Positions 1 through 64,000 of a stretch of 64,000 bases of DNA are shown here, in pieces. Both the position numbers and the translations under genes were made by a program. Each line of letters starts with the position of its first letter. Position 1 is the stretch's first letter. Origin of the DNA: Nemertoderma westbladi. Taxonomy: Eukaryota; Animalia; Xenacoelomorpha. The notes under the pieces are model-generated. The model was given only the letters and a program-made list of their open reading frames with translations. It had not been told where the DNA came from and did no database searches. The stretch is from the NCBI GenBank assembly GCA_032718475.1, contig JAUCBJ010005005.1, positions 1-64,000 on the forward strand, written 5' to 3'.

Positions 1-1383
1 AATTTACTTTATGTTGTCTTACAATTTTTGATCCATGTTATTTTAATTTTATTGAACATAATCAGTGCAATTTCTATTATTATAATTAATTATGTAATTT
101 AAACTCGTGTCAAATTATATTATCTTGAGTAATAACTTATTTTCAATAATGTTATTGCTTATAACATCTACAACAGGATGAGCTAAGCTTAATTTGTATG
201 GGCCGCATGGATGGGAAACATGAATACAAGCGGCTGTAAAACCATAGCCGTCAAGGGAGGTCAGGTTAGGGTATCATTACGAGTATATAGGAGAGGAGAA
301 TGTAAAAGCTACAAAAAATGTATGTTGCCGGAAAACCAGTCTATAACAGCGGCACTGACCGCATGACCAATGACAAGGATACTGTCGCCGAACTACCAAA
401 GACTAAGTCAATAAGAAGTGGCACGCGATCTAGAGTTGCAGAAAAAAGCCTGGAAGGGATCCATTTCGTTGTCTTGGAGAGTGAGAAGGAGAAGCTGCTC
501 ATAGAAGGATAGGAATAGGAAGAAGGATTGTATGGAAATGAAGCGAGGTATTATCTTCCTCAATCGGGATAAGTTGCAGAATGAGACTCGTCGTGTGACG
601 CAGGATAATTGTTAGTAACAATGTGTTGGCAAGCTGTATTTTTCGAGGTATTTGTTATTATACATTTATTATAGGAAGGGTTATAGGGGTATTTAACCTC
701 GAATGATAAGTTTATTTTACCGAAAATAACTTATCTTTTATATATCGTATAATTATTCCCAAAACTCTCTTGTATCGCCAACAATTATCCTGCATCACAC
801 GACGAGTCTCATTCTGCAACTTATCCCGATTGAGGAAGATAATACCTCGCTTCATTTCCATAAATTCCTTCTTCCTATTCCTATCCTTCTATGAGTAGCT
901 TCTCCTTCTCACTCTCCAAGACAACGAAATGGATCCCTTCCAGGCTTTTTTCTGCAACTCTAGATCGCGTGCCACTTCTTATTGACTTAGTCTTTGGTAG
1001 TTCGGCGACAGTATCCTTGTCATTTGTCATGGTCTAGTGCCGCTGTTTTAGACTGGTTTTCCGGCAACACAGCAATTACTTTCTCCTATTTACTCGTAAT
1101 GATACCCTAACCTGACTTCCCTTGACGGCTATGGTTTTACAGCCGCTTGTATTCATGTTTCCCATTCATGCGGCCCACACAAATGACGCTTAGCTCATCC
1201 TGTTGTAGGTTATAAGCAATAACATTGTTGAAAATAAGGTTATTGAAGTTATTACTCAAGATAAAGTAATTTGACACGAGTTTAAATTACATAATTAATT
1301 ATAATATTAGAAATTGCACTGAGTATTTTCAATAAAATTAAAATAACATGGTTGAAAAATTGTAAGACAACTTAAAGTAAATT
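1..1383. repeat. Long imperfect inverted repeat (foldback / long-TIR element), arms ~1-612 and ~780-1383; may extend left of the window
   Basis: 1-60 (aatttactttatgttgtcttacaattttt...) is the near-exact reverse complement of 1325-1383. gagactcgtcgtgtga.gcaggataattgtt (584-613) matches aacaattatcctgc.tcacacgacgagtctc (780-810). Spacer is ~165 bp. Confidence 0.9.
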
Positions 1384-2177
1384 AATGGCTACCGATAAAA
1401 TTAACCTTTGGCATGTCTTAAAAATATACGGCTAATGATTCCATCAACTAAATATTCTACTATTATTTCGAAATTGATAATAGAAAAATAAGTGTCGACA
1501 CTAATAAAATTAACAAACGCCAAATGAATAAAAAAGTTTATGTTGCATGTTAACCCCCTCGTCTTAGTGCCACTAACACCACCCCAAGCGGTTAGTGGCA
1601 CTAACTTGTTAGTGAGAGTTGGGGGAACCGGCTGCAGTCCACACCACAATGAAAATTATGTTGATCTCTAATAAACTATAGGGATACTTTCAAAAGCAGT
1701 ATAATTTCAAAAAACAGCTTTTATAAATTGTAATAACTAATTTAGTAACATCATTTATTCCACGGCCTTCGCCGTCGAAAAAATAAGGTTTTACTATTTT
1801 GTCGAAAATGCAGAATAAAAAGTCGGACAAAAAAATTTACTTTCTTTATGTAAAATAAATAGTTATTATTACTGTAATGCTAAATTTAGTAATACTGTAA
1901 TTACCAACGTAAAAATTACTTATCAGATATCTTGAATAAATATAATATTATCCGCATTTTTGGAAGATTGATTGGATGCAAATCTAGACAATAAATTCTT
2001 TACAGTATTATCCACACTTTTGCGGACAATAAAGGGGATACTTTTAAAGAAAATTATTATCTTAAGTATTAGTCTACAGTAGGCCGAGGCGCCTTCTATA
2101 AAAGGATAAGCGTGTACAGTAGTTTTAACTTCTCAAATTTATAATTGGTTCAAATTCTGCTTTCTGAATTCAAATTC

Positions 2178-3602
2178 AACAAATTCTGCTTGGTAAGTTA
2201 GGCCTGATGGGTGTAGGTTCTATAGACTGGTTCAAGTCCTACCTGTCAGACAGAGGTCAAACTGTAGTCATTAGCAAATCGCAGTCTACTGTACAAGAGA
2301 TTACCTGTGGTGTACCGCAAGGTAGTATATTAGGTCCTCTGCTTTTTGAATGCTATGTAAATGATATGATAAGTAGTATAGATCCCGATTTTAAACTCAT
2401 TTTATATGCCGACGACAGTGCTCTTATTTTCTCTCATAAAGATCCTATCCATATTTCCCAAAAGTTAAGTGCAGTTCTAGAATCCTGTAATGAGTGGTTG
2501 GTTGATAATAAGCTATCCATTCACTACGGTAAAACTGAAAGTATTTTGTTTGGTTCCAAAAGAAAGTTAAAGAAGGTAACTAAGTTTGAAGTCACTAGTA
2601 ATGGACATAAGATTGAAAATAAAAAGGAAGTTAAATATTTAGGCGCCACATTGGATAACTGCTTATCAGGAGAAAGTACAGTGAAAAATATTTTCTCGAA
2701 AGTTAACAGTAGGCTTAGGTTTCTATACAGAAATAAAAATAGTTTGAACACCGACTCCCGCAAGTTACTTTGCTCTTCTTTAATACAGTGTCACATGGAC
2801 TATGCGTGCTCTTCTTGGTATGAAGGCTTAACCAAACAGCTTAAATGTAAATTACAAGTAGCTCAGAATAAAGTAGTACGATTTATTAAAGACTACAAAC
2901 CTAGGCACCACCTAACTCCAGATGACTTTTCTGAATCTGGACTACTTGACTTAGATAGTAGAGTTAAGCAGCTACGCCTTAACCATGTGCATAAAGTGTA
3001 TAATGGTAAATGTCCCAATTACCTAAAACAAAAATTCAACAGAGTACGCGATACACACTCTTACAGTACCAGAGCTAGTGCTTCAAACTTTTACCTCCCG
3101 AATTGTAAATCCTTTGAATCTGATACTTTCTTTTTTAACGGCATAAAAAATTGGAACGCTCTGCCTAATGAAATTAAAAACCTAAATAATCAACATTCTT
3201 TTAAATCTGCAGTTAAATCTCATCTCCGTGTGCAATGTAAAAATAGGTACAATAGTCCTACAGTAAGTTATTAGTTTATTAATTATTTACTATTTATACT
3301 GTAATTACGTTTTATAATAAATTGTTCTGTACATTACATCTTTATCGTTGAGTCGGGCATTGTCACGCTCTCGGTAAAGTTGTACATGTACATAGTGTAA
3401 TTACGTTTTATATTGGTTTTAGGTTAGCGTAGTGTAATATTGTATTTGTAACCAAGTAACATAAAGGACCCCCTTGGAAATAAGCTGCAAAGCTTTAGGG
3501 GTAATCCTATATGTTATGTTGGACAATACCTTTATACCGGTACATTGTTTGGTGTATTTGTTATTGTTTTTACATAATGTATAAATAAATCTATCTATCT
3601 AT
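2178..3602 (+). mobile_element. 5'-truncated non-LTR retrotransposon (L2/CR1 group) with 3' UTR and (CTAT)n tail
   Basis: RT C-terminal half, then an AT-rich 3' UTR ending aataaat-ctatctatctat at ~3584-3602. Confidence 0.8.
2207..3274 (+). pseudogene. LINE ORF2 fragment: reverse transcriptase C-terminal part and post-RT region
   Basis: Motifs WFKSYLSDR, GVPQGSILGPLLF, YADD, KYLG, DYACSSW, HSYSTR, WNALP. The endonuclease and RT N-terminus are absent. Confidence 0.88.
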
Positions 3603-3899
3603 AATAATAGAAAATGATTGCTTAAGGTATTACTCTTATGTCGTAATCATTAGTACCGATACAGATATGTAAAACATCAGAACATTAATTATTACTGTAT
3701 CCTGCACTAACTAATAATATTTCCATAGAAATTAATTAATGTTTGAGTTCTAGAGTGATTAAAATTACTTTAATGATTTTTTTATTTTATCAGTTCTGTA
3801 GGGATTCAAAAAACCTTGAATACGAAACAAATTATTTTCCGTAACTAACTTTGATTTTATTGAATCGCTATATAGTTAAATAGGAAGGAAGACTTAGGA

Positions 3900-4670
3900 A
3901 TGTCGAAGAAATCGACTAAACCCGATGAGAAGAAATATCGGACGATATCAGCTGCTGAGCGGGGGCCAGGCCCTGCGAAGTATGCTCCCAAAGGTCTCAC
4001 TGGGTACATAAACCATTCAATTGAAAAACCAATTCAGCCGGCCTACACATTGTGCCACAAAGGTCCCAGCGTCCTAATCAGCACATCTTGTTCCCCGGGG
4101 CCAAAATATTCAATAGACCGAAGGTTCACCCACCGAGGTAAGTATGAGTCAGCGGCATTTACTATGCCGGGTAAACACGATATAAACAAGGGCGACTTAC
4201 ATCCGGGACCAGCTGACTATGACGTCTCGAAAGCGGAACATAAACGACCAGGGCAGACGATGCAGTTCCGTCACCGAGGCATCCAGCAGGACAAAACGCC
4301 AGGACCGAATGCCTATCGGAAGCCGTATCTCGTGTGTAACGAAAACATACCGATCGCGGGTAAACCCAACGTCCACGGCGCGACTATGCAGTTTCGCACC
4401 CAGAGGGGCTCCTATCTCTCTCAGAATACGGAGACCCCAGGGCCGGGAAAGTACAACCTGGACGATTGCAAGAACGTGATGTTGAAGCGCGCGCCCTGCG
4501 CCACAATCCAGAGTAAGTACCCGCAACAGGGAGTGGGTAGGAGTCCTGGTCCATTGGATTATCATACGGAGAAGGTTACAGCTCATCTTCCTTGTACTAG
4601 CAACGGAATCACTATGGGTATAAAACACTCTGAGTTCTGCGCTCCAATAATATTTGACCCAATTAACTAA
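3900..4670 (+). CDS. ODF3: ODF3/SHIPPO-1-like (CIMAP1 family) sperm-tail / ciliary PGP-repeat protein, single coding exon, 256 aa
   Basis: Repeated PGPxxY motifs (GPGPAKY, SPGPKY, HPGPADY, TPGPNAY, TPGPGKY, SPGPLDY), N-terminal ISAAERGPGP and C-terminal TMGIKHSEF. Polypyrimidine-CAG acceptor at ~3776-3793, upstream of the ATG. Confidence 0.8.
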   Translation: MSKKSTKPDEKKYRTISAAERGPGPAKYAPKGLTGYINHSIEKPIQPAYTLCHKGPSVLISTSCSPGPKYSIDRRFTHRGKYESAAFTMPGKHDINKGDLHPGPADYDVSKAEHKRPGQTMQFRHRGIQQDKTPGPNAYRKPYLVCNENIPIAGKPNVHGATMQFRTQRGSYLSQNTETPGPGKYNLDDCKNVMLKRAPCATIQSKYPQQGVGRSPGPLDYHTEKVTAHLPCTSNGITMGIKHSEFCAPIIFDPIN

Positions 4671-6176
4671 CTGAATGCAACTTTTTCATTACGGCAAGAT
4701 CCACAATACTTTATGCAAATTTATTTGGAACGCGAAAATCTAAGTTATAAAAAATGAAATTTGTTTGGCAAGAATTGTGTAATATATTATACAGTACAGT
4801 TTAGTATGAGGAGCGTAATATTCATACTGTATTTTTTTTTGCTTATAAATTCTTTAATGGATAGGAAATACGGCACTCCTTAAGCAAAAGGGTCCGTACT
4901 TCGCCCTTTCGGCACCCCCAGCCATATTTTGCACCGGTCCTTTTTTAGTGTTTTTTAATGTTTTTTTTTTGTATTGTTGAATGTTCTAGAACATTTTAGT
5001 AGATATATTTTATATGATAGCTAGTGTTTTTTCAAGCTAGTATTTTTTGAAATTAGAAAATATGTGAAAGTATGGATATTTCAGATTTAAACTGTTGCAG
5101 AGTATATTATAGACCAAAATAATTTTCAAAAATACAAGCTACCAAAAAAAATCTACTAAGCTTCTAAAACATTCACCAATATCAAAATAAACACTCAAAA
5201 CAATATTAATTTTTTATTTTCAAGAAATACTTGCTAGTAAAAAAAACTCTTGCTAACATAAAAAAATACCTAAAAAAGGTGATTCTAGAACATTTACCAA
5301 TATCAAAAAAGCTATAAAAAGCAGAAATTAAATAAAGGTTATTAAAACAACTCATACTTTTTCCGGAAATAAAATCAGTGGCGGTCCGTGGTCAAAATTT
5401 TTGGTTGGGACAGACCGAAAACTTTATGAATACAGTGGACTTAGTAACACTGTAATAAATAAATACACATCAGATTGGTGTTAAGGAGGAGGGGGGGGGG
5501 GGGGGGGGGGGGGTGTTATTGTCGAAGAAAATAAAAATGGTTTTATCTAAATGACAACATTAAGTTATAGTTCACATCAGTACCTGTGGTATTTTCGTAT
5601 TGTGAAAATAAGCATGTAAGTTTCAAGTAACGTATGTTATTGAGATATTGTTTATTGTTTTGGTTAAAAAAAAGCCCGCCACTGTAAACTGATCCTTTCC
5701 ATTAATTAAGCAATCTAGTTTAGTTTATTGTTTTGGTTAGAAAACACCGCCACTGTAACCTGCTCCTTTTGCCACAGGTACGCATATGAATGATAACTGA
5801 ACATTATTATCTAAATTGAAATTCAGAACACTTGTTCAGAATCAGAGGCCCATGTGAAGAATACCAGACTTTATCTGCTGTTATATTTCACTTTGCTGTT
5901 TATCCCCATGTGAAGATTACCAGGTTTTCACCAAAAACACAGGTTACAGAAGGGCTTAATCTACCCAAAACAATAAACGAATTTGTATATGTACAGGTTT
6001 TAAGACAGAAATGAGCTCTATAAAACACTTAATAAAGATAAATTCAAAAATACACATTCTTCCTATATATAATTCCAATAAAATGTCGACCGAAAAGTGA
6101 AAACCTGGTATTCTTCACTTTACATGGGCGGGATCAGAACGAAGTTCTGATCCCGCCCTGAACTATCTGAACGATC

Positions 6177-6440
6177 TGAACTACATCATATATAACAACA
6201 AGTGGAACCACATCATATATAACAACAAGTGGAACCACTTCATATATAACAACAAGTGGAACCACTTCATATATAACAACAAGCGGAACCACTTCATATA
6301 TAACAACAAGTGGAACTACATCATATATAACAACAAGTGGAACCACTTCCTTATATAACAACAAGTGGAACCACTTTCACTTCATATATAATGAAAAAGG
6401 AAGTGGAACCACTTTATCTACTATTACAAGTGAAACCATT
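6177..6440. repeat. 27-bp minisatellite (catatataacaacaagtggaaccactt), ~7 good copies plus degenerate ones
   Basis: Tandem periodicity is visible directly; the spurious ORF 6134-6364 repeats EVVPLVVIY. Confidence 0.9.
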
Positions 6441-9181
6441 CCAAATTCAATGGTAAGAAGAACAATATCCGACCACTACGTCATCTACGACATTTTCCAG
6501 TAGGCCATTTAGTTTCCAAAGTTTCCAAAGAAACTGTCAATCTAAGAAAATCACAAGGTAGTAGCAAGAATGAACACAACAACTTTAAGCAACATCAAAC
6601 GAGATACGAACAAGAAACCCAACGAAGCACCCCTTCCAACAAACGGAAGCAGTAGAAGCAGCACAGATATGAAGCGGAATAATAAAGGGTTTGATCTACA
6701 CTACAAAACCTCTAGGGATTCATACTGGCACAATAACAATCAAGCTAATTATAATGGTAATCAATATAAATCTATCCTGCAAGATAATAATAGGCATACG
6801 GAGTATGTGGGGAACTCTTGGAGACATGCCCAAGAATCATCTCGACACCAAAGTCAAACATACCAGCAGTATCAGAAGCACAGAGTGAGTAGACATGATT
6901 ATCCACATCAACACTTCCCAAACCCTCATCTAAGAGACCAATCTGAACATACCTCGTACCCCAGTAATGACCAATGTGGCATAACCTATGACAACAGGTA
7001 TTACAACCGATCCAACAGAAGTCATATGGCTAGGAATCGTTTTTAAGCTGGCTCCGAGTATCACAACTGGAGACCTAAATTTCAAAAATGCTGGAAATAC
7101 GTGTAATATTTTGCAGAGAAGTGAAATCAGTCGCCATAGGCAGCATATGAAGGATGATTTGCAACATGACAGCAAATTCTATTAAGTTCTAGAACAATGT
7201 CAGTGAATCTACCTTTGACTAAAAAAAATGTAAAATTAAACGTTGAATATATGCTAGATACTATTTTCAGTTAATGAGTTTCTGAAGAATTTTAAGTTAA
7301 TATTTTTTCTGTAGCATGATGCTTGGTTTTCAACATATATACAGTAAGTTTATTATTTTTTAGTAAAAAATAGATGACTACAGCAGTATCGCATTTACTG
7401 ACGAAATTTCATATTTTTAAATAAATATAACAGTACTTACTCAGTTTTTAAGACTTGCATTTTAATTTTCACATTTTTTACTCAAAATAGATAGATAGAC
7501 AATTTGTTGTCAAAGAATAGTTAAGGAATGTCTCGCAAAGTTTATTCATGGGATTTTTCAGTGAATCTAATTTCGCAATAAAAAAATGTCAAATTAATAG
7601 TGCTAAAACCCAGCATCACTCTGTAGAACCAATATATTATAAAAAATGTAATATACTATATTAACACTGACACATTGACTTACCTACACATAGTTGCAAC
7701 ACTACAGTGTATACATGAGACATTGTTTCATAATGTTACATATCGAATAACACTATTACTGCTATATCTAGCACATACTCACCACAACAATCAATACCCC
7801 ACATCTAAACATTAATTATCATTCCATCTAATATTCAAACGTAATTAACCTGTCAATATTGTACTGATAATGTATGTAGAACAAGTAAATTATTATTATT
7901 AGTTAGATGTATTTCGTATTAATTAATATGCATTTTATGCTATCGAAATCATTAGAATAATTGGATCTCGTTGGTAACATATGCTATAGTATAGAATTCA
8001 ATGAACAATAATTTATAATTGATACTACCACAAGCTATTTGTAAACATCTGCGACCAGTTATGATGAATAAATCGATATTGAATAATTATTACTTGGCAT
8101 TCAACAGCTATAACTCGGATATTTATCGCCTTTTTCTCTCGAGGTTGGGTGGAAGAGTGGGTAACGAGTTGTGAGGAGTTATAACAGTCCCGAGTTCGAA
8201 CCCGGTTGAATATTTTGTTATCTGAAAAATTGCGAAATTAAATTTAGTTACTGGTGAAAAATAGCGATTTGAAAAATAATAGAAGTTACCTGATGCTAAG
8301 TGTAGACACCCGAACACCTGTAAAATAAAGGCTTATGATTGGATGCAGTACTAGAGTTGGGTGACTAATAACGCCTCTAGCGGAATAAGCGGGAACTTGA
8401 GAAGTTACCATGGTTACGGATGAAATGCTGACATCTGATTGGTTGAAATAATAACTAACGACCACTGGTAAAGGTTGAAATGGTGGCTTCTGATTGGATG
8501 CAGTACTAGAAATGGATGGTAATGATGGGCTACGGGTGACCTTGGGCGAGGGGCCATGTAATGTATACTACTACTAAAAAAGCATTGATACAGTATACAA
8601 GGTGGAACTGCGATGCAAGTAGCTAAACTCAATCTTCACAATTTGTACTGATTTTGGAAAGAATAAGCCTACCGTAACGGATTTCAATTTCACTCCATAC
8701 AGTAATGATATTGTTCCTTATGTCATTTTCTTATCATTCTGTGTGGTTATGCCCACTAATCAAGTATTACAAAGCTTTCGTAAGAATGTGAGATGGTAAT
8801 CGTGGCATTGGTACCCCACACCTTGGGTACCCATTGACCAGATTATTTATACTAGCTAGTTTTTGCAAAGTTTTTTTATAAATGTTATAGAAGATGTGCT
8901 AGCTATCAATTTTGATAAATATTTTTGTTATAGAACAAATTTTTTTGTTCTAGAACATTTTCTGAAAAAAATAATACATGAATCATACATACATACAACC
9001 CTTATTAAAAATAAATCGTCATTTTAAATTATTAGTAGACCTCCTAGACCTAGAACTGCAGTATTTTAAATTTAGAACTTATAACACACAAACACGCAGT
9101 TGTGTTAGATGTTCTCAATAAATCTAAATATTTTTTTAATATCGTATAAAAAGTACAAGCTAACACAAAATCAAAATTACT

Positions 9182-9384
9182 TGTTCGCGCTTTTAGAGCT
9201 TTAACAGTTTAACTTGTTAATTTACGTGTCTTATGTTGTCTGACAGCCCGCACAAAATATGACCACAGAAGAAGTCAGTATAGTGTGGCGTCTGACCCAC
9301 CGGATGTGGGAGACTGGATTCTATGGCAGAGAGAGAGATGTAGGCTACTTTGTATTATTCGATTGATCGCTACTATATAATCTC
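9182..9384 (-). repeat. Element A 3' LTR, left piece (split by element B)
   Basis: Starts tgttcgcgctttt, a diverged copy of the B LTR start tgttcgcgctttc; ends at the TSD atctc. Confidence 0.8.
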
Positions 9385-10553
9385 TGTTCGCGCTTTCAGA
9401 CCTTTAGCAGTTTAACCTGCCAAATTTGGATGTCTTTTAGATGATAGATAGTCTTTAGCCTATGACAAGTATTTGATACACTACATTAGCCGAATCCAGT
9501 CCACGCGCGATCATTCACCCGCTGGATATACCCGGGAGACTGGATTCGGAAGCACAACCGTATTGCGGGGTAGGCCTACTGTATTATTCGACTGATCGTA
9601 ATATATATAATCTCTGACAAATATTATTCACTTTAGGGAAATATTAACAGTTCCTTTAGGACGTGGCGCTTTAAATATATAAACAGAGTTATGACTTAAA
9701 CTAGACACAACGGGATGGCTATAGATTCACGTATATGGCGCATTCTTTAGGAGATGCTTCGTTATCAATCACAATCATACACAATACTGCACAATGCTGC
9801 ACACTAATCTGCCGACCTTCACTAATTTTAGTCACATATAAGGAGAACAACAGACAATACGTGTAGGGCCTATAAAATAGCATTAGATTCACTTCAAACC
9901 ACTTAATGTAAGTCGCAATCGTTATATGTATCCGGTCTCTCTAACCTTTAGTATATCAAGAAGATTGGGGTGTCTGATTGTTTATCAGTATTCCAAATAT
10001 AATATTCCATCAACAAATATAATGAATAACCGACAGTAAATAGCAGTACGAAACACGGATTGAGTTAAGTAAGTTGTGTTGTGGTATGAGTTCAGTGAGG
10101 TATGTTGTGATAACGGATATACGTTCTATAATTAAGCCTACTAATGTTGAGCTAAAGACTGAAACACGGAGGTTCCACGCCGGTGTTGTAGGCTGTGGAC
10201 AAAATCACATACTGACTCACTTCACTAGTTTCTATATACAATCTCCAACACAGAGGCAAAAAAACGCTCTGATTGGTCGACCGAACAAAGAGAGAACAAA
10301 GAACAAAGAGATGTTCCACGTGGCAATATCAGCTGTTAGCCGTAGTCATGGTAGCTACACTGTTTCAAGAGGATCCGGCGTATTGTGTCATAGAATTGCT
10401 AATCATGTCCGCTAAAGTACACATACAGAAGAAATGGCTTTTATGTCCTCTAAAACAACAATACAGTAAGGACACGGCCTTTTATGCCTGTTAAACCAAC
10501 TACAGAGTACTTTACGGGGAAAATAACCGGCTAATTACGCAAAAGCCTTTACA
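9385..10553 (-). repeat. Element B 3' LTR (1169 bp)
   Basis: Direct repeat of 30374-31541 with about 5 substitutions and one 1-bp indel by eye. Confidence 0.95.
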
Positions 10554-10631
10554 CCGCTCCCAGAAAATGGGATTTAAGTCTATAAAATATAACAAATCAC
10601 AGTTTCTAAAATATAAAAATACTCTAAACAG

Positions 10632-12874
10632 TTAGTCTTTCTTACGCGGACGGCGTTTAAGCAGTTTTTTGAGGTTAGCAAGAGTCCTTTTATCTTTGGG
10701 GCGAGCCACTTTACTAGGAGGGCTGTAACTCCTGGGTGAAGGGTGCAATACAATTGCATCAGAAGGTTTAGGATTACGATCGGTGTATCCGCCGGTCGAG
10801 GTACCTGGTTGATCGATATCAACTTCAGTGGAGCGAGGTCTAACGGCTTTTAGGGCGCGTCTTAGGACAGCAGCTCCTACGGGTCCTTGACGGGTCGTCT
10901 GGACAATGGCGGTAGGCGGACCGTGAGTGGTGAGAAACTTCCTTGGTTTAATGGTTCTTTCCAGCTCGCGTTCTCGGGCTCGATATTCGTAGGGCCGTCG
11001 AGATACTTCCTGTAACTCAGGGTGCGAGTTGATAAATAAATCGCCATACTCAGGGTCTTGACGGATGAAATTGATCAAATGATATGAAGTAATATCGCTA
11101 GGATTGACGTTCCTAAGATATTTTCGAACAAATTTGGTGGAAATACACTCACCAACACGCTTCATTAGTTCTTAACTCGGTGTGCGTGTTTTTTGTTCCA
11201 CAGACGCGAATAAATAAGGATGGAACGCATAAACTCCCTCGTAAGAGCGTCCAGGGTAGTAGCGATGGCGAGCCTCACAATGTAAATCCGCGTTCGCTTC
11301 CCAAGCTCGGATGTAGCGCAAAGTAATCATCTCATCTACGCTTTCTAAATCGCGGTTAAAGGGGCAATTATAACTGGCATGTCCTTTAAGTTGACAGTGG
11401 TGACATTGGGTCATAAATTGGGGGCAGACTGCAAAAATATGCGAGTTATTAAGTCTGCAATAAGCACAATAGATCTCCATCATCGGTTGTTCGTGGAAAT
11501 AGGAGCAGGGTACGTCTGAGTCCATAGGGGTGAAATGGTCTCTCGATGCGCATAATCTACAACGTTTTCGAGAAACATAGTTGGCGTGTCGATAATCGTA
11601 TGCGGTGAGACATTGTGGACCTTGATACCACTCCAAGACGTAATCGTTATCGCTGCTCCGGGGCGCTGTAGGCTGGATCGCTTCAGATTCTAAGCATATT
11701 GGTTCGTCTTCCAATTGCATAGCTGAGGTAGGTGCGGCTGTCTCCGCAAGCGGACCCACTGTCTGAACTTCCACGACAGAATAACCTGTGGGTATTCGGG
11801 GTCTTTGTATAACAGATGAATGTAAGTTCTGTATACAAACGTCCTGAAAGAGAGCAAATCCCGCGCTGTTTAGCTTCTCCGCAGCTGAGTCTCTTAGGCT
11901 GAGTTTGGTCAGAGCGCGGTCCTTGAACTGACTATCAACGTTACGGAACGGAGTCAGAAAGCGCCTGAAACATTCGAAGCGGATGAATTTATTGTGTTCA
12001 TATAACTTGGCGAGTTTGGTTCCAAGTATTAAGGGATGGGTGCGTATGGTACGACTGCACACATCGGCTAGCCAACCGGCAAGTGCTGCGTTTTCAAAGA
12101 TCGTGTATATAGCTAAGGAGGGACGAAGTGGAACACTCATAAAGCTATACACGGCGCCAGGTGCGGTCAATGGTCCATCAAAGTATAAATGAGAATAATG
12201 ATCTCCATATACTTGTTGGTAATTTATAGGATTTCCAACCTTGAAATTCCATCCGTATTCTTGAAAGGCAAGATGTCCGATGGAGGTTCGTTGTACTTTG
12301 GTAATGCAATGTAATGGGTGTATTGGCATACATAGTGCGGAAGAAACCTCGGCCTTCTGCCCAGGGAGCAATCAGCTGAGTATCCACGAAAGGGTATGGA
12401 ATGTTTTCCATATTCCGAAAGTCGTTTTGTAGATCTCCATAAACAGCCGAGCCGATTTTAAGGATTCTTTCGTTAAACAACATCTCGAGCACGGGTTGGG
12501 GTAACATCGATCCATCGATACCCATGGCCGGTTTGCGGTCGGTGTCGGCGACGTAACGCTGCGCGAGCTCGAATTGTCCATGTCGGAGTCTCTTTTGTGT
12601 CTCAGTAAGAGTTTCAAAAGAATAATCAATCACATCGGAACACGCTCGAGTAAATACGTGGGTAGAACCAGCGAGTCCTCGTATGTGTATCATCCGCATA
12701 GTTCCCAGTTCTCCAACCGGAACGCTACCTTCGTAGTCGTAGGTGACAACTCCATACATCTCGATAACGTTAAGAGTCTCATTCCACTCTTTAGTGGCAT
12801 TTTCGAGAGTCATTCCCACAGGATGCCACAAGGTAGCGCATTCGCTAGCATTAGGTAAGTCTCTATACTTTAAA
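10632..12874 (-). pseudogene. Element B accessory ORF, C-terminal part: DEDD-type 3'-5' exonuclease plus CCHC zinc knuckles (one frameshift near 12310, one in-frame TAA at 11172)
   Basis: TYDYEG, LPQPVLEMLFNERILKIGSAVYGDL, PFVDT, YTIFE. Knuckles CAYCRLNNSHIFAVC and CHHCQLKGHASYNC. Homologous to D ORF 38649-41456. Confidence 0.75.
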
Positions 12875-13404
12875 TGTTAGCTTATCCAATTCCGCTAACA
12901 CCCCATAAAGTTATAAGCCGATAAGCAATATTGGGAGCCACGAGATTGGATAATTAACCAACTCGTGCCATCCCAATAAGAGTGGGAAGCAAGCACACAA
13001 TAAAGGGTCAGGGGCAAAACCCCTAACCCAGAGAGAACAGATGGAGTGAACGGGAACACTCCACGGGGTGCCAACAAGGGCATCAACCAATCAGAGGGGG
13101 GCAAGGCATCGATTAGGTAGTAATTAGGCCAACCGTGCAATATAAAAAGTAATCCAATATCAGTAATTCAGTTATCTCAGTGCAGTAGTGCTAGCATAGG
13201 TTAATTAGTTTAGATAGGGGAGCACGGGACTTTTAGTTACCGTATCCCGCCTTCCATATACTATACAATATATCTATATCTTATACCTTTATTATTATAC
13301 ACCGAACTTCAGAACTCATTTTACTTTCATTCACTCTTTATACACGGCGGGGACGCGTGAACTAAATACCGGATAAATCGGGATCCCTCCTGGATCCCGT
13401 CACA
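12875..13404 (+). repeat. Element C 5' LTR
   Basis: Direct repeat of 19537-20066. CCAAT at ~13087, TATAAAA at ~13141, TCAGT at ~13160-13172. Confidence 0.95.
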
Positions 13405-13414
13405 GTAACTAAAA
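13405..13414 (+). promoter_or_regulatory. Element C primer-binding position (GTAACTAAAA): non-tRNA, complementary to its own LTR at 13231-13240
   Basis: gtaactaaaa abuts the LTR end; ttttagttac is at 13231-13240 and 19893-19902. Confidence 0.72.
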
Positions 13415-13465
13415 CCAACCGCTGCCCTAGCTAGCCAAACCATCAGCCACCAATTACCAAAGGAG

Positions 13466-16400
13466 ATGAGTCAGTCAAGAAAGACGACACCGCCGCGGAC
13501 CCCGGACGGCGATCTAACGATCCGCGAGGCCGCGACGAGACGGTATGCACCCACAACGCCGAACCCATCGAGAACGGGCCATCCGGCGATCCGAGACGAG
13601 GGGGGCCGTCTACAGCGAGAGGACGAGACGGGAAGGAAGAAAGACGAGTCGACGCGGAGCGAGGGTCGACGTACCGATGTCGCCGGCCAGCCACAGGCCG
13701 AGGGCGACGGACGACCCACCGGAACGGCGACGGTGGGGCCGCCGGTACGACGTCGGGCCCGGAGAGACGGAGGAGAGGTCGGCGACGAGGACGTCGGGGT
13801 TTCTGATCGACTTCGACGGGCCTACCTCGCGACCCGGAAGCAACTGAGAGAGGCCAGAGGAAGGGCGAAGATAGACAAGGTGAGATTGACAAGAGGACTA
13901 GGTGAGTCGAGCAGATACTTTGATTACCTAATGCGTTTTGGGCAGAGAGAACTAGCCGAGGAGAGGGCGAGGGGAGTTGCCAACGAACTGATTGAAGTAT
14001 GGGAGTGTAGGGGTATGGAACCTAGCGTAGTGTACGTAGGGCCATACTTAGTCGATGCCCGGGGAGTAAAATTAGTGGGTTGGAAGAGACCTGAGGAGGG
14101 CGAATCCGAGGTTAAACCCGAGGATTCGGTCTCGTCGGTCGGAGGAAGTTCCGGGAGGCGGGGGAAAGTTGGTGGGACGGAGGGGCGACGGGAGTCCGTC
14201 GCAACCGATAAGTCTGCTACATCCTCCGCAAAAGAAAGAAGGGTGCGGGAGATAGGTCTGACGTGTGAATTAGAAACGGTGGCGAATGAGCAGAATGAGT
14301 TAGAGTGGCAATTGAGAGAGAAAACCGCATTGTTGGAGGGAGAAGAAGAGTGGGCGAGGGAGTGTAGAGAGGAAGCCGAGGGGTGTAGAGAGGGAGCCGA
14401 GGAGTGTAGAGAGGCAGCCGAGGAGTGTAGAGAGCGGGAGATGGGAGTAGAGAGCGAGTCGGCGAGGCGGTTGGAGATGACTGCGAGATGGTCAGAGTTG
14501 GAAGAACAGAATATGCGAGAGAGAGAGATAGAGAGTAAGCGCGTGCAGGATGATTTGCGTGCCCAGCTAGAGAGGCTTACACAATATCAAGCCGAACTTA
14601 AACGGCGCCGACTAGAACTGGCGCGGTTGGAGATATCAGAGAGTGAGCCCCCACTTACGGGCACCGGGCGAGAGAACCAGAACTGGTGTAGCCGTACGGG
14701 CGGGGGGGGGGGGGGTAATAGTAGTACGTTAGGAAATGTTAATATTAATAGTACCGTAGTAGATAATCCTAATCCCTTTATTGCAGCAAATAATATTTTA
14801 CCTGGTAGTAGTAATTTAAATTTAAATTCAAATAATAACATTCAATTCAAATAATTCGAATATTAATTTAAATTTTGAAAATAATAATAATCCTAATTTA
14901 ATTAATTTAAATCTCGTTTCAAATTCTAACAATTTAATTGATTTAACAAATAATATTGGGAATGGTGCTATTAATATGAGCGTGTCGGACGTACATAACT
15001 CAGCAGACGAGGGCCTGGTAGGCCACGTAGTTAGTAGGCAGGAAGTGGCAGGGTTGAGCCAACCCGACGGCGGCCTGGTAGGCCACGTAGTTGGTAGGCA
15101 GGAGGTAGCGGGGTTGAGCCAACCCGAAGTGGGCCTGGTGGGCCACGCAGTAGTAGAGAGAGAGGCGGGGGTGAATAGACCCAGCCGTAGTAAAGACAGT
15201 GCGTCGACTAGAGAGGGGTGTAGAGACGAAGTAAGAGATAGTGAAGTTAGATGTGGCGGGTGGGTGGGGGCTACCGGCGCCCCACCACATAAGATTAGTG
15301 GCGAGAGAGGGGGGGCAGAGAATGCCCCACAAGAGGGACGCAAAAGTGTAGTAAGAGATAGTGAAGTTAGAAGTGGCGGGTGGGGGGTGGCTACGGACAC
15401 CCCACCGCGAGAAGTTAGTGGCGAGAGAGGGGGGGCAGAGAATGCCCCACAAGAGGGGTGTAGAAGTGTAGTAAGAGGTAGTGAAGTTAGAAGTGGCGGG
15501 TGGGGGGGGGGGGCTACGGGCACCCCACCGCGAGAGATTAGTAGAGAGAGAGGGGGGGCAGAGAGTGTCCCACAGCCGTCAGCGGATAATGCGCGGGCCG
15601 AATCAGGTAAACCGCAACACCCGGCGACGGAGAGTAATAGGGGGATTGCGAGTATCCCCAGCGGCGTGCGATCGAGCAGAGAGAGGCAGGTTGACGTCGC
15701 GAGAGGGCAGACGAAGCGTCGAGCCCGATCAGAAGAGGGAAGAAGAACAGTGGAGTTTAACCGGGAGGTCGACGAGAGATCTCATGAGCCGGAATACTGC
15801 ACTGAAAAGAGAAGAAGAGGAGATAGTAGAAAAAGTGTCGCCACGAACGATAGGAGTACGATGACGGATAACGGACCGTCGATAGTAGAGATGGAGTTGG
15901 GGAGTCAGTGGGGTCGAACTTCGGGAGATTGCCGTCGCCCCGGAGAAACGCACCGCACGCCAAGAGAGGGGTACAGGACGTACAAATACGAAGTCGAGAA
16001 CAGGAGAGGGGATCGAAGAGAAGCTTCCCGACGGGATATAGCTGCCGATCGAGAGTGCAGTAGTCGCGGGGAGATTCGAGATTCGCGAAGAATAAACTTC
16101 GGTTCGGAAGGGCACATGCAGACTGCAGGACATACTGTAGGCCTTACTGCACATACTATTATAGGCCATGCTGGGAGAGATAGAGTAGGCGATAGGGTAG
16201 CGCGAACGACGGGATTAAACCCGGAAGTCGCGGAGTACATACCGGTAGGTAGGCGAGAGGTAGGTAGGCCTATATCGGTACAGCAGCATGACTATAATAC
16301 ACAGGGACATAACATATATCCAGGGGAGGGGGGAGTTATTGGAGATAGACGTATGGGCCCCAATGTATTAACATCAACCCCAGTACCAAACATACCGGCC

Positions 16401-17267
16401 GGGGGGGGACAGGGTGACATTCCCCCATCACAATATCGACAATATACCCCGATAGGAGCAAGAACATCGAACTCCCTGGACGAGAACAGGTCGTGCGGAC
16501 AGTCACCACCACACGCGGCCGTACAGGGGACTGCTAGTCCACAGTTAGCTGGTAGCAGGGCCACACCGTGGCAGGGACAGAAAGAAAATAACACCATAAA
16601 TAAACACAATCCCAATATACCCAGTAGGCCGAGTCTAGACAACCAAAACATTAAATCGGTACATATAAACCTAAGCGCGATACGTGAAGGACTATACAGG
16701 AAACGCTATAATCCAGGATTCCAATGTCAATTACATCGGGACGGAACCCATAAGACCAGGAGTTGTAAGTACTGGCAAGCGTTGCCCAAACGAGATCGTG
16801 TAGCCTACACAGACGCAAACGGACTATGTCATCGATGTGTGGTAAAAGGACACAGATCCGGAGAGTGTTGGAAAGGGAGAGGATGTGAAAGGACTAAACC
16901 AGGGGCAGAGAAGCCCATTAGCAAACATAAGGGAGTCGGGAAAGTAGGAGGAGGCGTGTTGCATACACACGCAGGACGGACACAGTGCGAGGGGGCATTG
17001 CACGGGCAGACACCGCGTATACCGAGGGACGAGCGGGGGTCGTCGAGGGCTCTAATGCCAGCGCACATACGAAGGGGGAGGCCAGCAAAGGTGGCACCGA
17101 AGAGAGTGTGGCGAAGAGTTAGAGGACGTATAGGAGGGCAGCAGGAGAGTGCCTACTGGAAGAAGGGGCACGTGAGAGTTTTTAGTCGTCCAAAGTTTTG
17201 GACTGAGGGGGGTGGGAATGAGGGCGAGACGCCCTTCCCACGCACAAAATATAAAATAATTATTTAA
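13466..17267 (+). pseudogene. Element C gag-like protein (ORFs 13466-14854 and 14976-17267, joined by a frameshift near 14840)
   Basis: Coiled-coil N-terminal half, Asn-rich linker, 40-aa repeats, BEL-type knuckles CQLHRDGTHKTRSC and CHRCVVKGHRSGEC. No protease, RT or integrase motifs. Confidence 0.7.
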
Positions 17268-17319
17268 TTAGAATTAATGAAAATAATTAAATAATAGAGT
17301 AGGTAGAAGTTAGGTAGTA

Positions 17320-18960
17320 AGAATTAGTTAGTTAGAGGGTGGTACGTAGTACCGCTAGTTAGTTAGAGAGTTAGAGGGTACGTAAGTACCGCTAATTAGT
17401 TAGAGAGTTAGAGGGTACGTAAGTACCGCTAGTTAGTTAGAGTTAGAGGGTATGTAAGTACCGCTAGTTAGTTAGAGTTAGAGGGTACGTAAGTACCGCT
17501 AGTTAGTTAGAGAGTTAGAGGGTACGTAAGTACCGCTAGTTAGTTAGAGTTAGAGGGTACGTAAGTACCGATTAGAGAGTAAGAGTTAGAGGGTACGCAG
17601 TACCGTTAGAGAGTAGGAGTTAAGGGGTACGTAGTACCATTAGAGAGTAAGAGTTAGAGGGTACGTAGTACCGTTAGTTAGTGGAGTTAGAGTAAGAGTT
17701 AGAGGGTACGCAGTACCGTTAGAGAGTAGGAGTTAAGGGGTACGTAGTACCGTTAGAGAGTTAGTAAGAGTAAGAGGGTACGTAGTACCGCTAGCTAGTA
17801 GAGAGAGCTAGAGTAGTAAGAGGGTACGTTGTACCGCTAGCTAGTAGAGAGAGCTAGAGTAGTAAGAGGGTACGTTGTACCGCTAGCTAGTAGAGAGAGC
17901 TAGAGTAGTAAGAGGGTACGTAGTACCGCTAGTTAGGGGTGTTAGTAGTAGCAGTAGAGGGTTGTGGGCACCACGCCACGTAGTTAAGCGCCACGTAGTT
18001 AGAGTTAGTAGGGAATGCGCTGAACTTAGTGGGGCACGGGCGTGATGATGTGTTTGATGTAAGAGCAGGGTATGTTAATTAGGGTGGGTGCCGGGCACAA
18101 GAGGTGCCGGGCACAAAAGGAGTTAGTTGAGTTAGTAGTAGAGTTAGTTGAGTTAGTAGAGAGTTAGTAGAGTTAGAAGGTGCCGGGCACAAGAGGTGCC
18201 GGGCACAAAAAGAGTTAGTAGAGTTAGAAGGTGCCGGGCACAAGAGGTGCCGGGCACAAAAAGAGTTAGTAAGAGTTAGTAGAGAGTTAGTAGAGTTAGT
18301 AGAGTCAGTAGTAGTTCACATAATTAACGTACCCACTCTGCCGGCACTCCAGAGCGTCACGTGTAGGCGAGTAGACGTAAAGGGAGTAGATGCAAAGGAG
18401 GTAAGTTAGAGATAGAGTAGAGTAGCAGGGAGGGCACATAGGGTGCCAAGTAGTAGAGTTAGAGTGTTAGAGGTAGTAGAGAGGGCACATAGGGTGCCAG
18501 GTAGTAGAGTTAGAGAGGTAGTAGTGTAGTAGAGAGGGCACATAGGGTGCCAGGTAGTAGAGCTAGAGAGGTAGTTGAGTAGTAGAAGGGCACATAGGGT
18601 GCCAGATAGTAGAGTGGTTGTGGGCACCGCAAGCGCCACGTAGTTAGAAGAGTGGAGTAGAGTTAGTAGAGCTAGTTAGTAGAGTTAGCAGAGCTAGTGG
18701 AGTAGAGTTAGCAGAGCTAGTGGAGTAGAGTTAGTAGAGCTAGTTAGCAGAGTTAGTAGACTCAGAGGAGTCAAGTAGAGTTAGTAGAAGTAGAAAGTTA
18801 GTAGGAGTTAGTTAGACTTAGTAGAGAGTTAGAGTCAGTAGAAAGTTAGAGGCTCTCAGTTAGAGCTAGAAGTAGTAAGAGTTAGTAGTTAGCAGAGTTA
18901 GTTAGATAGTTAGAGTTAGTAAGCAGTAGGTAGATAGTATGATAGCACAGGGGTAGCATT
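17320..18960 (+). repeat. Purine-rich tandem arrays with embedded short inverted repeats in the element C 3' region
   Basis: (gagggtac-gtaa-gtaccgctagttagttagagtta)n, (ggtgccgggcacaa)n and (gggcacatagggtgcc)n with tagagttag spacers. Confidence 0.9.
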
Positions 18961-19536
18961 AGAGATTAAAGCCATAGGGAGTGACAAGAGAGTGGAGAGG
19001 TGATAGTGCGGAGTGCGGAGAGAGTGGTGTAAGTACTATAGTCATACAACCTTTCTCAATTAGCTACTGGGACTGGGGGGCTAACTGACTATGGCACTAG
19101 GGACAAGACGCCAGACGATTTCACATTTCCTGAGTGCGACGGCACGGAGGGGGGGTGAGATTCGTCAGAAGGGATAAGGTAGTCAAGGAGGGATGGAGTA
19201 ATAGTGCGGAGTGCGAAGAGAGCGTGGGCGCAATTCAAGTGTGGGGGAGGAGAAGTGAGAGGAAGAGTGTGGGACGAGGAGGTCCGGGAGTATGGGAGAG
19301 TTGGAGTAGAGTGGTGAGAGTGTTGGGGAAACAAAAATTGTGTGAGAGAAGCGCACGATCGGCCCGACACGAGACGCCAGAGGGTAGTGACATCATACCC
19401 ATAGGGAGCGGCCTGGAAAGCCGACTCCGAAAAAATATACCCACCCCACACCCGATGCTAGATCGGGATCCAGCGGAATTGTAGCGCACTTTAGTTGGAT
19501 GCTATCTTCTCACCGGGAAGATAGCATGGGGGGGAG

Positions 19537-20066
19537 TGTTAGCTTATCCAATTCCGCTAACACCCCATAAAGTTATAAGCCGATAAGCAATATTGGGAGC
19601 CACGAGATTGGATAATTAACCAACTCGTGCCATCCCAATAAGAGTGGGAAGCAAGCACACAATAAAGGGTCAGGGGCCAAACCCCTAACCCAGAGAGAAC
19701 AGATGGAGTGAACGGGAACACTCCATGTGGTGCCAACAAGGGTATCAACCAATCAGAGGGGGGCAAGGCATCGATTAGGTAGTAATTAGGCCAACCGTGC
19801 AATATAACCAGTAACCCAATATCAGTAATTCAGTTATCTCAGTGCAGTAGTGCTAGCATAGGTTAATTAGTTTAGATAGGGGAGCACGGGACTTTTAGTT
19901 ACCGTATCCCGCCTTCCATATACTATACAATATATCTATATCTTATACCTTTATTATTATACACCGAACTTCAGAACTCATTTTACTTTCATTCACTCTT
20001 TATACACGGCGGGGACGCGTGAACTAAATACCGGATAAATCGGGATCCCTCCTGGATCCCGTCACA
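19537..20066 (+). repeat. Element C 3' LTR
   Basis: Direct repeat of 12875-13404 with 7 substitutions counted by eye. Confidence 0.95.
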
Positions 20067-22086
20067 TTAAATATTGTGTGGTATATGTTTCCACATCTCC
20101 ATATCGTTGTATTCTTTCCTCCTCGAATAACACGTCAAGATTCCAGTGTACTAAACGAGTTTTGATGAATCCATCAAGATTATACGGAGGTATTGTTTCT
20201 TTCTCTATTCTGGAAACATTGTATGGTTTTCGAAATGAGTTTATTTTAACCAACTGATCCAGATGTTTATGCAGTTGTTCGAGTTCGACAAGATCAAGAG
20301 GATTTATGAGTGGCAGAAACCTCAGACTATGTGTAGGATCTTCCGGTTTTACCATGTAATATTGTGTTAGGTTAACGTAATAAGGGTGATCTTTGATCCC
20401 ATAAAACGAGTCCGGTAAAGGTCTAGCGCGTATGTTTACATCGTGTACCATGCGACAGACAAGATCCGCTCTATTGTCCGGAGGTTCAACGAGTATACCA
20501 TCTACACGAGCGGCTTCGATGGGTGGACGTTGCAACATGGGAGCGTCAGCGATAAGCTCTCTAGATCTTAGGTTGATATCAACCGGTTGGGGTTGTATCG
20601 TCGCAAAGAGTTTGTCTCCGAAATGGGGAACCATCGAGGGATGAAGGATGGTTTTAGAGTAGAGATCCGTCATAAGGATTTGAGCTTCGGGTTGAGCTAA
20701 AGCTGCTTCATCTCTCTCATCTAGTTCTATATGTCTCTCCTCGAGCTGATTTTCCTCCGCTTGTTGTTGTAGACGCTCATCTAGGAACTCTTGTAAAGAG
20801 TAGGTTCGTCCACGTTCGATGTCCTCTTCGAGATTTTGTATTTCTCTATCGAACTGGGGTAAAGCTAATTCCTTCACCGCTTGGACTTGTTGTTGCAATT
20901 TATGTTTCTCCAAACAATCGTAAGTTCCTTTTCCTATTTTCTGCCGAATAGCATCTAACACGTTTCGTACGACGCTCTCTTCGACTTCCGTAACGGGTTA
21001 TATCGAGGTGAAGCTGGGACGGTTGTGTGGGTTAAACGGCGATATTAGATGACCGCGTCCCAATCCAGTTAGGTAGGGTTGGCGAATATCTAGTGAGCCT
21101 ACTACCGGAGTACCACCGATCAACTGTTCGGGTAACACTAGATCTTTGAACAGTGAGTACAGTTCGGGAGGATCCGTGATACTATTAGGATCAAGAGTCT
21201 GAGGTCTAACTGAGGAATGAGGAGGTCTGACCGAGTATTCCGGAACTCTGATCATTGGTTTGTTCAAGGATCGTTTGAGTCGAGCGACCGTAGGGGATAC
21301 GTCGAACAGGTTTCGCTCGAAACTCCCATAAGTATATCGTGTAAAACTGTGTTTAGCGCAACGTCTCCGCGGATGTTTATGTCTTTCCGTTTGCTGATTG
21401 GGTCTAGGGCATTCGTCGCAGTAATACCAAAGACGCATGTCCTGCAGGGGAAACGCGGGTGATCGTTCTCCAGTTTTACAATATTCCTCCATCTGTTCGA
21501 AGCTATCTGGGACGACAGGTAGCGGTCGATCGGCGGTAAGATACATCATAGTGAAATAGAGTCGTTTGAGTTCTATCATAGGATCATGATGTATACCTTG
21601 GGGATATCGAGTTTCGAGATTTTGTTGACTGGCAATATTGAGATATGTCTCTCTCAGGAATTCCAGATAATCGTTGAAGTCGCTGCGTTTATCCGGCTCT
21701 TCAACGTCTTCCCTTTTGAGTTTGTTTCGAATAGAGTTCTCGTGTTCTATTCTCGGTTTATTGTTCCGACTCCGCTGGGTATGATATTTAAATAAAACCA
21801 TTTCCCTTTCGGTGTCTACATCGTCCGTATCGTGTAAATCGATAGGATGGCCAGTAGTTAAGAAGTCCATATACGTACCATTACGATGCGTATAGCGAGC
21901 GGTGAACTTTCTATAATCCAATTCACGCGTAAGTTGCTCCTGGGACATTGGCGGTTCGATATAACGACCATCATCCTCCGTAGTAGTTGGACCAGCGTCT
22001 CCGCGTATCAAGCTATCGACACACGCTTGTAAAGGTAGAGTATATCGCTCCCTAATACCGAGATCATCTTCTATCAACTCAGTCAT
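20067..22086 (-). pseudogene. Element B accessory ORF, N-terminal part (TAA at 20998; interrupted by element C)
   Basis: Removing C and one TTAAA restores the frame ...TQYL-KYRDLPNASECATLWHP. Element A has Gln where B has the TAA. YYCDEC...RCAKH matches D YYQCGSC...RCSNH. Confidence 0.75.
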
Positions 22087-23716
22087 ATCTGCTATGAGTT
22101 TATCAATATTATAATGAGTTTATATATTAGGCTAGCGGGCGTCGCTGCCTACCCCTCTTTTGCCCCCGGACAGTGCAAGATCCTCAGCGCCGATGTACCG
22201 TCATCGCTGTGCTTTCGCCAACGATGTAGCTACACAACGACAACGATAACCGGCACAAGTCACTCCACTGTCCGTCCCAAAGGCTTAGATGTACTTCAGG
22301 TTCTTTCTGGAGAGTTAGGGTTACTTTCACAATTGCGACTAGCTACTGTAAACACACTTTAGCAGTAACATTCACCTATGAACGCACAAATTCAACACAA
22401 CTGCCATAAACTGTATACATTCGGGCCATTTGTCCGTTAGTCAGTACCTTCCAGAATGTCACTTTATTTATTATGTATCCTTGGATACTAGCAGTGCGCT
22501 ATTTATTCCCTATGCTATTCAATGGGGCAAGCCTTCTATTGTTCTTTTAACTCACTTCTAATTCTAGCGTGGTTGTTGCCATGGTGACATTATGGAAAGC
22601 TAGCGGTAGAATTAGGGTAATTCTCATGCATACAGATCTGGGATGCTATTTAATAGTAATTCTTTAATTGTCAATATCCTCTCTATATATGATTTTATGA
22701 ATTTTATCGGCTATTGACTATATATTGGAGATTCTCGCACACAAATACACTTAATAGAGTGAATCTCCGCTCCCATGATCTATTAATTAATGGAATTTTG
22801 GGAATGTTATAAATTGTATAAAATGACAATTTATTAAATTCATTGAAATATCTGAATTTAAATTTATTCCCGTAAATTTTATTATTTAATGTTAAATAGA
22901 CACAATTTTATTCCAGAACGTGTCTGGGGACTGGGATCCTTGATTCTAGGAATTTTGTCTTTTTAAGAGTATCGGTAAGTGCTACGATATCTTAATCGAC
23001 TAGAATTTTAAAGGATCTGAATTTGACAGATTTTGTAAATATTAATAATTAATATTTAGGATGGGCACCAGTTTATTCCAGAACTTGTCTGGGGACGTTA
23101 ACCACTGATTCTAGAATTTGTCTTTCAAGTATATCGGTGGGTGCCGCGATATCTTAATCGACTAGAATTACAGATGGTCAAAGGGTTTAACAGCTTTATT
23201 TTGCGTTATACGCTACTGTTAAAAGGACATCACGCTACTATATGTATTATTTAATATACGGTATGAGAGCAATATCGCACGAAGCAATGTCAGTGTGAAG
23301 AGGCAAGTCGTTTCCAAGGTCTACCCAGAGCTTGGTTTAGCCGAGACACGAGGATCTGAATTTTGCATTCCTAATACTCTGCTTACCAATAATACTTAAA
23401 TATAGTAGGAGCTTTATTGTACTTTAATAAGTACGGATATTTCATCTTACTGTAGTCACGTATTTATAATATGATACGGACAGTAAGGAAAGAGAAAAAG
23501 AATTATTTCTCGCCGTCGCACTAAATATAATATATAAGTAATTAAGTAATAAACACTAATATATTGCACTAATCTACTAAATAATCGCTAAATAACATTC
23601 TACTAAATAAAATTAAAGAAAACGATTATAATAAAATTACATAATAATACATACATAATATAAAAAAATAAAAATAAATATAAAATAATATAGTCACACA
23701 CCCACTCCGTATGTTG

Positions 23717-26700
23717 TTACGTTATGGAGTCCCTAGATATTTGTTGGATTAGGGAGGTGGTCGTGGGAAGAGTATCTTGCCTTCCATAGTTTCCGGACAG
23801 TTTTCGGTCTCTTTCCAGTAAATATAAACGACCAGCTGGGCGATTGAGTGGTTGTGTTACTTTCTCCGCTCCCTTGGCCTGTCTAATCTTAGTCGGGTTA
23901 AGGTGGGGAGGCCATTCATCTTCTTTACTTAGGAAGTCGGGTTCACCTAACCAGTCTGGAATATCTGTCAGTTCTTGAGGAGTTGCTCCTCTGGAGGCGA
24001 TGTCGGCTAGATTGATCGTCTCGGGGCAATGTCTCCATTGATCTACATTGGAGTTGATGTCGTCATTATCTGAGGAGTATGGTGTTCCCTCAGTTGGGTC
24101 GTCAACTTCACTGCTCTCCACTTCCCGTTCACTTAATTGATATACCTGTTCTTTTGGTAATCTTTCCATAAGAGTTCTACGAGAAGGGCCAGTAAAGTAC
24201 CAACCTACTCTAGTTCTTCCCGCATAGACTTGTAGTGGTTGCGGTTGAGCAGGCCGTTTCTCCAATGTCTCGAGCGCCTCATGCGCATTTTTGACCGATG
24301 AGTATTTGGACTCCAGGGTAATCGGTGTTGAATCTAGGTATTTCAAGCTGCTGGGTGAAATCGTCCTCATCCCAGTTATAAGGTTCCACTTGGCTGGTCG
24401 CGAAGTTCTTTATCGCTACCATATTTACTGACCTTATGCTGTGTTCTCCTAGTTCATCCTGGGGGGTGGACAACGCGCCTACATAATAATCCGCTATTAC
24501 GGTAGATTTCCAAACCTGCATAATTCCTGACATGTTTAGCTTAGTTCGGAACTTGGGTTGTCCAGCAAAGATGTCTTCGGCTAGTTCTTTGTCGATGAAT
24601 GTTCCTGTGCTACCGGAGTCAAGGAGGGCGTTCACTATATAACTCCTTGTACGTCTGTGGACCCTTAACTGTACTACAGGAAATTCTCGGATTCCTACAT
24701 ATTGGAAGTTGGTGCTTTCCAAGATGGTTGTCTGTCAGAAGTAGTTAGGGGGAGCTCGCTATCGGTGTCCTTTTCATACGTAAGTGCTCGATACACTGCG
24801 GTATTTGTCAGGTAACAGGATTCGTTTTCGTCGGAGAATTCGTCCGTATAGAATCCTTCCATCTCAGAATATTGGTCAGTGTCGTTCACATCACTGAATT
24901 GGACATGTAGTTCGGACTCACTTACCTGACTCGGGCTGTTTCGTTCGAATTCCGTGTGCAACAAGATATGATGTTTTGCGCCGCACTTTGCACACCTTGC
25001 GTCGGAGTAACAGGTTCGCCGTTGGTGTCCTCGTCTGAGGCAATTATAACACAACCGCTTATCCCACATGACTTCACGTCTATCCTTTAATGATTTCTTT
25101 AGGAATTTATCACACATATTCAAACGGTGGCCCCGTCGCACAGCACACATTTTGGTTTGATGTTACTTACCTTATTTTGAATAACATTGTGCACACTCGT
25201 TCTTTCTTCGGACTTTCTCACCTGAATTCTCTTAGGAGACGTAGGAGGAGTTTTTCTTACCTGTTCTCTCCTGTCATTGGTTCGAGACTTGAGTTTACTT
25301 ACCTGTTCTTTAGGCATTTTATTGACATAATAAGATCTTTCAGTGTCTTTCCCGCTATCTTCTCCTTGAGAAGTCTGGCTTTCGCCGTCGTCTATATAAC
25401 ACACTGGTGTTACCTTTCTCCTAGAAACGGGTTTCTCACTTACCTTGTTTTCCGGTGTCTTCTCTCTGGACTGCTTTATGAGCTGTAATTTCACTTCGCC
25501 ATCCAAGAATGACATGAGATCAGCCATGGTAGGGTCTCGTTGTTGTTGTTCCATCATATATATCATTTTCTTGTCCCAGCGTGTACCTACTCCACCCTTC
25601 GGTAAAGTAGAAGCCACTGCTCTAATAACCATAGCACTCTGATACTCATGAGACTTACCTAGCCAATCTAATTGTCTGCAGATCTCCTGAATCTCATCGG
25701 AAAACTCTATAATCCCGCTGCTAATAAACTTTTGGGGCGCTACCAACTTTGCATACAAATACCCAGCTATGTTATTCCTATTACCATACCTGATGTTTAG
25801 TGTATCCCAAACTTGTCTTAATCCGTCTGGATGTCCAATAAACTTTAACGCCATTAACTTGGGAGATCCTTCCAAGCACTCGATGAGGAATCTAAGTTTC
25901 TCTCCATTAGATAGCACAGAGTTCTGTATGTTATCTTTGTAATATTCATTAAAAGGTAACCATTTCATCTCATCTCCATTGAACTTGACTATCTCTCCCA
26001 CCTTTACCGCTTGGCGGGCTTCGGTTCTAGCCATTTGACGCGTAAAACTTTCTTGGGCCATCGTGTTATTTAATATCGAGTTATCGGTATATAAATTTCT
26101 TGGATTATGATCAGGTCTATAGGGAATATCACTATCAACAGGTCTATAATTACCCTTAATAGGGTTTACTATAGGAGTTTCTACTTCGCTAGCAGTATAG
26201 ATGCGTGTAGGCTCCACACCTTGCGCATGAGATACTTCAGACCTAACGGGTTGACATATTGTTACAGAGGGTGGTGATATACCCTTTTGTAAATTTACTA
26301 ATTTATCGCGTTCTAGCGCGATACTTTGCTGCACTTCTTGCAACTCTAACCTACTTTCCTTTACGGTTCCCTTTAACTGTTGAACAGTCCCTTCTAACTC
26401 TCGGACCTGTTGGGAGGAGCGCACTCGATTCTCCTTCATCTCTCCAAGGAGAATGTCCATCCCCCGCCGTCTCTCGTCTACCCAATCAACCGCCGAAGCG
26501 GGATCCGCCAACGTCGTAGCGGGCAGACGAGGGACTACGGGCGATATATCCTTTAAATTTCGCTCGGAGTCCAGGACCGACACTGTTTCAGGGGCTGTTC
26601 CTCTAGGCACAGATAATTTGGTGCTGTGTAAAGGGAATTTAAAGGTGGGTTCTGGGAGCACAGGTGTCTCTATCACCGAAGGGGTGATTTCAAGAACAGG

Positions 26701-28326
26701 CCTAATTATTTCAGGCTCATCTACTATAGTAGGGAGTCTTTCTATTTTAATTATTTGGTCTGTGGGTTCTGTACTACCTAAATCTGTGTTAGTTAGTTGC
26801 CTTCTAACAGCTGGGGGCAAATCAGGCAATTTGTGACGGTGAGATGTTCTTCTACGTCTACTTAGACGAGATCTATTTCCTCCGCCTTCAGGATCGGTGG
26901 TATCGCCTTCCTCAGATGAGGTATAACCTTGTCTTTTGGGAGTAGATCTATTCATCATCTGCATATTACTAGCTGTTAACTGTTTACTGAAGTTGTCTTG
27001 CTTCTCTTGAAGATTTTCCAACTCTAGTTGGGTTGTCTCTTCAGATGCCCTCCGTTCTGCTTCTGCCACTGCTATTTTTGCCTCTGCCGCTGCCTCTGCC
27101 ACTGCCGCCTTTCTTTCTGCTTCTGCCACTGCTGCTGCCGCTGCTGCTATCTTTCTGTCTTCTATACGTTTTTTCTTTACTTGTTCTTCTTGAACCTTAG
27201 CGATGCAGATGCTTTCATTGAATTTAGCTTGGTTCGCAGCTAACCTATCCACATCGATTGCGTCCAACACACGCTGGGCTCCTTCACTATTAGGGCTAAG
27301 CCCCTCTAGTCTTCTCCTCAACTCTTCATCTCCTACAAAACGTTGATAGTCCGACAGATAGATGTCAATGGCATCCCTCTTATGCGGCTTCTCTGCCGTC
27401 GCTTCACTTTCCACTTGGGAAAAAGTAGCGTCTGTTGATTCTCCATGGGTTGAGCGCTCATCCAGTTGGGCTTTCCACTGAGTCGTTCCTTGCACCTGGA
27501 GGCTCACCCGTTGAAACCAAGTCTTTACGGCAACTTGCAACGACGTGTCTTGTCTTCTTTTAGAAGCCTCCTCAAAGGCCGATAAGATTAGCCTGATTCG
27601 TAGAATTCTTTCTCTAACTCGATAAAGCAGCTGTCCCTGCTCTTGAGGTCCTTGGGGTTGTTGAAACAGTTGTTTTTCTAATCGCTCCATGGAGCTGAAG
27701 AATCCCTGTACGTATCCGGCTGCGGACCTCTTCCACACAGCTGGATCGATGGTTTCCTTGGTTACTCCCATCCTGTGTATATCTTCCCAAGCAGCTTCTG
27801 ATAAATTTAACGGGAGTCCGGGTCCGGGGAAGTTCCATTGCGACTCGACAATAGACTTCAGTTCTTCCCTTGTGTATCCCGCATAACTATCTTTAGTCGA
27901 TCGCTTACTTCTCGCCCAATCGATCTGGTGTTCTTCCACCGCAATCAATAACCTAGTGAGTACGGCTGCAGGAAGGATGAGAAGGGGATCCGAATAAACC
28001 GCATCCGTCATCTTTGCTCCGCGCTCGGGTGTCAGCTCTACAGTATCCTCACTACTGGAGCTGTCGGGCCATTGAGAAATAAGTTCTTGGCTCGCGGGTT
28101 GTTGTTGTTCCGCTGCTTCTTGGTCCCGCTTGACCTGAGCTCTAGTGCCTATGATAGACCTACGGTGTTGGACCAGCCTAGGTTCTGATATTACTACTGG
28201 GGGAATGATCTTTCTTACAGTAGGAGGTGAGTTGAACTTCGGTCTAACACGTTCCACACTCCTGTCTAGGTCACATATGGTTGTATCTAGGAGACTGTCT
28301 GACAGATTTTGCTTTGTGTCAGACAT
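23717..28326 (-). pseudogene. Element B gag-protease with deleted pol (frameshifted ORFs 25120-28326, 24695-25150, 24279-24722, 23717-24370)
   Basis: BEL gag (KFNGDEMKWLPF...EKLRFL, DUF1759-like), CYNCLRRGHQRRTC and CAKCGAKHH knuckles, protease ALLDSGS. Only the remnants WRHCP..NLADIASRG and RPAGRLYLL of pol remain. Confidence 0.85.
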
Positions 28327-29785
28327 GTTGGTTTGTACAGTTGAATGCCTACTACTATATTACAGTTTAAGCAAGTTTAGTAATTCAGTATCAACTGTTA
28401 GCCTAGTAATTAATTACCGATACTGCTACTTAGTGTAGCGTGATATATGTATAATATATTAGAATACCGGTATGCTTATAGTATATATATAAGTATTATT
28501 ACAGACTAGGTTTGTCACAGGATACCGGTATGTAATTCCAGCACAAATATATATAAATATATAATAGGCCTATCGTGAATACCGGTATGCAGCTTACACT
28601 TATAGTACATATAAGTATAATTATTAACTACAATTAATTACAGAATACCGGTATGATTTCAGCCTAAATTTATAGAAATAAATATAATAAGCCTATCGTG
28701 AATACCGGTATACAGCTTACACTTATAATGTATATATATAAGTGTAATTACAGACTAGAATTAATTACAGAACACCGGTATGATTTCAGCCTAAATTTAT
28801 AGAAATAAATATAATAAGCCTATCGTGAATACCGGTATGTCAATTATTTTAAATAATTGAATTTCTGAATTTTAAGGGTTACTTGGTTACTTTAACTTAC
28901 TTTATTACCGTTATTTAAGCAGTAGTCCAACTGATATTTAGACCTAATTGTTGTATGGCAGGCCTACTATTTATAAATCTTTGAGTTGATTTATAATATA
29001 TATACCCGTTATAATGGGTTTTTTGTCAATATTTGAAATAAATGTTATTATTTCTGGGGGGAGTCACTACACAGAAGCTGTGCGCTCTCAGTGGAGTGCT
29101 ACTTGTTGGACACTAAAATAAATAATTCTAATTTACCTAAGTTACTTAATACTACAAATTACATACAGTTCGGGGTGAGATTACAATCTCTAAATAAACA
29201 CAAAAATTACAAATACGAATTTTTAGGGTAATTTTTACAGGGAATCTACAAACCAGCCTAACAAAGGGTTATAATTCTGGTTATTACAACGGACAGAGTA
29301 CTACGGTATTTGAAAATAATAAGTAGTAGTAAATATACTGCGTTGTCCAGATAGAAAAATACCACCGTCTGACGACTTATAGCCGTATCGCTATAAGTAC
29401 TACGTTATGTATCACGGAGTGTTCCTACCTAGAAGTTAATTACCGCGGTCTACCAGAACCAACGTGCCTATTAACCACTTTACAACACAAATATACTGCC
29501 TACACACTAATTTCCTTCGGAAAGCACTGTACACTAAACCCTAAATTAGGTACAAGTACTTATACAACAAATAATTAGTAGTTAAAATACTTGAACAGCT
29601 AAAAGAACCACGGTATCTGCCGGAGTGACCAAAGCACAAAATCTCCAGTCTTTACCTACGCCGAGCAGCCCTGATGTAGTACCGGGGTTAGTTTAACTGT
29701 AACGGTATATATAACAAGCACAATTACTGCAGGAATAAACTTGGGGAATGAATGTTGCGAATAATCGCATAAACTCTGAATAATA

Positions 29786-30350
29786 AATATTACGCTACGC
29801 GTACAGACTACTCAAACAAAATGCAGACCAAATACTGACAGACTACTATCAAGCCCAAGCAAACTACGGTATATGCAGACTCCGAAATGGTTAGTTAGTA
29901 TGCGTCCTAACCTAGTGGGACGACTTATTCTTTCGAGGGGGTTTACCTCACAACTCTGGAAGCCCCTACGTTCCCAACTGGCACTTTATCAGACATACAC
30001 TCTACACACACCGAAATCTCTCAAGACCTAACAACAGCCAGACAAAATCCAGCCTACAAATTATCTAAGTAAGAAATATTACGCTACCCGTACAGACTAT
30101 ACAAACAAGGTACAGACCAAACGCTGGCAGACTACTATCAAGCCTAAATAAACTACAGTATATGCAGACTCCGAAATGGTTAGTTAGTATGCGTTCTAAC
30201 CGAGTAGTACGACTTATTCTTTCGAGGGGGTTCACCTCACAGCACTGGCAGCCCCTACTTTCCTAACTAGTACTTTTTCGGACATATGCTCTACACACAC
30301 TACAGTCCCTTCAGACTTAACAACAGTCAGACAACAGTCTAGCCTACTGA
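29786..30350. repeat. Diverged ~290-bp tandem duplication in the element B 5' leader
   Basis: aaatattacgctac...gactccgaaatggttagttagtatgcgt...acaacag.cagacaa occurs at ~29786 and ~30074. Confidence 0.85.
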
Positions 30351-30361
30351 AATACAGAAGC

Positions 30362-30373
30362 TATATCCGTTAT
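30362..30373 (-). promoter_or_regulatory. Element B primer-binding position (ATAACGGATATA): non-tRNA, complementary to its own LTR at 31099-31110
   Basis: tatatccgttat (30362-30373) is the exact reverse complement of ataacggatata (31099-31110; also 10110-10121). It abuts the LTR and has no TGG. Confidence 0.75.
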
Positions 30374-31541
30374 TGTTCGCGCTTTCAGACCTTTAGCAGT
30401 TTAACCTGCCAAATTTGGATGTCTTTTAAATGATAGATAGTCTTTAGCCTATGACAAGTATTTGATACACTACATTAGCCGAATCCAGTCCACGCGCGAT
30501 CATTCACCCGCTGGATATACCCGGGAGACTGGATTCGGAAGCCCAACCGTATTGCGGGGTAGGCCTACTGTATTATTCGACTGATCGTAATATATATAAT
30601 CTCTGACAAATATTATTCACTTTAGGGAAATATTAACAGTTCCTTTAGGACGTGGCGCTTTAAATATATAAACAGAGTTATGACTTAAACTAGACACAAC
30701 GGGATGGCTATAGATTCACGTATATGGCGCATTCTTTAGGAGATGCTTCGTTATCAATCACAATCATACACAATACTGCACAATGCTGCACACTAATCTG
30801 CCGACCTTCACTAATTTTAGTCACATATAAGGAGAACAACAGACAATACGTGTAGGGCCTATAAAATAGCATTAGATTCACTTCAAACCACTTAATGTAA
30901 GTCGCAATCGTTATATGTATCCGGTCTCTCTAACCTTTAGTATATCAAGAAGATTGGGGTGTCTGATTGTTTATCAGTATTCCAAATATAATATTCCATC
31001 AACAAATATAATGAATAACCGACAGTAAATAGCAGTACGAAACACGGATTGAGTTAAGTAAGTTGTGTTGTGGTATGAGTTCAGTGAGGTATGTTGTGAT
31101 AACGGATATACGTTCTATAATTAAGCCTACTAATGTTGAGCTAAAGACTGAAACACGGAGGTTCCACGCCGGTGTTGTAGGCTGTGGACAAAATCACATA
31201 CTGACTCACTTCACTAGTTTCTATATACAATCTCCAACACAGAGGCAAAAAACGCTCTGATTGGTCGACCGAACAAAGAGAGAACAAAGAACAAAGAGAT
31301 GTTCCACGTAGCAATATCAGCTGTTAGCCGTCGTCATGGTAGCTACACTGTTTCAAGAGGATCCGGCGTATTGCGTCATAGAATTGCTAATCATGTCCGC
31401 TAAAGTACACATACAGAAGAAATGGCTTTTATGTCCTCTAAAACAACAATACAGTAAGGACACGGCCTTTTATGCCTGTTAAACCAACTACAGAGTACTT
31501 TACGGGGAAAATAACCGGCTAATTACGCAAAAGCCTTTACA
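30374..31541 (-). repeat. Element B 5' LTR (1168 bp)
   Basis: Direct repeat of 9385-10553. Minus-strand CCAAT (~31262), TATATAG (~31224) and TCAGT initiator-like (~31202) motifs. Confidence 0.95.
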
Positions 31542-31546
31542 ATCTC

Positions 31547-32403
31547 CGACAACTATATTTACTTTCAGGGAAATATTAGCAGTTCCATTGAGATATGGCG
31601 CTTTAAGTATCACGCAGAGTTATGACTGACACTAATTACAATGAATGGTCATGAGACTACACAGTATTTACATTGTTTAGGAATGTATAATTATTCGCTC
31701 GCATTTCTACACTCACGTCACTGACAATAGTACTGAAACACACTAATTTGCCGTCTGTCACTGATTTTAGTCATATATAAGGAGGATTGCAACTCACATG
31801 CGTTGGGGTTATGAAATAGCATTAAATTCATACAGACCACTATAAATTAGGCCACAATTGCTACTGATACACCCTTCTGCTTACCTCAGTAATTAAGAAA
31901 GTTAAGGGGGATTTAACGATTATTCATCAGTATTCTCCAAATATTAGCAGTAATCAAATAGGTTACAAACACAGTATTATAACAATATAAACAATATAAG
32001 TTACGCGGTATGCCGCATTTAATCATCAGTCAGATGTTGTGTTAGAGAGTGTAAAGAGAGAGATAATTTACTGTGTTTTATAATTCTCTGACACTCTAGC
32101 CACAGATGGTCCATTGGGCAAAGTCAGAAATGTTAGAATGAATGATTGAATGAGTTCTGAAAGAAATTTGCCGCATTGCGTCATTTTACATAGGCTACAG
32201 AGCACAGGTAAAGGGAGATCGCGCTGATTGGCTGAAATATGTCAACAAATAACACAGGTCCTAAGCACAAAGAAACAGCTGGTAGATTTCGTCATCTCAG
32301 CTCTGAGTTTGGACAAACGCTTAGTTGCATAAGTTTATAGGTCCTTTAGAGTATTTCAGCGCATCGCTCAAAATGACTTATTTTGCCCGCAAAAGCTTTT
32401 ACA
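31547..32403 (-). repeat. Element A 3' LTR, right piece
   Basis: Resumes after the TSD atctc with similarity to the B LTR (cagggaaatattagcagttcc vs tagggaaatattaacagttcc). Ends aaaagcttttaca, followed by the same PPT-side sequence as B (ccgctc.cagaaaatgggatttaagtc). Confidence 0.8.
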
Positions 32404-32493
32404 CCGCTCTCAGAAAATGGGATTTAAGTCTATAAAATAGACATAAAATCACAGTTCCTAATATAAAAATACTCTAAACTATCAGTCCTTCTT

Positions 32494-33360
32494 TCACGAA
32501 TGGCGTTTACGGAGTTTCTTAAAACTTGCGATAGTCTTTTTCTCCTTGGGGCGAGCCACTTTACTAGGAGGGCTATAACTCCTGGGGGAAGGGTGCAATA
32601 CTATTACATCGGAAGGGTTAGGATTGCAGTCGGTGTATCCGCCGGTCGAGGTATCCGGTTGATCGATATCCATATCGGGGGATTGGGATTGAACAACCTT
32701 TAGGGCTCGTTTCAGGACAGCAGCTCTTACTGGTCCTTGATTGGTTGTCTGTACGACAGTGGTAGGTCGACCGTACGTAGTAAGGAATTTTCTCGGTTTA
32801 ATCGTTCTTTCTAATTCGTGCTCCCTTGCTTTGTATTCATATGGTCGCCTATGAACTTCTTGTAATTCCGGGTGTGCGTTTATGAATAACTCACCGTATT
32901 CTTTCTTCCTCGAACAATACATATAAATTCTAATGGACTATTCGAGTTTTAATAAATCCATCGAGGTTATATGGAGGTATTATTATGTCATTTTCTATTC
33001 TGGAGATGTTATAAGGTTTTCTAAATGAGTTTGCTTTAACTAATTGGTCAAAATGTTTTGGTAGTTGTTCAAGTTCAACAAGATCTAGGGGATTTATCAA
33101 TGGTAGAAACTTTAAACTATGTGTAGGATCTTCGGGTTTCACCATATAATATTGAGCTAAGTGGACATAGTAGGGGTGGTCTTTGATCCCGTAAAATGAG
33201 TTCTGTAAAGGTCTAGCGCGTATGTTAACCTCGTGTACCATACGACGGACAAGGTCTGCTCGATTGTCCAGAGGTTCACCGAGTATACCGTCGACACGAG
33301 CAGCTTCAATCTGCGCACGTTGTAACATAGGAGCGTCAGCGATAATATCTCGAGATCTAA
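32494..33360 (-). pseudogene. Element A accessory ORF remnant with the exonuclease/knuckle region deleted
   Basis: IEAARVDGIL...GFIKTRIVH is joined directly to EYGELFINAHPELQEV; both pieces are homologous to B. Confidence 0.8.
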
Positions 33361-33593
33361 CCGTTTAACGCCCATTGCACCTTAAATGGAACATGGCATT
33401 TGGAGAGACATGGGCGGCTGCTGCTTTGAAAAAAACGTGATTTTTTTTTGATATGAGTAAATTACATGTTTCCTCACATAATCACACCTTACTTGACCAA
33501 ATTTTATCAATTTCAAAACTGGAAAATGCCTGTTGAAAAGTGAAATTTTTGAAAAATTTAGGTGTCTTTTTGAATCTTAAAATTATGAGATGT

Positions 33594-33767
33594 AAGCAAG
33601 CAAGCAAGCAAACAGTCGGCCGAAGCCGGAGGCGACCCGAAGGCTCCTCTTTCGATAGCTGCTACCCGAGGGTAGGGGTGGGCGCTACTCCTATCCCAAG
33701 ATTTGCTCCCAGTTATTTAACTGGTACTCATTTTATCGACCCCAATGGATGAAAGGCTTAGTGGACC
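33594..33767 (-). mobile_element. 5'-truncated SINE (MetaSINE-like central domain) with (CTTG)n tail and 9-bp TSD ATGAGATGT
   Basis: Minus strand gcctttcatcc...ggtcgataaaatgagtaccag resembles the conserved Meta/Nin-type SINE core (from memory). atgagatgt at 33585-33593 and 33768-33776. Confidence 0.65.
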
Positions 33768-34289
33768 ATGAGATGTGGGATGGTCAACAATTTTCGAAAA
33801 TTAGCTTTCCTGTTGGCCTGAATGCTATTTTAATCATTTTTATCAGTATTAGCTTTCAAATTTTTATTTAACAATGTTTAATACAGCAGCAAAGTGAAAT
33901 GTTCCATTCAAGGTGCGTTGGGACTTCAAACTCATTTTTTTTTACATTTTTTTTAAAATTGCTTCACATAGTCCACATTCTACACCTGACTCGAATAAAT
34001 TGCATTTTCTTGACCTGATTTTGATTAACTTTGAAAAAATGTCTACAAGTTCTCCAAAAGACCAGTGGAAATGTGAAGAACATAACTCGATTGTCGAGTG
34101 TACTGTACCGTACATTGTATAGGTCTATACTGTAGGTACAGTCAAGGCCTAGATACGGCAGAACACAGTGTAGATTAGTATATTTTTTAGCTAGTTTGTA
34201 TTAGGCCTACTATTTTTTTTTTTTCAATGTAACAATATTTTTTAAGATTATATATATAAGAAAGGACAAACGAAGAGACAGCAGAAACA

Positions 34290-34815
34290 AGTGGGGTGAA
34301 CCCGACCCCGGAGCTGTGACACTCACGATCTTCCGCTCCCGGCCTCAGTAAGGGCATGTCCAGGTTTGCTGGGTGGTGGGGACAGGAAAAGCGGAGGTTG
34401 ATGCCCTCTCGGGTTCCTCTGCAGATGTGGAGAGGGAGGTTAGGGCAGGATCTAGGTGTGGGATGGCTGGTTGGTGGCCAAGGATGAGGGAAATAAGGGG
34501 TCCAGCCCTTCAAACGGAGTCTACATATGCAGCTGGTACATGGTCAGTTGCCTTGCGCAGGCCTAGACCCCCCATAGCGGGTGGAAAGCATGCATTGTTG
34601 TATGACCAGTGGGAGAGCGAACCTCCGACCAGGTCAGACAAGGAGTCACGCATGATGAGGTCAAATTCCAAGGAATACTGCACTACCAGAGATGGAGGGC
34701 AACAGCGCAGGGCGAAGACGACCTTGGGGCAAGCAGGAGCGGAGGAGGGCAGTTTCTATCTGCGAGTCCTGCAGGTCTGGCAGGCATGCAATTATGGCAC
34801 GGACCTTTATTGATC
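34290..34815 (-). pseudogene. Degraded CRE-like non-LTR retrotransposon RT fragment
   Basis: Minus-strand translation across frameshifts: QIETALLRSCL...EFDLIMRDSLSDLVG...PPAMGGLGLRKATDHVPAAYVDS. Confidence 0.6.
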
Positions 34816-35340
34816 CGTCCCATAACAGTATAAGGATCAGCATCAGTATATCGGAACAGCAGTACTTTGCACAATGTGCACAATGAACTTCTTGATACAA
34901 AAGTCGAGAACTTTATAGGCCTAGTATGGTATGGTATAGTATAGTATAGTATGTGTACTTTGCATGTGTAGGCCCACTCTAGAGGCAAGGCATTACGCAT
35001 TATATACTATACCTATAGGCCTATAAACGGAACTCGATAAACCGAAAGTAAATCTGACAGAACATCCCTGATAAACGGCTACCGGAACCTATCTTAACAA
35101 CAGTAACTTTTTTCCAGTTAGTTTATATCAGTAAGCCGATGACCTGCTTATCCATACTGTAGCTGCATAGCCTAACTAAGTGCAGTAGCTTCTGAGCAAT
35201 CAATGGGGTCCTATATAATTTATGTTATTTATTTATTTATGTTTTTTTGCAAAAGTGTAAAAGTAAAGTTACTTTATTGGGCCATTTTGAGATAGTTTCC
35301 AAAATATGAAACATTTTTTAAGTGGGCGTTAAATGGTTAA

Positions 35341-36021
35341 GTTGATATCAACCGGTTGAGGTTGTGCTGTCGCGAAGAGTATATTTCCGAACTGAGGAAC
35401 CATCGAAGGATGAATGATGGTTTTGGAGTAGAGATCAGTCATAAGTATCTGTGCTTCAGGTTGAGCTAAAGCTACTTCTTCTCTCTCGTCCATTTCGAAA
35501 TGTTTCTCCTCTAGCTGATTCTCCTCTGCTTGTCTTTTAAACCGTTCGCACAAGAACTCTTGTAACGAATATGTACATCCAAGTTCAACATCTCCCTCCA
35601 GATTTTCGATTTCTCGATCAAACTGAGGTAAAGCTAATTCTTTTACCGCTTGTACTTGTTGATGTAATCTATGTTTGTCTAAACAATCATAGGTTTCTTT
35701 TCTGATCTTTTGCCGAATTGCGTCCATTGCGTTCCATATGACACTTTCGTCCACTTCGGTTACAGATTGTATCGGAGTCAAACCGGGATGAATATACGGG
35801 TTGAATGGAGATATTAGATGCCCAGTGGGCATCTATCAGTGGACGTCCCAATCCGGCTTGGTAGGAAGGGCTAATATCCAAGGAGCCCACAACCGGAGTG
35901 CCACTGACCAATTGTTTGGATAGCACCAGATCTTTGAACAACGAGTACAACTCAGTAGGATCTGTCATACTGTCAGGGTCGAGAGTCTGCGGTCGCACCG
36001 GGGAATAAGGAGGTCTGACCA
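35341..36021 (-). pseudogene. Element A accessory ORF remnant (middle piece)
   Basis: VRPQTLDP...QVQAVKELALPQFDREI...AQPQPVDINL is near-identical in protein to B 20567-21230. Confidence 0.85.
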
Positions 36022-37914
36022 TATTGGAAGAGACAGCAACAATACCTGCAATATCCTACTGTAAAGTTTGTGAATCAAATCATAAATCCGACCTTCTCAC
36101 CAAAACAGTAAACTCTAAGTAAGCGAATATATTGCAGTATCGATCTCTTATAACCGGTGAGGCAGAAAACAGTCTACGAGCAGACAAACTTCGATGAAAC
36201 AAAATCCCGCGCAGCGAATCCTAAAATCAGGCTGACTCACTGACGGACTAAGGGGCTCGTATACTTTGCCGCGGTGTGATTTATATGGTTGGGCGAAAGA
36301 GACGCTAGCTAGGTACAGAGGCAGAGATTTGGAGATGTCTAACTAGCGGGCAAAGCACAGTACGGACAAAAGTTAATTTTATATATTTTGAGGTGTAAAT
36401 AATTTCTAACGCGCGTGTTAATTCTGAACGGTCAAAAGCAGTTTTGCTCCTTCACATATATAATTACTGGGTACGGTGTGCATTTTACGAATATTCTAAT
36501 TTTGTAACTCGTAGGTCCAATACTCACGAATGATAAGGTTCCTTCCCCTCTTGCGTATTTCCAGGACTCAAATTCAGGCATAAGGTTAATGCTACGCCCA
36601 GAATTCGGCAATTTTAGGTACCAGGTCCCTGATACTAAGAAGAGATGTGTTAGTTTACTACTGTAGGCGTACAGTTACTAATAGCTATCCTGGCTCCTAT
36701 CTAGAATTTTAGTCACCCAGGTAGTCCGGGTAACTTCCTATTAGGGCGTTGGCGGGGACACGGTAGATGTTAGTATCCCTAATAGCCTCAATTTATTTGC
36801 GCCTAGCTGTAAACTGCCCTACCGCCTGAACGGTACAATCCCAATTCAGGTGAAAACACAGCAACCCCTCTAGCCTACAAGTTCTAATGCAATGGACACC
36901 GTTGTACTACAAATAGTCGCACACGCACCTGCACTTAGCAAGAGTTAGGCGTACAGTTTGCTGCACCCTACCAATTTGTATGCTTCGTACCAGTGTGCCT
37001 ACGTCCTATCTGCGTACTAGTATCTGCCTGCTCTTTCCCTCTCCCCCCGTAGGAATGTGAAGGTCTACTGTGGGTTTTCCTGAATCAAGACAGTACAGTC
37101 CCTAAGATGTAATTTTAGGCTCACAGCGTGTCACTACTTCTACCTTTTGATCTTTTGGTCTTACACTTAGGTAGCAAGGCGTCGAACGCTGTCTAACCTT
37201 TCAGGCGATGGGTGAATAACTCAAGATGGTATTGCGGGTTGTCTCTTGTCTACATTCCCCCGATGTTCCCGTTCATTGCTGCGGCCCGATCTCTAGCTGG
37301 CCATCCTGTCCCTTAGCTGGGTTCACCGTAGTGAATCATGGTAAAACAGATAGAAAAAAGCAGATTAGCGATAATTCTGACTTTATTACAGAAGATATAA
37401 TTATAATACAATGTAATCTGAAATAAACTAAGCACGACAGAATTAAAGTGATGTGTGTGATAGATATTGAATGAGATAACTAATGAACAAATCGCACCTT
37501 TATATACTAAATTTGTGCCGCAATCAATCGAGAAAATTCTCGATTGTTCTATAGGTTCTAACAGGTTTTTAAAGATAGCTATTGGTCCAGCTAATATATA
37601 ACTTGCACGACATTGGTTACAATCAAATAACTACAGTCTCATTGGTACAGACAAATGCAATTAATTTGTAGCGGTTAATTTAAATGAGTTGAAATTCTGC
37701 ACAAAAATAATTCGCACTTACTAGGATTCGAACTCAATACCTACTACACATATAATTTCCAACGCTCTACCGACTGAGCTACTGAACCACTTGACCAATA
37801 GGCGTATAAATAGAAATAGCAATACAAATGAGGACTCAAAGCAATCTTTACAAAGTTAATTCGAATAAAATAAAATTTTGAAAATCCACGGCATTTAGGG
37901 AATATAATTCTATA
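36022..37914 (-). repeat. Element D 3' LTR (1893 bp)
   Basis: Direct repeat of 55499-57411 with about 4 substitutions and one 20-bp indel by eye. Confidence 0.95.
37716..37788 (-). ncRNA. tRNA-derived / Pol III promoter-like segment in D LTR U3 (second copy at 57213-57285)
   Basis: Minus strand TAGCTCAGTCGGTAGAGCG (A box / D arm) and GAGTTCGAATCC (B box / T arm), followed by a T5 run. No convincing acceptor or anticodon stem. Confidence 0.55.
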
Positions 37915-38648
37915 CCGCTCCATGAAAACAGGATATTATCGTGCATAAAATATACGGTTTTCACCAATAATCAATCAAACTATAGAGTACTTAGGGCGTA
38001 CTTACATATTTACAATTAAATTTCAAACAATACTTCCTTTCTACGTAATGATTCGATACAAAAATAATTACAAATTCAAACTTTACGTATTTAAGGCTTT
38101 ATTAAGTAAGTACAATATAAATCTAAATTAAATTCACCAATATAAATCTATTGCATCTCAATATTGCATAAATTCAAACAATTACAAATATATTGCATCT
38201 CAAATATTGCATAAATTCAAACAATTACAAATACAAATAAATGAAAACAATAAGAAAGGCTCGCGAGTCTTCCATCTACTATTACTTTCTGTTTCACTGT
38301 AAATACTGCCTATAAAATGTAAATTGCATAATATTCGGAACAATATAAATTGCATAAGTTCGGAATAATTACAAATATAAAATATAAATTCTTACAAATA
38401 TAAGTCTTACTAAATATAAGTATAAACTGCATAAGTTTAGAATAATATAAACTCCTTTGCATCTCAAATATGAAACATAAATCTTTCAAATATAAGTTCC
38501 TTCTAAATATAAACTTTCTAAATTTCATAAATTCGGAACAATACAAATTGCTTAAGTTCGGAATAAACACAAATATAAATATAAATTCAAATAAATCACA
38601 AATCATAAGAAAGGCTCACGAGTCTTCCGTCCACCCTTGCCCTCCCTT

Positions 38649-41456
38649 TTATCGCTTAGTGGATCGAGCCCTGCCGCGTCCTCGAAAACTGCGCACAGGT
38701 GACTTTGCTCGCGATATGGGACTCGTGGGGCGAGTCACTGGTTTCGTTTGGACGTTGAGAGACGGTGCGACCATTTCCTCGCAAATTCGTCTATTTGGCA
38801 TCCCAAAACTTCGACCGATTCCTCGTGACCGATCAGTTGTCACTACAGTTGGTAGAACGTCTGGGAACGCGCGAGAAGCGGACGACGCAGACCCAAGAGT
38901 AGCTTGCGCCCCCTGTTGATCAGCTGGTGTATGTCCCGATCCTCCTACTGGTTCTCTAGGAAGCGATACCGTATCCCGAGTAATTCGAATGGTCGGCTCA
39001 ACTCCCTTGCGTTCTTCTACATTAATAATTTTCTTTAATTGTTGGCCCACTTTCTGGACCCGTATGATCCTACCCTGTCCGTCCTCCCGAGGGTGACGTG
39101 CAGACGGCGCAACCGGAGTGGCTGGTATATTTGTCGCCTCTAGGACCTCTTCTTCCTCGAATACGCTCGCTCGTATACGTTTATGGTAAAACGCGGCTCG
39201 GTACGCCCATGCGACGGTTAACCAAGCTCCTTTGTTCCGCTTTTCAGTTCGGAAACGATCGAATTCACCATACGTAATGCGATTAACGACTTTCTGAAAA
39301 TTCCACGTGTTTTTGTTATCCGGGTGAATCTGTAGTAGATACTCGCGCACCACTCGGAATCCGCTGTCGTGGGGCAAAATATCGACAACCTCGATAAGTT
39401 CGTCATATTGGGGCATAGCGGAGATGTATCCTTCCGACATCATCGTTTGGGGATTTACCGCCCAAAATCCAAGATGCGCTCTCATCGGAAACCGTCTTCT
39501 TTGTGCTGATACATGTTCGTCGGCTAAATCTTCCCACTCATCAAATAACTTCCTCACGAGTTTTACAGATTCGTGTTCATAAGGTATATCTCTTAGTTGG
39601 CATTCAGATGCTCGATGTCCTTTTATATTGCAGTAAGTACATTGAGCCATAAATCTCCAGCAAGTATAAAAGGTATGAGACCCTTGATCCCCACACCATC
39701 CACAGATTAGCTGAGTCGTAGTAATGTGCTTTCCACTGCACTTTGTCATATGATGTCCAGCGACGCCACATTTACTACACATCGTATTGGCAGGGTACCA
39801 CACTCGTTCGTATATAAGATCTCCAATCGGTCGAGCGCTTCCTCCCACACTATAATCGTAATCATCTGGGTCTATGGGTTGGTAGGTTTCTGAAGGTTGT
39901 ATACAAACTATAGCATCTGTTGCTTCAAGTTGTCGAATCTCCGTCTGAGATTTCTTCGGGAGGTTCCTTTCTATCTCAAGAAGTTCCTCTAAAGGATCAT
40001 CGGCGATCGTAGTAGTTACTTCGAAATCATCACCAAGGTGACCGATAGGCGCGCGCGTCTGCCGTGATTCTTCCGTAATCTCCACGATACGTTCTCCTTC
40101 ATAGGGTAACAATGTAAACATAGATGGTCTTTCGATAAGAGATCCCGCACAGCGAAGATACACGTCTCGAAATATACTAAATCCTGCTCGAGTAAAGGCA
40201 TTACACTGAGCGTCGGAGTTGTAGAAGGGTTCAAGGAATCGTCTAAACACGTCGGTACGAATTCTCCCTTCCATGTAGAACGTATGATCTTCTCCGAGAC
40301 AAAGTGGATGTCTTTTGAGAGTCCGAGACACAATGTCGGCGATTAGGCAAACATTCACTGACAACTCTATTGCTAAATAATATTGTAGGACCGCTCTTGG
40401 AGGTGACGTAATAGCCCAATACACGCATCCTCTCCATTTAAGCTGTGATTCAAACTCACTCATATCTGGAGTATCACCTTCTCCATAAGTTTCAATATAC
40501 TTGTTTCTCTTATTTTCCTTATAATCCCAATTGAATAACAGGTAGGAAATGTATCCAGTTCCAGTCTTCTGAGTATTATACTCACGAAAATATCCCTGTT
40601 CTATAGACCACAAAATAAGAGGTCGAGTGTCGACGTAAGGTGTCGGTAGTCGGTCATCGCTGTCCGTCATGCCGGCGAAGTCGCTAATTAAATCCTCCCT
40701 TACTCCTGATCCAATCTTTACAACAGTTTTATCTAAAATCATGTTTCTTACCATCTTCGGTAGCATTCTAGCGTCAATATTACAAGCTTGGTCCATCTTC
40801 TTTACTATGTCGGTGATAAGATGGTGTCGCTTTGTATTCGCTGGAGGTATCGGCATTCGTTTGTCGCTCCTCTGTCTACTGAAAACGTGCAGGACTCCGT
40901 CCGCCGCTCTAATTTGTATAGTCTTAGAAGTCAAACTCTTCTGATGACTGCCGCCCTCGTTATCGTAAAACATGTAACCGTTTTCCTGAAACGATCTAAA
41001 TGTCCTATTCCATTCATCCAACAATTCTTCCGAAGGTTGCCAAATCTTCTCTATGTCCTTATCATCTTCGAAACGAATAACCTTACCTCGCCAATCTGCG
41101 GCAATATCTGTATCCGACTCGAAGGTTCCGGTTCCAATCCATAAACGAATCGTCTTGGTTAAATATCCTTTCAAATTACTCGGAGCTATATCGGCACCAG
41201 CTCTATCCAGTTCCTTGAAGTCTTGGATATGAGGTGGGACGTTGTACACGACCTTTTGAGTAATATGTCTACGTAAATCATATATCTTGCTCATATCGCT
41301 GAAAACAACTGCAGGAAGAAACTCCAAGTTCGAAATGATTTCTGGATGATCCACGATGGGTATTTCGTACGTCGTATCCTGTCGGACTGGTATACTAATA
41401 GGGAAATTGAGTGTCGTACTCAATGGTTTCGTAGTTGATGTACTATACGGTTGCAT
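38649..41456 (-). CDS. Element D accessory ORF (935 aa): DEDD-type (RNase D/WRN/EXD-like) 3'-5' exonuclease plus three CCHC zinc knuckles and a basic tail
   Basis: FYDNEG (ExoI DxE), TIQI, LPKMVRNMILDKTVVKIGSGVREDL (ExoII), YVDT, YYLAIE (ExoIII-like). Knuckles CSKCGVAGHHMTKC, CGWCGDQGSHTFYTC, CTYCNIKGHRASEC. Confidence 0.78.
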   Translation of the reverse strand: MQPYSTSTTKPLSTTLNFPISIPVRQDTTYEIPIVDHPEIISNLEFLPAVVFSDMSKIYDLRRHITQKVVYNVPPHIQDFKELDRAGADIAPSNLKGYLTKTIRLWIGTGTFESDTDIAADWRGKVIRFEDDKDIEKIWQPSEELLDEWNRTFRSFQENGYMFYDNEGGSHQKSLTSKTIQIRAADGVLHVFSRQRSDKRMPIPPANTKRHHLITDIVKKMDQACNIDARMLPKMVRNMILDKTVVKIGSGVREDLISDFAGMTDSDDRLPTPYVDTRPLILWSIEQGYFREYNTQKTGTGYISYLLFNWDYKENKRNKYIETYGEGDTPDMSEFESQLKWRGCVYWAITSPPRAVLQYYLAIELSVNVCLIADIVSRTLKRHPLCLGEDHTFYMEGRIRTDVFRRFLEPFYNSDAQCNAFTRAGFSIFRDVYLRCAGSLIERPSMFTLLPYEGERIVEITEESRQTRAPIGHLGDDFEVTTTIADDPLEELLEIERNLPKKSQTEIRQLEATDAIVCIQPSETYQPIDPDDYDYSVGGSARPIGDLIYERVWYPANTMCSKCGVAGHHMTKCSGKHITTTQLICGWCGDQGSHTFYTCWRFMAQCTYCNIKGHRASECQLRDIPYEHESVKLVRKLFDEWEDLADEHVSAQRRRFPMRAHLGFWAVNPQTMMSEGYISAMPQYDELIEVVDILPHDSGFRVVREYLLQIHPDNKNTWNFQKVVNRITYGEFDRFRTEKRNKGAWLTVAWAYRAAFYHKRIRASVFEEEEVLEATNIPATPVAPSARHPREDGQGRIIRVQKVGQQLKKIINVEERKGVEPTIRITRDTVSLPREPVGGSGHTPADQQGAQATLGSASSASRAFPDVLPTVVTTDRSRGIGRSFGMPNRRICEEMVAPSLNVQTKPVTRPTSPISRAKSPVRSFRGRGRARSTKR

Positions 41457-42374
41457 TTATCTTGTCCTCTCCGGGGATGCAATCTGTAGTCTCTGAATAA
41501 CGTTTTGAGCAAAGTTTATGCTCTCGAAAACTTCCGGTGTCATCTCCTTAGCTGGAGTTTGATCGTGTGACGTCCAATGGTAAGGTAGGCTCGCGAGTCT
41601 TCCGCCCCATTCTTCCATCTCACCTTTCTCGAAAGCCTTGTAGGCTCTGTATAGGCTAAGAGCTTCTTTCTTTTCGCGGGTTGACTGATTTGCCTCGTCC
41701 AGCGTAAGTTCAAATACATCGGGTTCAACAACCTTAGGTGGGTAAATGACAGTTTCTCCCGCCTTTGGTCCGGTCATAGCAAATGAATGATATGGATTCG
41801 ATAAAGGATACCCTCCTTCCTGGTAGCGTAGTTGTTGATGGTTCGAACACCTCGCCAATATCGGTTCGGGATTTTCCTTATTCAAATGCATCGGAATCGC
41901 ATTTCGTTGTTCGCGCATACAAGAACCGCATTGATAATAAAGTTTATAAACTGAAAATGCTTCCTTGGTTTCTCTATCGTCCCCTCGAGTTCGTCTGTAA
42001 AGATGCATTCCATCAAATTCATCTCGTACCGCGGGCATAGGTTCGTGCGCCTTCAGGTATTGCATGGTATGATACAAACGACTAATTTCAGTATCGGGGT
42101 CTTCGCTAATGTCTCCCGTATCACACAAAGCGTCGTACGGATAAAGTTCGTTGAAGGTTTGGCGCAAACTTTCGATTCTTTCGTTTAATGCGTTTTGCCT
42201 TCTCTTTAATACGTTCGAGTCATATTTAGTTCTCGCGAGTTTCGCTGTACTTTCCGATAATTCCTTTATACCGAATATAGTATAGTCCTTGGCTCCAAAT
42301 CTTTCGCATGGCGCTGCTGCCTCCTCTTGGATATCATATCCCCATCTCGGCTCTCCTTGTATCCCTTTCTCCAT
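41457..42374 (-). CDS. Element D accessory ORF N-terminal part (305 aa), in frame with 38649-41456 across a single TAA
   Basis: EISRLYHTMQYL...YYQCGSC...RCSNH is homologous to B ELKRLYFTMMYL...YYCDEC...RCAKH. Confidence 0.7.
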   Translation of the reverse strand: MEKGIQGEPRWGYDIQEEAAAPCERFGAKDYTIFGIKELSESTAKLARTKYDSNVLKRRQNALNERIESLRQTFNELYPYDALCDTGDISEDPDTEISRLYHTMQYLKAHEPMPAVRDEFDGMHLYRRTRGDDRETKEAFSVYKLYYQCGSCMREQRNAIPMHLNKENPEPILARCSNHQQLRYQEGGYPLSNPYHSFAMTGPKAGETVIYPPKVVEPDVFELTLDEANQSTREKKEALSLYRAYKAFEKGEMEEWGGRLASLPYHWTSHDQTPAKEMTPEVFESINFAQNVIQRLQIASPERTR

Positions 42375-43033
42375 AATTAGGGGTGTAGTTACATAATCAT
42401 TACTACTAGAGGGAATACAACAGAGTTTGTAGTTAGTTGTGAGGAGACGTGAGAGTTTCGTCTGCCCTTTGGGCTCGACAACGCTCTAACCTCCTACCCA
42501 TAGCCTAAGATCTAGGGTTTCTTTAATGACACGCTGCTTCTTATCTAAAATTTTTGCCGAAATAAAAACGAATTTGGGCTAAACTGGCCGTGAGTCTAAA
42601 ATACTCACCTTTTGATCCCAAACTATTATCAGAAAATAAGCAATCAAGAATTAGTAATAAATATAGGGGAGTCTATTTTGACGTAACTTATTGAAACAAG
42701 ACCGTGTAAAATTTAATTAAAATTTTTAAGAAAGGCTCGCAAGTCTTCCTCTCTTGTTTCTCTAATTTTAAGTTCCACCCGACTGTACCCTGAAATCTAT
42801 TCACTGGAGAAAATTTTAAAATTTTTTCAAATCCAAATGGATTGTCTAAAATTTCGAAAATGTCTCAATATTGTGAGTTCCAAGTAGAATTCCATTTCTT
42901 ATACCTACAAATCCCGCTCCTATGTGACACATAAGGGTACTACCCTCAATGTTCACATATAAAGACAATGGAATTCTACCGCTGTCCTTACTACGGTGTA
43001 CAGGTACGTGGAAATCTATTTGTAAACTCCTAA

Positions 43034-46000
43034 TTATTTACTAGTATTAGGTGGAGATTTGTAGTCTCCAGATTCGTTACGAGTCTCTTCAAGAAGTACG
43101 AGACGTTGAGTCGGTCTGTCTACTGTACGACCGTCAATTGTCCGTACCGTCACAGTTCTTGTCACTCCATCCATAGATGGATGTGTGGCTAAAATTACAC
43201 CTGTTATCCAGAAGCGTCTTTTTAGATTCACTTCTGCCAACAGCACGTGATCTCCCGGCTTTAATGCGCGGGTGTTATTATACCAAGTTGTTCTGGCAGA
43301 AATAGAGGGCAAATAATGGTTTTGCCATATTTCCCAGAATTTGTTAGCTAGTAGTTGCGTGATTTTCCACGCTTTTCTACCGTAGCTGTCGCTTTCTATT
43401 GGAATAGAAATAGGTGTCAAAGTTGTCGGTGCCTGCATAAGCAGGTGTGCCGGTGTCAAAGCGAACTGAGATTGTTTGTCATCGGGTACTAATACTATTG
43501 GTCTAGTATTTAGTATTGCCTCGATTTCAACAAACAGTGTTGTCAGTTGGTCGTCTGTCAATATGTGGTTTACTGGAATGACTTTTGCCATTGCCGTCTT
43601 TATAGATCTAATCAATCTCTCCCAGACTCCGCCTCTCCAAGGACTATCTGGAGGATTGAACTTCCAAACAATCTTGTGAGGTTGCAGTTCGTTCGAGATT
43701 TGATCATGATCTAATTTCTTAAAGGCTCTAGCAATCTCATTTCGAGCACCAACAAAGTTTGTCCCTTGGTCTGAGTACAAGCATTTTACTAGTCCGCGTC
43801 TAGCGATAAATCGCCGCAAGGCTAGTATAAACGCGTTGGTGGAAAGATCCATCACACGTTCAATGTGAACTGCCCTACTGGACATACATGTGAAAATCAG
43901 TCCCCAGCGTTTTACTAGTATACGTCCACGTTTCGTATGTATGGGACCAAAGCAATCAATTCCAGTCTCTGTAAAAGGTGGTCTGAATGCTTGAAGTCGT
44001 GCTTGTGGTAGTTCACTCATTTCTTGGGTACCTATTCTAGAATGTACCTTTTTACAAATAATACACGTACGTGTCACTGAACTTAACGCTTTACTGGGTC
44101 TAATTAATACAAATCTTGTACGTAAGTAGGAAAGACAGTGGTGTCTTCCAGCGTGTTTTAGATGTAAATGTGCATCCAGTATCATTGCACGTTGTAGTTC
44201 GTGATGTTGCGGTATTATTATTGGGTACCTAAAGTTTGTGTTAAAGTCAATGTTTTGAAGCCGAGATTTATGACAAATTAAGTCATTGTAAATAATCGGA
44301 CTCCAACTCAGTATTGGTGACGACTTGATTGGTTGACCTTGATTTATGGACGTGAATTCGCGCGCGAAATATCGCAGTTGGTAATGGCGAATTAATTTAA
44401 TCTCACACCTCTCAATCTCAGTCAATGTAAGTCGACGTGTAAAGTCACGTTTGCCTTTAACGTATTGTACAAAACGTACAATCCACGCTAATTTTCGGCA
44501 AGCGCTTGTCCAAGAGTCTGTTAAGTTTACAATCCGGTCGACGTGAGTATTTGTGACGTCATCAGGTAAGTCAATGGAGATTTTGGAAGGTTTTGAATTA
44601 CTAGAAGGGCCCACGGGTCCGCCGGTAAGTATTCCCTTGTTGACTGTTGATCCTTCCGGGTCTACAAGTAATTTGTCCTTCTTCGTCTTCTTACCTTGAT
44701 TGTCGGTACTTTGTAAGTCGATCGTTAATGGTGGTTTGAACTCTATGGGGTCAGCAGGTTTCGGTAAACTTAATTTGCTGCCAACATTAATCCCAGGTTT
44801 CACCATAGGTTGCAAGTTCGGTATGTCTCTTGAGCGCAAAGTAACACCTGTATTTACATTAGCGTAGGTACTACCCACATCTGTAATACATGAGGTTTCA
44901 CCGTGCTTATGGTTGCTCAAGTGTGTCAAAATTGGTAGTTTGTCAATACAAGGCCGCTCCAATAGGGAAACTGCGGCTTCACTATTTGTCAGTACGTTAC
45001 TAGTGTCTAGTCGACTGTCTAGTAATGTGTCTGGCGATACGTCTGGTAACGTATCTGGTTGTTTGTCAATAGAAGGCCGCTCCAACAGAGAAACTGCGGC
45101 TTTACTGTTTGTCAATGCGTTACTAATGTCTGGTAGAATGTCTGATTGACCGTCTAGTAACGTGTCTGGTTGACCGTCTGGTAACGTGTCTGGTTGACCG
45201 TCTGGCGATATGTCTGGTGTAGAAAGGCTCGCAAGTCTTCCTCTCTTGACCTTTGAAGTTATCGCTTTCCATTTCGCCTTCGGTTTTTTCTTGAGTTTTG
45301 CCGTCGTCGTCTTTTTCTTTGCCTTCCCCTTTTTTGGTTTCTTGATTTCGGCGTCCTTAGGGATGGTGTTAGACTTGTTGTCGTATAACGGTGGCCAATC
45401 TTGCGTCGATTTCTGCAAGAATTGGGGTCCGTGTTGCCAAAATTCTTTGTTCTCCGGTTTACAGAATTCCTCAGACATCATTCCTCGCGACGCAATATCA
45501 GCTGGGTTTTGTGGTCCGGGACAATGTCGCCAATCCTCTTTTATTGAACGGTCTAGAATTTCTGCGCGACGGTTAGCTACGAATGTCTTGAATTCAAGTG
45601 TGTCGTTGTTTATGTAAAATAAAACCAACGTCGCGTCAGTCCAATAAAATATCTGTAAACTTGACTGTAGTTCTGTCTGTATAAGGTTTACGATGGTGGT
45701 TGATAGTGTTGCGGCTTGTAGCTCAGCTCGTGGTGTCGTCATATACTTAGTAGGCATTGTTTTTGCCTTAGAAGTAATGAGCGAAACATCGAATGCTTCT
45801 GAGTCTACTTGTCTGCGCAAGTACGCTGCCACACCAAAACCGTTGTCACTGGCGTCAGAAAAACAGTGTAGTTCCAAGTTGTCAGGAAATGTACTTTGTA
45901 ATGGAAAGTAAACTCTGGGTATGGAATACTCCTCTAGCGAAGATAATTCCGCCTCCCAGGTCTTCCATAAGTCCACTTGGTCTGATGAGATCGGCTCGTC

Positions 46001-49000
46001 CCATGTTAGTCCATCCTTCCAAATACTGCGCATATAAATGCGGGCTTGCAGTATTACTGGACTGATGAATCCTAACGGATCGAACAATCGGCTCAATTTT
46101 GACAAGCATGATCTCTTTGTCAGTGTGTTCTCTTGACTGTCCAGTCTCACCTTCACTCGGAAGTTGTCCGTGTTTGGGTCCCAAAAGAGCCCCAACACCT
46201 TGGTCGTCGGTAGTGGTTCGAACTCTAGGTCTATGTCACCACCTCCATGCTCAGTCGTTCCGAATGAGTCTACTAATTCGGCACTGTTTGAGGCGAATTT
46301 GGTGAGGTTGAAACCTCCGCCCGCCAAGCAGTCCCGTAATTGATGTGCTACTGTTGTAGCACGTTCTACTGTGTCGCAACTCTGTAATCCGTCGTCGACG
46401 TAAAAGTCACGTTCCACAATCCTAATTATCTCTGGGTCATATAGGTGTTTCTGATCTCTAGCGGCTTGTTTTAGGGCGTACATCGTGCAGTTTGGGCTGT
46501 CCCTGGCACCGAAAACGCGAACTTGCATTTGGTAAGTCGTCGGTGGTAGACTTAAGTCTCCTTCCGGGTACCAGAGGAACCGCAAACTGTCTCTGTCTCG
46601 CTCTAACGCTCTCACTTGGTGAAACATCGCTTCAACGTCGCAAGTAAAAGCTACTTGACGCTGACGGAAGCGCATAATCACCCCCATAAGATAATTATTC
46701 ATGTTTGGTCCATCCATCAACTCGCTATTGAGGGACATTCCCTCAAACAGAGCCGCACAGTCGTTGACTACGCGTACTTTGTCTGGTTTGTCGGGGTGTC
46801 TCACGTAGTGATGTGGCAAGTAATACGTCTGGTCAGTCACTCGCTCCGGGTTAGTCATCCGGATAGCGTATCCCTTGGTCAAATACGTCTCCATCTGAGT
46901 GTTGTACTGCAGATGGGCTTTCTCGTCCTTTAATAGACGTTGTCGGATTGAGTGTAGACGTCTTAACGCTAGTGGGTAGTTGTTTATAAGTTTAGGACTT
47001 TGGCTACGCCATAACATCCCCACCTCGTAATGTCCGTCCTCCGTCTGTCGGATAGTATCTTCCATGATCTTCAGAGATTGTTTCTCCTGTTCCGACATAC
47101 AAAGTTCGTAGCTACCAGGTTCAGCTGTATCTTGTTCTAACCACCTGATAGTCTTCTCCGTTAATTCCTTGTCCAGTGCAGCTTGTTCCATTTGATGATT
47201 TCTCAACGCGTCATCATCGATCTCGACGGGCATTGTTGATGTCGTTGGGGTAGGTAGACTCGCAAGCCTTCCGGCGTTATCATCTGTCGTCGATGGAATC
47301 TCTAGCTGACTCGTCTTCTCCCCAAGTTCTAAACTCCGCTGGTGGATTAGCTGCTCCTTGTGACTTATCATACTAGTCACACGTCTGTCACGTTTTGTCG
47401 ACTGTAGTGTAGTATGGTTCACGTCGTGTGAGAAGGAATGAATTGAATTTGTAGTTAATAAACTACATGTACTTTGTACATCGTCTTCCTCGTCACTTAC
47501 GTCTAGTGTGCGCACAGGCGCTCGAGTATACCACCCTATCGGCGTTCTGCAGCCGTATGCGTTTCCCGCTACGACTGCCGATGGTCTGGTTTCCCACCCC
47601 TGATGTAGGTTGAATTGGTCTGTCCCGATCAGCATGGCTACCGATCGATAATTGACAGGACATTCAGGTACACCAAGGTGTCTGAAATACTTACGGTCCT
47701 CCAAGGATTGTTCTGGGACCGGACCTAGTAGGTTACTAAAGTCTTTTGTGGCCGCAAAGGTCAAATCCTTGAAGGGTAACAAAGACCTCTCCCTCTCGCT
47801 GTGTTGCGATTTCGGAAGAAGAGAGTCTAAGTTTAACTTGACTCGTGTCACTGGTATTGCACGCTGTCCGTGCATACTACTTACGGTATAACTGACGCGC
47901 TTACCTTGTCTGAGATCCGTCACGACGTCAGCTATCTTTTCATCCACGTAGCTGTGAGATGAGGCTGAATCTAGAATCGCGTAGATTCTCTTACTCCCCT
48001 TTGTGCCAGTAATCTTAATTGGAATTACACTGAATCCCTTCAGTTGGTCAGTAGTCAGAAGCGCGATCGATGGCTGTTCATCTCCATCCGAATATACGTC
48101 GTCGTCTTCTGACTCTTCGTCCGACGATCCGGATTGTTCTGAGAAGCAATCCTCAATATGGGTCACGAAGGTCGGAGTCGTTTTCGATTCTCGTTTTCTG
48201 TAGGCCGCATCACATCTCGCTGCTGCTTCCGGGTGTTCCCTGGCGAAGCGTTTTGTCGGCGTGTGGCTGTCCGTGTGGAGCAGACCGTCGTGGTTGCGTC
48301 CACAGGATGGACAAGTGTCGGTATTTGGGCAATCTTTACGGACGTGTCCGTGTCGCGTACACCGCCAACAAGAGTCCAATGGCCGTATTTGCAGCCGTCG
48401 TTCTTCCGAGTTCAACTCGCGAAACTGTCGACAACCTCGCAACTTGTGACCGATATACCGCTTGCCTAAATGCTCGCAGTATTGGCAGCCGCTGAAGTCG
48501 GTACTGAGTTGTTGTCTCGTCTGTTTTGTCCCAATGGGCGCAGATACCCTACTACCGTCCGAGAATTGTCGTGATTCCGTCGGTGTGGCGTAAGTGGCCG
48601 TCTTGGTGGATGTTGTCTGAGGTTTTTGTCGGTTGGAGGATGGCAAGGTGATCCCTTCTGCTACGATGTGCTGGTCAGTGTAGTTGGATCGAGTTTCTAC
48701 AACTGCTTCCCTGGATATCAAAAGATACACATCCTCTAATTTTAAGAATCCACCCCGCTCTTCTCGCTGGTATTCGATCTTTCTCCACTCCCGACGAAGT
48801 CGATGGTGGAGTCGTCCTATGATTTTTAATAGGACTGTAGGGGTATTCCCGTAGTCAAGTTGTCCAATGGATCTTAAAGTAGTGATAGCGTTCTTTATCT
48901 CGTCGGCCAGTTTTAATAAGTCGACGGGTTTAGTGATAGCCCCTCCCTTACAGAGTTCCTCTATTACTGACCTGGCCATACTGACTGTACCTCCGTATAT

Positions 49001-50905
49001 CGAAGTTAAACGATCGTACGCTAGTTCGAAGGCGTCCGGTACACCAACGAAGGTCTCTGCCAAACGTTTAGGTTCTCCTGACAACGTTTGAAGCAGGTAA
49101 TTAAACTTCTCCCGTGATGTAAAGGCGCACACGGCGATCTGAGATTCGATATAGTCTACGAATGTGTGCCAGTGTTTTGAACTACCGGAAAACTTCGGTG
49201 GTTGTTGTACCGGCAATCCTTGCCTGGCTGCGAATTTCGCTATCTCCTCGGCAACGTTCAGAGTTTCGCGTCCTTGGTTGGTAACCTGGTTGGTGTTCTC
49301 CCTTCTTGGCGCTTTTCCCTGATACGATGTATGTTTTGAAGGTACCGGTCTTTGTGGTTCCTTCGGGTGTCTATTGTGTTCGAATTCGGAATTTCTCGAA
49401 CTGTCGGTGTAACCTTCCTCCAGACGCTCCTCGATCTGAGCCAACTTGTTAACAACTGGTCGCAGGATGTCGGCGAACTGTTGTGCACTGATTGCGTCCG
49501 TTGGTTGTAACGCCTTCTGTGTTGGTGTATTCTGTGGAGGATTGTCTACAAAGGAGTTATCTGAACGCTCGCGTTTATATTCATCGGCCGCCCCTGTTCT
49601 AAATACCTCGCGTTTCGGGTAATCCGATTCGCTCGAAGTACTACTATCATCTGGATATGGTGGTCGACGTGCTCGCGTCCGTTGCGTCGTACGAATTCTA
49701 ACATTTCGCTTTGGAACATCGTCCACTGATCTCCGTTGTTCGGTAGGCTCACAAGTCTTCCTCGAAGTCGTAGATTGCGATGTAAACTGATTGAACGGTC
49801 GCGTATCCACTGTTCTCCATTGTTCGGTAGGCTCACAAGTCTTCCTCGAAGTCGTAGATTGCGATGTAAACTGATTGAACGGTCGCGTATCCACTGTTCT
49901 CCGTTGTTCGGTAGGCTCACAAGTCTTCCTCGAAGTCGTAGATTGCGATGTAAATTGAACCAGTGGTCGAGTAACAGCGTTTGAATCCAAAGGCCTTGTT
50001 GGCCTAAACGTCATTGGGTAAGCATAGTGTGTAACAGGTTTTGGCGTCAGAGGTGGACTCACCTGTTTTGTCGTCAGTAGTGCAGGTCCGACTAATAAAC
50101 TACTACGATCTGTAATCGGCGGGTTACTTACCTTTGGAATAGGCGACGACGTTGCTCTTGGCGGTGTAAACTTGTCCGGAATAATAAACCTGTGTTCCGT
50201 CGCACCATGGATAGGAGAAATATCACTACTACCCGCAATCGAAACAGGTTTCTTAGTTGTAACTGGTGCGAACATAGGGGTTACTTGAGGGAATCTTTGA
50301 CATAAGTCCTTTACTAATTGTCGTTCCCGTCCAGGTGCTCCTATCGAACCTTCCTTCATTCGTTCCTGGATTTGGCGATGCCTTACCTCTATCTGGTCCA
50401 AATCATGTCCGTCACGAGATCTCATCGATCGATCACGGGCTAGAAGATCCAGATTTTCCTTGGTTTCGGCTAATTCTCTCGCCCTTTTCTCAAGTTCGAA
50501 ACGAAGTTTAACTTCCTTTTCTCGTTGTTCCGTTTGTTGTTGTTGCGCCTCGAACTCTGCTTGTCGTATCGCTTGTTGGGCTTTTATTTGCCGTGTCTTC
50601 ATCTCGACTCTGGCTTCTGAAACTAACCTTTTTCTTTCTAACTCTGCCGCTGCCGTTTGTCGCTCTAACTCGGCTGCCGCCGTTTGTCGCTCTAACTCGG
50701 CCGCTGCCGCTGCCGCTGCCGTTTGTCGCTCTAACTCGGCTGTTGCCGTTCGTTGCGCTAACTCGGCCGCTGCCGCTTGTTGGGCAATGTCCAACTCTAA
50801 CCTTTCCATTTCGGCCGCTTCGAGTTCGGCTTGTTCCTGCAGATGAGAGATTCTCGCTACATTCGCAACACGTATTTTCTCTTCCTCTACCGCTGTTTGT
50901 ATCAT
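43034..50905 (-). CDS. Element D Gag-Pol polyprotein, BEL/Pao family (2623 aa open; true N-terminus lies upstream and is disrupted)
   Basis: Gag PPKFSGS, knuckle CWRCTRHGHVRKDC, protease AILDSAS, RT YYLPHH...FYVDD, Pao RNase H LHCFSDAS...NPADIASRG, integrase HHCC and GIDCF...YSDQG...VWERL, C-terminal RPTQRLVLL. Confidence 0.95.
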   Translation of the reverse strand: MIQTAVEEEKIRVANVARISHLQEQAELEAAEMERLELDIAQQAAAAELAQRTATAELERQTAAAAAAAELERQTAAAELERQTAAAELERKRLVSEARVEMKTRQIKAQQAIRQAEFEAQQQQTEQREKEVKLRFELEKRARELAETKENLDLLARDRSMRSRDGHDLDQIEVRHRQIQERMKEGSIGAPGRERQLVKDLCQRFPQVTPMFAPVTTKKPVSIAGSSDISPIHGATEHRFIIPDKFTPPRATSSPIPKVSNPPITDRSSLLVGPALLTTKQVSPPLTPKPVTHYAYPMTFRPTRPLDSNAVTRPLVQFTSQSTTSRKTCEPTEQRRTVDTRPFNQFTSQSTTSRKTCEPTEQWRTVDTRPFNQFTSQSTTSRKTCEPTEQRRSVDDVPKRNVRIRTTQRTRARRPPYPDDSSTSSESDYPKREVFRTGAADEYKRERSDNSFVDNPPQNTPTQKALQPTDAISAQQFADILRPVVNKLAQIEERLEEGYTDSSRNSEFEHNRHPKEPQRPVPSKHTSYQGKAPRRENTNQVTNQGRETLNVAEEIAKFAARQGLPVQQPPKFSGSSKHWHTFVDYIESQIAVCAFTSREKFNYLLQTLSGEPKRLAETFVGVPDAFELAYDRLTSIYGGTVSMARSVIEELCKGGAITKPVDLLKLADEIKNAITTLRSIGQLDYGNTPTVLLKIIGRLHHRLRREWRKIEYQREERGGFLKLEDVYLLISREAVVETRSNYTDQHIVAEGITLPSSNRQKPQTTSTKTATYATPTESRQFSDGSRVSAPIGTKQTRQQLSTDFSGCQYCEHLGKRYIGHKLRGCRQFRELNSEERRLQIRPLDSCWRCTRHGHVRKDCPNTDTCPSCGRNHDGLLHTDSHTPTKRFAREHPEAAARCDAAYRKRESKTTPTFVTHIEDCFSEQSGSSDEESEDDDVYSDGDEQPSIALLTTDQLKGFSVIPIKITGTKGSKRIYAILDSASSHSYVDEKIADVVTDLRQGKRVSYTVSSMHGQRAIPVTRVKLNLDSLLPKSQHSERERSLLPFKDLTFAATKDFSNLLGPVPEQSLEDRKYFRHLGVPECPVNYRSVAMLIGTDQFNLHQGWETRPSAVVAGNAYGCRTPIGWYTRAPVRTLDVSDEEDDVQSTCSLLTTNSIHSFSHDVNHTTLQSTKRDRRVTSMISHKEQLIHQRSLELGEKTSQLEIPSTTDDNAGRLASLPTPTTSTMPVEIDDDALRNHQMEQAALDKELTEKTIRWLEQDTAEPGSYELCMSEQEKQSLKIMEDTIRQTEDGHYEVGMLWRSQSPKLINNYPLALRRLHSIRQRLLKDEKAHLQYNTQMETYLTKGYAIRMTNPERVTDQTYYLPHHYVRHPDKPDKVRVVNDCAALFEGMSLNSELMDGPNMNNYLMGVIMRFRQRQVAFTCDVEAMFHQVRALERDRDSLRFLWYPEGDLSLPPTTYQMQVRVFGARDSPNCTMYALKQAARDQKHLYDPEIIRIVERDFYVDDGLQSCDTVERATTVAHQLRDCLAGGGFNLTKFASNSAELVDSFGTTEHGGGDIDLEFEPLPTTKVLGLFWDPNTDNFRVKVRLDSQENTLTKRSCLSKLSRLFDPLGFISPVILQARIYMRSIWKDGLTWDEPISSDQVDLWKTWEAELSSLEEYSIPRVYFPLQSTFPDNLELHCFSDASDNGFGVAAYLRRQVDSEAFDVSLITSKAKTMPTKYMTTPRAELQAATLSTTIVNLIQTELQSSLQIFYWTDATLVLFYINNDTLEFKTFVANRRAEILDRSIKEDWRHCPGPQNPADIASRGMMSEEFCKPENKEFWQHGPQFLQKSTQDWPPLYDNKSNTIPKDAEIKKPKKGKAKKKTTTAKLKKKPKAKWKAITSKVKRGRLASLSTPDISPDGQPDTLPDGQPDTLLDGQSDILPDISNALTNSKAAVSLLERPSIDKQPDTLPDVSPDTLLDSRLDTSNVLTNSEAAVSLLERPCIDKLPILTHLSNHKHGETSCITDVGSTYANVNTGVTLRSRDIPNLQPMVKPGINVGSKLSLPKPADPIEFKPPLTIDLQSTDNQGKKTKKDKLLVDPEGSTVNKGILTGGPVGPSSNSKPSKISIDLPDDVTNTHVDRIVNLTDSWTSACRKLAWIVRFVQYVKGKRDFTRRLTLTEIERCEIKLIRHYQLRYFAREFTSINQGQPIKSSPILSWSPIIYNDLICHKSRLQNIDFNTNFRYPIIIPQHHELQRAMILDAHLHLKHAGRHHCLSYLRTRFVLIRPSKALSSVTRTCIICKKVHSRIGTQEMSELPQARLQAFRPPFTETGIDCFGPIHTKRGRILVKRWGLIFTCMSSRAVHIERVMDLSTNAFILALRRFIARRGLVKCLYSDQGTNFVGARNEIARAFKKLDHDQISNELQPHKIVWKFNPPDSPWRGGVWERLIRSIKTAMAKVIPVNHILTDDQLTTLFVEIEAILNTRPIVLVPDDKQSQFALTPAHLLMQAPTTLTPISIPIESDSYGRKAWKITQLLANKFWEIWQNHYLPSISARTTWYNNTRALKPGDHVLLAEVNLKRRFWITGVILATHPSMDGVTRTVTVRTIDGRTVDRPTQRLVLLEETRNESGDYKSPPNTSK

Positions 50906-50930
50906 TCACTTGTGTCCTTCTGGGCTCCTC

Positions 50931-52096
50931 CCCGAGGCGCACCCACGAGGCGGACACCTTTCCACCACCCTTGGGGCCAGTCCGACAGATGTTATTATCA
51001 GACCGGGCCGGAGGGTGGCCTGATGCTTCCCGGGTTCTGTTTTCGGTCCCCCGATCACACCAGCACAGCTCGTCGAACGTGTAGCCAGATGGGCGGCTAC
51101 TGTCAATTTACTGTGGCCTGACTGTACATTGAGCCAACTCAAAGTATAACAAAGAGTCAACCGGCAGGTGGACCAGTCGATAGCGATCGAGCACCAAGGT
51201 CGCCCTTGGGCCTAACCGACGGTCTTGTCCCAAGCGGGCTTGCGCTACCCAACATTGGAATTTTGACACGTTTTCACCTGCCTCGCCGGCAGTATTGAGG
51301 GGACACCGTTCCTCAACAATACTGACTAGCTCGAAAGCTAGGAACAAGTAACCACTTACCCTTCCTGTACACGTGTACTCAACAGATGTTCACGAATATC
51401 AAGTACACTACGGTAAACACAAAATCTGACACATACCATGCACACACAGAGGACATAATCGGGTAAGACAAAATCGGGGTCAAATCAGAGGGGACAAATT
51501 GTATCGACGAGAACAACAGGAAAGAGTCGAGAGTACTTTATTTTACCGACAGGGTAAAATAACTTTGTGTGCACAAAGTATGCTGGGGTGCAGTAAAGTA
51601 TGGTCCTACTAATACCAGCGGCGTCTTGTCCAACTGGCAAGGGTTCCCATACCCACTCGCAGTGGCCACACATACAATCACGTGTACTCACGTACCCACA
51701 GCAACAGAAAGCTCAAGACCCGACGGTTTATTCCAATGCCACCAAAGACCAATCAGCTGAACATGGAGACAATAACATATAGTATCAAAAAAACGGAACA
51801 GCTGACGGTCAATGGAACCATCCAAGCCCCAAGCAAACTGCCACTGATCGCCCACATACAAAACATAGTTCGCGCCACATGAACCACAAATCACGCCATG
51901 CCACCACCCCTACTGTGTACAGGACTGGCAGTACGGCAACAGGCCGACTAGACGGTACCACGGCACCATGGCAATTCATGGTTCGTTAGACACGAGGGCC
52001 TTCAGTATCTCCCTTGCACTTAAACTCGATTTAACGTGCCCCCAGACCCTCACGAGTCCGCCGCCGCCTGTTACTGCCACCCCTATAGAGACCTCA
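50931..52096. other. Unclassified ~1.17-kb insertion in D gag (possibly a solo LTR)
   Basis: No long ORF; separates gag-like coding pieces. Flanked by cctc at 50927-50930 and 52097-52100; right end ...cctca. Confidence 0.4.
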
Positions 52097-54689
52097 CCTC
52101 TTTAGGTAGCAGTTGAGTTTGTTCTTCCATCTCGTGTTGCTGTCTGTAGAACTGTTGCTGTTGTCGAGCAACTTCTGACGTGACCATGCTTACCTCGTTA
52201 ATCTCGCTGCGAATACTCACCAGTGATTGATTCAGTATTCCCGGTGCCGATTCGATTCGTACGGGTGAAGTTTCCCTCGTATATTCCGGCACGGTTTCCC
52301 AATCTCCGACATCCTCGCCGCACCCCAGTTAAACATGAGTATGTGTTTCATATATGGTTGCCATAAATAATTCGACATGTGATACATATATGTAAATGTT
52401 ACAGTGTTGTCAAATGTGATCCATATGTGGAATGTTCACATGTGATACACATATGTTTTTTATGTGACAAGTGCGACAAAAAGAGTAAAAATTTAAACTG
52501 AGACCGACCAATCACTGGTGTGGGTCTGCATTTCCTATAGAGAGGTGGGGCGGGGGGGGGGGGTAGCCTACCTCAGTGCCATTATCCTATCCAATCCCTA
52601 CACCCTATCCTACGGCCCTACACCTACCCTATACATTTAGAGAAGGAAGCATCGGAGTATATATGACAATATTTAATCCATAGTGATATGAGAGTATCCT
52701 TAATAGATTTTGGTGATGATCCGTAAATTCGTATTCTATTAGTTAGATTTAATTAAGTTATCTAATTTCCAGCTATAATAGATTATTCATTTTGATAAAT
52801 CTTCGAAAATTAATTAATTCTAAGATCATATAAATGCTCATATGATATTTTATATCTAATTTTAAGACATCTTTTCCCTACAACATATATATACCACATA
52901 TGAAACATATGTTCAATTTTTTAACGGGATAAGAACTGCAATAGGCCTGCCTACCTTACGGATGGTATAGTGCAAGTATGTTATCTGTCTATGTCTGTAC
53001 CCCTTACTGATACTTAGCAGCGCAGATGACAATGCACAACCACAACCTGACAAGTGAAAACCACCATACAGTCATACATATGTTTGTCTAATTCTGTTAA
53101 TACAGCACTGTACAGTGCAAATGCACAGCACAATGTGCATAGTGCAAGGCAGAAAGCAGGCAAGTCACACACTGCATCACTGAACAATTGAGTGGACTAT
53201 GATAAGCGGTAGGCTTATGCAACGCATTATGCTGTTATGGGTAAAATATAAAATAATTTGCGATTCACTAGCTAAACTGCAAGCGACACGACGTGGTTAA
53301 GAAGAAAGATTGCAGGATCAGACTATGAAATGCCTATCATTTGAAGAATGTGTCCCACCACCAGCCCTCCAATGCAATAAACAAAACAATTGGACGATCG
53401 ACTATGGTTACTTCAATTTAGTGTCCATACAGCCTTCACAGATCATTCAAACCTTATAGCAGGCCTATGTCTGTATGTATTGATTATACATTATATGGTT
53501 AAATAGCCGGTACTTTGAAAATACAGTATAACAAAAAATATAGATTCAACGTATTATACTGCTGATTAAAACGATATTTGTTCTTAATGCAAAAAGCTGA
53601 GTAGTGACATCAACAAATTCCGCATCCCCCCTCGTTATTCTTTTCTGTACATGTATTACTGTAAGGCCTGTATTACCATAAGGCAAACATGTGTGCAACA
53701 TATAAAATCCATGTACTGGATTACAAAATTACGAATTGAATAGTTTATAGATTGAAATTTAACTTCGGAGTCTTGGCTATGGCTATTTCACATATGCTCG
53801 ACATATATTATTCACATGCGCATTCTCACACATTTATTTATGATAAATTCATATGTGCAACATATAAATACCATAAATGGCGATACACACATTCTAAGTG
53901 TATGTATCACCGCATGCGTGACATGTATTATTCATACATGAGCATAAAAACCCAATTTCCAGACACACCTATTCCATACAACATATATATACCACATATG
54001 AAACATAAGTTCATGTTTAACTGGGACATACGTAAGTGGTCCGTCAGATGTTTCAATTGTCCATCCAGTCGGTACAGTTCCTGTTCTTCCTCGGGCTGTA
54101 ATAATTCGTCCGAAACTGACTCACCTAACAACTGGTCCGCTTGTTCCTGTTGTATCTGTCTAATCGTCGACTTAAACTGAATCAGTTTCTCTCTAGCGAT
54201 CATTAGTTTCTCGAGGATTCTAAGTTGAGTATCCATGTCCTGTCTCTGTCTAGCTAGATCTTGTAGGCCAACTAGATTATCTACGGACTTATATACTTTA
54301 CTCTGTACTCTAACCTGGAGGGTGTAGAACTCGAATCGAGACATCGGAGCGGTCAACTCGTCTAATATGCGTTGGCCTTCTCCAATACTCCTGGTAATAT
54401 GCGCCATGTATCCACCGACGCTTCTAACCACGCTCTCCTGGCTTCCTGCTGAACTTACCATGTCCGTTTCCCTGTATCTAGGTTGCGGAACAGTTAGAAA
54501 GTCCTCGGTCCTGCCGTCGCCTCGTACTACGGCATCCGGTACTCCCGTTGGATGTACTGGTGACGCACACGGTGTAGGTTCGGTAGGCTCGCGAGTCTTC
54601 CCCTGTTGTTCTTCCGCTGCTGACTTATCCGCGTCACACGAGTCATAGTCGGTAGGTGTGTTCTTCGTATAGTCTTGTTTGTCACTCAT
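52097..54689 (-). pseudogene. Element D gag N-terminus (MSDKQDY...), split by the EnSpm-like element
   Basis: The start resembles B gag (MSDTKQ..CDLDRS vs MSDKQ..CDADKS). Removing 52324-54025 and one AC restores HLRM-CGEDVGDWETVPEY in frame. Confidence 0.75.
52324..54025. mobile_element. Non-autonomous CMC/EnSpm-like DNA transposon with CCCAG...CTGGG termini and 2-bp TSD AC
   Basis: TIRs cccagttaaacatga (52324-52338) and tcatgtttaactggg (54011-54025), with ac on both sides. Confidence 0.8.
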
Positions 54690-55487
54690 TTCGGTAGTTG
54701 TAAGTCAAGTAAAGTGAGTGTCAAAGTATCGAGTTTACCGTATTTATATCTAAACGGTACTAATTACAGTCATATAAAATTAGCCTACCGGCCGATTTTA
54801 TAGCAGATGGATAAAATTAGCCTAAACGGCCAATTTTACAGCAAATAAATGTCACGGAATAAGTATATAATAAAATTAGCCTAGCGGCCAATTTTATAAC
54901 AAATAAATCGGATAACGATATGCGTTATCAAAAGGTAAATTAAATACAATAATACGGACTAATTCAGCAATGAACAAAGAAATCATACGGAATGCATAAA
55001 TACTTGAGACAGTGGAACCCACAATAATTTTAACTAATACGGTAATGCCTAACTTATTTATGCAACTTTTCAAACTCACCCACTCCAATAATTCTCCAGA
55101 AAAACAGATTCCCAGATACAAACCGAACGTGAACCTTTCCGTTTCCAGCGTTGCGGACGAAACGCGATTTTCCCAACCAAAGTTGTTGAGTTATCTATCT
55201 CCCAAACTTGCTAAACACGGTCTTGCTCCCGTTACAGTCTAGAAATGAGTTCTGAATCCTGAAAAAACAAAAGAGTTAGGTTTTACTTTACGAAAATTTT
55301 GTACCGGTACAATATGGTATTTAAACCCTTTTAAACACCGGTATTCAATTCCAAAAATATTTTACGCGCGGTTCAAATCAAATTTTATTTCAAAAAATTA
55401 GCACTTAGCTAATCAAATATAAATTTTTACCTCAAAATACAAAATTTTCAAATAACTTTAGTCCTACCGAACCGTAGTTCAGTAAAA

Positions 55488-55498
55488 CACATTCCTAC
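55488..55498 (-). promoter_or_regulatory. Element D primer-binding position (GTAGGAATGTG): non-tRNA, complementary to its own LTR at 56526-56536
   Basis: cacattcctac (55488-55498) is the exact reverse complement of gtaggaatgtg (56526-56536; also 37049-37059) and abuts the LTR. Confidence 0.75.
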
Positions 55499-57411
55499 TA
55501 TTGGAAGAGACAGCAACAATACCTGCAATATCCTACTGTAAAGTTTGTGAATCAAATCATAAATCCGACCTTCTCACCAAAACAGTAAACTCTAAGTAAG
55601 CGAATATATTGCAGTATCGATCTCTTATAACCGGTGAGGCAGAAAACAGTCTACGAGCAGACAAACTTCGATGAAACAAAATCCCGCGCAGCGAATCCTA
55701 AAATCAGGCTGACTCACTGACGGACTAAGGGGCTCGTATACTTTGCCGCGGTGTGATTTATATGGTTGGGCGAAAGAGACGCTAGCTAGGTACAGAGGCA
55801 GAGATTTGGAGATGTCTAACTAGCGGGCAAAGCACAGTACGGACAAAAGTTAATTTTATATATTTTGAGGTGTAAATAATTTCTAACGCGCGTGTTAATT
55901 CTGAACGGTCAAAAGCAGTTTTGCTCCTTCACATATATAATTACTGGGTACGGTGTGCATTTTACGAATATTCTAATTTTGTAACTCGTAGGTCCAATAC
56001 TCACGAATGATAAGGTTCCTTTCCCTCTTGCGTATTTCCAGGACTCAAATTCAGGCATAAGGTTAATGCTACGCCCAGAATTCGGCAATTTTAGGTACCA
56101 GGTCCCTGATACTAAGAAGAGATGTGTTAGTTTACTACTGTAGGCGTACAGTTACTAATAGCTATCCTGGCTCCTATCTAGAATTTTAGTCACCCAGGTA
56201 GTCCGGGTAACTTCCTATTAGGGCGTTGGCGGGGACACGGTAGATGTTAGTATCCCTAATAGCCTCAATTTATTTGCGCCTAGCTGTAAACTGCCCTACC
56301 GCCTGAACGGTACAATCCCAATTCAGGTGAAAACACAGCAACCCCTCTAGCCTACAAGTTCTAATGCAATGGACACCGTTGTACTACAAATAGTCGCACA
56401 CGCACCTGCACTTAGCAAGAGTTAGGCGTACAGTTTGCTGCACCCTACCAATTTGTATGCTTCGTACCGGTGTGCCTACGTCCTATCTGCGTACTAGTAT
56501 CTGCCTGCTCTTTCCCTCTCCCCCCGTAGGAATGTGAAGGTCTACTGTGGGTTTTCCTGAATCAAGACAGTACAGTCCCTAAGATGTAATTTTAGGCTCA
56601 CAGCGTGTCACTACTTCTACCTTTTGATCTTTTGGTCTTACACTTAGGTAGCAAGGCGTCGAACGCTGTCTAACCTTTCAGGCGATGGGCGAATAACTCA
56701 AGATGGTATTGCGGGTTGTCTCTTGTCTACATTCCCCCGATGTTCCCGTTCATTGCTGCGGCCCGATCTCTAGCTGGCCATCCTGTCCCTTAGCTGGGTT
56801 CACCGTAGTGAATCATGGTAAAACAGATAGCTAAACTGGCTAAAACAGATAAAAAAGCAGATTAGCGATAATTCTGACTTTATTACAGAAGATATAATTA
56901 TAATACAATGTAATCTGAAATAAACTAAGCACGACAGAATTAAAGTGATGTGTGTGATAGATATTGAATGAGATAACTAATGAACAAATCGCACCTTTAT
57001 ATACTAAATTTGTGCCGCAATCAATCGAGAAAATTCTCGATTGTTCTATAGGTTCTAACAGGTTTTTAAAGATAGCTATTGGTCCAGCTAATATATAACT
57101 TGCACGACATTGGTTACAATCAAATAACTACAGTCTCATTGGTACAGACAAATGCAATTAATTTGTAGCGGTTAATTTAAATGAGTTGAAATTCTGCACA
57201 AAAATAATTCGCACTTACTAGGATTCGAACTCAATACCTACTACACATATAATTACCAACGCTCTACCGACTGAGCTACTGAACCACTTGACCAATAGGC
57301 GTATAAATAGAAATAGCAATACAAATGAGGACTCAAAGCAATCTTTACAAAGTTAATTCGAATAAAATAAAATTTTGAAAATCCACGGCATTTAGGGAAT
57401 ATAATTCTATA
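55499..57411 (-). repeat. Element D 5' LTR (1913 bp)
   Basis: Direct repeat of 36022-37914. Three minus-strand CCAAT boxes (~57078-57143) and TATATAAAG at ~57000. Confidence 0.95.
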
Positions 57412-57416
57412 GACCA

Positions 57417-58027
57417 AGTATTCCGGAACTCTGATCAAAGGTTTACTTAAGGATCGTTTGAGTCGAGCGAGCGTGGCTGGCACGTCGAACAGGTTTCGCT
57501 CAAAACTCCCTTAAGTATAGCGAGTGAAACTATGTTTAGCGCAACGTCTCCGCGGGTGTTTATGGCGTTCCGTTTGTTGATTGGGTCTAGGGCATTCATC
57601 GCAGTAATACCAAAGACGCGCGTCTTGTAAAGGAAACGCTGGCGACTTTTCTCCTGTTTTACAATATTCCTCCATCTGTTCGAAGCCATCCGGTACAACA
57701 GGTAGGGGTTGATTAGCGGTAAGATACATCATAGTGAAATACAATTGTATAAGTTCCATCATAGGATTAGGATGTATACCTTGCGGATATCGAGTTTCTA
57801 AATTTTGTTGACTAGCTACATTGAGATAAGTTTCTCTCAGGAACTCTAAATATTCGTAAAAGTTAGTACGCTTGTCTGGTTCTTCAACATCTTCTCTTTC
57901 GAGTCGGTTTCGAATAGAATTTTCATGTTCGATTCTCAGTTTGTCGTTCCGACTCCGCTGGGTGTGATATTTAAATAAAATCATCTCCCTTTCGGTATCC
58001 ACATCGTCCGTATCGATGCGTATAGCG
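57417..58027 (-). pseudogene. Element A accessory ORF remnant (N-terminal piece, truncated)
   Basis: DTDDVDTEREMILFKYHTQRSR...YYCDECPRPNQQTERHKHPRRRCAKH is near-identical to B 21230-21900. Confidence 0.85.
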
Positions 58028-58677
58028 TTTCCTTGGGAAGGTTTCCAAGTTGCCTTGGGAAGGAGCCCGACCCCAGACCAGATACAATCCACATTATCCC
58101 AGGCAGGTTGCCAAAGAAAATAAGTAGTAGAAAGGAGACCATTACAGTATTATACCCCATCAAAGTGTTGTTAGGCCTATATTATATAATCTCTCAACCA
58201 GTTTAATAGTCTGTAATGTAACGCAATGAAATGGAGCCCAATTGACCACTGCAAGGGGGGCGCCCACTGGCTCCTGCCTTTGTTTCTGTGCTTTGGTTAG
58301 ACGACGTCGCTGTGCGCTGTGCCTTGCCTGTCAAGCAGGGTTCAATATATACCAATGAACGATAGCATAAATAAGATAGGCACTCTGACTCTGATGATAT
58401 ATAATGAATTATGTAATTTTTTCTGGGCACACTGACCAACGTGATTGGATATTGCGTAGCTTGTCTTGCCGAGTCACAACTAAATAACCTGTGGGTGGCT
58501 ATGTATTTTAATTCAATATTATTATTAATACCATGAAAATTACTTTGAAATGTAATTAATTAGAACATTAATTTTTTTCAACAAAAAATTTTTTTTTGAC
58601 TTTCAACAAATCAAAAAAGTGTATTTCATAATGTACAGGTACCATAATTAGTTCAATTTCAAAATGTGGCAGTTTAT

Positions 58678-59113
58678 CTCCAGCTATACTCACTACCGGT
58701 TGAACATCTCCCGCTACACACAATACCGGTTGAACATATCCAGTTACACTCACTACCAGTTGAACATCTTCAGTTACACTCAATACAGGTTGAACATCTT
58801 CAGTTACACTCACTACCGGTTGAACATCTCCAGCTACACTCACTACCGGTTGAACATCTCCAGTTCCTCTCACTACCAGTTGAACATCTTCAGTTACACT
58901 CAGTACTGGTTGAACATCGTCAGCTACACTCACTACCGGTTGAACATCTCCAGCTACTCTCACTACCGATTGAACATCTTCAGTTACACTCACTACCAGT
59001 TAAAAATCACCAGTTACACTCAGTACTGGTTAAACATCTTCAGCTGCACTCACTACTGGTTGAACATCTTCAGCTACACTCACTACTGGTTGAACATCTT
59101 CAGCTACACTCAC
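58678..59113. repeat. 30-bp minisatellite (cagctacactcactaccggttgaacatctt), ~14 copies
   Basis: Direct periodicity; repetitive ORFs appear in several frames. Confidence 0.92.
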
Positions 59114-59139
59114 CTAGAGTATATCTACAGTTCTATAAA

Positions 59140-59403
59140 GTAACTTGTAAATGGACCAGTAGACTTGTAAATAATCTTGTACTCGCAAGTACGCAGTCTC
59201 ATGGAGTGAATAAGCATAGTAGTGGACAGCCCATGACTTTCTTGAGGCACATCTCAAAGGACACTGGCCTTGAAGATGCGGATGATCTAGCAAATGTCAT
59301 GGGTAATAGGGATTTGTCGCGTTGCAATTTTGTGGACATGCCGGCACAGCATTCTTAAAATTCACCTGCAATGAAGCGTACCGATCCTAGTAGTAGTAGT
59401 AGT
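59140..59403 (+). mobile_element. RTE-type LINE 3' end remnant with (TAG)n tail
   Basis: HG....GQPMTFLRHISKDTGLEDADDLANVMGNRD resembles RTE C-termini; tagtagtagtagtag at ~59388-59402. Confidence 0.6.
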
Positions 59404-61724
59404 GTAAATTGACCCCCCTCCCCAGATTTTCGCCAAAGGTTAAAATAAGCATTACAAATTTTCAGCTATTTAAAAATACTGTTAGGTGTTGAGTAGGCAA
59501 CCTATTCATTTAATACTAATACCGTAGACCTACTTCAAAACTCACTCCATTAATTAATTCAAGGCCAATTATCCTATCATATTGTGGCAAACGGGCATTT
59601 TGGGGGTTTTATCAGAACGAATAATTAAAAGTCCCTCTGACATTTAACAAATAAGAAACCCCCTAATATCTAATTTAAGGGGTTTTATCAGAAATTAAAC
59701 TCCATATTGAAGGTGCTTAAACAGAGTTTTTTCCTACTTAGGGGGTTTTAACAGATCAAGCGATATTTAGACGGGATCTTATTTTGCGTTTTTCTCCGTT
59801 ATTAACGCTGTTTTAACTTCTTTTCAGTTTCATTCATACATGGGCAATGTAGCCAAATAAAGCCGACCGCACAATTACAGTAATTGACGAAACAAATACA
59901 AAACTAGAACAGAGCATATCCAAACTTGTAGATACACAAAAACCACATAGATTTAGAAAGAAGCACAAAGGACAAAGCTAATAAGTGTACACGATATTAA
60001 CTGTAGAGGAGGGTACTGTCTCCTGCGCAAAGCAAAATCTAATCATGAGTATTATTTTACTGTAACTCGTAACTCAAAGAAAATGGGCCTTTTTCGAAGA
60101 AATCCTACATGGGCACATTTTGGAGTTAACCCGGCAAGAAGGCTTGGCTCATTGGAAGTGTATTTCGGTAAAGCTCAAAAGTATGCTCTGTTTAAAGCAT
60201 AACACGGCCAGACGACAGACATTAGGATGGGAACACGAACACACCATATTATCCTTCCCCTATTCATTCCAATGGTAGCCAGCTTGTCTTTCCGGCACTG
60301 GGGGTAGACCATTGGCTAGCTTTATGCATTGTGTTATACAGAGACAACAGCGGCAGGATAAAGAGAAATACCGATCTCGCTAATAATGGGCTGGTCCCAC
60401 AGGTCAGTTAAAGGTAGGTGGTACAGTAGGTACTACAGTTTGCATGTGCAAGGGCGCCAGTCCCTATTCGCTAGCCCAGTCTGCCATGAAGTTCCTGTAA
60501 AGCATTCAGACCCTTTCACTCTGTAGTATCCTAGCGTCCAGGAAGTTGTGAGTTGAGTGTGGGTAGGGTGGGTGGAGTGATTGACAGGTTGTTGGAAGTT
60601 GTCTGATTCTGTTTGAAGCTATCTGAAATTGTTTGAAGCTGTCTGAATCTGTTGGAAGTTGTTAGACTGTTGGAGTTTGTTGGAAAGTGTTTGAAGCTGT
60701 GTTGGATCCGATCGGTTCAGATCGGATCCGATGGCACTCTGTTGGTGAGCGGGACTGTACCTAGGAAATAACTAATTACAGGTAGCAATATAAGATGTTG
60801 CAGTATTTGTATATCCCACTGTTCCCACATTTTTTTTTCAAAAAAAAATGCAAAAATTTTTTTAAAATATTTCTTTAACAATATTAATAGTTTCAAAATG
60901 TTAAAAAGTTGTATAAAAAGCCGAATAACATTGAGCTGCCTAACTATATAGTAAGAATTGCTATGATATTATTAATATTTTCCATTTTTTTTATAACAAA
61001 ATTATTTTGAAAAGAGCTACCCGATTCACCTTCACATAAATCGCTATAACTTTTTTTGGAAATAGATATTGAGACACCGTTTTTTTTTGTTAAAATATCT
61101 GGAAAATTCTGCATCTCATAGGCCATCTCATAACTCAAAATTGACCTCCGGTGACATAAGGTCCCTTTTCTCGTGGCCAGCCACCGCTTGGACAGTTGGA
61201 TGTTGGATCTACATTCATCAAAGAATTTCACGAATACAGGATCTAAGTTCGTGTTATTGTTGTATTGTATTACATTTCTGCTGTACCAGTGTACCGTACC
61301 GCAGTACCGGCAATTTCCGACATTGTAATACTGTAATACCATGGTAATACACAGATATATTTGTGAAAATTTAATAAATAGGCTATAAATACGGTACTGA
61401 AATAGGCTACCTACCTACTGTGTACTGGTATTCATTGTCCAGTTGTCAGATTGTAACTGCAGTACTGCTGAACTCTGGTCATAAGTCAATCAATACAGTC
61501 ATCATAACACTGTACTGCTGTAACAGCATACAGCATAGCCTAAACAGCTAACACTAACAGGCTAAAGGAATCAAAAACAGGTTTGTCGGATCAGCAAAAT
61601 GTATACATGCAATGTATACAGGCACTCAGGCAGACAGGTCCAGATTTCAAAGTATGGCAAACCTGCGCCTGGACTTGTACGGTACTTCAATCACATACCG
61701 GTATTTATTTCTACGCCACAATAT

Positions 61725-61862
61725 TATCTGCGCCTGAGTCAAAAATTTTGCGCTTGAACAACGTTTTTCTGCGCCTGTGTCAAAAATTCTGCGCTTGAAC
61801 AACGTTTTTCATTTTTCTGCGCCTGAGTAAAAAATTATGCACTTGAACAAAAAAAATTTGCA
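61725..61862. repeat. ~40-bp tandem repeat, 3 copies
   Basis: tctgcgcctg.gtcaaaaatt.tgcgcttgaacaacgtttt is repeated. Confidence 0.8.
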
Positions 61863-62329
61863 CCGGGTGGCAGGGTGCCGGGCACCTGGCTGCCTGGGTT
61901 TGGGTATTCTGGCAGTCTGGTATTAACTGATTAATGTATTAAATTCTGCACCTGGCTGCCTGGGTAGGCAGGTAGGCCTGTATGTAGGCCTGCCTGCCTG
62001 TAGGAGGCCCTACTACCTGACTACAGCTGGATTAAATAGAGGCCCTACTTACCTCGCAAAAATTATCGGTCCTACGAATTATCTGTATTTGTACGGTAGG
62101 CCTACATAATACCGATAAATAAATAATTTTTATGTTATGTGTATTACAGTATTACAGTGTACTGTACCGGTATTACTGTAGGCCTATTAATTCTGTTGTA
62201 AGCCTACCGGTACCGTAATTAAAACAGACTTGTATTTGTGTACTGTGACTGTCTCTGTCTATGTACCAATGATGTACATAAGACGTAACGTACCGTACAG
62301 TGTACGGATGTACCTTACTCAGTAGGGAA

Positions 62330-62750
62330 CATACCCTTAAATAAGCTCCAAAAGTGGGTTCTTATTTAATGAAAATGGCTCTTATTTAGGGGTTTTTGGG
62401 CCTTTTTTGGATATTTTTTCGATTTAATATGCAATAACTTGTTTCAGGAAAAAATACCGCATAATTTTATTTCACAATGTAAAAGTTGGGTCTTTCTTGA
62501 ACATAAAGCAAAAAACCAGAAAACATTTCACCGTCCGGTTTTTTTTCTACAAGGTTTTAAAATTGCATCAAAAATAAGTCCCTAAATAAGTTCCTAAATA
62601 AGGGGGATTTTTTAAATTTACCTTATTTCTGTATTTAGGATATCGAAATTGTACACATAAATACTAAAAGTCCCTAAATAAGAACTTTTTGACCTGGGTT
62701 TCTTATTTAGGAATACAATTGTATTCCAAAATCTGCACATTCCTTAAGTA
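62330..62750. repeat. MITE-like segment with CCTAAATAAG motifs in both orientations
   Basis: cc(c/t)taaataag at 62336, 62580, 62593, 62672; cttattta(a/g) at 62361, 62380, 62702. Confidence 0.4.
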
Positions 62751-63579
62751 AAATAAATATTCCTTATTCCTTACAGTATGTGTTACACTTCTTCGTATAT
62801 TGCTAATTGGTGGGTTAAGGATAAGGACAATGGTTGCACTGCACTCTATAAATCCTCTATAGAATATCGTATCATAATGAAGTTGCTAGCACTGGCATTC
62901 TTAGCTCGCATGGTAGCATAGAATAGCCCATTGATATTCAAAAGAATAGCCCATCGCCCATCTGAGCGCACATACGTCATACATTGTCACGTATTTCGAT
63001 GAGACATGACTCATGTAACTGGACATCGCCGCACAGTTTCGAAAAACTAACTTGTGTCGTGCATTTCCTCTTCTGCTCCGCGTTACGCCCCACTTAGATG
63101 GATTGTCCACAAGTTGTACTTGAAAGGTGTGAAAAAAAAACCAATGTTAATGTAGGCACAAAGATGGTTCGGTTGGGCAGCTGATAGACGTTATGAAGGT
63201 TAAAGATGATGACTGGATGACGTTTTGGCTCAACTGGCTCAGGCAGCAGTGGGACACGTTCGTGGGACCTTTGCACAGCATGAAGTGAGCAAAGCCTCAG
63301 CTATCCCTAGCTGATAGGGGCCCCACTCCATTAACGTGTTGTCTTTCGTTAGTCAGAGGTCGTTCAACACAATACTTGTCTCCATAATTTGCCTCATTGC
63401 GTTTGTTTGTTTTTTACCAAACTTCAGATTATTTATAATCTTTTGACAGACTACATTGGCCTACAGACATACATACCAAGTTTCATTTAATTTCATCAAG
63501 GAATGACCGAGTTAATAGCGATAATAAATTTACAACGATGACAGACAACTCGTTAATAGCACCCATATGCTAAGGCTTC

Positions 63580-64000
63580 GCTCTGACTATGTTCTACGCA
63601 TGTCCTTAGATCATCATAATGATGATGGGGTGATGATAACTCCACCTACTGGCTCCAGAAGTCGAGGAAATCCTGCCAAGTACCTAACTGATCTAGACTT
63701 TGCTGATGACTTAGGAGTACTCTCAGAATCACTACGGCACTAGAGGGAGCCCAACGGCTCCTCAGCTCATTAGAACATGCTGCTTCTAGTGTTGGTCTTT
63801 TTATTAACTCCAGAAAGACCAAAATTTTGACAGTTAACTTTGAAAGTCCTCAGCAAGTCTCTGATCGGATGAGCATAAGCTCAAAAGATGGTATGCTTGA
63901 GCATGTGGAAGACTTCTGTTACCTGGGATCATGGATCCGGAAGTCAGGTGAGGACCTTCGAATACGTAAGGGAAAGGCATGGGCAGCCTTGAATAGGCTT
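63580..64000 (+). pseudogene. RTE-type LINE reverse transcriptase fragment (frameshifted, runs off the window)
   Basis: Translation DYVLRMSLD...YLTDLDFADDLGVLSE...AQRLLSSLEHAASSVGLFINSRKTK...VEDFCYLGSWI...RKGKAWAALNR. Confidence 0.8.

Follow-up and report, generated by a model that had tools for sequence, protein, structure and literature searches.

Candidate self-priming from an internal LTR segment in BEL/Pao retrotransposons of Nemertoderma westbladi

In this study, which was based on a 64,000-nt stretch of Nemertoderma westbladi DNA (the window) and on the comparison of its elements with their relatives, we propose that three LTR elements, B, C and D, likely begin reverse transcription with their own RNA, by a Tf1-like self-priming with an internal cut. 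Complementarity between the bases that follow the 5' LTR and a segment of the same LTR was observed, as was its alignment with the LTR end. The complementarity also recurs throughout the clade, each time in other letters, and a compensatory change was seen.

Results

Element B (9385-31541, minus strand) covers 22,157 bp including the inserted element C. It has kept its gag, in a frame at 25120-28359 (minus) with DUF1759; most of its pol has been deleted and its ORF2 is interrupted. Its 5' LTR (30374-31541, minus; 1168 bp, TG...CA) and 3' LTR (9385-10553, minus) are 99.5% identical, and the target duplication is GAGAT. Element C (12875-20066, plus strand; 7,192 bp) is non-autonomous, with gag remnants and tandem repeats only; its 5' LTR (12875-13404, plus; 530 bp, TG...CA, TATAAAA at 13141) is 98.7% identical to the 3' LTR (19537-20066, plus), and the target duplication is TTAAA. 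The only open gag-pol frame belongs to element D (36022-57411, minus; 21,390 bp), which also has an extra ORF, and no usable pol is left in B or C. The 5' LTR of D (55499-57411, minus; 1913 bp) ends in TA...TA, not TG...CA, and is 98.7% identical to the 3' LTR (36022-37914, minus), with the target duplication TGGTC. Its gag-pol (43034-50905, minus; 2623 aa) comprises DUF1759, Peptidase_A17, an integrase zinc domain and DUF5641, and the YVDD of the reverse transcriptase and the acidic residues of the RNase H and integrase are all readable in the translation. All three elements are intact-ended and flanked by 5-bp target duplications, and a polypurine tract adjoins the 3' LTR in each. An older sister of B, B', is represented by the 5' part of its 3' LTR (31542-32403, minus), the continuation of that LTR (9182-9379) and internal remnants (32404-36021 and 57412-58015); no 5' LTR of B' was found within the 64,000-nt window.

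The initial annotation had described the three as BEL/Pao-type LTR elements, which is borne out for D by four Pfam domains (PF03564, PF05380, PF17921 and PF18701), for B by a PF03564 (DUF1759) gag and pol remnants and for C by a gag zinc knuckle alone (profile of BEL relatives, i-E 7.8e-10). PF05380 was present in all of at least 120 relatives of D, with 39-44% identity among the matches listed. Membership of the Tf1/sushi group, as judged by a Ty3/gypsy chromovirus reverse transcriptase or integrase, was rejected because the Pfam domains and homologues place D in BEL/Pao. Judged from their sequences, B, C and D are young BEL/Pao LTR elements.

The primer-binding position of B (30362-30373, minus; 12 nt) is an exact complement of a candidate primer segment at 31099-31110 (minus; LTR 432-443), which ends in AT. 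The same holds for the 10 nt of C at 13405-13414 (plus) and its segment at 13231-13240 (plus; LTR 357-366), and for the 11 nt of D at 55488-55498 (minus) and its segment at 56526-56536 (minus; LTR 876-886), both segments ending in AC. These matches had been claimed before, and all their coordinates hold. So does the lack of a tRNA signature, since TGG is absent from the first 25 bases after the 5' LTR in all three elements (0/3), and with it the 18-nt tRNA-Arg or tRNA-Gly site of the ICTV description. The helix had been said to end at the LTR boundary; indeed, the match starts at the first post-LTR base in B, C and D, and the next LTR base is unpaired with the last base of the LTR. The further pairing that had been reported was recovered with Watson-Crick counts of 22/27 (B), 11/13 (C) and 10/11 (D). 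In D, a second helix is predicted just past the primer end, where 56515-56522 (minus) pairs with the LTR end at 55503-55510 across a 3x4 internal loop. The three sites are unrelated, as had been noted, and none of them matches an LTR other than its own, the longest cross-match being 9 nt. Splicing at an AG inside the C segment was considered and rejected, as the match would become shorter and the contiguous form is the best.

With matches of no more than 10-12 nt, and with long LTRs in B and D, chance has to be weighed, together with a template-switching by-product in which an inverted piece of the LTR was copied beside the LTR end. The observed match length was reached in 2, 4 and 1 of 5000 dinucleotide shuffles of the LTRs of B, C and D, respectively, and from 0, 2 and 6 of 1969 alternative starts within the following 2 kb. 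The host flanks of the 3' LTRs, used as a control, gave matches of 4-5 nt only, and the pairing of the 45-nt primer tail with the primer-binding side was equalled or bettered by 1/223, 0/95 and 4/372 LTR windows. The combined shuffle result over three unrelated elements argues against a coincidence. When the LTR of D was compared with contigs from sequencing runs, 0 of the 40 variant rows listed, out of 177, fell in the paired segments, and one run, presumed to be RNA, was gapped over both of them; neither result is informative about the pairing.

The relatives of these elements showed the same relationship, mostly across a predicted intron in the LTR. Under a splice rule that was set after the first 77 loci had been viewed, so that neither of these results is independent of it, a complement of 11-15 nt to the own LTR was found at the site in 8/8 distant relatives whose LTR end is fixed by two copies, and a scan of 59 loci gave 24 with at least 11 nt (mean 3.6 and maximum 9 with fake splice sites), among which L046/47 and L071/77 are near-identical copies and L032, L042, L055 and L070 are chance-like. 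Six of the eight distant relatives match only across a predicted GT-AG intron and two contiguously, at offsets of 0-4. Shuffled primer-binding sites reached these matches in 0-1 of 300 trials, as did fake splice sites in the five spliced cases so tested. Where the LTR end of marine-type BEL/Pao relatives could be tested, no TGG site was found (0/8). Among five held-out elements, three passed the same automatic test (11, 11 and 14 nt; 0-1 of 300). The remaining two can be accommodated by allowing an 8-nt offset or a single mismatch; of these, L086 fails the automatic test (8 nt, 19 of 300) and L090 lies outside it. By their sequences, B, C and D are intron-less at that spot of the LTR. Moreover, locus L040 has a splice acceptor at the match spot in one LTR and an intron-less form in the other. 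As the match in the relatives spans a predicted exon junction that is absent from the DNA, copying of an inverted DNA piece is a poor explanation for it. A plain inverted-repeat scan of the relatives was too noisy, and a repeat at locus L079 was rejected as an LTR.

The initial annotation had proposed covariation between the site and the LTR in related elements as a check, and one case of it was found: in addition to the eight relatives that match their own LTR, the sister loci L084 and L085 have two differences in the primer-binding site, which are matched by two differences at the corresponding positions of exon 1. More than 20 different site sequences were recovered, each matching its own LTR. 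It had also been claimed that the elements form a self-priming BEL lineage; self-priming withstood all of the tests that were run, but the lineage is not a small odd one, since the pairing is clade-wide in the relatives. In a FastTree phylogeny of 86 rows, from which five loci with short matches were dropped, spliced and contiguous types were scattered and D sat among marine relatives on a branch as long as 1.19; the tree has no tRNA-primed outgroup and does not give the order of events. The offset of the helix from the LTR end counts against self-priming: it varies from 0 to 8 nt in the relatives, which would require variable processing of the end.

These data also bear on the idea that selection maintains a real pairing for a structural or regulatory purpose (packaging, dimerisation, a translation switch or a splicing check), with something else as the primer, e.g., an internal tRNA fragment. 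Copia lineages that are primed by half-tRNAs are known (PMC6317226), and BEL/Pao elements are tRNA-primed according to the ICTV (PMC8742986). However, the paired site is the place where the primer must bind, so that the pairing would block it, TGG is absent and more than 20 different sites each match their own LTR. The compensatory change in L084/L085 would be unexpected if a tRNA reset the site in each cycle; moreover, in contigs of the sister families of B the sequence differs from B inside the site (two single contigs). Neither Rfam nor ARAGORN found a tRNA or ribozyme in the window, and a single DicF match (E 0.84) was taken as chance. We regard this explanation as improbable.

Further regularities concern the primer end. 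As in B, C and D, it is AC or AT in 9/12 relatives (ACT in three). Of 12 relatives, 10 have a poly(A) hexamer in the LTR, and in 10/10 it follows the primer end at a distance of 1-94 nt, the arrangement that would be needed for strand transfer after a cut. Among the window elements, the canonical hexamer is absent in B, only upstream in C and on both sides of the primer in D. The common end motif and its position relative to the poly(A) signal are a further argument against chance and template switching, which are very improbable and largely excluded. The use of the primer end as a 5' splice site was rejected, because few loci have a GT directly after it. When the whole leader was folded at equilibrium, the helix had a probability of 0.44 (C), 0.42 (D) and 0.00 (B), and of less than 0.1 in 5/12 relatives; like the hexamer positions in B, C and D, this speaks against self-priming. 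In B, C and D, the primer end is preceded at 100-480 nt by promoter-like motifs, and a TATA/Inr-based guess of the start predicts primers of about 75 nt (C), 105 nt (B) and 450 nt (D). The earlier suggestion that the primer is internal, unlike the first 11 nt of Tf1, is thus strengthened: the upstream promoter-like motifs and the predicted two-exon primer of the relatives argue against a primer that consists of the first ~11 nt of the transcript.

The extra ORF of D (ORF2; 38649-42485, minus) reads as 342 aa, a stop and 935 aa, and contains a predicted DEDDy 3'-5' exonuclease domain (about 40380-41045, minus) followed by CCHC knuckles. In B, the exonuclease-like and CCHC part lies in two frames at 11172-12876 (minus), and the upstream part, which contains a stop, lies beyond the C insertion at 20062-22119 (minus). 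A programmed stop is unsupported, as the stop of B is absent in B'. The motifs DxE (ExoI), D (ExoII) and YxxxE (ExoIII) are common to D, B and two remote homologues; the ExoIII motif of D thus has E where the DEDDy pattern is YxxxD. A low-confidence model of D ORF2 (mean pLDDT 46) matched EXD2 (Z 7.5, rmsd 4.8, 108 aligned) and also Rrp6, WRN and RNase D, and 24 of its 30 Atlas matches were 3'-5' exonuclease clusters, with a very high score. By sequence, D ORF2 had no match in Pfam or PDB; a profile-free search of representatives gave three matches, one through the zinc knuckles alone, a short-word search returned no homologues and no relatives were found among viral contigs. ORF2 was absent by tblastn from 98/98 related loci. 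The extra ORF with a predicted DEDDy exonuclease domain in B and D is a new observation.

This ORF could suggest that self-priming acts in trans or by trimming, with a short LTR transcript, whose cap, leader and poly(A) all come from one LTR, or another packaged RNA that anneals and is trimmed to the helix by a 3'-5' exonuclease, which in B and D might be their own DEDDy ORF2. The predicted motifs, fold and Atlas matches of D ORF2 agree with this, the succession of LTR intron and poly(A) signal resembles a terminal exon, and a role in 3'-end processing has been floated for the DEDDy ORF3s of rotifer Gypsy elements (PMC5408684). However, the related loci that lack ORF2 include many with the pairing, so this exonuclease is unnecessary for self-priming and was dropped as the general source of the primer end, and the conserved AC/AT end suits a specific cut better than trimming. 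Such a route is unlikely, although a little less so than a structural role of the pairing.

Discussion

For Tf1-like self-priming with an internal cut, we infer a start site, a cut, an enzyme and the priming itself, as follows. The capped leader would fold onto the primer-binding position and be cut just after the conserved AC/AT, 75-450 nt into the leader, which would place a 3'-OH at the LTR boundary; the enzyme is probably the RNase H of the element, as in Tf1. In this scheme, strong-stop DNA would be copied from no more than the RNA that follows the cut. It would then transfer to the 3' LTR transcript, which would pass the cut point and run to the poly(A) signal, and the 3' copy would supply the sequence that precedes the cut. 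In most relatives, host splicing would remove the predicted GT-AG LTR intron and thereby assemble the primer, and for B and C the pol would be supplied in trans.

The closest parallel is found in Tf1 and Tf2 of Schizosaccharomyces pombe and in the Tf1/sushi and Tcn1 groups of Ty3/gypsy chromoviruses, which also lack a tRNA site and in which ~11 nt after the 5' LTR complement the own LTR transcript; in Tf1, RNase H cuts between nt 11 and 12 to free the primer (PMC7175516). In contrast, B, C and D belong to another superfamily, and their primer is predicted to lie 75-450 nt inside the leader, not at nt 1-11; moreover, in most BEL/Pao relatives it spans a predicted splice junction, with an offset of 0-4 and once 8. 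Self-priming has also been predicted for the TAR lineage of plant Ty1/copia elements (Houba, Osr-1) from an LTR match of 10 nt or more that begins 0-5 nt after the LTR (PMC6317226). Such a match is present in B, C and D as well, but the TAR elements are Copia elements of plants, and the available text of that source mentions no involvement of introns. The fungal GalEa Copia elements likewise lack a tRNA site and have conserved RNA pairing at that position; their "conserved hairpin site" is, however, local to the internal region, and its authors found no LTR complement (PMC5445492).

According to the ICTV, Belpaoviridae (Semotivirus) have an 18-nt site for tRNA-Arg or tRNA-Gly, a genome length of 4.2-10 kb and an LTR length of 0.2-1.2 kb (PMC8742986). 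The gag-PR-RT-RH-IN order, the LTRs, the polypurine tract and the animal host are shared; D differs in having no tRNA site, a length of 21.4 kb, 1.9-kb LTRs and an exonuclease-like extra ORF in place of env. The absence of TGG in the window elements and their relatives questions the generality of the tRNA statement, not the protein-based placement. For the extra ORF, the bdelloid rotifer LTR elements Juno and Vesta offer a comparison, as their ORF3 has a DEDDy exonuclease domain (PMC5408684); in both cases an RNase D-like DEDDy domain, which in D is a predicted one, is encoded by an additional ORF after pol. However, Juno and Vesta are not described as BEL/Pao in the accessible part of that source, and D ORF2 exceeds their ORF3 greatly in size, contains CCHC knuckles and is nearly without database relatives (three matches).

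A broader reading, taken as one joint claim, is in our view moderately probable. A large marine branch of BEL/Pao would do without tRNA priming and use an internal leader primer, which the host spliceosome would assemble by removing an LTR intron and which would be cut at a conserved AC/AT; splicing would gate reverse transcription, and the unspliced 3' LTR copy would pass the intron on. B, C and D would be giant or defective intron-less offshoots, and the DEDDy exonuclease added in two of them may complete the end of the primer or act against small-RNA silencing by the host.

A literature search of main article texts found no published report of self-priming in BEL/Pao elements, the replication of which has been described as "poorly understood" and tRNA-primed (PMC8742986). 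So far, self-priming has been documented in Tf1/sushi-type Gypsy elements, and a single Copia lineage of plants is predicted to use it. If the proposal is true, this would be the third independent use of self-priming, in a third LTR superfamily, with a primer that is internal and usually built by splicing. It would tie LTR replication to host splicing, explain the missing primer-binding site in many aquatic BEL/Pao elements and give annotators a simple rule for placing LTR ends. It would also bear on whether self-priming or tRNA priming is older.

Results

LTR elements lie nested within one another in the window. Three of them (B, C and D) have LTR pairs that are 98.7-99.5% identical, a purine tract adjoining the 3' LTR and 5-bp target duplications. 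D (36022-57411, minus strand, 21,390 bp) encodes gag-pol in an open frame of 2623 aa, in which Pfam finds four BEL/Pao domains. Its RT-RNase H region is only 39-44% identical to the 120 best database proteins; mussel, acorn worm, echinoderms and corals account for most of the named ones, which makes a marine invertebrate the likely host. B (9385-31541, minus strand) has kept gag, with pol reduced to scraps, and C (12875-20066, plus strand), inserted in B, has only gag remnants, which were recognised with a BEL-relative profile. The fourth element is B', B's older sister, which has no 5' LTR within the window. In this stack (9182-58015), C lies in B, B in the 3' LTR of B' at a point corresponding to position 940 of B's own LTR, and D in B'. 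At 21.4 kb, D, which has TA...TA ends, is twice the size range stated for the family. The 2-kb leader of B contains a 289-bp tandem duplication (29775-30347) and the 4.6-kb leader of D a 258-aa reading frame without a known family (53928-54704). The U3 of D includes a tRNA-like stretch (57197-57296, minus strand) with what we take to be A-box- and B-box-like motifs and a T run at its end, for which ARAGORN and Rfam gave no call; contig depth at 57016-57267 (run X4) is far above that of the remainder of the D LTR, as if this stretch were shared with a more abundant repeat. Further features of the window are a 613-bp inverted repeat (91%; 1-1383), a LINE-type RT frame (PF00078; 2168-3274), a SHIPPO-repeat frame (PF07004; 3876-4670) and, by eye, a second LINE-type RT remnant (~63690-63730).

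No TGG is present at the site directly after the 5' LTR in B, C or D. The first 12 (B), 10 (C) and 11 (D) bases of this site are the exact complement of positions 432-443, 357-366 and 876-886, respectively, of the element's own LTR, with the helix ending at the LTR boundary. This arrangement, described in the initial annotation, was confirmed when the coordinates were re-read, and the extended pairings quoted there proved right on recomputation. Shuffled LTRs matched the observed lengths in 2/5000 (B), 4/5000 (C) and 1/5000 (D) cases, and alternative start points in the next 2 kb reached them in 0/1969, 2/1969 and 6/1969, while 1/223, 0/95 and 4/372 LTR windows equalled or bettered the primer tails as two-strand duplexes. 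Folding of the whole leader gave the helix a probability of 0.44 in C, 0.42 in D and 0.00 in B. A second helix, in which bases just past the primer pair with the LTR end, is predicted in D and recalls the extra stems that Tf1 self-priming requires.

The comparison set comprised 77 related loci collected from metagenome contigs by pol alignment (the best 80 of 555 confirmed), in eight of which the LTR end was fixed by divergence between the two copies. TGG was found at the site in 0/8, and a contiguous 11-nt complement like that of B, C and D only in L001 and L040. The LTRs of most relatives contain a predicted GT-AG intron, the exon junction of which would supply the complement. With the splice rules fixed, the match over the junction was 11-15 nt long in five further loci (offsets 0-4), compared with 6-9 nt unspliced; shuffled sites and fake splice sites reached this in 0-1/300 each, and every site paired with its own LTR only. 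Together with L046 (11 nt, tested separately), all 8/8 fixed-end relatives match. Of the 59 loci whose contigs leave space upstream of pol, 24 have a match of at least 11 nt (with fake sites, a mean of 3.6 loci and at most 9). This count takes in pairs that are near-identical and a few matches likely due to chance, and many negatives simply have no LTR. In one LTR of L040 (1-200 vs 6694-7103) a splice acceptor precedes the primer end, and the other copy is intron-less. This may record natural splicing and the reverse transcription of its product, although the copies are only 88% alike and may belong to different subfamilies. In U5, B (LTR 604-732) and B' (31760-31890) both retain a donor-like site and a block resembling a pyrimidine tract, branch point and acceptor, even though the two LTRs are ~67% alike in this region. 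These may mark an intron that lies downstream of the primer and would shorten the 725-nt loop.

Because the splice rule was derived from the first 77 loci, 21 later ones were used as a hold-out, 15 being long enough for the automatic test and five having a fixed LTR end. L084 (11 nt), L085 (11 nt) and L095 (14 nt) passed (0-1/300), L090 gave 12 nt at offset 8, and L086 failed with 8 nt, pairing by eye at 10/11 over a GT-AG junction. Covariation between site and LTR, which the initial annotation had proposed as a check, was found between the sisters L084 and L085: their sites differ at two positions, and the ends of exon 1 differ at exactly the two partners, which, judged from the sequences, is compensatory change. 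In two single contigs from public runs, the LTR end resembles that of B and the site behind it starts like B's but later diverges, as expected if no tRNA resets the site. The later loci (L078-L098) are BEL/Pao elements within contigs of prokaryotic MAGs, most likely through animal-host contamination of the assemblies.

The primer ends in AC or AT in 9/12 relatives and in ACT in the other three; it ends in AT in B and in AC in C and D. A single AATAAA/ATTAAA is present in 10/12 relative LTRs, and in 10/10 it follows the primer end at a distance of 1-94 nt; B has no such hexamer, C has it upstream only and D on both sides of the primer. Folding of spliced leaders gave a helix above 0.5 in 6/10, and in unspliced leaders the exon-2 part alone reached at most 0.03 in 10/10. 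The suggested RT phylogeny with D pol (86 rows) placed D on a long branch and scattered the spliced and contiguous types; neither a clade name nor a direction can be read from these rows, which include no named reference and none with tRNA priming.

Behind pol, a large additional ORF, ORF2, is common to B, B' and D (D: 38649-42485; B: 11172-12876 and 20062-22119; both minus strand); it includes a predicted DEDDy exonuclease domain and CCHC knuckles. Pfam and PDB sequence searches returned nothing, and only two convincing remote homologues were found among 1.84 billion representatives, both sharing the DxE, D and YxxxE motifs of its middle part. A low-confidence model (pLDDT 46) matches EXD2, Rrp6, WRN and RNase D (best match: Z 7.5, rmsd 4.8, 108 aligned), and 24/30 of its Atlas matches are 3'-5' exonucleases. 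Because ORF2 is absent from 98/98 related loci, it is an add-on and not the core of self-priming. It may help to finish the primer or may act against small-RNA pathways of the host. DEDDy ORFs are also carried by rotifer LTR elements (PMC5408684).

Discussion

BEL/Pao elements are described as having a tRNA-Arg/Gly site and a length of 4.2-10 kb (PMC8742986). B, C and D belong to this family by their proteins, but do not show its tRNA site. They would work like the self-priming elements of the Tf1/sushi group, yet lie outside it. Self-priming is recorded in Tf1/sushi, Tcn1 and TAR, with 10 nt within 0-5 nt as the criterion (PMC6317226). Full-text searches gave no account of BEL/Pao self-priming or of an LTR intron in this superfamily, including passages of PMC5445492, PMC6934838, PMC3601003 and PMC8220671 (subscription journals, Repbase/GyDB entries and supplements being outside this scope); the words "PBS" and "tRNA" occur nowhere in the Sinbad paper (PMC554778) or in PMC3118150.

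We propose that transcription would start near the TATA/Inr motifs and that the leader, spliced wherever an intron is present, would pair with the site that follows U5. Cleavage behind AC/AT, probably by RNase H, to which the Tf1 primer cut is ascribed (PMC7175516), would free a 3'-OH. RT would copy back as far as the cut, strand transfer would use the stretch between the cut and the poly(A) site, and the upstream part would be restored from the 3' LTR transcript. That relatives have retained the predicted intron speaks for a primer drawn from the 5' copy and for a 3' copy that mostly stays unspliced; if the latter were spliced now and then, forms lacking the intron would arise, among them one LTR of L040 and possibly B, C and D themselves. 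This cis, cut-based version is probable, and self-priming as such very likely. Self-priming, initially put forward for three elements, is supported and widened to a clade-wide signature.

Follow-up and report, generated by a model that had tools for sequence, protein, structure and literature searches.

Element D, which occupies positions 36022-57411 on the minus strand of the window (the whole 64-kb stretch of DNA analysed), is a young BEL/Pao LTR retrotransposon of 21.4 kb. We lean towards reading D as a giant element that is likely self-primed in the manner of Tf1, with a primer cut by RNase H and with its third open reading frame (ORF3) as a selected accessory gene of DEDDy-CCHC type. The evidence comes from the architecture of D, from pairing between its primer binding site (PBS) and its own LTR, and from the relationships of the ORF3 protein.

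The ends of D were compared with each other by BLAST. The 5' LTR (55499..57411, minus strand) is 1913 nt long with terminal TAT...ATA, and the 3' LTR (36022..37914, minus strand) is 1893 nt long; the pair are 4 mismatches and one 20-nt gap apart. A 5-bp target duplication, GACCA, flanks the element at 36017-36021 and 57412-57416. Gag-pol, identified by Pfam and by motifs, is a single open frame of 2623 aa (43034..50905, minus strand) and matched Peptidase_A17 (1.9e-42), DUF5641 (3.3e-20), DUF1759 (8.3e-11) and Integrase_H2C2 (2e-4). DUF1759 and a CCHC motif make up the Gag part. The pol motifs follow in the order protease (DSAS, 979), reverse transcriptase (RT; YVDD, 1501), RNase H (1684-1803) and integrase (HHCC 2248, D 2317, D 2379), and the acidic motifs of RNase H are present (D1684, E1728, D1757, D1803). 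By its LTRs, target duplication and Pao-type gag-pol, D is a member of BEL/Pao (Belpaoviridae).

Two extra ORFs lie downstream of pol. ORF2 (41457..42485, minus strand; 342 codons stop to stop, first ATG at 42374) matched no known family and is ~30% identical to the corresponding ORF of a second element in the window, B. The TAA stop of ORF2 abuts the ATG of ORF3 (38649..41456, minus strand). The 935 aa of ORF3 open with an N-terminal region and a DEDDy-like exonuclease domain; three CCHC knuckles come next, ahead of a conserved C-terminal region and a basic tail.

Element B (LTRs at 9385-10553 and 30374-31541) is devoid of pol and has kept ORF3, in broken form. An exonuclease-like domain with knuckles remains at 11172..12876 (minus strand) in two frames (12178-12876 and 11172-12371), separated from the N-terminal part (20062-22119) by the insertion of a third element, C. 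The LTRs of C are at 12875-13404 and 19537-20066, with a TTAAA target duplication.

The original prediction had placed a self-complementary PBS in each of D, B and C and a further copy of the primer segment in each 3' LTR. Exact complements of 11, 12 and 10 nt, respectively, were recovered at the predicted coordinates, as were the 3' LTR copies. In D, the putative PBS (sense GTAGGAATGTG; 55488..55498, minus strand) runs onward from the first base after the 5' LTR. Over its full 11 nt it is exactly complementary to the LTR sense word CACATTCCTAC, the putative self-primer, which is at sense position 876-886 of the 5' LTR (56526..56536, minus strand) and again in the 3' LTR (37049..37059, minus strand). 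The purine run GGGGGGAGAGGGAAAGAG directly follows the word in the 5' LTR. The 12-nt putative PBS of B (sense ATAACGGATATA; 30362..30373, minus strand) is complementary to 10110-10121 and 31099-31110, and its match to the LTR extends to 22/27. The 10-nt putative PBS of C (GTAACTAAAA; 13405..13414, plus strand) is complementary to 13231-13240 and 19893-19902. The pairing is thus made by three different sequences, and each word is limited within the window to its three expected places. Among 2000 shuffles of each LTR, a match of the observed length arose 13 times for D, 3 times for B and 7 times for C.

The target duplication of C sets the end of its LTR at ...CACA (13404/20066), so that all three matches begin at the first post-LTR base. 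None of the three PBSs has the initial TGG expected where a tRNA 3' end binds, and ARAGORN returned no tRNA gene in the window. We infer that the PBS-LTR pairing serves priming; as the PBS of D pairs with a word of its own LTR, priming by its own RNA is likely. Reverse transcription of D would then start from its own LTR RNA paired with the PBS, as in Tf1, and minus-strand DNA would be joined to ...CACAUUCCUAC.

The same pairing might instead be a long-range RNA switch acting in packaging, dimerisation or translation control, with some host RNA as the primer. The minimum-free-energy folds of the C and B leaders are consistent with such a switch, as word-PBS pairing is absent from both and the word of C has a second possible partner inside U5. 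The start of the complement at the first post-LTR base in 3/3 elements, which is exactly where the 3' end of a primer must sit, argues for priming, as does the lack of a tRNA-type TGG start, and we consider a switch quite unlikely. A second short helix, between bases 5' to the word and bases 3' to the PBS, was weakly above shuffles in the three elements (60, 80 and 45 of 1000). The LTRs of B and of element E could not be aligned around the primer word.

Self-priming of D by its LTR RNA would resemble that of Tf1, Tf2 and Tj1 in the Tf1/sushi group, where the PBS is likewise complementary to the element's own LTR RNA (11 nt in Tf1, 10-12 nt here) and where, as in D, B and C, no tRNA-type PBS is found. 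The pol of D is of Pao type, outside the Ty3/gypsy clade of Tf1/sushi. The words of D, B and C lie 357-876 nt into LTRs of 530-1913 nt, and 164-1027 nt separate them from the PBS. In Tf1/sushi elements the primer word opens the transcript, whereas the original prediction took the segment to be internal to the transcribed LTR. A TATA box with a TCAGT motif is present in C alone, where a start of transcription is predicted 61 nt upstream of the word; near the words of D and B, clear core promoter motifs were not seen.

The original prediction had also assigned the extra ORF to the 3'-5' exonucleases and had described C as lacking it. No exonuclease ORF was found in C, and a DEDDy fold for ORF3 is supported by profile, profile-profile and fold comparison, although Pfam gave no match. 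The exonuclease-like domain of D ORF3 is at 40257..41009 (minus strand). It contains ExoI as FYDNEGG (residues 163-169, 40950-40970, minus strand), ExoII as VKIGSGVREDL (residues 246-256, 40689-40721, minus strand), PYVDTRPL (residues 273-280, minus strand) and ExoIII as QYYLAIELS (residues 358-366, 40359-40385, minus strand), the last being YxxxE rather than YxxxD. The three CCHC zinc knuckles are at residues 560-619 (39600..39779, minus strand; zf-CCHC E=0.019). At E<=10, Pfam returned weak zinc-knuckle matches only for ORF3, and PF01612 was matched by none of D ORF3, the B fragments and two homologues, P0009 and P0010.

These homologues were recovered from 1.84 billion representatives, each on a single ENA contig. 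A word-indexed search of 5.8 billion proteins gave nothing with D ORF3 and P0010 only with the alignment as query. The ESM Atlas gave no usable match for ORF3, and scanning metagenome contigs with P0010 and P0009 singly yielded no relative. D, B, P0009 and P0010 have DxE, K[IAV]GSxxxxD and Yxxx[E/D] in common. ExoI takes the forms YDNEG, YDYEG, VDTES and FDVED across the four sequences; ExoIII is YxxxD in P0009 and YxxxE in D, B and P0010.

The family profile (A2) was compared with 177,635 PDB sequences and gave two matches at E<=10, EXD2 (E=0.029) and WRN exonuclease (E=0.13). Alignment to E. coli RNase D by hhalign gave P=1.2e-4 at a probability of 55%, and a relaxed hhalign alone placed the family Yxxx[E/D] on the YAAAD of RNase D. 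The RNase D relatives gathered for a broader profile were all 86-99% identical enterobacterial proteins, and little was gained. The stretch that aligns to EXD2, WRN exonuclease and RNase D is LPxxV..L.D..I.K.GS....D...P.VDTQ, which includes ExoII. Direct phmmer searches of PDB gave no relevant match to D ORF3 and, with P0009 and P0010 as queries, knuckle matches only, to nucleocapsid and Lin28 chains.

Structural models were compared by Foldseek, which also draws on sequence. The D domain model was unusable (mean pLDDT 37.9), and that of P0009 had a mean of 40.5, with residues 50-160 alone at 54-75, so the fold matches rest on a weak model. With the P0009 model, EXD2 ranked first (E=1.9e-5). 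There were 18 matches at E<=0.001, of which those listed are EXD2, Egalitarian, NrnC and Rrp6; every match listed at any level is a DEDDy-domain protein. A VIA comparison with EXD2 gave Z=10.1 and an rmsd of 4.6 A over 123 residues. Nibbler, EXD1 and polymerase proofreading domains also occur among the fold matches. Together, the profiles and the predicted fold support a DEDDy 3'-5' exonuclease fold for D ORF3 and the B remnant, with EXD2, WRN exonuclease and RNase D as the nearest proteins.

ORF3 shares with these three proteins (PF01612) the order ExoI, ExoII, ExoIII, and they are its best predicted fold matches. It differs in lying below Pfam detection, in being borne by a retrotransposon and in having YxxxE as ExoIII in 3/4 family sequences. 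The inserts between its motifs are also longer, at ~87 and 108 residues, compared with 55-70 residues in RNase D and WRN.

The fold would also suit a catalytically inert RNA-binding adaptor of the Egalitarian/EXD1 kind, with a role in RNA transport or particle assembly. Egalitarian chains ranked high in both searches with the predicted structures, the knuckles are fused to the exonuclease-like domain, and the last acidic residue is E in 3/4 sequences. Inert members of the DEDD fold, however, usually lose acidic residues, and here DxE, the ExoII D and the ExoIII Y with its acidic residue have been kept in 4/4 diverged sequences. We consider an inert adaptor very unlikely, and ORF3 is presumably catalytically active.

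ORF3 shows signs of purifying selection at the sequence level. Compared with contigs from one run (X1), which are of low depth and uncertain kind so that single differences may be errors, 26 codons were changed, 16 synonymously and 10 not, with no indels. Changes fell at codon position 3 in 21/28 cases (binomial P=0.0016 against an expectation of 32%).

Such selection might reflect counter-defence, in which ORF3 would trim or destroy the 3' ends of host piRNA or siRNA, or of their precursors, aimed at the element, a function unrelated to priming. Two small-RNA pathway proteins, Nibbler and EXD1, are among the matches to the predicted fold, and a small-RNA role was raised both in the original prediction and in passages of PMC5408684. 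EXD2 rather than Nibbler is the nearest of these matches, and the same passages of PMC5408684 find a silencing role hard to square with survival of the element; we regard counter-defence as unlikely.

Nidovirus ExoN is a proofreading exonuclease, and by analogy ORF3 might excise mismatched 3' ends for RT and so permit a retroelement of ~21 kb. The length of D and the polymerase proofreading domains among the matches to the modelled fold would suit this idea, as would the DEDDy domains reported from giant Terminons of up to 40 kb (passages of PMC6431247). Part of the length of D, however, is taken up by the extra ORFs and a 4.6-kb leader. The bdelloid Juno and Vesta elements, which have ORFs of this type, are ordinary in size. 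We consider proofreading extremely unlikely.

The remaining question is how the 3'-OH of the D primer would be made. In Tf1, the 3'-OH of the self-primer is produced inside the element's own RNA by RNase H, which cuts between bases 11 and 12 (passages of PMC7175516). The corresponding cut in D would likely be made by its own RNase H, whose motifs are present. ORF3 would work on the 3' ends of element RNA or cDNA without being specific to priming, and it might act at the primer as well.

Alternatively, an LTR-containing RNA, either the 3' end of genomic RNA or a short transcript of the LTR, could anneal to the PBS, and ORF3 could trim the single-stranded 3' tail back to the duplex and so supply the primer 3'-OH. 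The presence of the word in the 3' LTR, the RNA-binding type of the knuckles, the selection on ORF3 and its retention in the pol-less B are all compatible with trimming, as are the predicted DEDDy fold and the conservation of its acidic motifs across four diverged sequences. Processing of the 3' ends of retrotransposon RNAs has already been floated for such ORFs (passages of PMC5408684).

Several observations argue against trimming. No positive link between the exonuclease and the self-primer was found, and Tf1 meets the same need by RNase H. Penelope-like elements (PLEs) are not known to have an LTR or a PBS. DEDDy ORFs are also carried by the Penelope-like Athena/Terminon elements (passages of PMC5408684 and PMC6431247). 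A poly(A)-signal-like hexamer is present <=45 nt upstream of the 3' end of the word in 0/3 elements, so a natural RNA end near the word is not predicted. The word of D is directly followed on its 3' side by RNA able to pair with the end of U5, and this pairing would halt a duplex-sensitive exonuclease early. We consider it quite improbable that ORF3 trims the primer in this way, and give the same small probability to the broader proposal that giant BEL/Pao elements gave up tRNA primers and use their own DEDDy zinc-knuckle exonuclease to trim LTR RNA to the PBS helix. A poly(A) site coinciding with the word, with removal of the tail exposing the primer, was tried as a separate candidate and rejected on the same hexamer count (0/3 elements).

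A DEDDy-type ORF3 is known from the bdelloid Juno/Vesta LTR elements and from the Athena/Terminon Penelope-like elements, according to passages of Rodriguez, Kenefick and Arkhipova 2017 (PMC5408684) and of PMC6431247. As described in PMC5408684, the Juno/Vesta ORF3 resembles that of D in its place after pol, as an additional ORF, and in having a DEDDy domain remotely like that of RNase D and WRN. One acidic residue is altered there also (DEDD to DEED), some of the rotifer proteins have Cys/His motifs, and 3'-end processing is suggested for them. Unlike Juno/Vesta, D belongs to another clade, BEL/Pao, and its ORF3 is likened to the rotifer ORFs by description only. The residue altered here is in ExoIII (YxxxE), and in D the domain shares its ORF with three CCHC knuckles and a conserved C-terminal region, downstream of a partner ORF2.

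To date, bdelloid rotifers are the only described source of retroelement-borne DEDDy exonuclease genes. The BEL/Pao set is a second, very divergent DEDDy exonuclease group from another animal genome. Its ORF3s have nucleocapsid-like knuckles and signs of purifying selection, and they occur alongside a non-tRNA, self-complementary PBS. Judged by titles, the starts of abstracts and passages, the papers listed by literature searches included no BEL/Pao report of an exonuclease ORF or of self-priming. Were the trimming proposal true, D would be the first retroelement in which an encoded 3'-5' exonuclease, and not RNase H or an enzyme of the host, matures the replication primer. A functional tie between the exonuclease and the self-primer would mean a novel route to a reverse-transcription primer; if there is no such tie, D would still be a tractable system in which to study the role of exonucleases in retroelements.

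The span of the original prediction (36022–57411) was found to correspond to exactly one LTR element, D, on the minus strand. Between its LTRs (36022–37914 and 55499–57411) there are 4 mismatches and a single 20-nt gap, and the element is flanked by a 5-bp target duplication, GACCA. All coding in D runs along the minus strand. One uninterrupted frame of 2623 aa (43034–50905) was assigned as gag-pol from Pfam matches of Pao type (Peptidase_A17, 1.9e-42; DUF1759; DUF5641; Integrase_H2C2) and from motifs for protease, RT (YVDD), RNase H (D1684, E1728, D1757, D1803) and integrase, arranged in the customary order. Downstream of gag-pol lie ORF2 (41457–42485, minus strand) and the accessory gene ORF3 (935 aa; 38649–41456, minus strand). 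The ORF3 ATG directly follows the ORF2 TAA in the same frame (41454–41462, AGATAAATGCAA), an arrangement that suggests coupled termination-reinitiation or readthrough. An in-frame TAA is present in element B at 20998–21000, where element E reads Q. Between the D primer site and the gag-pol frame start are 4.6 kb (50906–55487) with short frames only, the longest of 258 aa (53928–54704); this region represents either a leader of great length or an upstream gene that has decayed or gone unrecognised.

The window comprises a nest of LTR elements (9170–36021 and 57412–58149), in which E is interrupted by B and D, and B is interrupted by C. B (9385–31541, minus strand) has LTRs 99.5% alike and lies inside the 3′ LTR of E with the duplication ATCTC. 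It belongs to a family related to D and keeps gag, ORF2 and ORF3, with pol reduced to a 48-residue scrap; B is a recently mobile, non-autonomous derivative in which the accessory genes have been preserved. C, an LTR element of 7.2 kb (12875–20066, plus strand) with the target duplication TTAAA, has inserted into the ORF3 of B and splits it. The two ORFs of C (481 and 813 aa) are low-complexity and arginine/glycine-rich, with one CCHC-like motif near the end of the second; neither gave a Pfam match, and no RT was found in C. E (32460–36021 and 57412–58149) is a third, B-like copy and hosts D in its ORF2/ORF3 region. It is without the exonuclease part, only ~170 nt separating its matches to the N-terminus of B's ORF3 and to the 3′ end of B. 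A tandem array of ~20 copies of a 30-nt unit (58586–59185) lies in E upstream of its ORF2, within a plus-strand open frame (58648–59358).

The complementarity originally reported between the D primer-binding site (PBS) and a word inside the LTR was confirmed. The 11 bases following the 5′ LTR (55488–55498, sense GTAGGAATGTG) are the exact complement of CACATTCCTAC, which occurs at LTR sense position 876 in both LTRs. In B, ATAACGGATATA matches over 12 nt at LTR position 432, and the match extends to 22 of 27 positions. C has its own self-complementary primer site, where GTAACTAAAA matches over 10 nt at LTR position 357. The flanks of C give the target duplication TTAAA if its LTR ends in ...CACA, and because of this LTR end the complement starts at the first base after the LTR in all three elements. 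With some freedom allowed for the match start, the observed match length was reached by 13 of 2000 LTR shuffles for D, 3 of 2000 for B and 7 of 2000 for C. The three words are unrelated to one another in sequence, and no further occurrence of any of them was found in the 64 kb. None of the three primer sites starts with TGG, and ARAGORN gave no tRNA gene in the window. A second short helix (16 nt 5′ of the word against 16 nt 3′ of the PBS) was weakly above shuffles (60, 80 and 45 of 1000). PBS-LTR complementarity of this kind is the self-priming signature of Tf1, whose primer is cut by RNase H (PMC7175516).

C carries a TATA box followed 29 nt further on by a TCAGT motif, and its predicted start lies 61 nt before the word; among D, B and C this combination was found in C alone. 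In the minimum-free-energy fold of the C leader, the word (13231–13240) pairs with a further, similar site at approximately 13355–13365 in U5 (GUGAACUAAA) and not with the primer site, which could represent an alternative conformation. In D, the word is directly followed by a purine run, GGGGGGAGAGGGAAAGAG (56508–56525 and 37031–37048), which resembles a polypurine tract and is able to pair with the final U5 bases. Nothing similar follows the word in B or C.

Neither Pfam nor direct searches of PDB and protein databases gave a match to ORF3. In a complete HMMER search of 1.84 billion representatives, three proteins matched. Two of these, P0009 and P0010, share the whole ORF3 architecture of domain, knuckles and C-terminal region. 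The best-scoring outside match to ORF3, P0008 (326 aa), was rejected as a relative of the exonuclease domain: it matches the knuckle region only and consists of two near-identical halves with CCHC knuckles in each. Alignments of D, two frames of B, P0009 and P0010 kept the motifs DxE (FYDNEGG in D), K[IAV]GSxxxxD and Yxxx[E/D], the last residue being E in D, B and P0010 and D in P0009. Three CCHC knuckles follow the domain, and those of P0009 and P0010 are similar to the knuckles of retroviral nucleocapsid and of Lin28.

Among 177,635 PDB sequences, the trimmed family profile matched only EXD2 (0.029) and the WRN exonuclease domain (0.13) up to E=10, both at the ExoII stretch; these two were also the matches of the untrimmed profile. 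A single, targeted hhalign comparison with E. coli RNase D (P=1.2e-4, probability 55%) covered ExoII and the following P.VDTQ motif, and a relaxed local alignment placed the family Yxxx[E/D] onto RNase D YAAAD. The structure model of the D domain was useless (pLDDT 37.9). That of P0009 was poor as a whole, with a pLDDT of 40.5, rising to 54–75 across residues 50–160. Foldseek with the P0009 model returned 18 PDB chains at E<=0.001, EXD2 first (1.9e-5), Egalitarian, NrnC and Rrp6 being the other matches listed at this level; weaker matches were Nibbler, the apicoplast polymerase exonuclease, trypanosome and E. coli RNase D, EXD1 and WRN. VIA-align of the same model with EXD2 gave Z=10.1 and an rmsd of 4.6 Å over 123 residues. 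Profile, hhalign and model comparisons thus bear out the exonuclease-like character proposed for ORF3: its domain very probably has a DEDDy fold, with putative exonuclease activity.

Selection on ORF3 was assessed in X1, the sole public sequencing run with the ORF3 family, whose contigs are of uncertain kind and mostly <5 in depth. These contigs differed from the ORF3 of D at 28 positions with no indel, and 21 of the 28 differences fell at codon position 3. Synonymous changes made up 16 of the 26 changed codons, against 23–32% expected (binomial P=0.0016), and 5 of the 10 replacements were within the last 55 residues. This one low-depth data set suggests that purifying selection acts on ORF3 among copies.

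The original prediction held that the word, being inside an RNA, needs a precise 3′-OH, and that the ORF3 exonuclease supplies it by trimming LTR RNA to the PBS helix. We regard this route as unlikely. The points in favour are circumstantial: ORF3 shows signs of selection, is retained by the pol-less B and carries RNA-binding knuckles. The need for a 3′-OH is real but not special; in Tf1 it is served by RNase H. The RNase H of D has all four acidic motifs. Pairing of the D purine run with the U5 end would also hinder a duplex-sensitive exonuclease before the PBS helix was reached. A poly(A) site at the word, with tail removal exposing the primer, was rejected separately, no signal-like hexamer being present <=45 nt upstream of the word end in D, B or C.

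Penelope-like elements are not known to carry an LTR or a PBS. According to Rodriguez, Kenefick and Arkhipova (PMC5408684), the LTR retrotransposons Juno and Vesta gained their DEDDy ORF3s in separate events; that paper and PMC6431247 describe the same ORFs as common to Penelope-like Athena elements/Terminons. The authors suggest retrotransposon RNA 3′ end processing for DEDDy ORF3s and leave the function open (PMC5408684). The ORF3 of D would be the same kind of exonuclease ORF as in Juno, Vesta and Athena. Since such ORFs are shared by LTR retrotransposons and Penelope-like elements, genes of this type are not bound to self-priming from an LTR; this leans against primer trimming by ORF3. The inferred link between exonuclease and primer is improbable.

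The best reading is a Tf1-like self-primer that would be cut by RNase H, with an accessory DEDDy/knuckle protein alongside, of a kind known from rotifer retroelements. Candidate substrates of ORF3 would be the 3′ ends of element RNA or cDNA, or host small RNAs, or none if the protein is inert. Literature searches found nothing on a DEDDy ORF or self-priming in BEL/Pao.

Follow-up and report, generated by a model that had tools for sequence, protein, structure and literature searches.

Bdelloid rotifer LTR retrotransposons Juno and Vesta, as well as Athena/Terminon Penelope-like elements, carry a DEDDy-type ORF3 (Rodriguez, Kenefick & Arkhipova 2017, PMC5408684). This ORF3 is an additional frame downstream of pol that had formerly been taken for env, and its product is an RNase D-like DEDDy protein of predicted activity in which one acidic residue is swapped (DEED instead of DEDD, as against D-E-D-E in the ORF described below). 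It is common to unrelated element lineages, either Ty3/gypsy-like (Juno, Vesta, TelKA, and Mag clades) or Penelope-like; its homology is termed "strong" by HHpred, the text of the paper mentions neither CCHC motifs nor zinc knuckles, and its authors detected no significant deviation from neutrality in the genome. The preliminary description of the locus analyzed here had mentioned such extra ORFs from both rotifer and nematode LTR elements. The rotifer precedent holds, whereas our literature search found no publication on a DEDDy ORF in nematode LTR elements, or in BEL/Pao. A DEDDy ORF3 is already published for rotifer Ty3/gypsy-like elements, and it is the BEL/Pao, knuckle-bearing form that is new.

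Two further systems are relevant. TbRND, the RNase D of T. brucei (PDB 7C42), is a cellular mitochondrial enzyme with a chain of 351 residues, consisting of a 3'-5' exonuclease domain, a linker, and four tandem CCHC fingers; the latter bind RNA at positions 5-9, counted from its 3' end (PMC7797062). Dada DNA transposases contain a DEDDy domain that is proposed to process the 3' ends made in transposition (Kojima & Jurka 2013, PMC3706591); like the element described below, Dada is a mobile element with a DEDDy 3'-5' exonuclease (predicted in our case), but it is a DNA transposon, its exonuclease domain lies within the transposase itself, and none of the four DEDD residues departs from the canonical set.

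The window, i.e., the whole stretch of 64,000 nucleotides that was analyzed, is from Nemertoderma westbladi and contains several nested retroelements (Table 1). One of them, referred to as element D, has a pair of LTRs (36022-37914 and 55499-57411, 98.7% alike over 1913 nt) and the 5-bp target duplication TGGTC at both flanks, and the sequences of element A on either side of the insertion are contiguous in a further element, B. Its gag-pol frame matched the Pfam models Peptidase_A17 (E 1.9e-42), DUF1759, DUF5641, and Integrase_H2C2, which places D in BEL/Pao. The features of this group (Belpaoviridae) were all found in D: LTRs with a target-site duplication, a gag with DUF1759, and a pol with a Pao-type A17 peptidase, RT/RNase H, and an integrase with DUF5641. 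The D family is present at very high copy number. The accessory gene, referred to here as ORF3, starts 660 nt downstream of the gag-pol frame (50905..43034).

Table 1. Coordinates in the window of the elements and ORF3 features discussed in the text.
Feature	Position	Strand	Remarks
Element D, BEL/Pao LTR retrotransposon, 21.4 kb	36022..57411	-	inserted in accessory ORF of element A
D gag-pol frame, 2623 aa, open	43034..50905	-	Pfam
D ORF3, accessory gene, 1241 codons + stop	38649..42374	-	ATG at 42374, stop at 38649-38651
Pyrimidine tract ending in AG, candidate splice acceptor	42406..42424	-	sequence only; 32 nt before ATG
N-terminal CxxC...(23)...RCxxH motif (C149, C152, C176, H179)	41838..41930	-	within conserved N-terminal domain; kept in D, B, and A
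In-frame TAA, codon 306 of D ORF3	41457..41459	-	sole in-frame stop; private to window copy
Predicted DEDDy-type exonuclease domain, aa ~455-700	40275..41012	-	profiles, hhalign, predicted structure
ExoI, D471-N-E473	40956..40964	-	DxE in 4/4 family members; weak DnaQ epsilon match over same stretch
ExoII, D561, within KIGSGVREDL	40692..40694	-	aligned with RNase D D85, WRN GIEGD block, EXD2 CSED block
ExoIII-like, Y666-x3-E670	40365..40379	-	Yxxx[E/D] in 4/4 members; start of predicted long helix
Three CCHC zinc knuckles, aa 866-925	39600..39779	-	sequence; weak Pfam zf-CCHC match
Conserved C-terminal region beyond knuckles (F/WExxADE..., GFxA motifs)	39150..39557	-	common to D, B, P0003, and P0004
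Basic Ser/Arg/Gly-rich tail, aa 1080-1241	38652..39137	-	composition; not kept in relatives
B ORF3, N-terminal part	20071..22119	-	one in-frame stop at 20998-21000
B ORF3, exonuclease, knuckle, and C-terminal part	11175..12874	-	one frameshift; split from N-terminal part by nested element C
A ORF3 remnant, N-terminal	57412..58149	-	interrupted by D
Further A ORF3 remnants (35337-36020 and 32896-33358)	32896..36020	-	2-kb insertion between them; without exonuclease and knuckle part

The length of about 1240 codons given earlier for the D frame is correct, but the frame is not fully open in the window copy, in which codon 306 is a TAA. In nearly every contig that covers this codon, one letter is changed relative to the window and no stop results; such contigs came from all four runs, three of them DNA, and the stop is therefore private to the window copy. 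Some genomic copies of the D family have deletions within ORF3. Codons 307-1241, including the exonuclease and knuckle part, are naturally open in the window copy, which makes ORF3 a concrete, testable protein.

A homologue of ORF3 is present in element B, with matches at 21726-21319, 12831-12337, and 12296-11064 (27-32% identity, E 1e-50 and 3e-9). It is disabled, as had been noted, although its length is ~1250 codons and not ~1400: besides its in-frame stop, the frame is interrupted by the nested element C (12875-20070), shifted once between 12337 and 12296, and ended early by a stop at 11172-11174. Element B has lost its pol almost entirely and retains gag and ORF3. The remnants reported in A do exist, and comprise the N-terminal part of ORF3 only. 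Besides these, a phmmer search with ORF3 against 1.84 billion representatives gave three matches, i.e., the metagenome proteins P0003 (E 2.3e-6) and P0004 (E 3.1e-4), in both of which the exonuclease motifs, knuckles, and C-terminal motif of ORF3 recur, and P0002, which shares the knuckles only. ORF3 is old in this lineage. Divergence between D and B is about equal in this gene (27-32% identity) and in gag (27-36%).

The motifs listed in the preliminary description were all recovered. The N-terminal Cys/His motif is found in D, B, and A, and lies in a domain without any match in Pfam or PDB. ExoI reads YDNEG in D and YDYEG in B (VDTES and FDVED in the two metagenome proteins that contain the domain), ExoII reads KIGSGVREDL and KIGSAVYGDL, and the ExoIII-like motif reads YLAIE and YTIFE, respectively. 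At the last acidic position, P0003 has Asp and the other three members (D, B, and P0004) have Glu. Altogether, the D-E-D-Y-[E/D] positions are kept in all four domain-bearing members, whose overall identity is 22-39%. About 165 residues past the exonuclease domain of D ORF3 is an array of three CCHC knuckles, likewise present in B, and the family profile also matches AIR2 at this part. ORF3 has the same order of (predicted) exonuclease domain, linker, and tandem CCHC fingers as TbRND, the finger region of which (7c42) was matched by the family profile (E 2.5e-4), while the exonuclease domains were unaligned in the same search. It differs from TbRND in its length of 1241 residues, in having three knuckles instead of four, and in its additional large N-terminal domain, conserved C-terminal region, and basic tail.

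The assignment of the exonuclease domain is based on several sequence comparisons, each of which falls below conventional significance and most of which concern the ExoII block. Neither D nor the B fragment was matched by the Pfam model PF01612 (DNA_pol_A_exo1), and nor were P0003 and P0004, with the E limit relaxed to 1 or 10. When a profile of the exonuclease part was searched against 177,635 PDB sequences, the WRN exonuclease came first (E 0.049) and EXD2 second (E 0.29), both via ExoII. With hhalign, the domain aligned with E. coli RNase D (P 0.0014), placing D561 on D85; as a control, 29 neighbouring E. coli proteins reached at most 19.8, compared to 31.7 for RNase D. In a forced, low-confidence extension of this alignment, D471/E473, D561, Y666, and E670 are collinear with RNase D D28/E30, D85, Y151, and D155; the placement of the ExoIII Y-x3-E/D on Y151/D155 comes from this extension alone, and the corresponding half of the structural model has a pLDDT below 50. 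Among 18,950 NCBIfam models, the top two for the B fragment were those of RNase D (TIGR01388, E 0.0019, covering the ExoII block, and PRK10829, E 0.011), and the D domain matched DnaQ epsilon (E 0.053) over ExoI. The exonuclease domain of E. coli Pol I was not matched, and a six-frame profile search of the E. coli chromosome found nothing.

The AlphaFold model of the domain has a mean pLDDT of 47, with only residues 1-150 at 50-75, and the C-terminal region beyond the knuckles gave no usable fold. ExoI is located on a predicted strand, and the RNase H-like (DnaQ) alpha/beta fold was recognized in the ExoI-ExoII half of the predicted model; the ExoIII half is unmodelled, and clustering of the five catalytic residues was not seen in this model. 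Foldseek gave EXD2 chains at each of ranks 1-11, with E 0.012-0.062 and a probability of up to 0.99; Orn, NrnC, RNase T, Egalitarian, CAF1/Pop2, and Nibbler came next. An exhaustive VIA search of 48,161 chains put EXD2 (6k17_A) on top, with Z 9.2 and an rmsd of 3.5 over 97 aligned residues, as the sole chain with Z≥8; the next had Z 6.6, an RNA-exosome chain (6fsz_KK) was at rank 4 (Z 6.3), and a diDNase at rank 21. In a second-look VIA search, eight EXD2 entries (Z 9.0-9.7) preceded the apicoplast Pol exonuclease, NrnC, Klenow, WRN, and Nibbler. As a lead only, the ESM Atlas gave a Euglenozoan cluster with PF01612 and zf-CCHC as the best feature cluster for P0003 (score 0.87), and all ten structure rows were PF01612-bearing, two of them at TM 0.70-0.73 by row length. 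The best structural (EXD2) and profile (WRN, EXD2, RNase D) matches of ORF3 are cellular DEDDy nucleases, which, together with Rrp6, belong to PF01612 and with which ExoI, ExoII, and, at low alignment confidence, the ExoIII-like motif of ORF3 are collinear. In comparison to these, ORF3 is retrotransposon-encoded, has inserts of ~30 and 35 residues between the motifs and a Glu for the last Asp, and is unmatched by the Pfam model; no HRDC domain was detected in it.

Profiles, profile-profile comparison, predicted structure, and purifying selection (see below) all support the earlier proposal that a DEDD(y)-type exonuclease with CCHC knuckles occupies the env position in divergent BEL/Pao elements. 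We are fairly confident that D ORF3 is a selection-maintained BEL/Pao gene with a predicted DEDDy fold of the RNase D/WRN/EXD2 type followed by three CCHC knuckles, likely functioning as a metal-dependent nuclease that trims the 3' ends of knuckle-held single-stranded nucleic acid. From the sequence, we infer catalytic activity: the residues at the five positions make chemical sense, including the Glu that three of the four members have in place of the last Asp. By analogy to the solved TbRND, the knuckles may hold the RNA a few nucleotides before its 3' end. The substrate would most likely be the 3' ends of the element's own RNA or cDNA, and one role could be, for example, the stripping of untemplated tails, by which retroelement RNA is marked for decay. 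Such tailing is a host restriction shown for LINE-1.

It seems unlikely to us that the domain is instead derived from a DEDD nuclease but catalytically dead, a module for RNA binding or an adaptor, of the kind seen in EXD1, Maelstrom, or Egalitarian, that would cooperate with the knuckles to assemble the element's RNP or localise its RNA, even though inactive DEDD derivatives acting in piRNA biology have precedent (PMC5408684). The Glu for Asp at ExoIII in three of four members, the long inserts, a divergence so large that Pfam fails, and the presence of Egalitarian among the structural matches would all fit such a module. However, the five positions retain metal-binding or catalytic chemistry in all four members despite their divergence. 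Dead DEDD derivatives usually lose several catalytic positions.

Extra genes of LTR retrotransposons are commonly filed as env or ignored, and among the literature searched, a DEDDy ORF3 has so far been described just in bdelloid rotifer Ty3/gypsy-like and Penelope-like elements, where selection was not demonstrable. Here, a predicted enzyme of the same kind is found in BEL/Pao, the third great LTR lineage, with TbRND-like knuckles. Its occurrence in a high-copy BEL/Pao family, the strong purifying selection, and its retention in a pol-less derivative suggest that nuclease capture is a recurrent and functional strategy of retroelements. Given the predicted fold and the three knuckles, elements D and B likely carry their own nucleic-acid end-trimming enzyme at the place of env in other elements. 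This raises the question whether ORF3 edits the 3' ends of element RNA or cDNA, or of host silencing RNAs. A more far-reaching reading, which we regard as speculative and rather improbable, is an ancient retroelement-specific module of an RNase D-like nuclease and knuckles in BEL/Pao that would be needed in cis like gag, given that a derivative without pol, yet mobile until recently, has retained both, and would serve counter-defence by stripping host-added 3' tails from element RNA or degrading host small RNAs. If so, the transposon would encode, in ORF3, an antagonist of restriction by RNA tailing or of the piRNA type.

That the motifs and weak matches arose by chance or convergence in an unrelated fold appears highly improbable. 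No match reached a curated threshold, the structure model is of low confidence, and middling VIA Z values are common; yet the same superfamily emerged from differing data, namely the PDB profile search, hhalign with its control, NCBIfam on two members, Foldseek, exhaustive VIA, and the ESM Atlas on another member, and EXD2 stood 2.6 Z units above the next of the 48,161 chains.

ORF3 is under purifying selection. Between A and B, dN was 0.087 and dS 1.0 over 572 codons of the N-terminal part (dN/dS 0.09), which differs from the situation in the rotifer ORF3. Among D-family copies, 18 of the 35 best-supported ORF variant sites were synonymous compared to 9.8 expected (binomial p 0.003; the test drew on 40 of 126 variant rows). 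There is very little chance that the element has no use for ORF3 and carries it along as a decaying passenger or as a piece of a host gene that was transduced recently: the stop in the window copy, the broken frames of B and A, and the deletion variants in the genome could be read in this way, but the low dN/dS at dS ~1, the synonymous excess among D copies, the presence of the gene in elements with gag just 27-36% identical, and the restriction of the stop to the window copy all argue against it.

The earlier view that ORF3 is not env was borne out by a hydropathy scan, in which a hydrophobic N-terminus, signal peptide, or clear membrane segment was not found and the N-terminus was hydrophilic. 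An envelope-like gene, for which the position downstream of pol and nothing else speaks, can practically be dismissed, as the lone hydrophobic peak (best 19-residue Kyte-Doolittle window, 1.62) is on the ExoIII helix and nuclease motifs and knuckles are present instead. The ORF3 protein may be translated from an mRNA that is subgenomic and possibly spliced. The acceptor-like sequence would be compatible with such a spliced RNA: the pyrimidine tract and AG (42407-42406) described upstream of the D ATG are present as reported, at a distance of 32 nt.

ORF3, the accessory gene in the env position of element D, is a conserved gene under selection that encodes a DEDDy-like domain together with an array of CCHC knuckles. 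It lies in a window of AT-rich, animal-like DNA that carries a nest of LTR retrotransposons (see the table). We assigned D to BEL/Pao because of the Pfam domain set of its gag-pol. The same five bases occur at both flanks of D, which interrupts the accessory ORF of A, an element older than D; the flanking parts of A (35337-36020 and 57412-58015) correspond to one uninterrupted stretch (20568-21832) in another element, B.

Coordinates of the elements in the window, of their main features and of the knuckles in D ORF3
Feature	Position	Strand	Remarks
Element D	36022-57411	minus	LTRs 36022-37914 and 55499-57411, 98.7% identical over 1913 nt
D gag-pol frame, 2623 aa	50905..43034	minus	Pfam DUF1759, Peptidase_A17 (E 1.9e-42), Integrase_H2C2, DUF5641
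D ORF3	42374..38649	minus	ATG at 42374, stop at 38649-38651
Three CCHC knuckles of D ORF3	aa 866-925		First and third C-x2-C-x4-H-x4-C; second with x5
Frame of 258 aa in D	54704-53928		No Pfam match
Element B	9385-31541		LTRs 99.5% identical; interrupted by nested LTR element C
Element C	12875-20070		LTRs 534 bp, 98.5% alike
Long frames of C	13409-14851 and 14826-17264	plus	No Pfam match in either
Reverse-transcriptase fragment	2168-3271	plus	RVT_1
Sperm-tail repeat frame	3876-4667	plus	SHIPPO, PG-rich repeat

The D frame downstream of pol, previously put at about 1240 codons, has 1241 and is not fully open in this copy, codon 306 (41457-41459) being an in-frame TAA; codons 307-1241 are open. 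We compared this codon across contigs of three DNA sequencing runs (X1, X3, and X4) and one run of uncertain kind (X5), and nearly every covering contig differs from the window by one letter, leaving no stop there. The stop-free form accounts for a depth of 23023 out of 23069 in X1 (16 contigs) and 17531 out of 17531 in X3 (7 contigs), and for one contig each in X4 and X5. Because the covering contigs lack the stop, ORF3 is continuous in the D family and the stop is private to this copy. D-family copies in the DNA runs also show two deletions of about 2.0-2.1 kb in ORF3 (40090-42215 and 40202-42235), and one copy type has the whole ORF3 region deleted, from 38190 to 42727.

When the window was searched with D ORF3 (tblastn), B was matched at 21726-21319, 12831-12337, and 12296-11064 with 27-32% identity, the latter two, C-terminal segments reaching an E of 1e-50. 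The homologous disabled frame reported in B is therefore real, with about 1250 codons found instead of the claimed 1400 or so, and the lesions that break it are the inserted element C, a stop, a frameshift, and a further, early stop. The remnants noted in A are likewise present, as N-terminal pieces only; the nuclease and knuckle part that A lacks is the stretch matching B 11039-12875 plus 20070-20109. B itself lacks nearly all of pol: its long frame is gag (DUF1759), and all that D gag-pol matches in B is gag plus a pol remnant of 50 residues (24043-23906). Given the near-identity of the B LTRs, this gag-plus-ORF3 element moved recently, and B is thus a recently mobile, non-autonomous gag and ORF3 derivative.

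Comparison across copies, which the preliminary description had suggested, indicates purifying selection. Over 572 codons aligned between the N-terminal parts of A and B, dN was 0.087 and dS about 1.0 (dN/dS 0.09). For the D family we used the best-supported 40 of 126 differences, 36 of which fall inside the ORF; with the stop excluded, the rest comprise 18 synonymous and 17 nonsynonymous changes, whereas 9.8 synonymous ones would be expected if the same base changes were placed at random (binomial p 0.003). D and B share 27% identity over 165 aa and 36% over 61 aa of gag, compared to 27-32% in ORF3, and because the divergence is as great in ORF3 as in gag, this gene probably dates back to the ancestor they share.

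Beyond the window, an exhaustive phmmer search of 1.84 billion representatives found three proteins matched by D ORF3. In one of them (P0002) the match is confined to the knuckles, while the other two, P0003 (558 aa, E 2.3e-6) and P0004 (715 aa, E 3.1e-4), both unnamed metagenome singletons, match the entire C-terminal two thirds of ORF3, where the nuclease motifs, the knuckles, and another conserved stretch lie, and lack the N-terminal part of about 440 residues. Word-indexed searches of 5.8 billion proteins with D ORF3, P0003, and the family alignment A1 returned nothing except P0003 itself, and metagenome contigs scanned with P0003 or the D domain yielded no relative. Across the sequences with the nuclease domain, identity to D is 22-39% overall; despite this low identity, the D-x-E, the Asp of K[IVA]GS....D, and the Y-x3-[E/D] are kept in all four, and every motif previously listed is present in the sequence. 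A YGEGD-type motif at about residue 629 was rejected by eye as ExoIII, as its spacing differs in B and P0004.

No Pfam exonuclease family was found in D ORF3 even at lax thresholds, including DNA_pol_A_exo1, the family that had been anticipated; the only Pfam match was a weak one to zf-CCHC. PF01612 did not match P0003 or P0004, and a phmmer search of PDB sequences with D yielded noise only. A profile of the nuclease part (A3), searched against 177,635 distinct PDB sequences, had as its top match the mouse WRN exonuclease (E 0.049), followed by EXD2 (E 0.29); in each case the aligned stretch was the ExoII block. The same block was aligned by hhalign with E. coli RNase D (P 0.0014), placing D561 on the catalytic D85, and a permissive extension, of low confidence beyond ExoII, puts D471/E473, D561, Y666, and E670 collinear with D28/E30, D85, Y151, and D155. 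RNase D scored 31.7, whereas none of the 29 neighbouring E. coli proteins used as controls exceeded 19.8; the exonuclease domain of E. coli Pol I was unmatched by hhalign, and searching the E. coli chromosome with the profile gave no match. Among the 18,950 NCBIfam models, the two best for the B fragment are RNase D models (E 0.0019 and 0.011), and the D domain matched DnaQ epsilon across the ExoI stretch (E 0.053).

An AlphaFold model of the nuclease domain, built from a five-row alignment, is poor, with a mean pLDDT of 47; its residues 1-150, from ExoI to ExoII, reach 50-75 and are predicted to run strand-strand-strand-helix-strand-helix, the order expected of the fold. In Foldseek, rows 1-11 are EXD2 exonuclease chains throughout (E 0.012-0.062), and later rows are mostly, though not wholly, other DEDD nucleases. 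An exhaustive VIA search of 48,161 chains, independent of Foldseek, also ranked EXD2 first (Z 9.2, rmsd 3.5 Å over 97 residues) as the sole chain with Z≥8, the next row being at 6.6; the list also includes an RNA-exosome chain and a diDNase. A second VIA run gave eight EXD2 entries (Z 9.0-9.7), followed by the apicoplast polymerase exonuclease, NrnC, Egalitarian, Klenow, Nibbler, WRN, Pop2, PAN2, and Exo I. As leads only, the ten nearest structure rows listed in the ESM Atlas for the P0003 model are all in PF01612-carrying clusters, its nearest feature cluster is Euglenozoan PF01612 plus zf-CCHC (score 0.87), and the D domain gave a lead of 0.83. Each of these lines falls short of significance singly; with profile and predicted-structure matches combined, a DEDDy fold is the clear best reading and one we hold with high confidence, in agreement with the earlier proposal of a DEDD-type exonuclease with knuckles shared by divergent elements. 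In this reading the ExoIII half of the domain is putative, as is any grouping of the five residues at one site.

In PDB, the family profile matches AIR2 as well as the fingers of 7c42 (E 2.5e-4). The latter structure is the T. brucei RNase D (TbRND), in which a linker connects an exonuclease domain to four CCHC fingers; these bind the RNA at nucleotides 5-9 counted from its 3' end, and the authors described the domain combination as very unusual (PMC7797062). After the knuckles, a region conserved in all four members is followed by a basic tail; an AlphaFold job on residues 690-1075, spanning the knuckles and C-terminal region, gave an unusable model (mean pLDDT 33). The N-terminal 440 or so residues, on which the strong selection was measured, carry a conserved CxxC...RCxxH. 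Their profile (A4) had 0 matches in PDB, and Pfam found nothing in the N- and C-terminal parts.

We propose that the ORF3 domain probably acts as a two-metal 3'-5' exonuclease, in which the Glu replacing the last Asp in three of the four members is a chemically conservative swap. The main rival is that ORF3 encodes a catalytically dead RNA-binding derivative, similar to EXD1 or Egalitarian; the latter is among the structural matches. We consider this rival unlikely. If the domain is an active exonuclease, the knuckles may grip single-stranded RNA or DNA and pass its 3' end to the active site, by analogy with TbRND. The likeliest substrates would be ends of the RNA or cDNA of the element itself, in line with what Rodriguez et al. 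suggested for the ORF3s of rotifers (PMC5408684), and a specific possibility is the removal of untemplated 3' tails. LINE-1 is restricted by host uridylation (PMC6191937), and a link between that restriction and tail removal by ORF3 would be speculation.

DEDDy ORF3s in the env position are known in the bdelloid Juno and Vesta clades and in Athena elements, where DEDD has become DEED and no significant departure from neutrality is reported (PMC5408684), which bears out the rotifer precedent named in the preliminary description; for the nematode LTR-element precedent named with it, our literature search found nothing. A DEDDy domain is also embedded in Dada DNA transposons (PMC3706591). The window gene shares enzyme class and genomic position with the Juno, Vesta, and Athena ORF3s, whereas it differs in its element lineage (BEL/Pao), in its TbRND-like knuckle architecture within a 1241-residue multidomain protein, in its clear purifying selection, and in its retention in the pol-less derivative B. 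No report of such a gene in BEL/Pao, or of the knuckle-bearing form, was found in our literature search, which covered papers available without subscription.

An env reading of ORF3 is ruled out by hydropathy, in agreement with the preliminary description, as the N-terminus is hydrophilic and the sole hydrophobic peak (1.62) is the ExoIII helix. The acceptor-like site described upstream of the D ATG is present: 32 nt ahead of this codon, a pyrimidine tract terminates in AG. Some 200 nt before this candidate acceptor, near 42610, the sequence GTGAGT resembles a splice donor, and a four-codon mini-ORF (ATG at 42400) sits just ahead of the ORF3 ATG. X5, guessed to be RNA, with another organism label and thin coverage that includes the LTRs, shows no joint at the candidate acceptor, across which its contig 42367-42659 is continuous; it is neutral on expression and splicing.

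Elsewhere in D, 4.6 kb (50906-55498) separate the 5' LTR from the gag ATG and contain the 258-aa frame. The summed depth of 52244-54199 in X3 is 10-100 times below the rest of D, some copies have 50905 joined to 52107, and this copy may here carry an uncommon insert or a captured segment. The gag-pol begins with an alanine-rich, coiled-coil-like repeat, has a unit of about 28 residues in three copies (49722-49958), and carries a long low-complexity insert with DGQPDTLP-type repeats between RNase H and integrase. No A gag or pol was found within 58150-64000; a 30-bp unit occurs in at least 14 tandem copies (58586-59185) upstream of the A ORF3 remnant, and relative to B, A has a 2-kb insertion at 33358-35337. 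Element C has two long plus-strand frames; its GC skew is strong (0.3-0.37), and tandem repeats of 120 bp lie at 15212-15574. Finally, the first 4670 nt of the window hold an inverted duplication (1-613 vs. 1383-780, 91% alike), the reverse-transcriptase fragment, and the SHIPPO frame, which is possibly a host gene exon.
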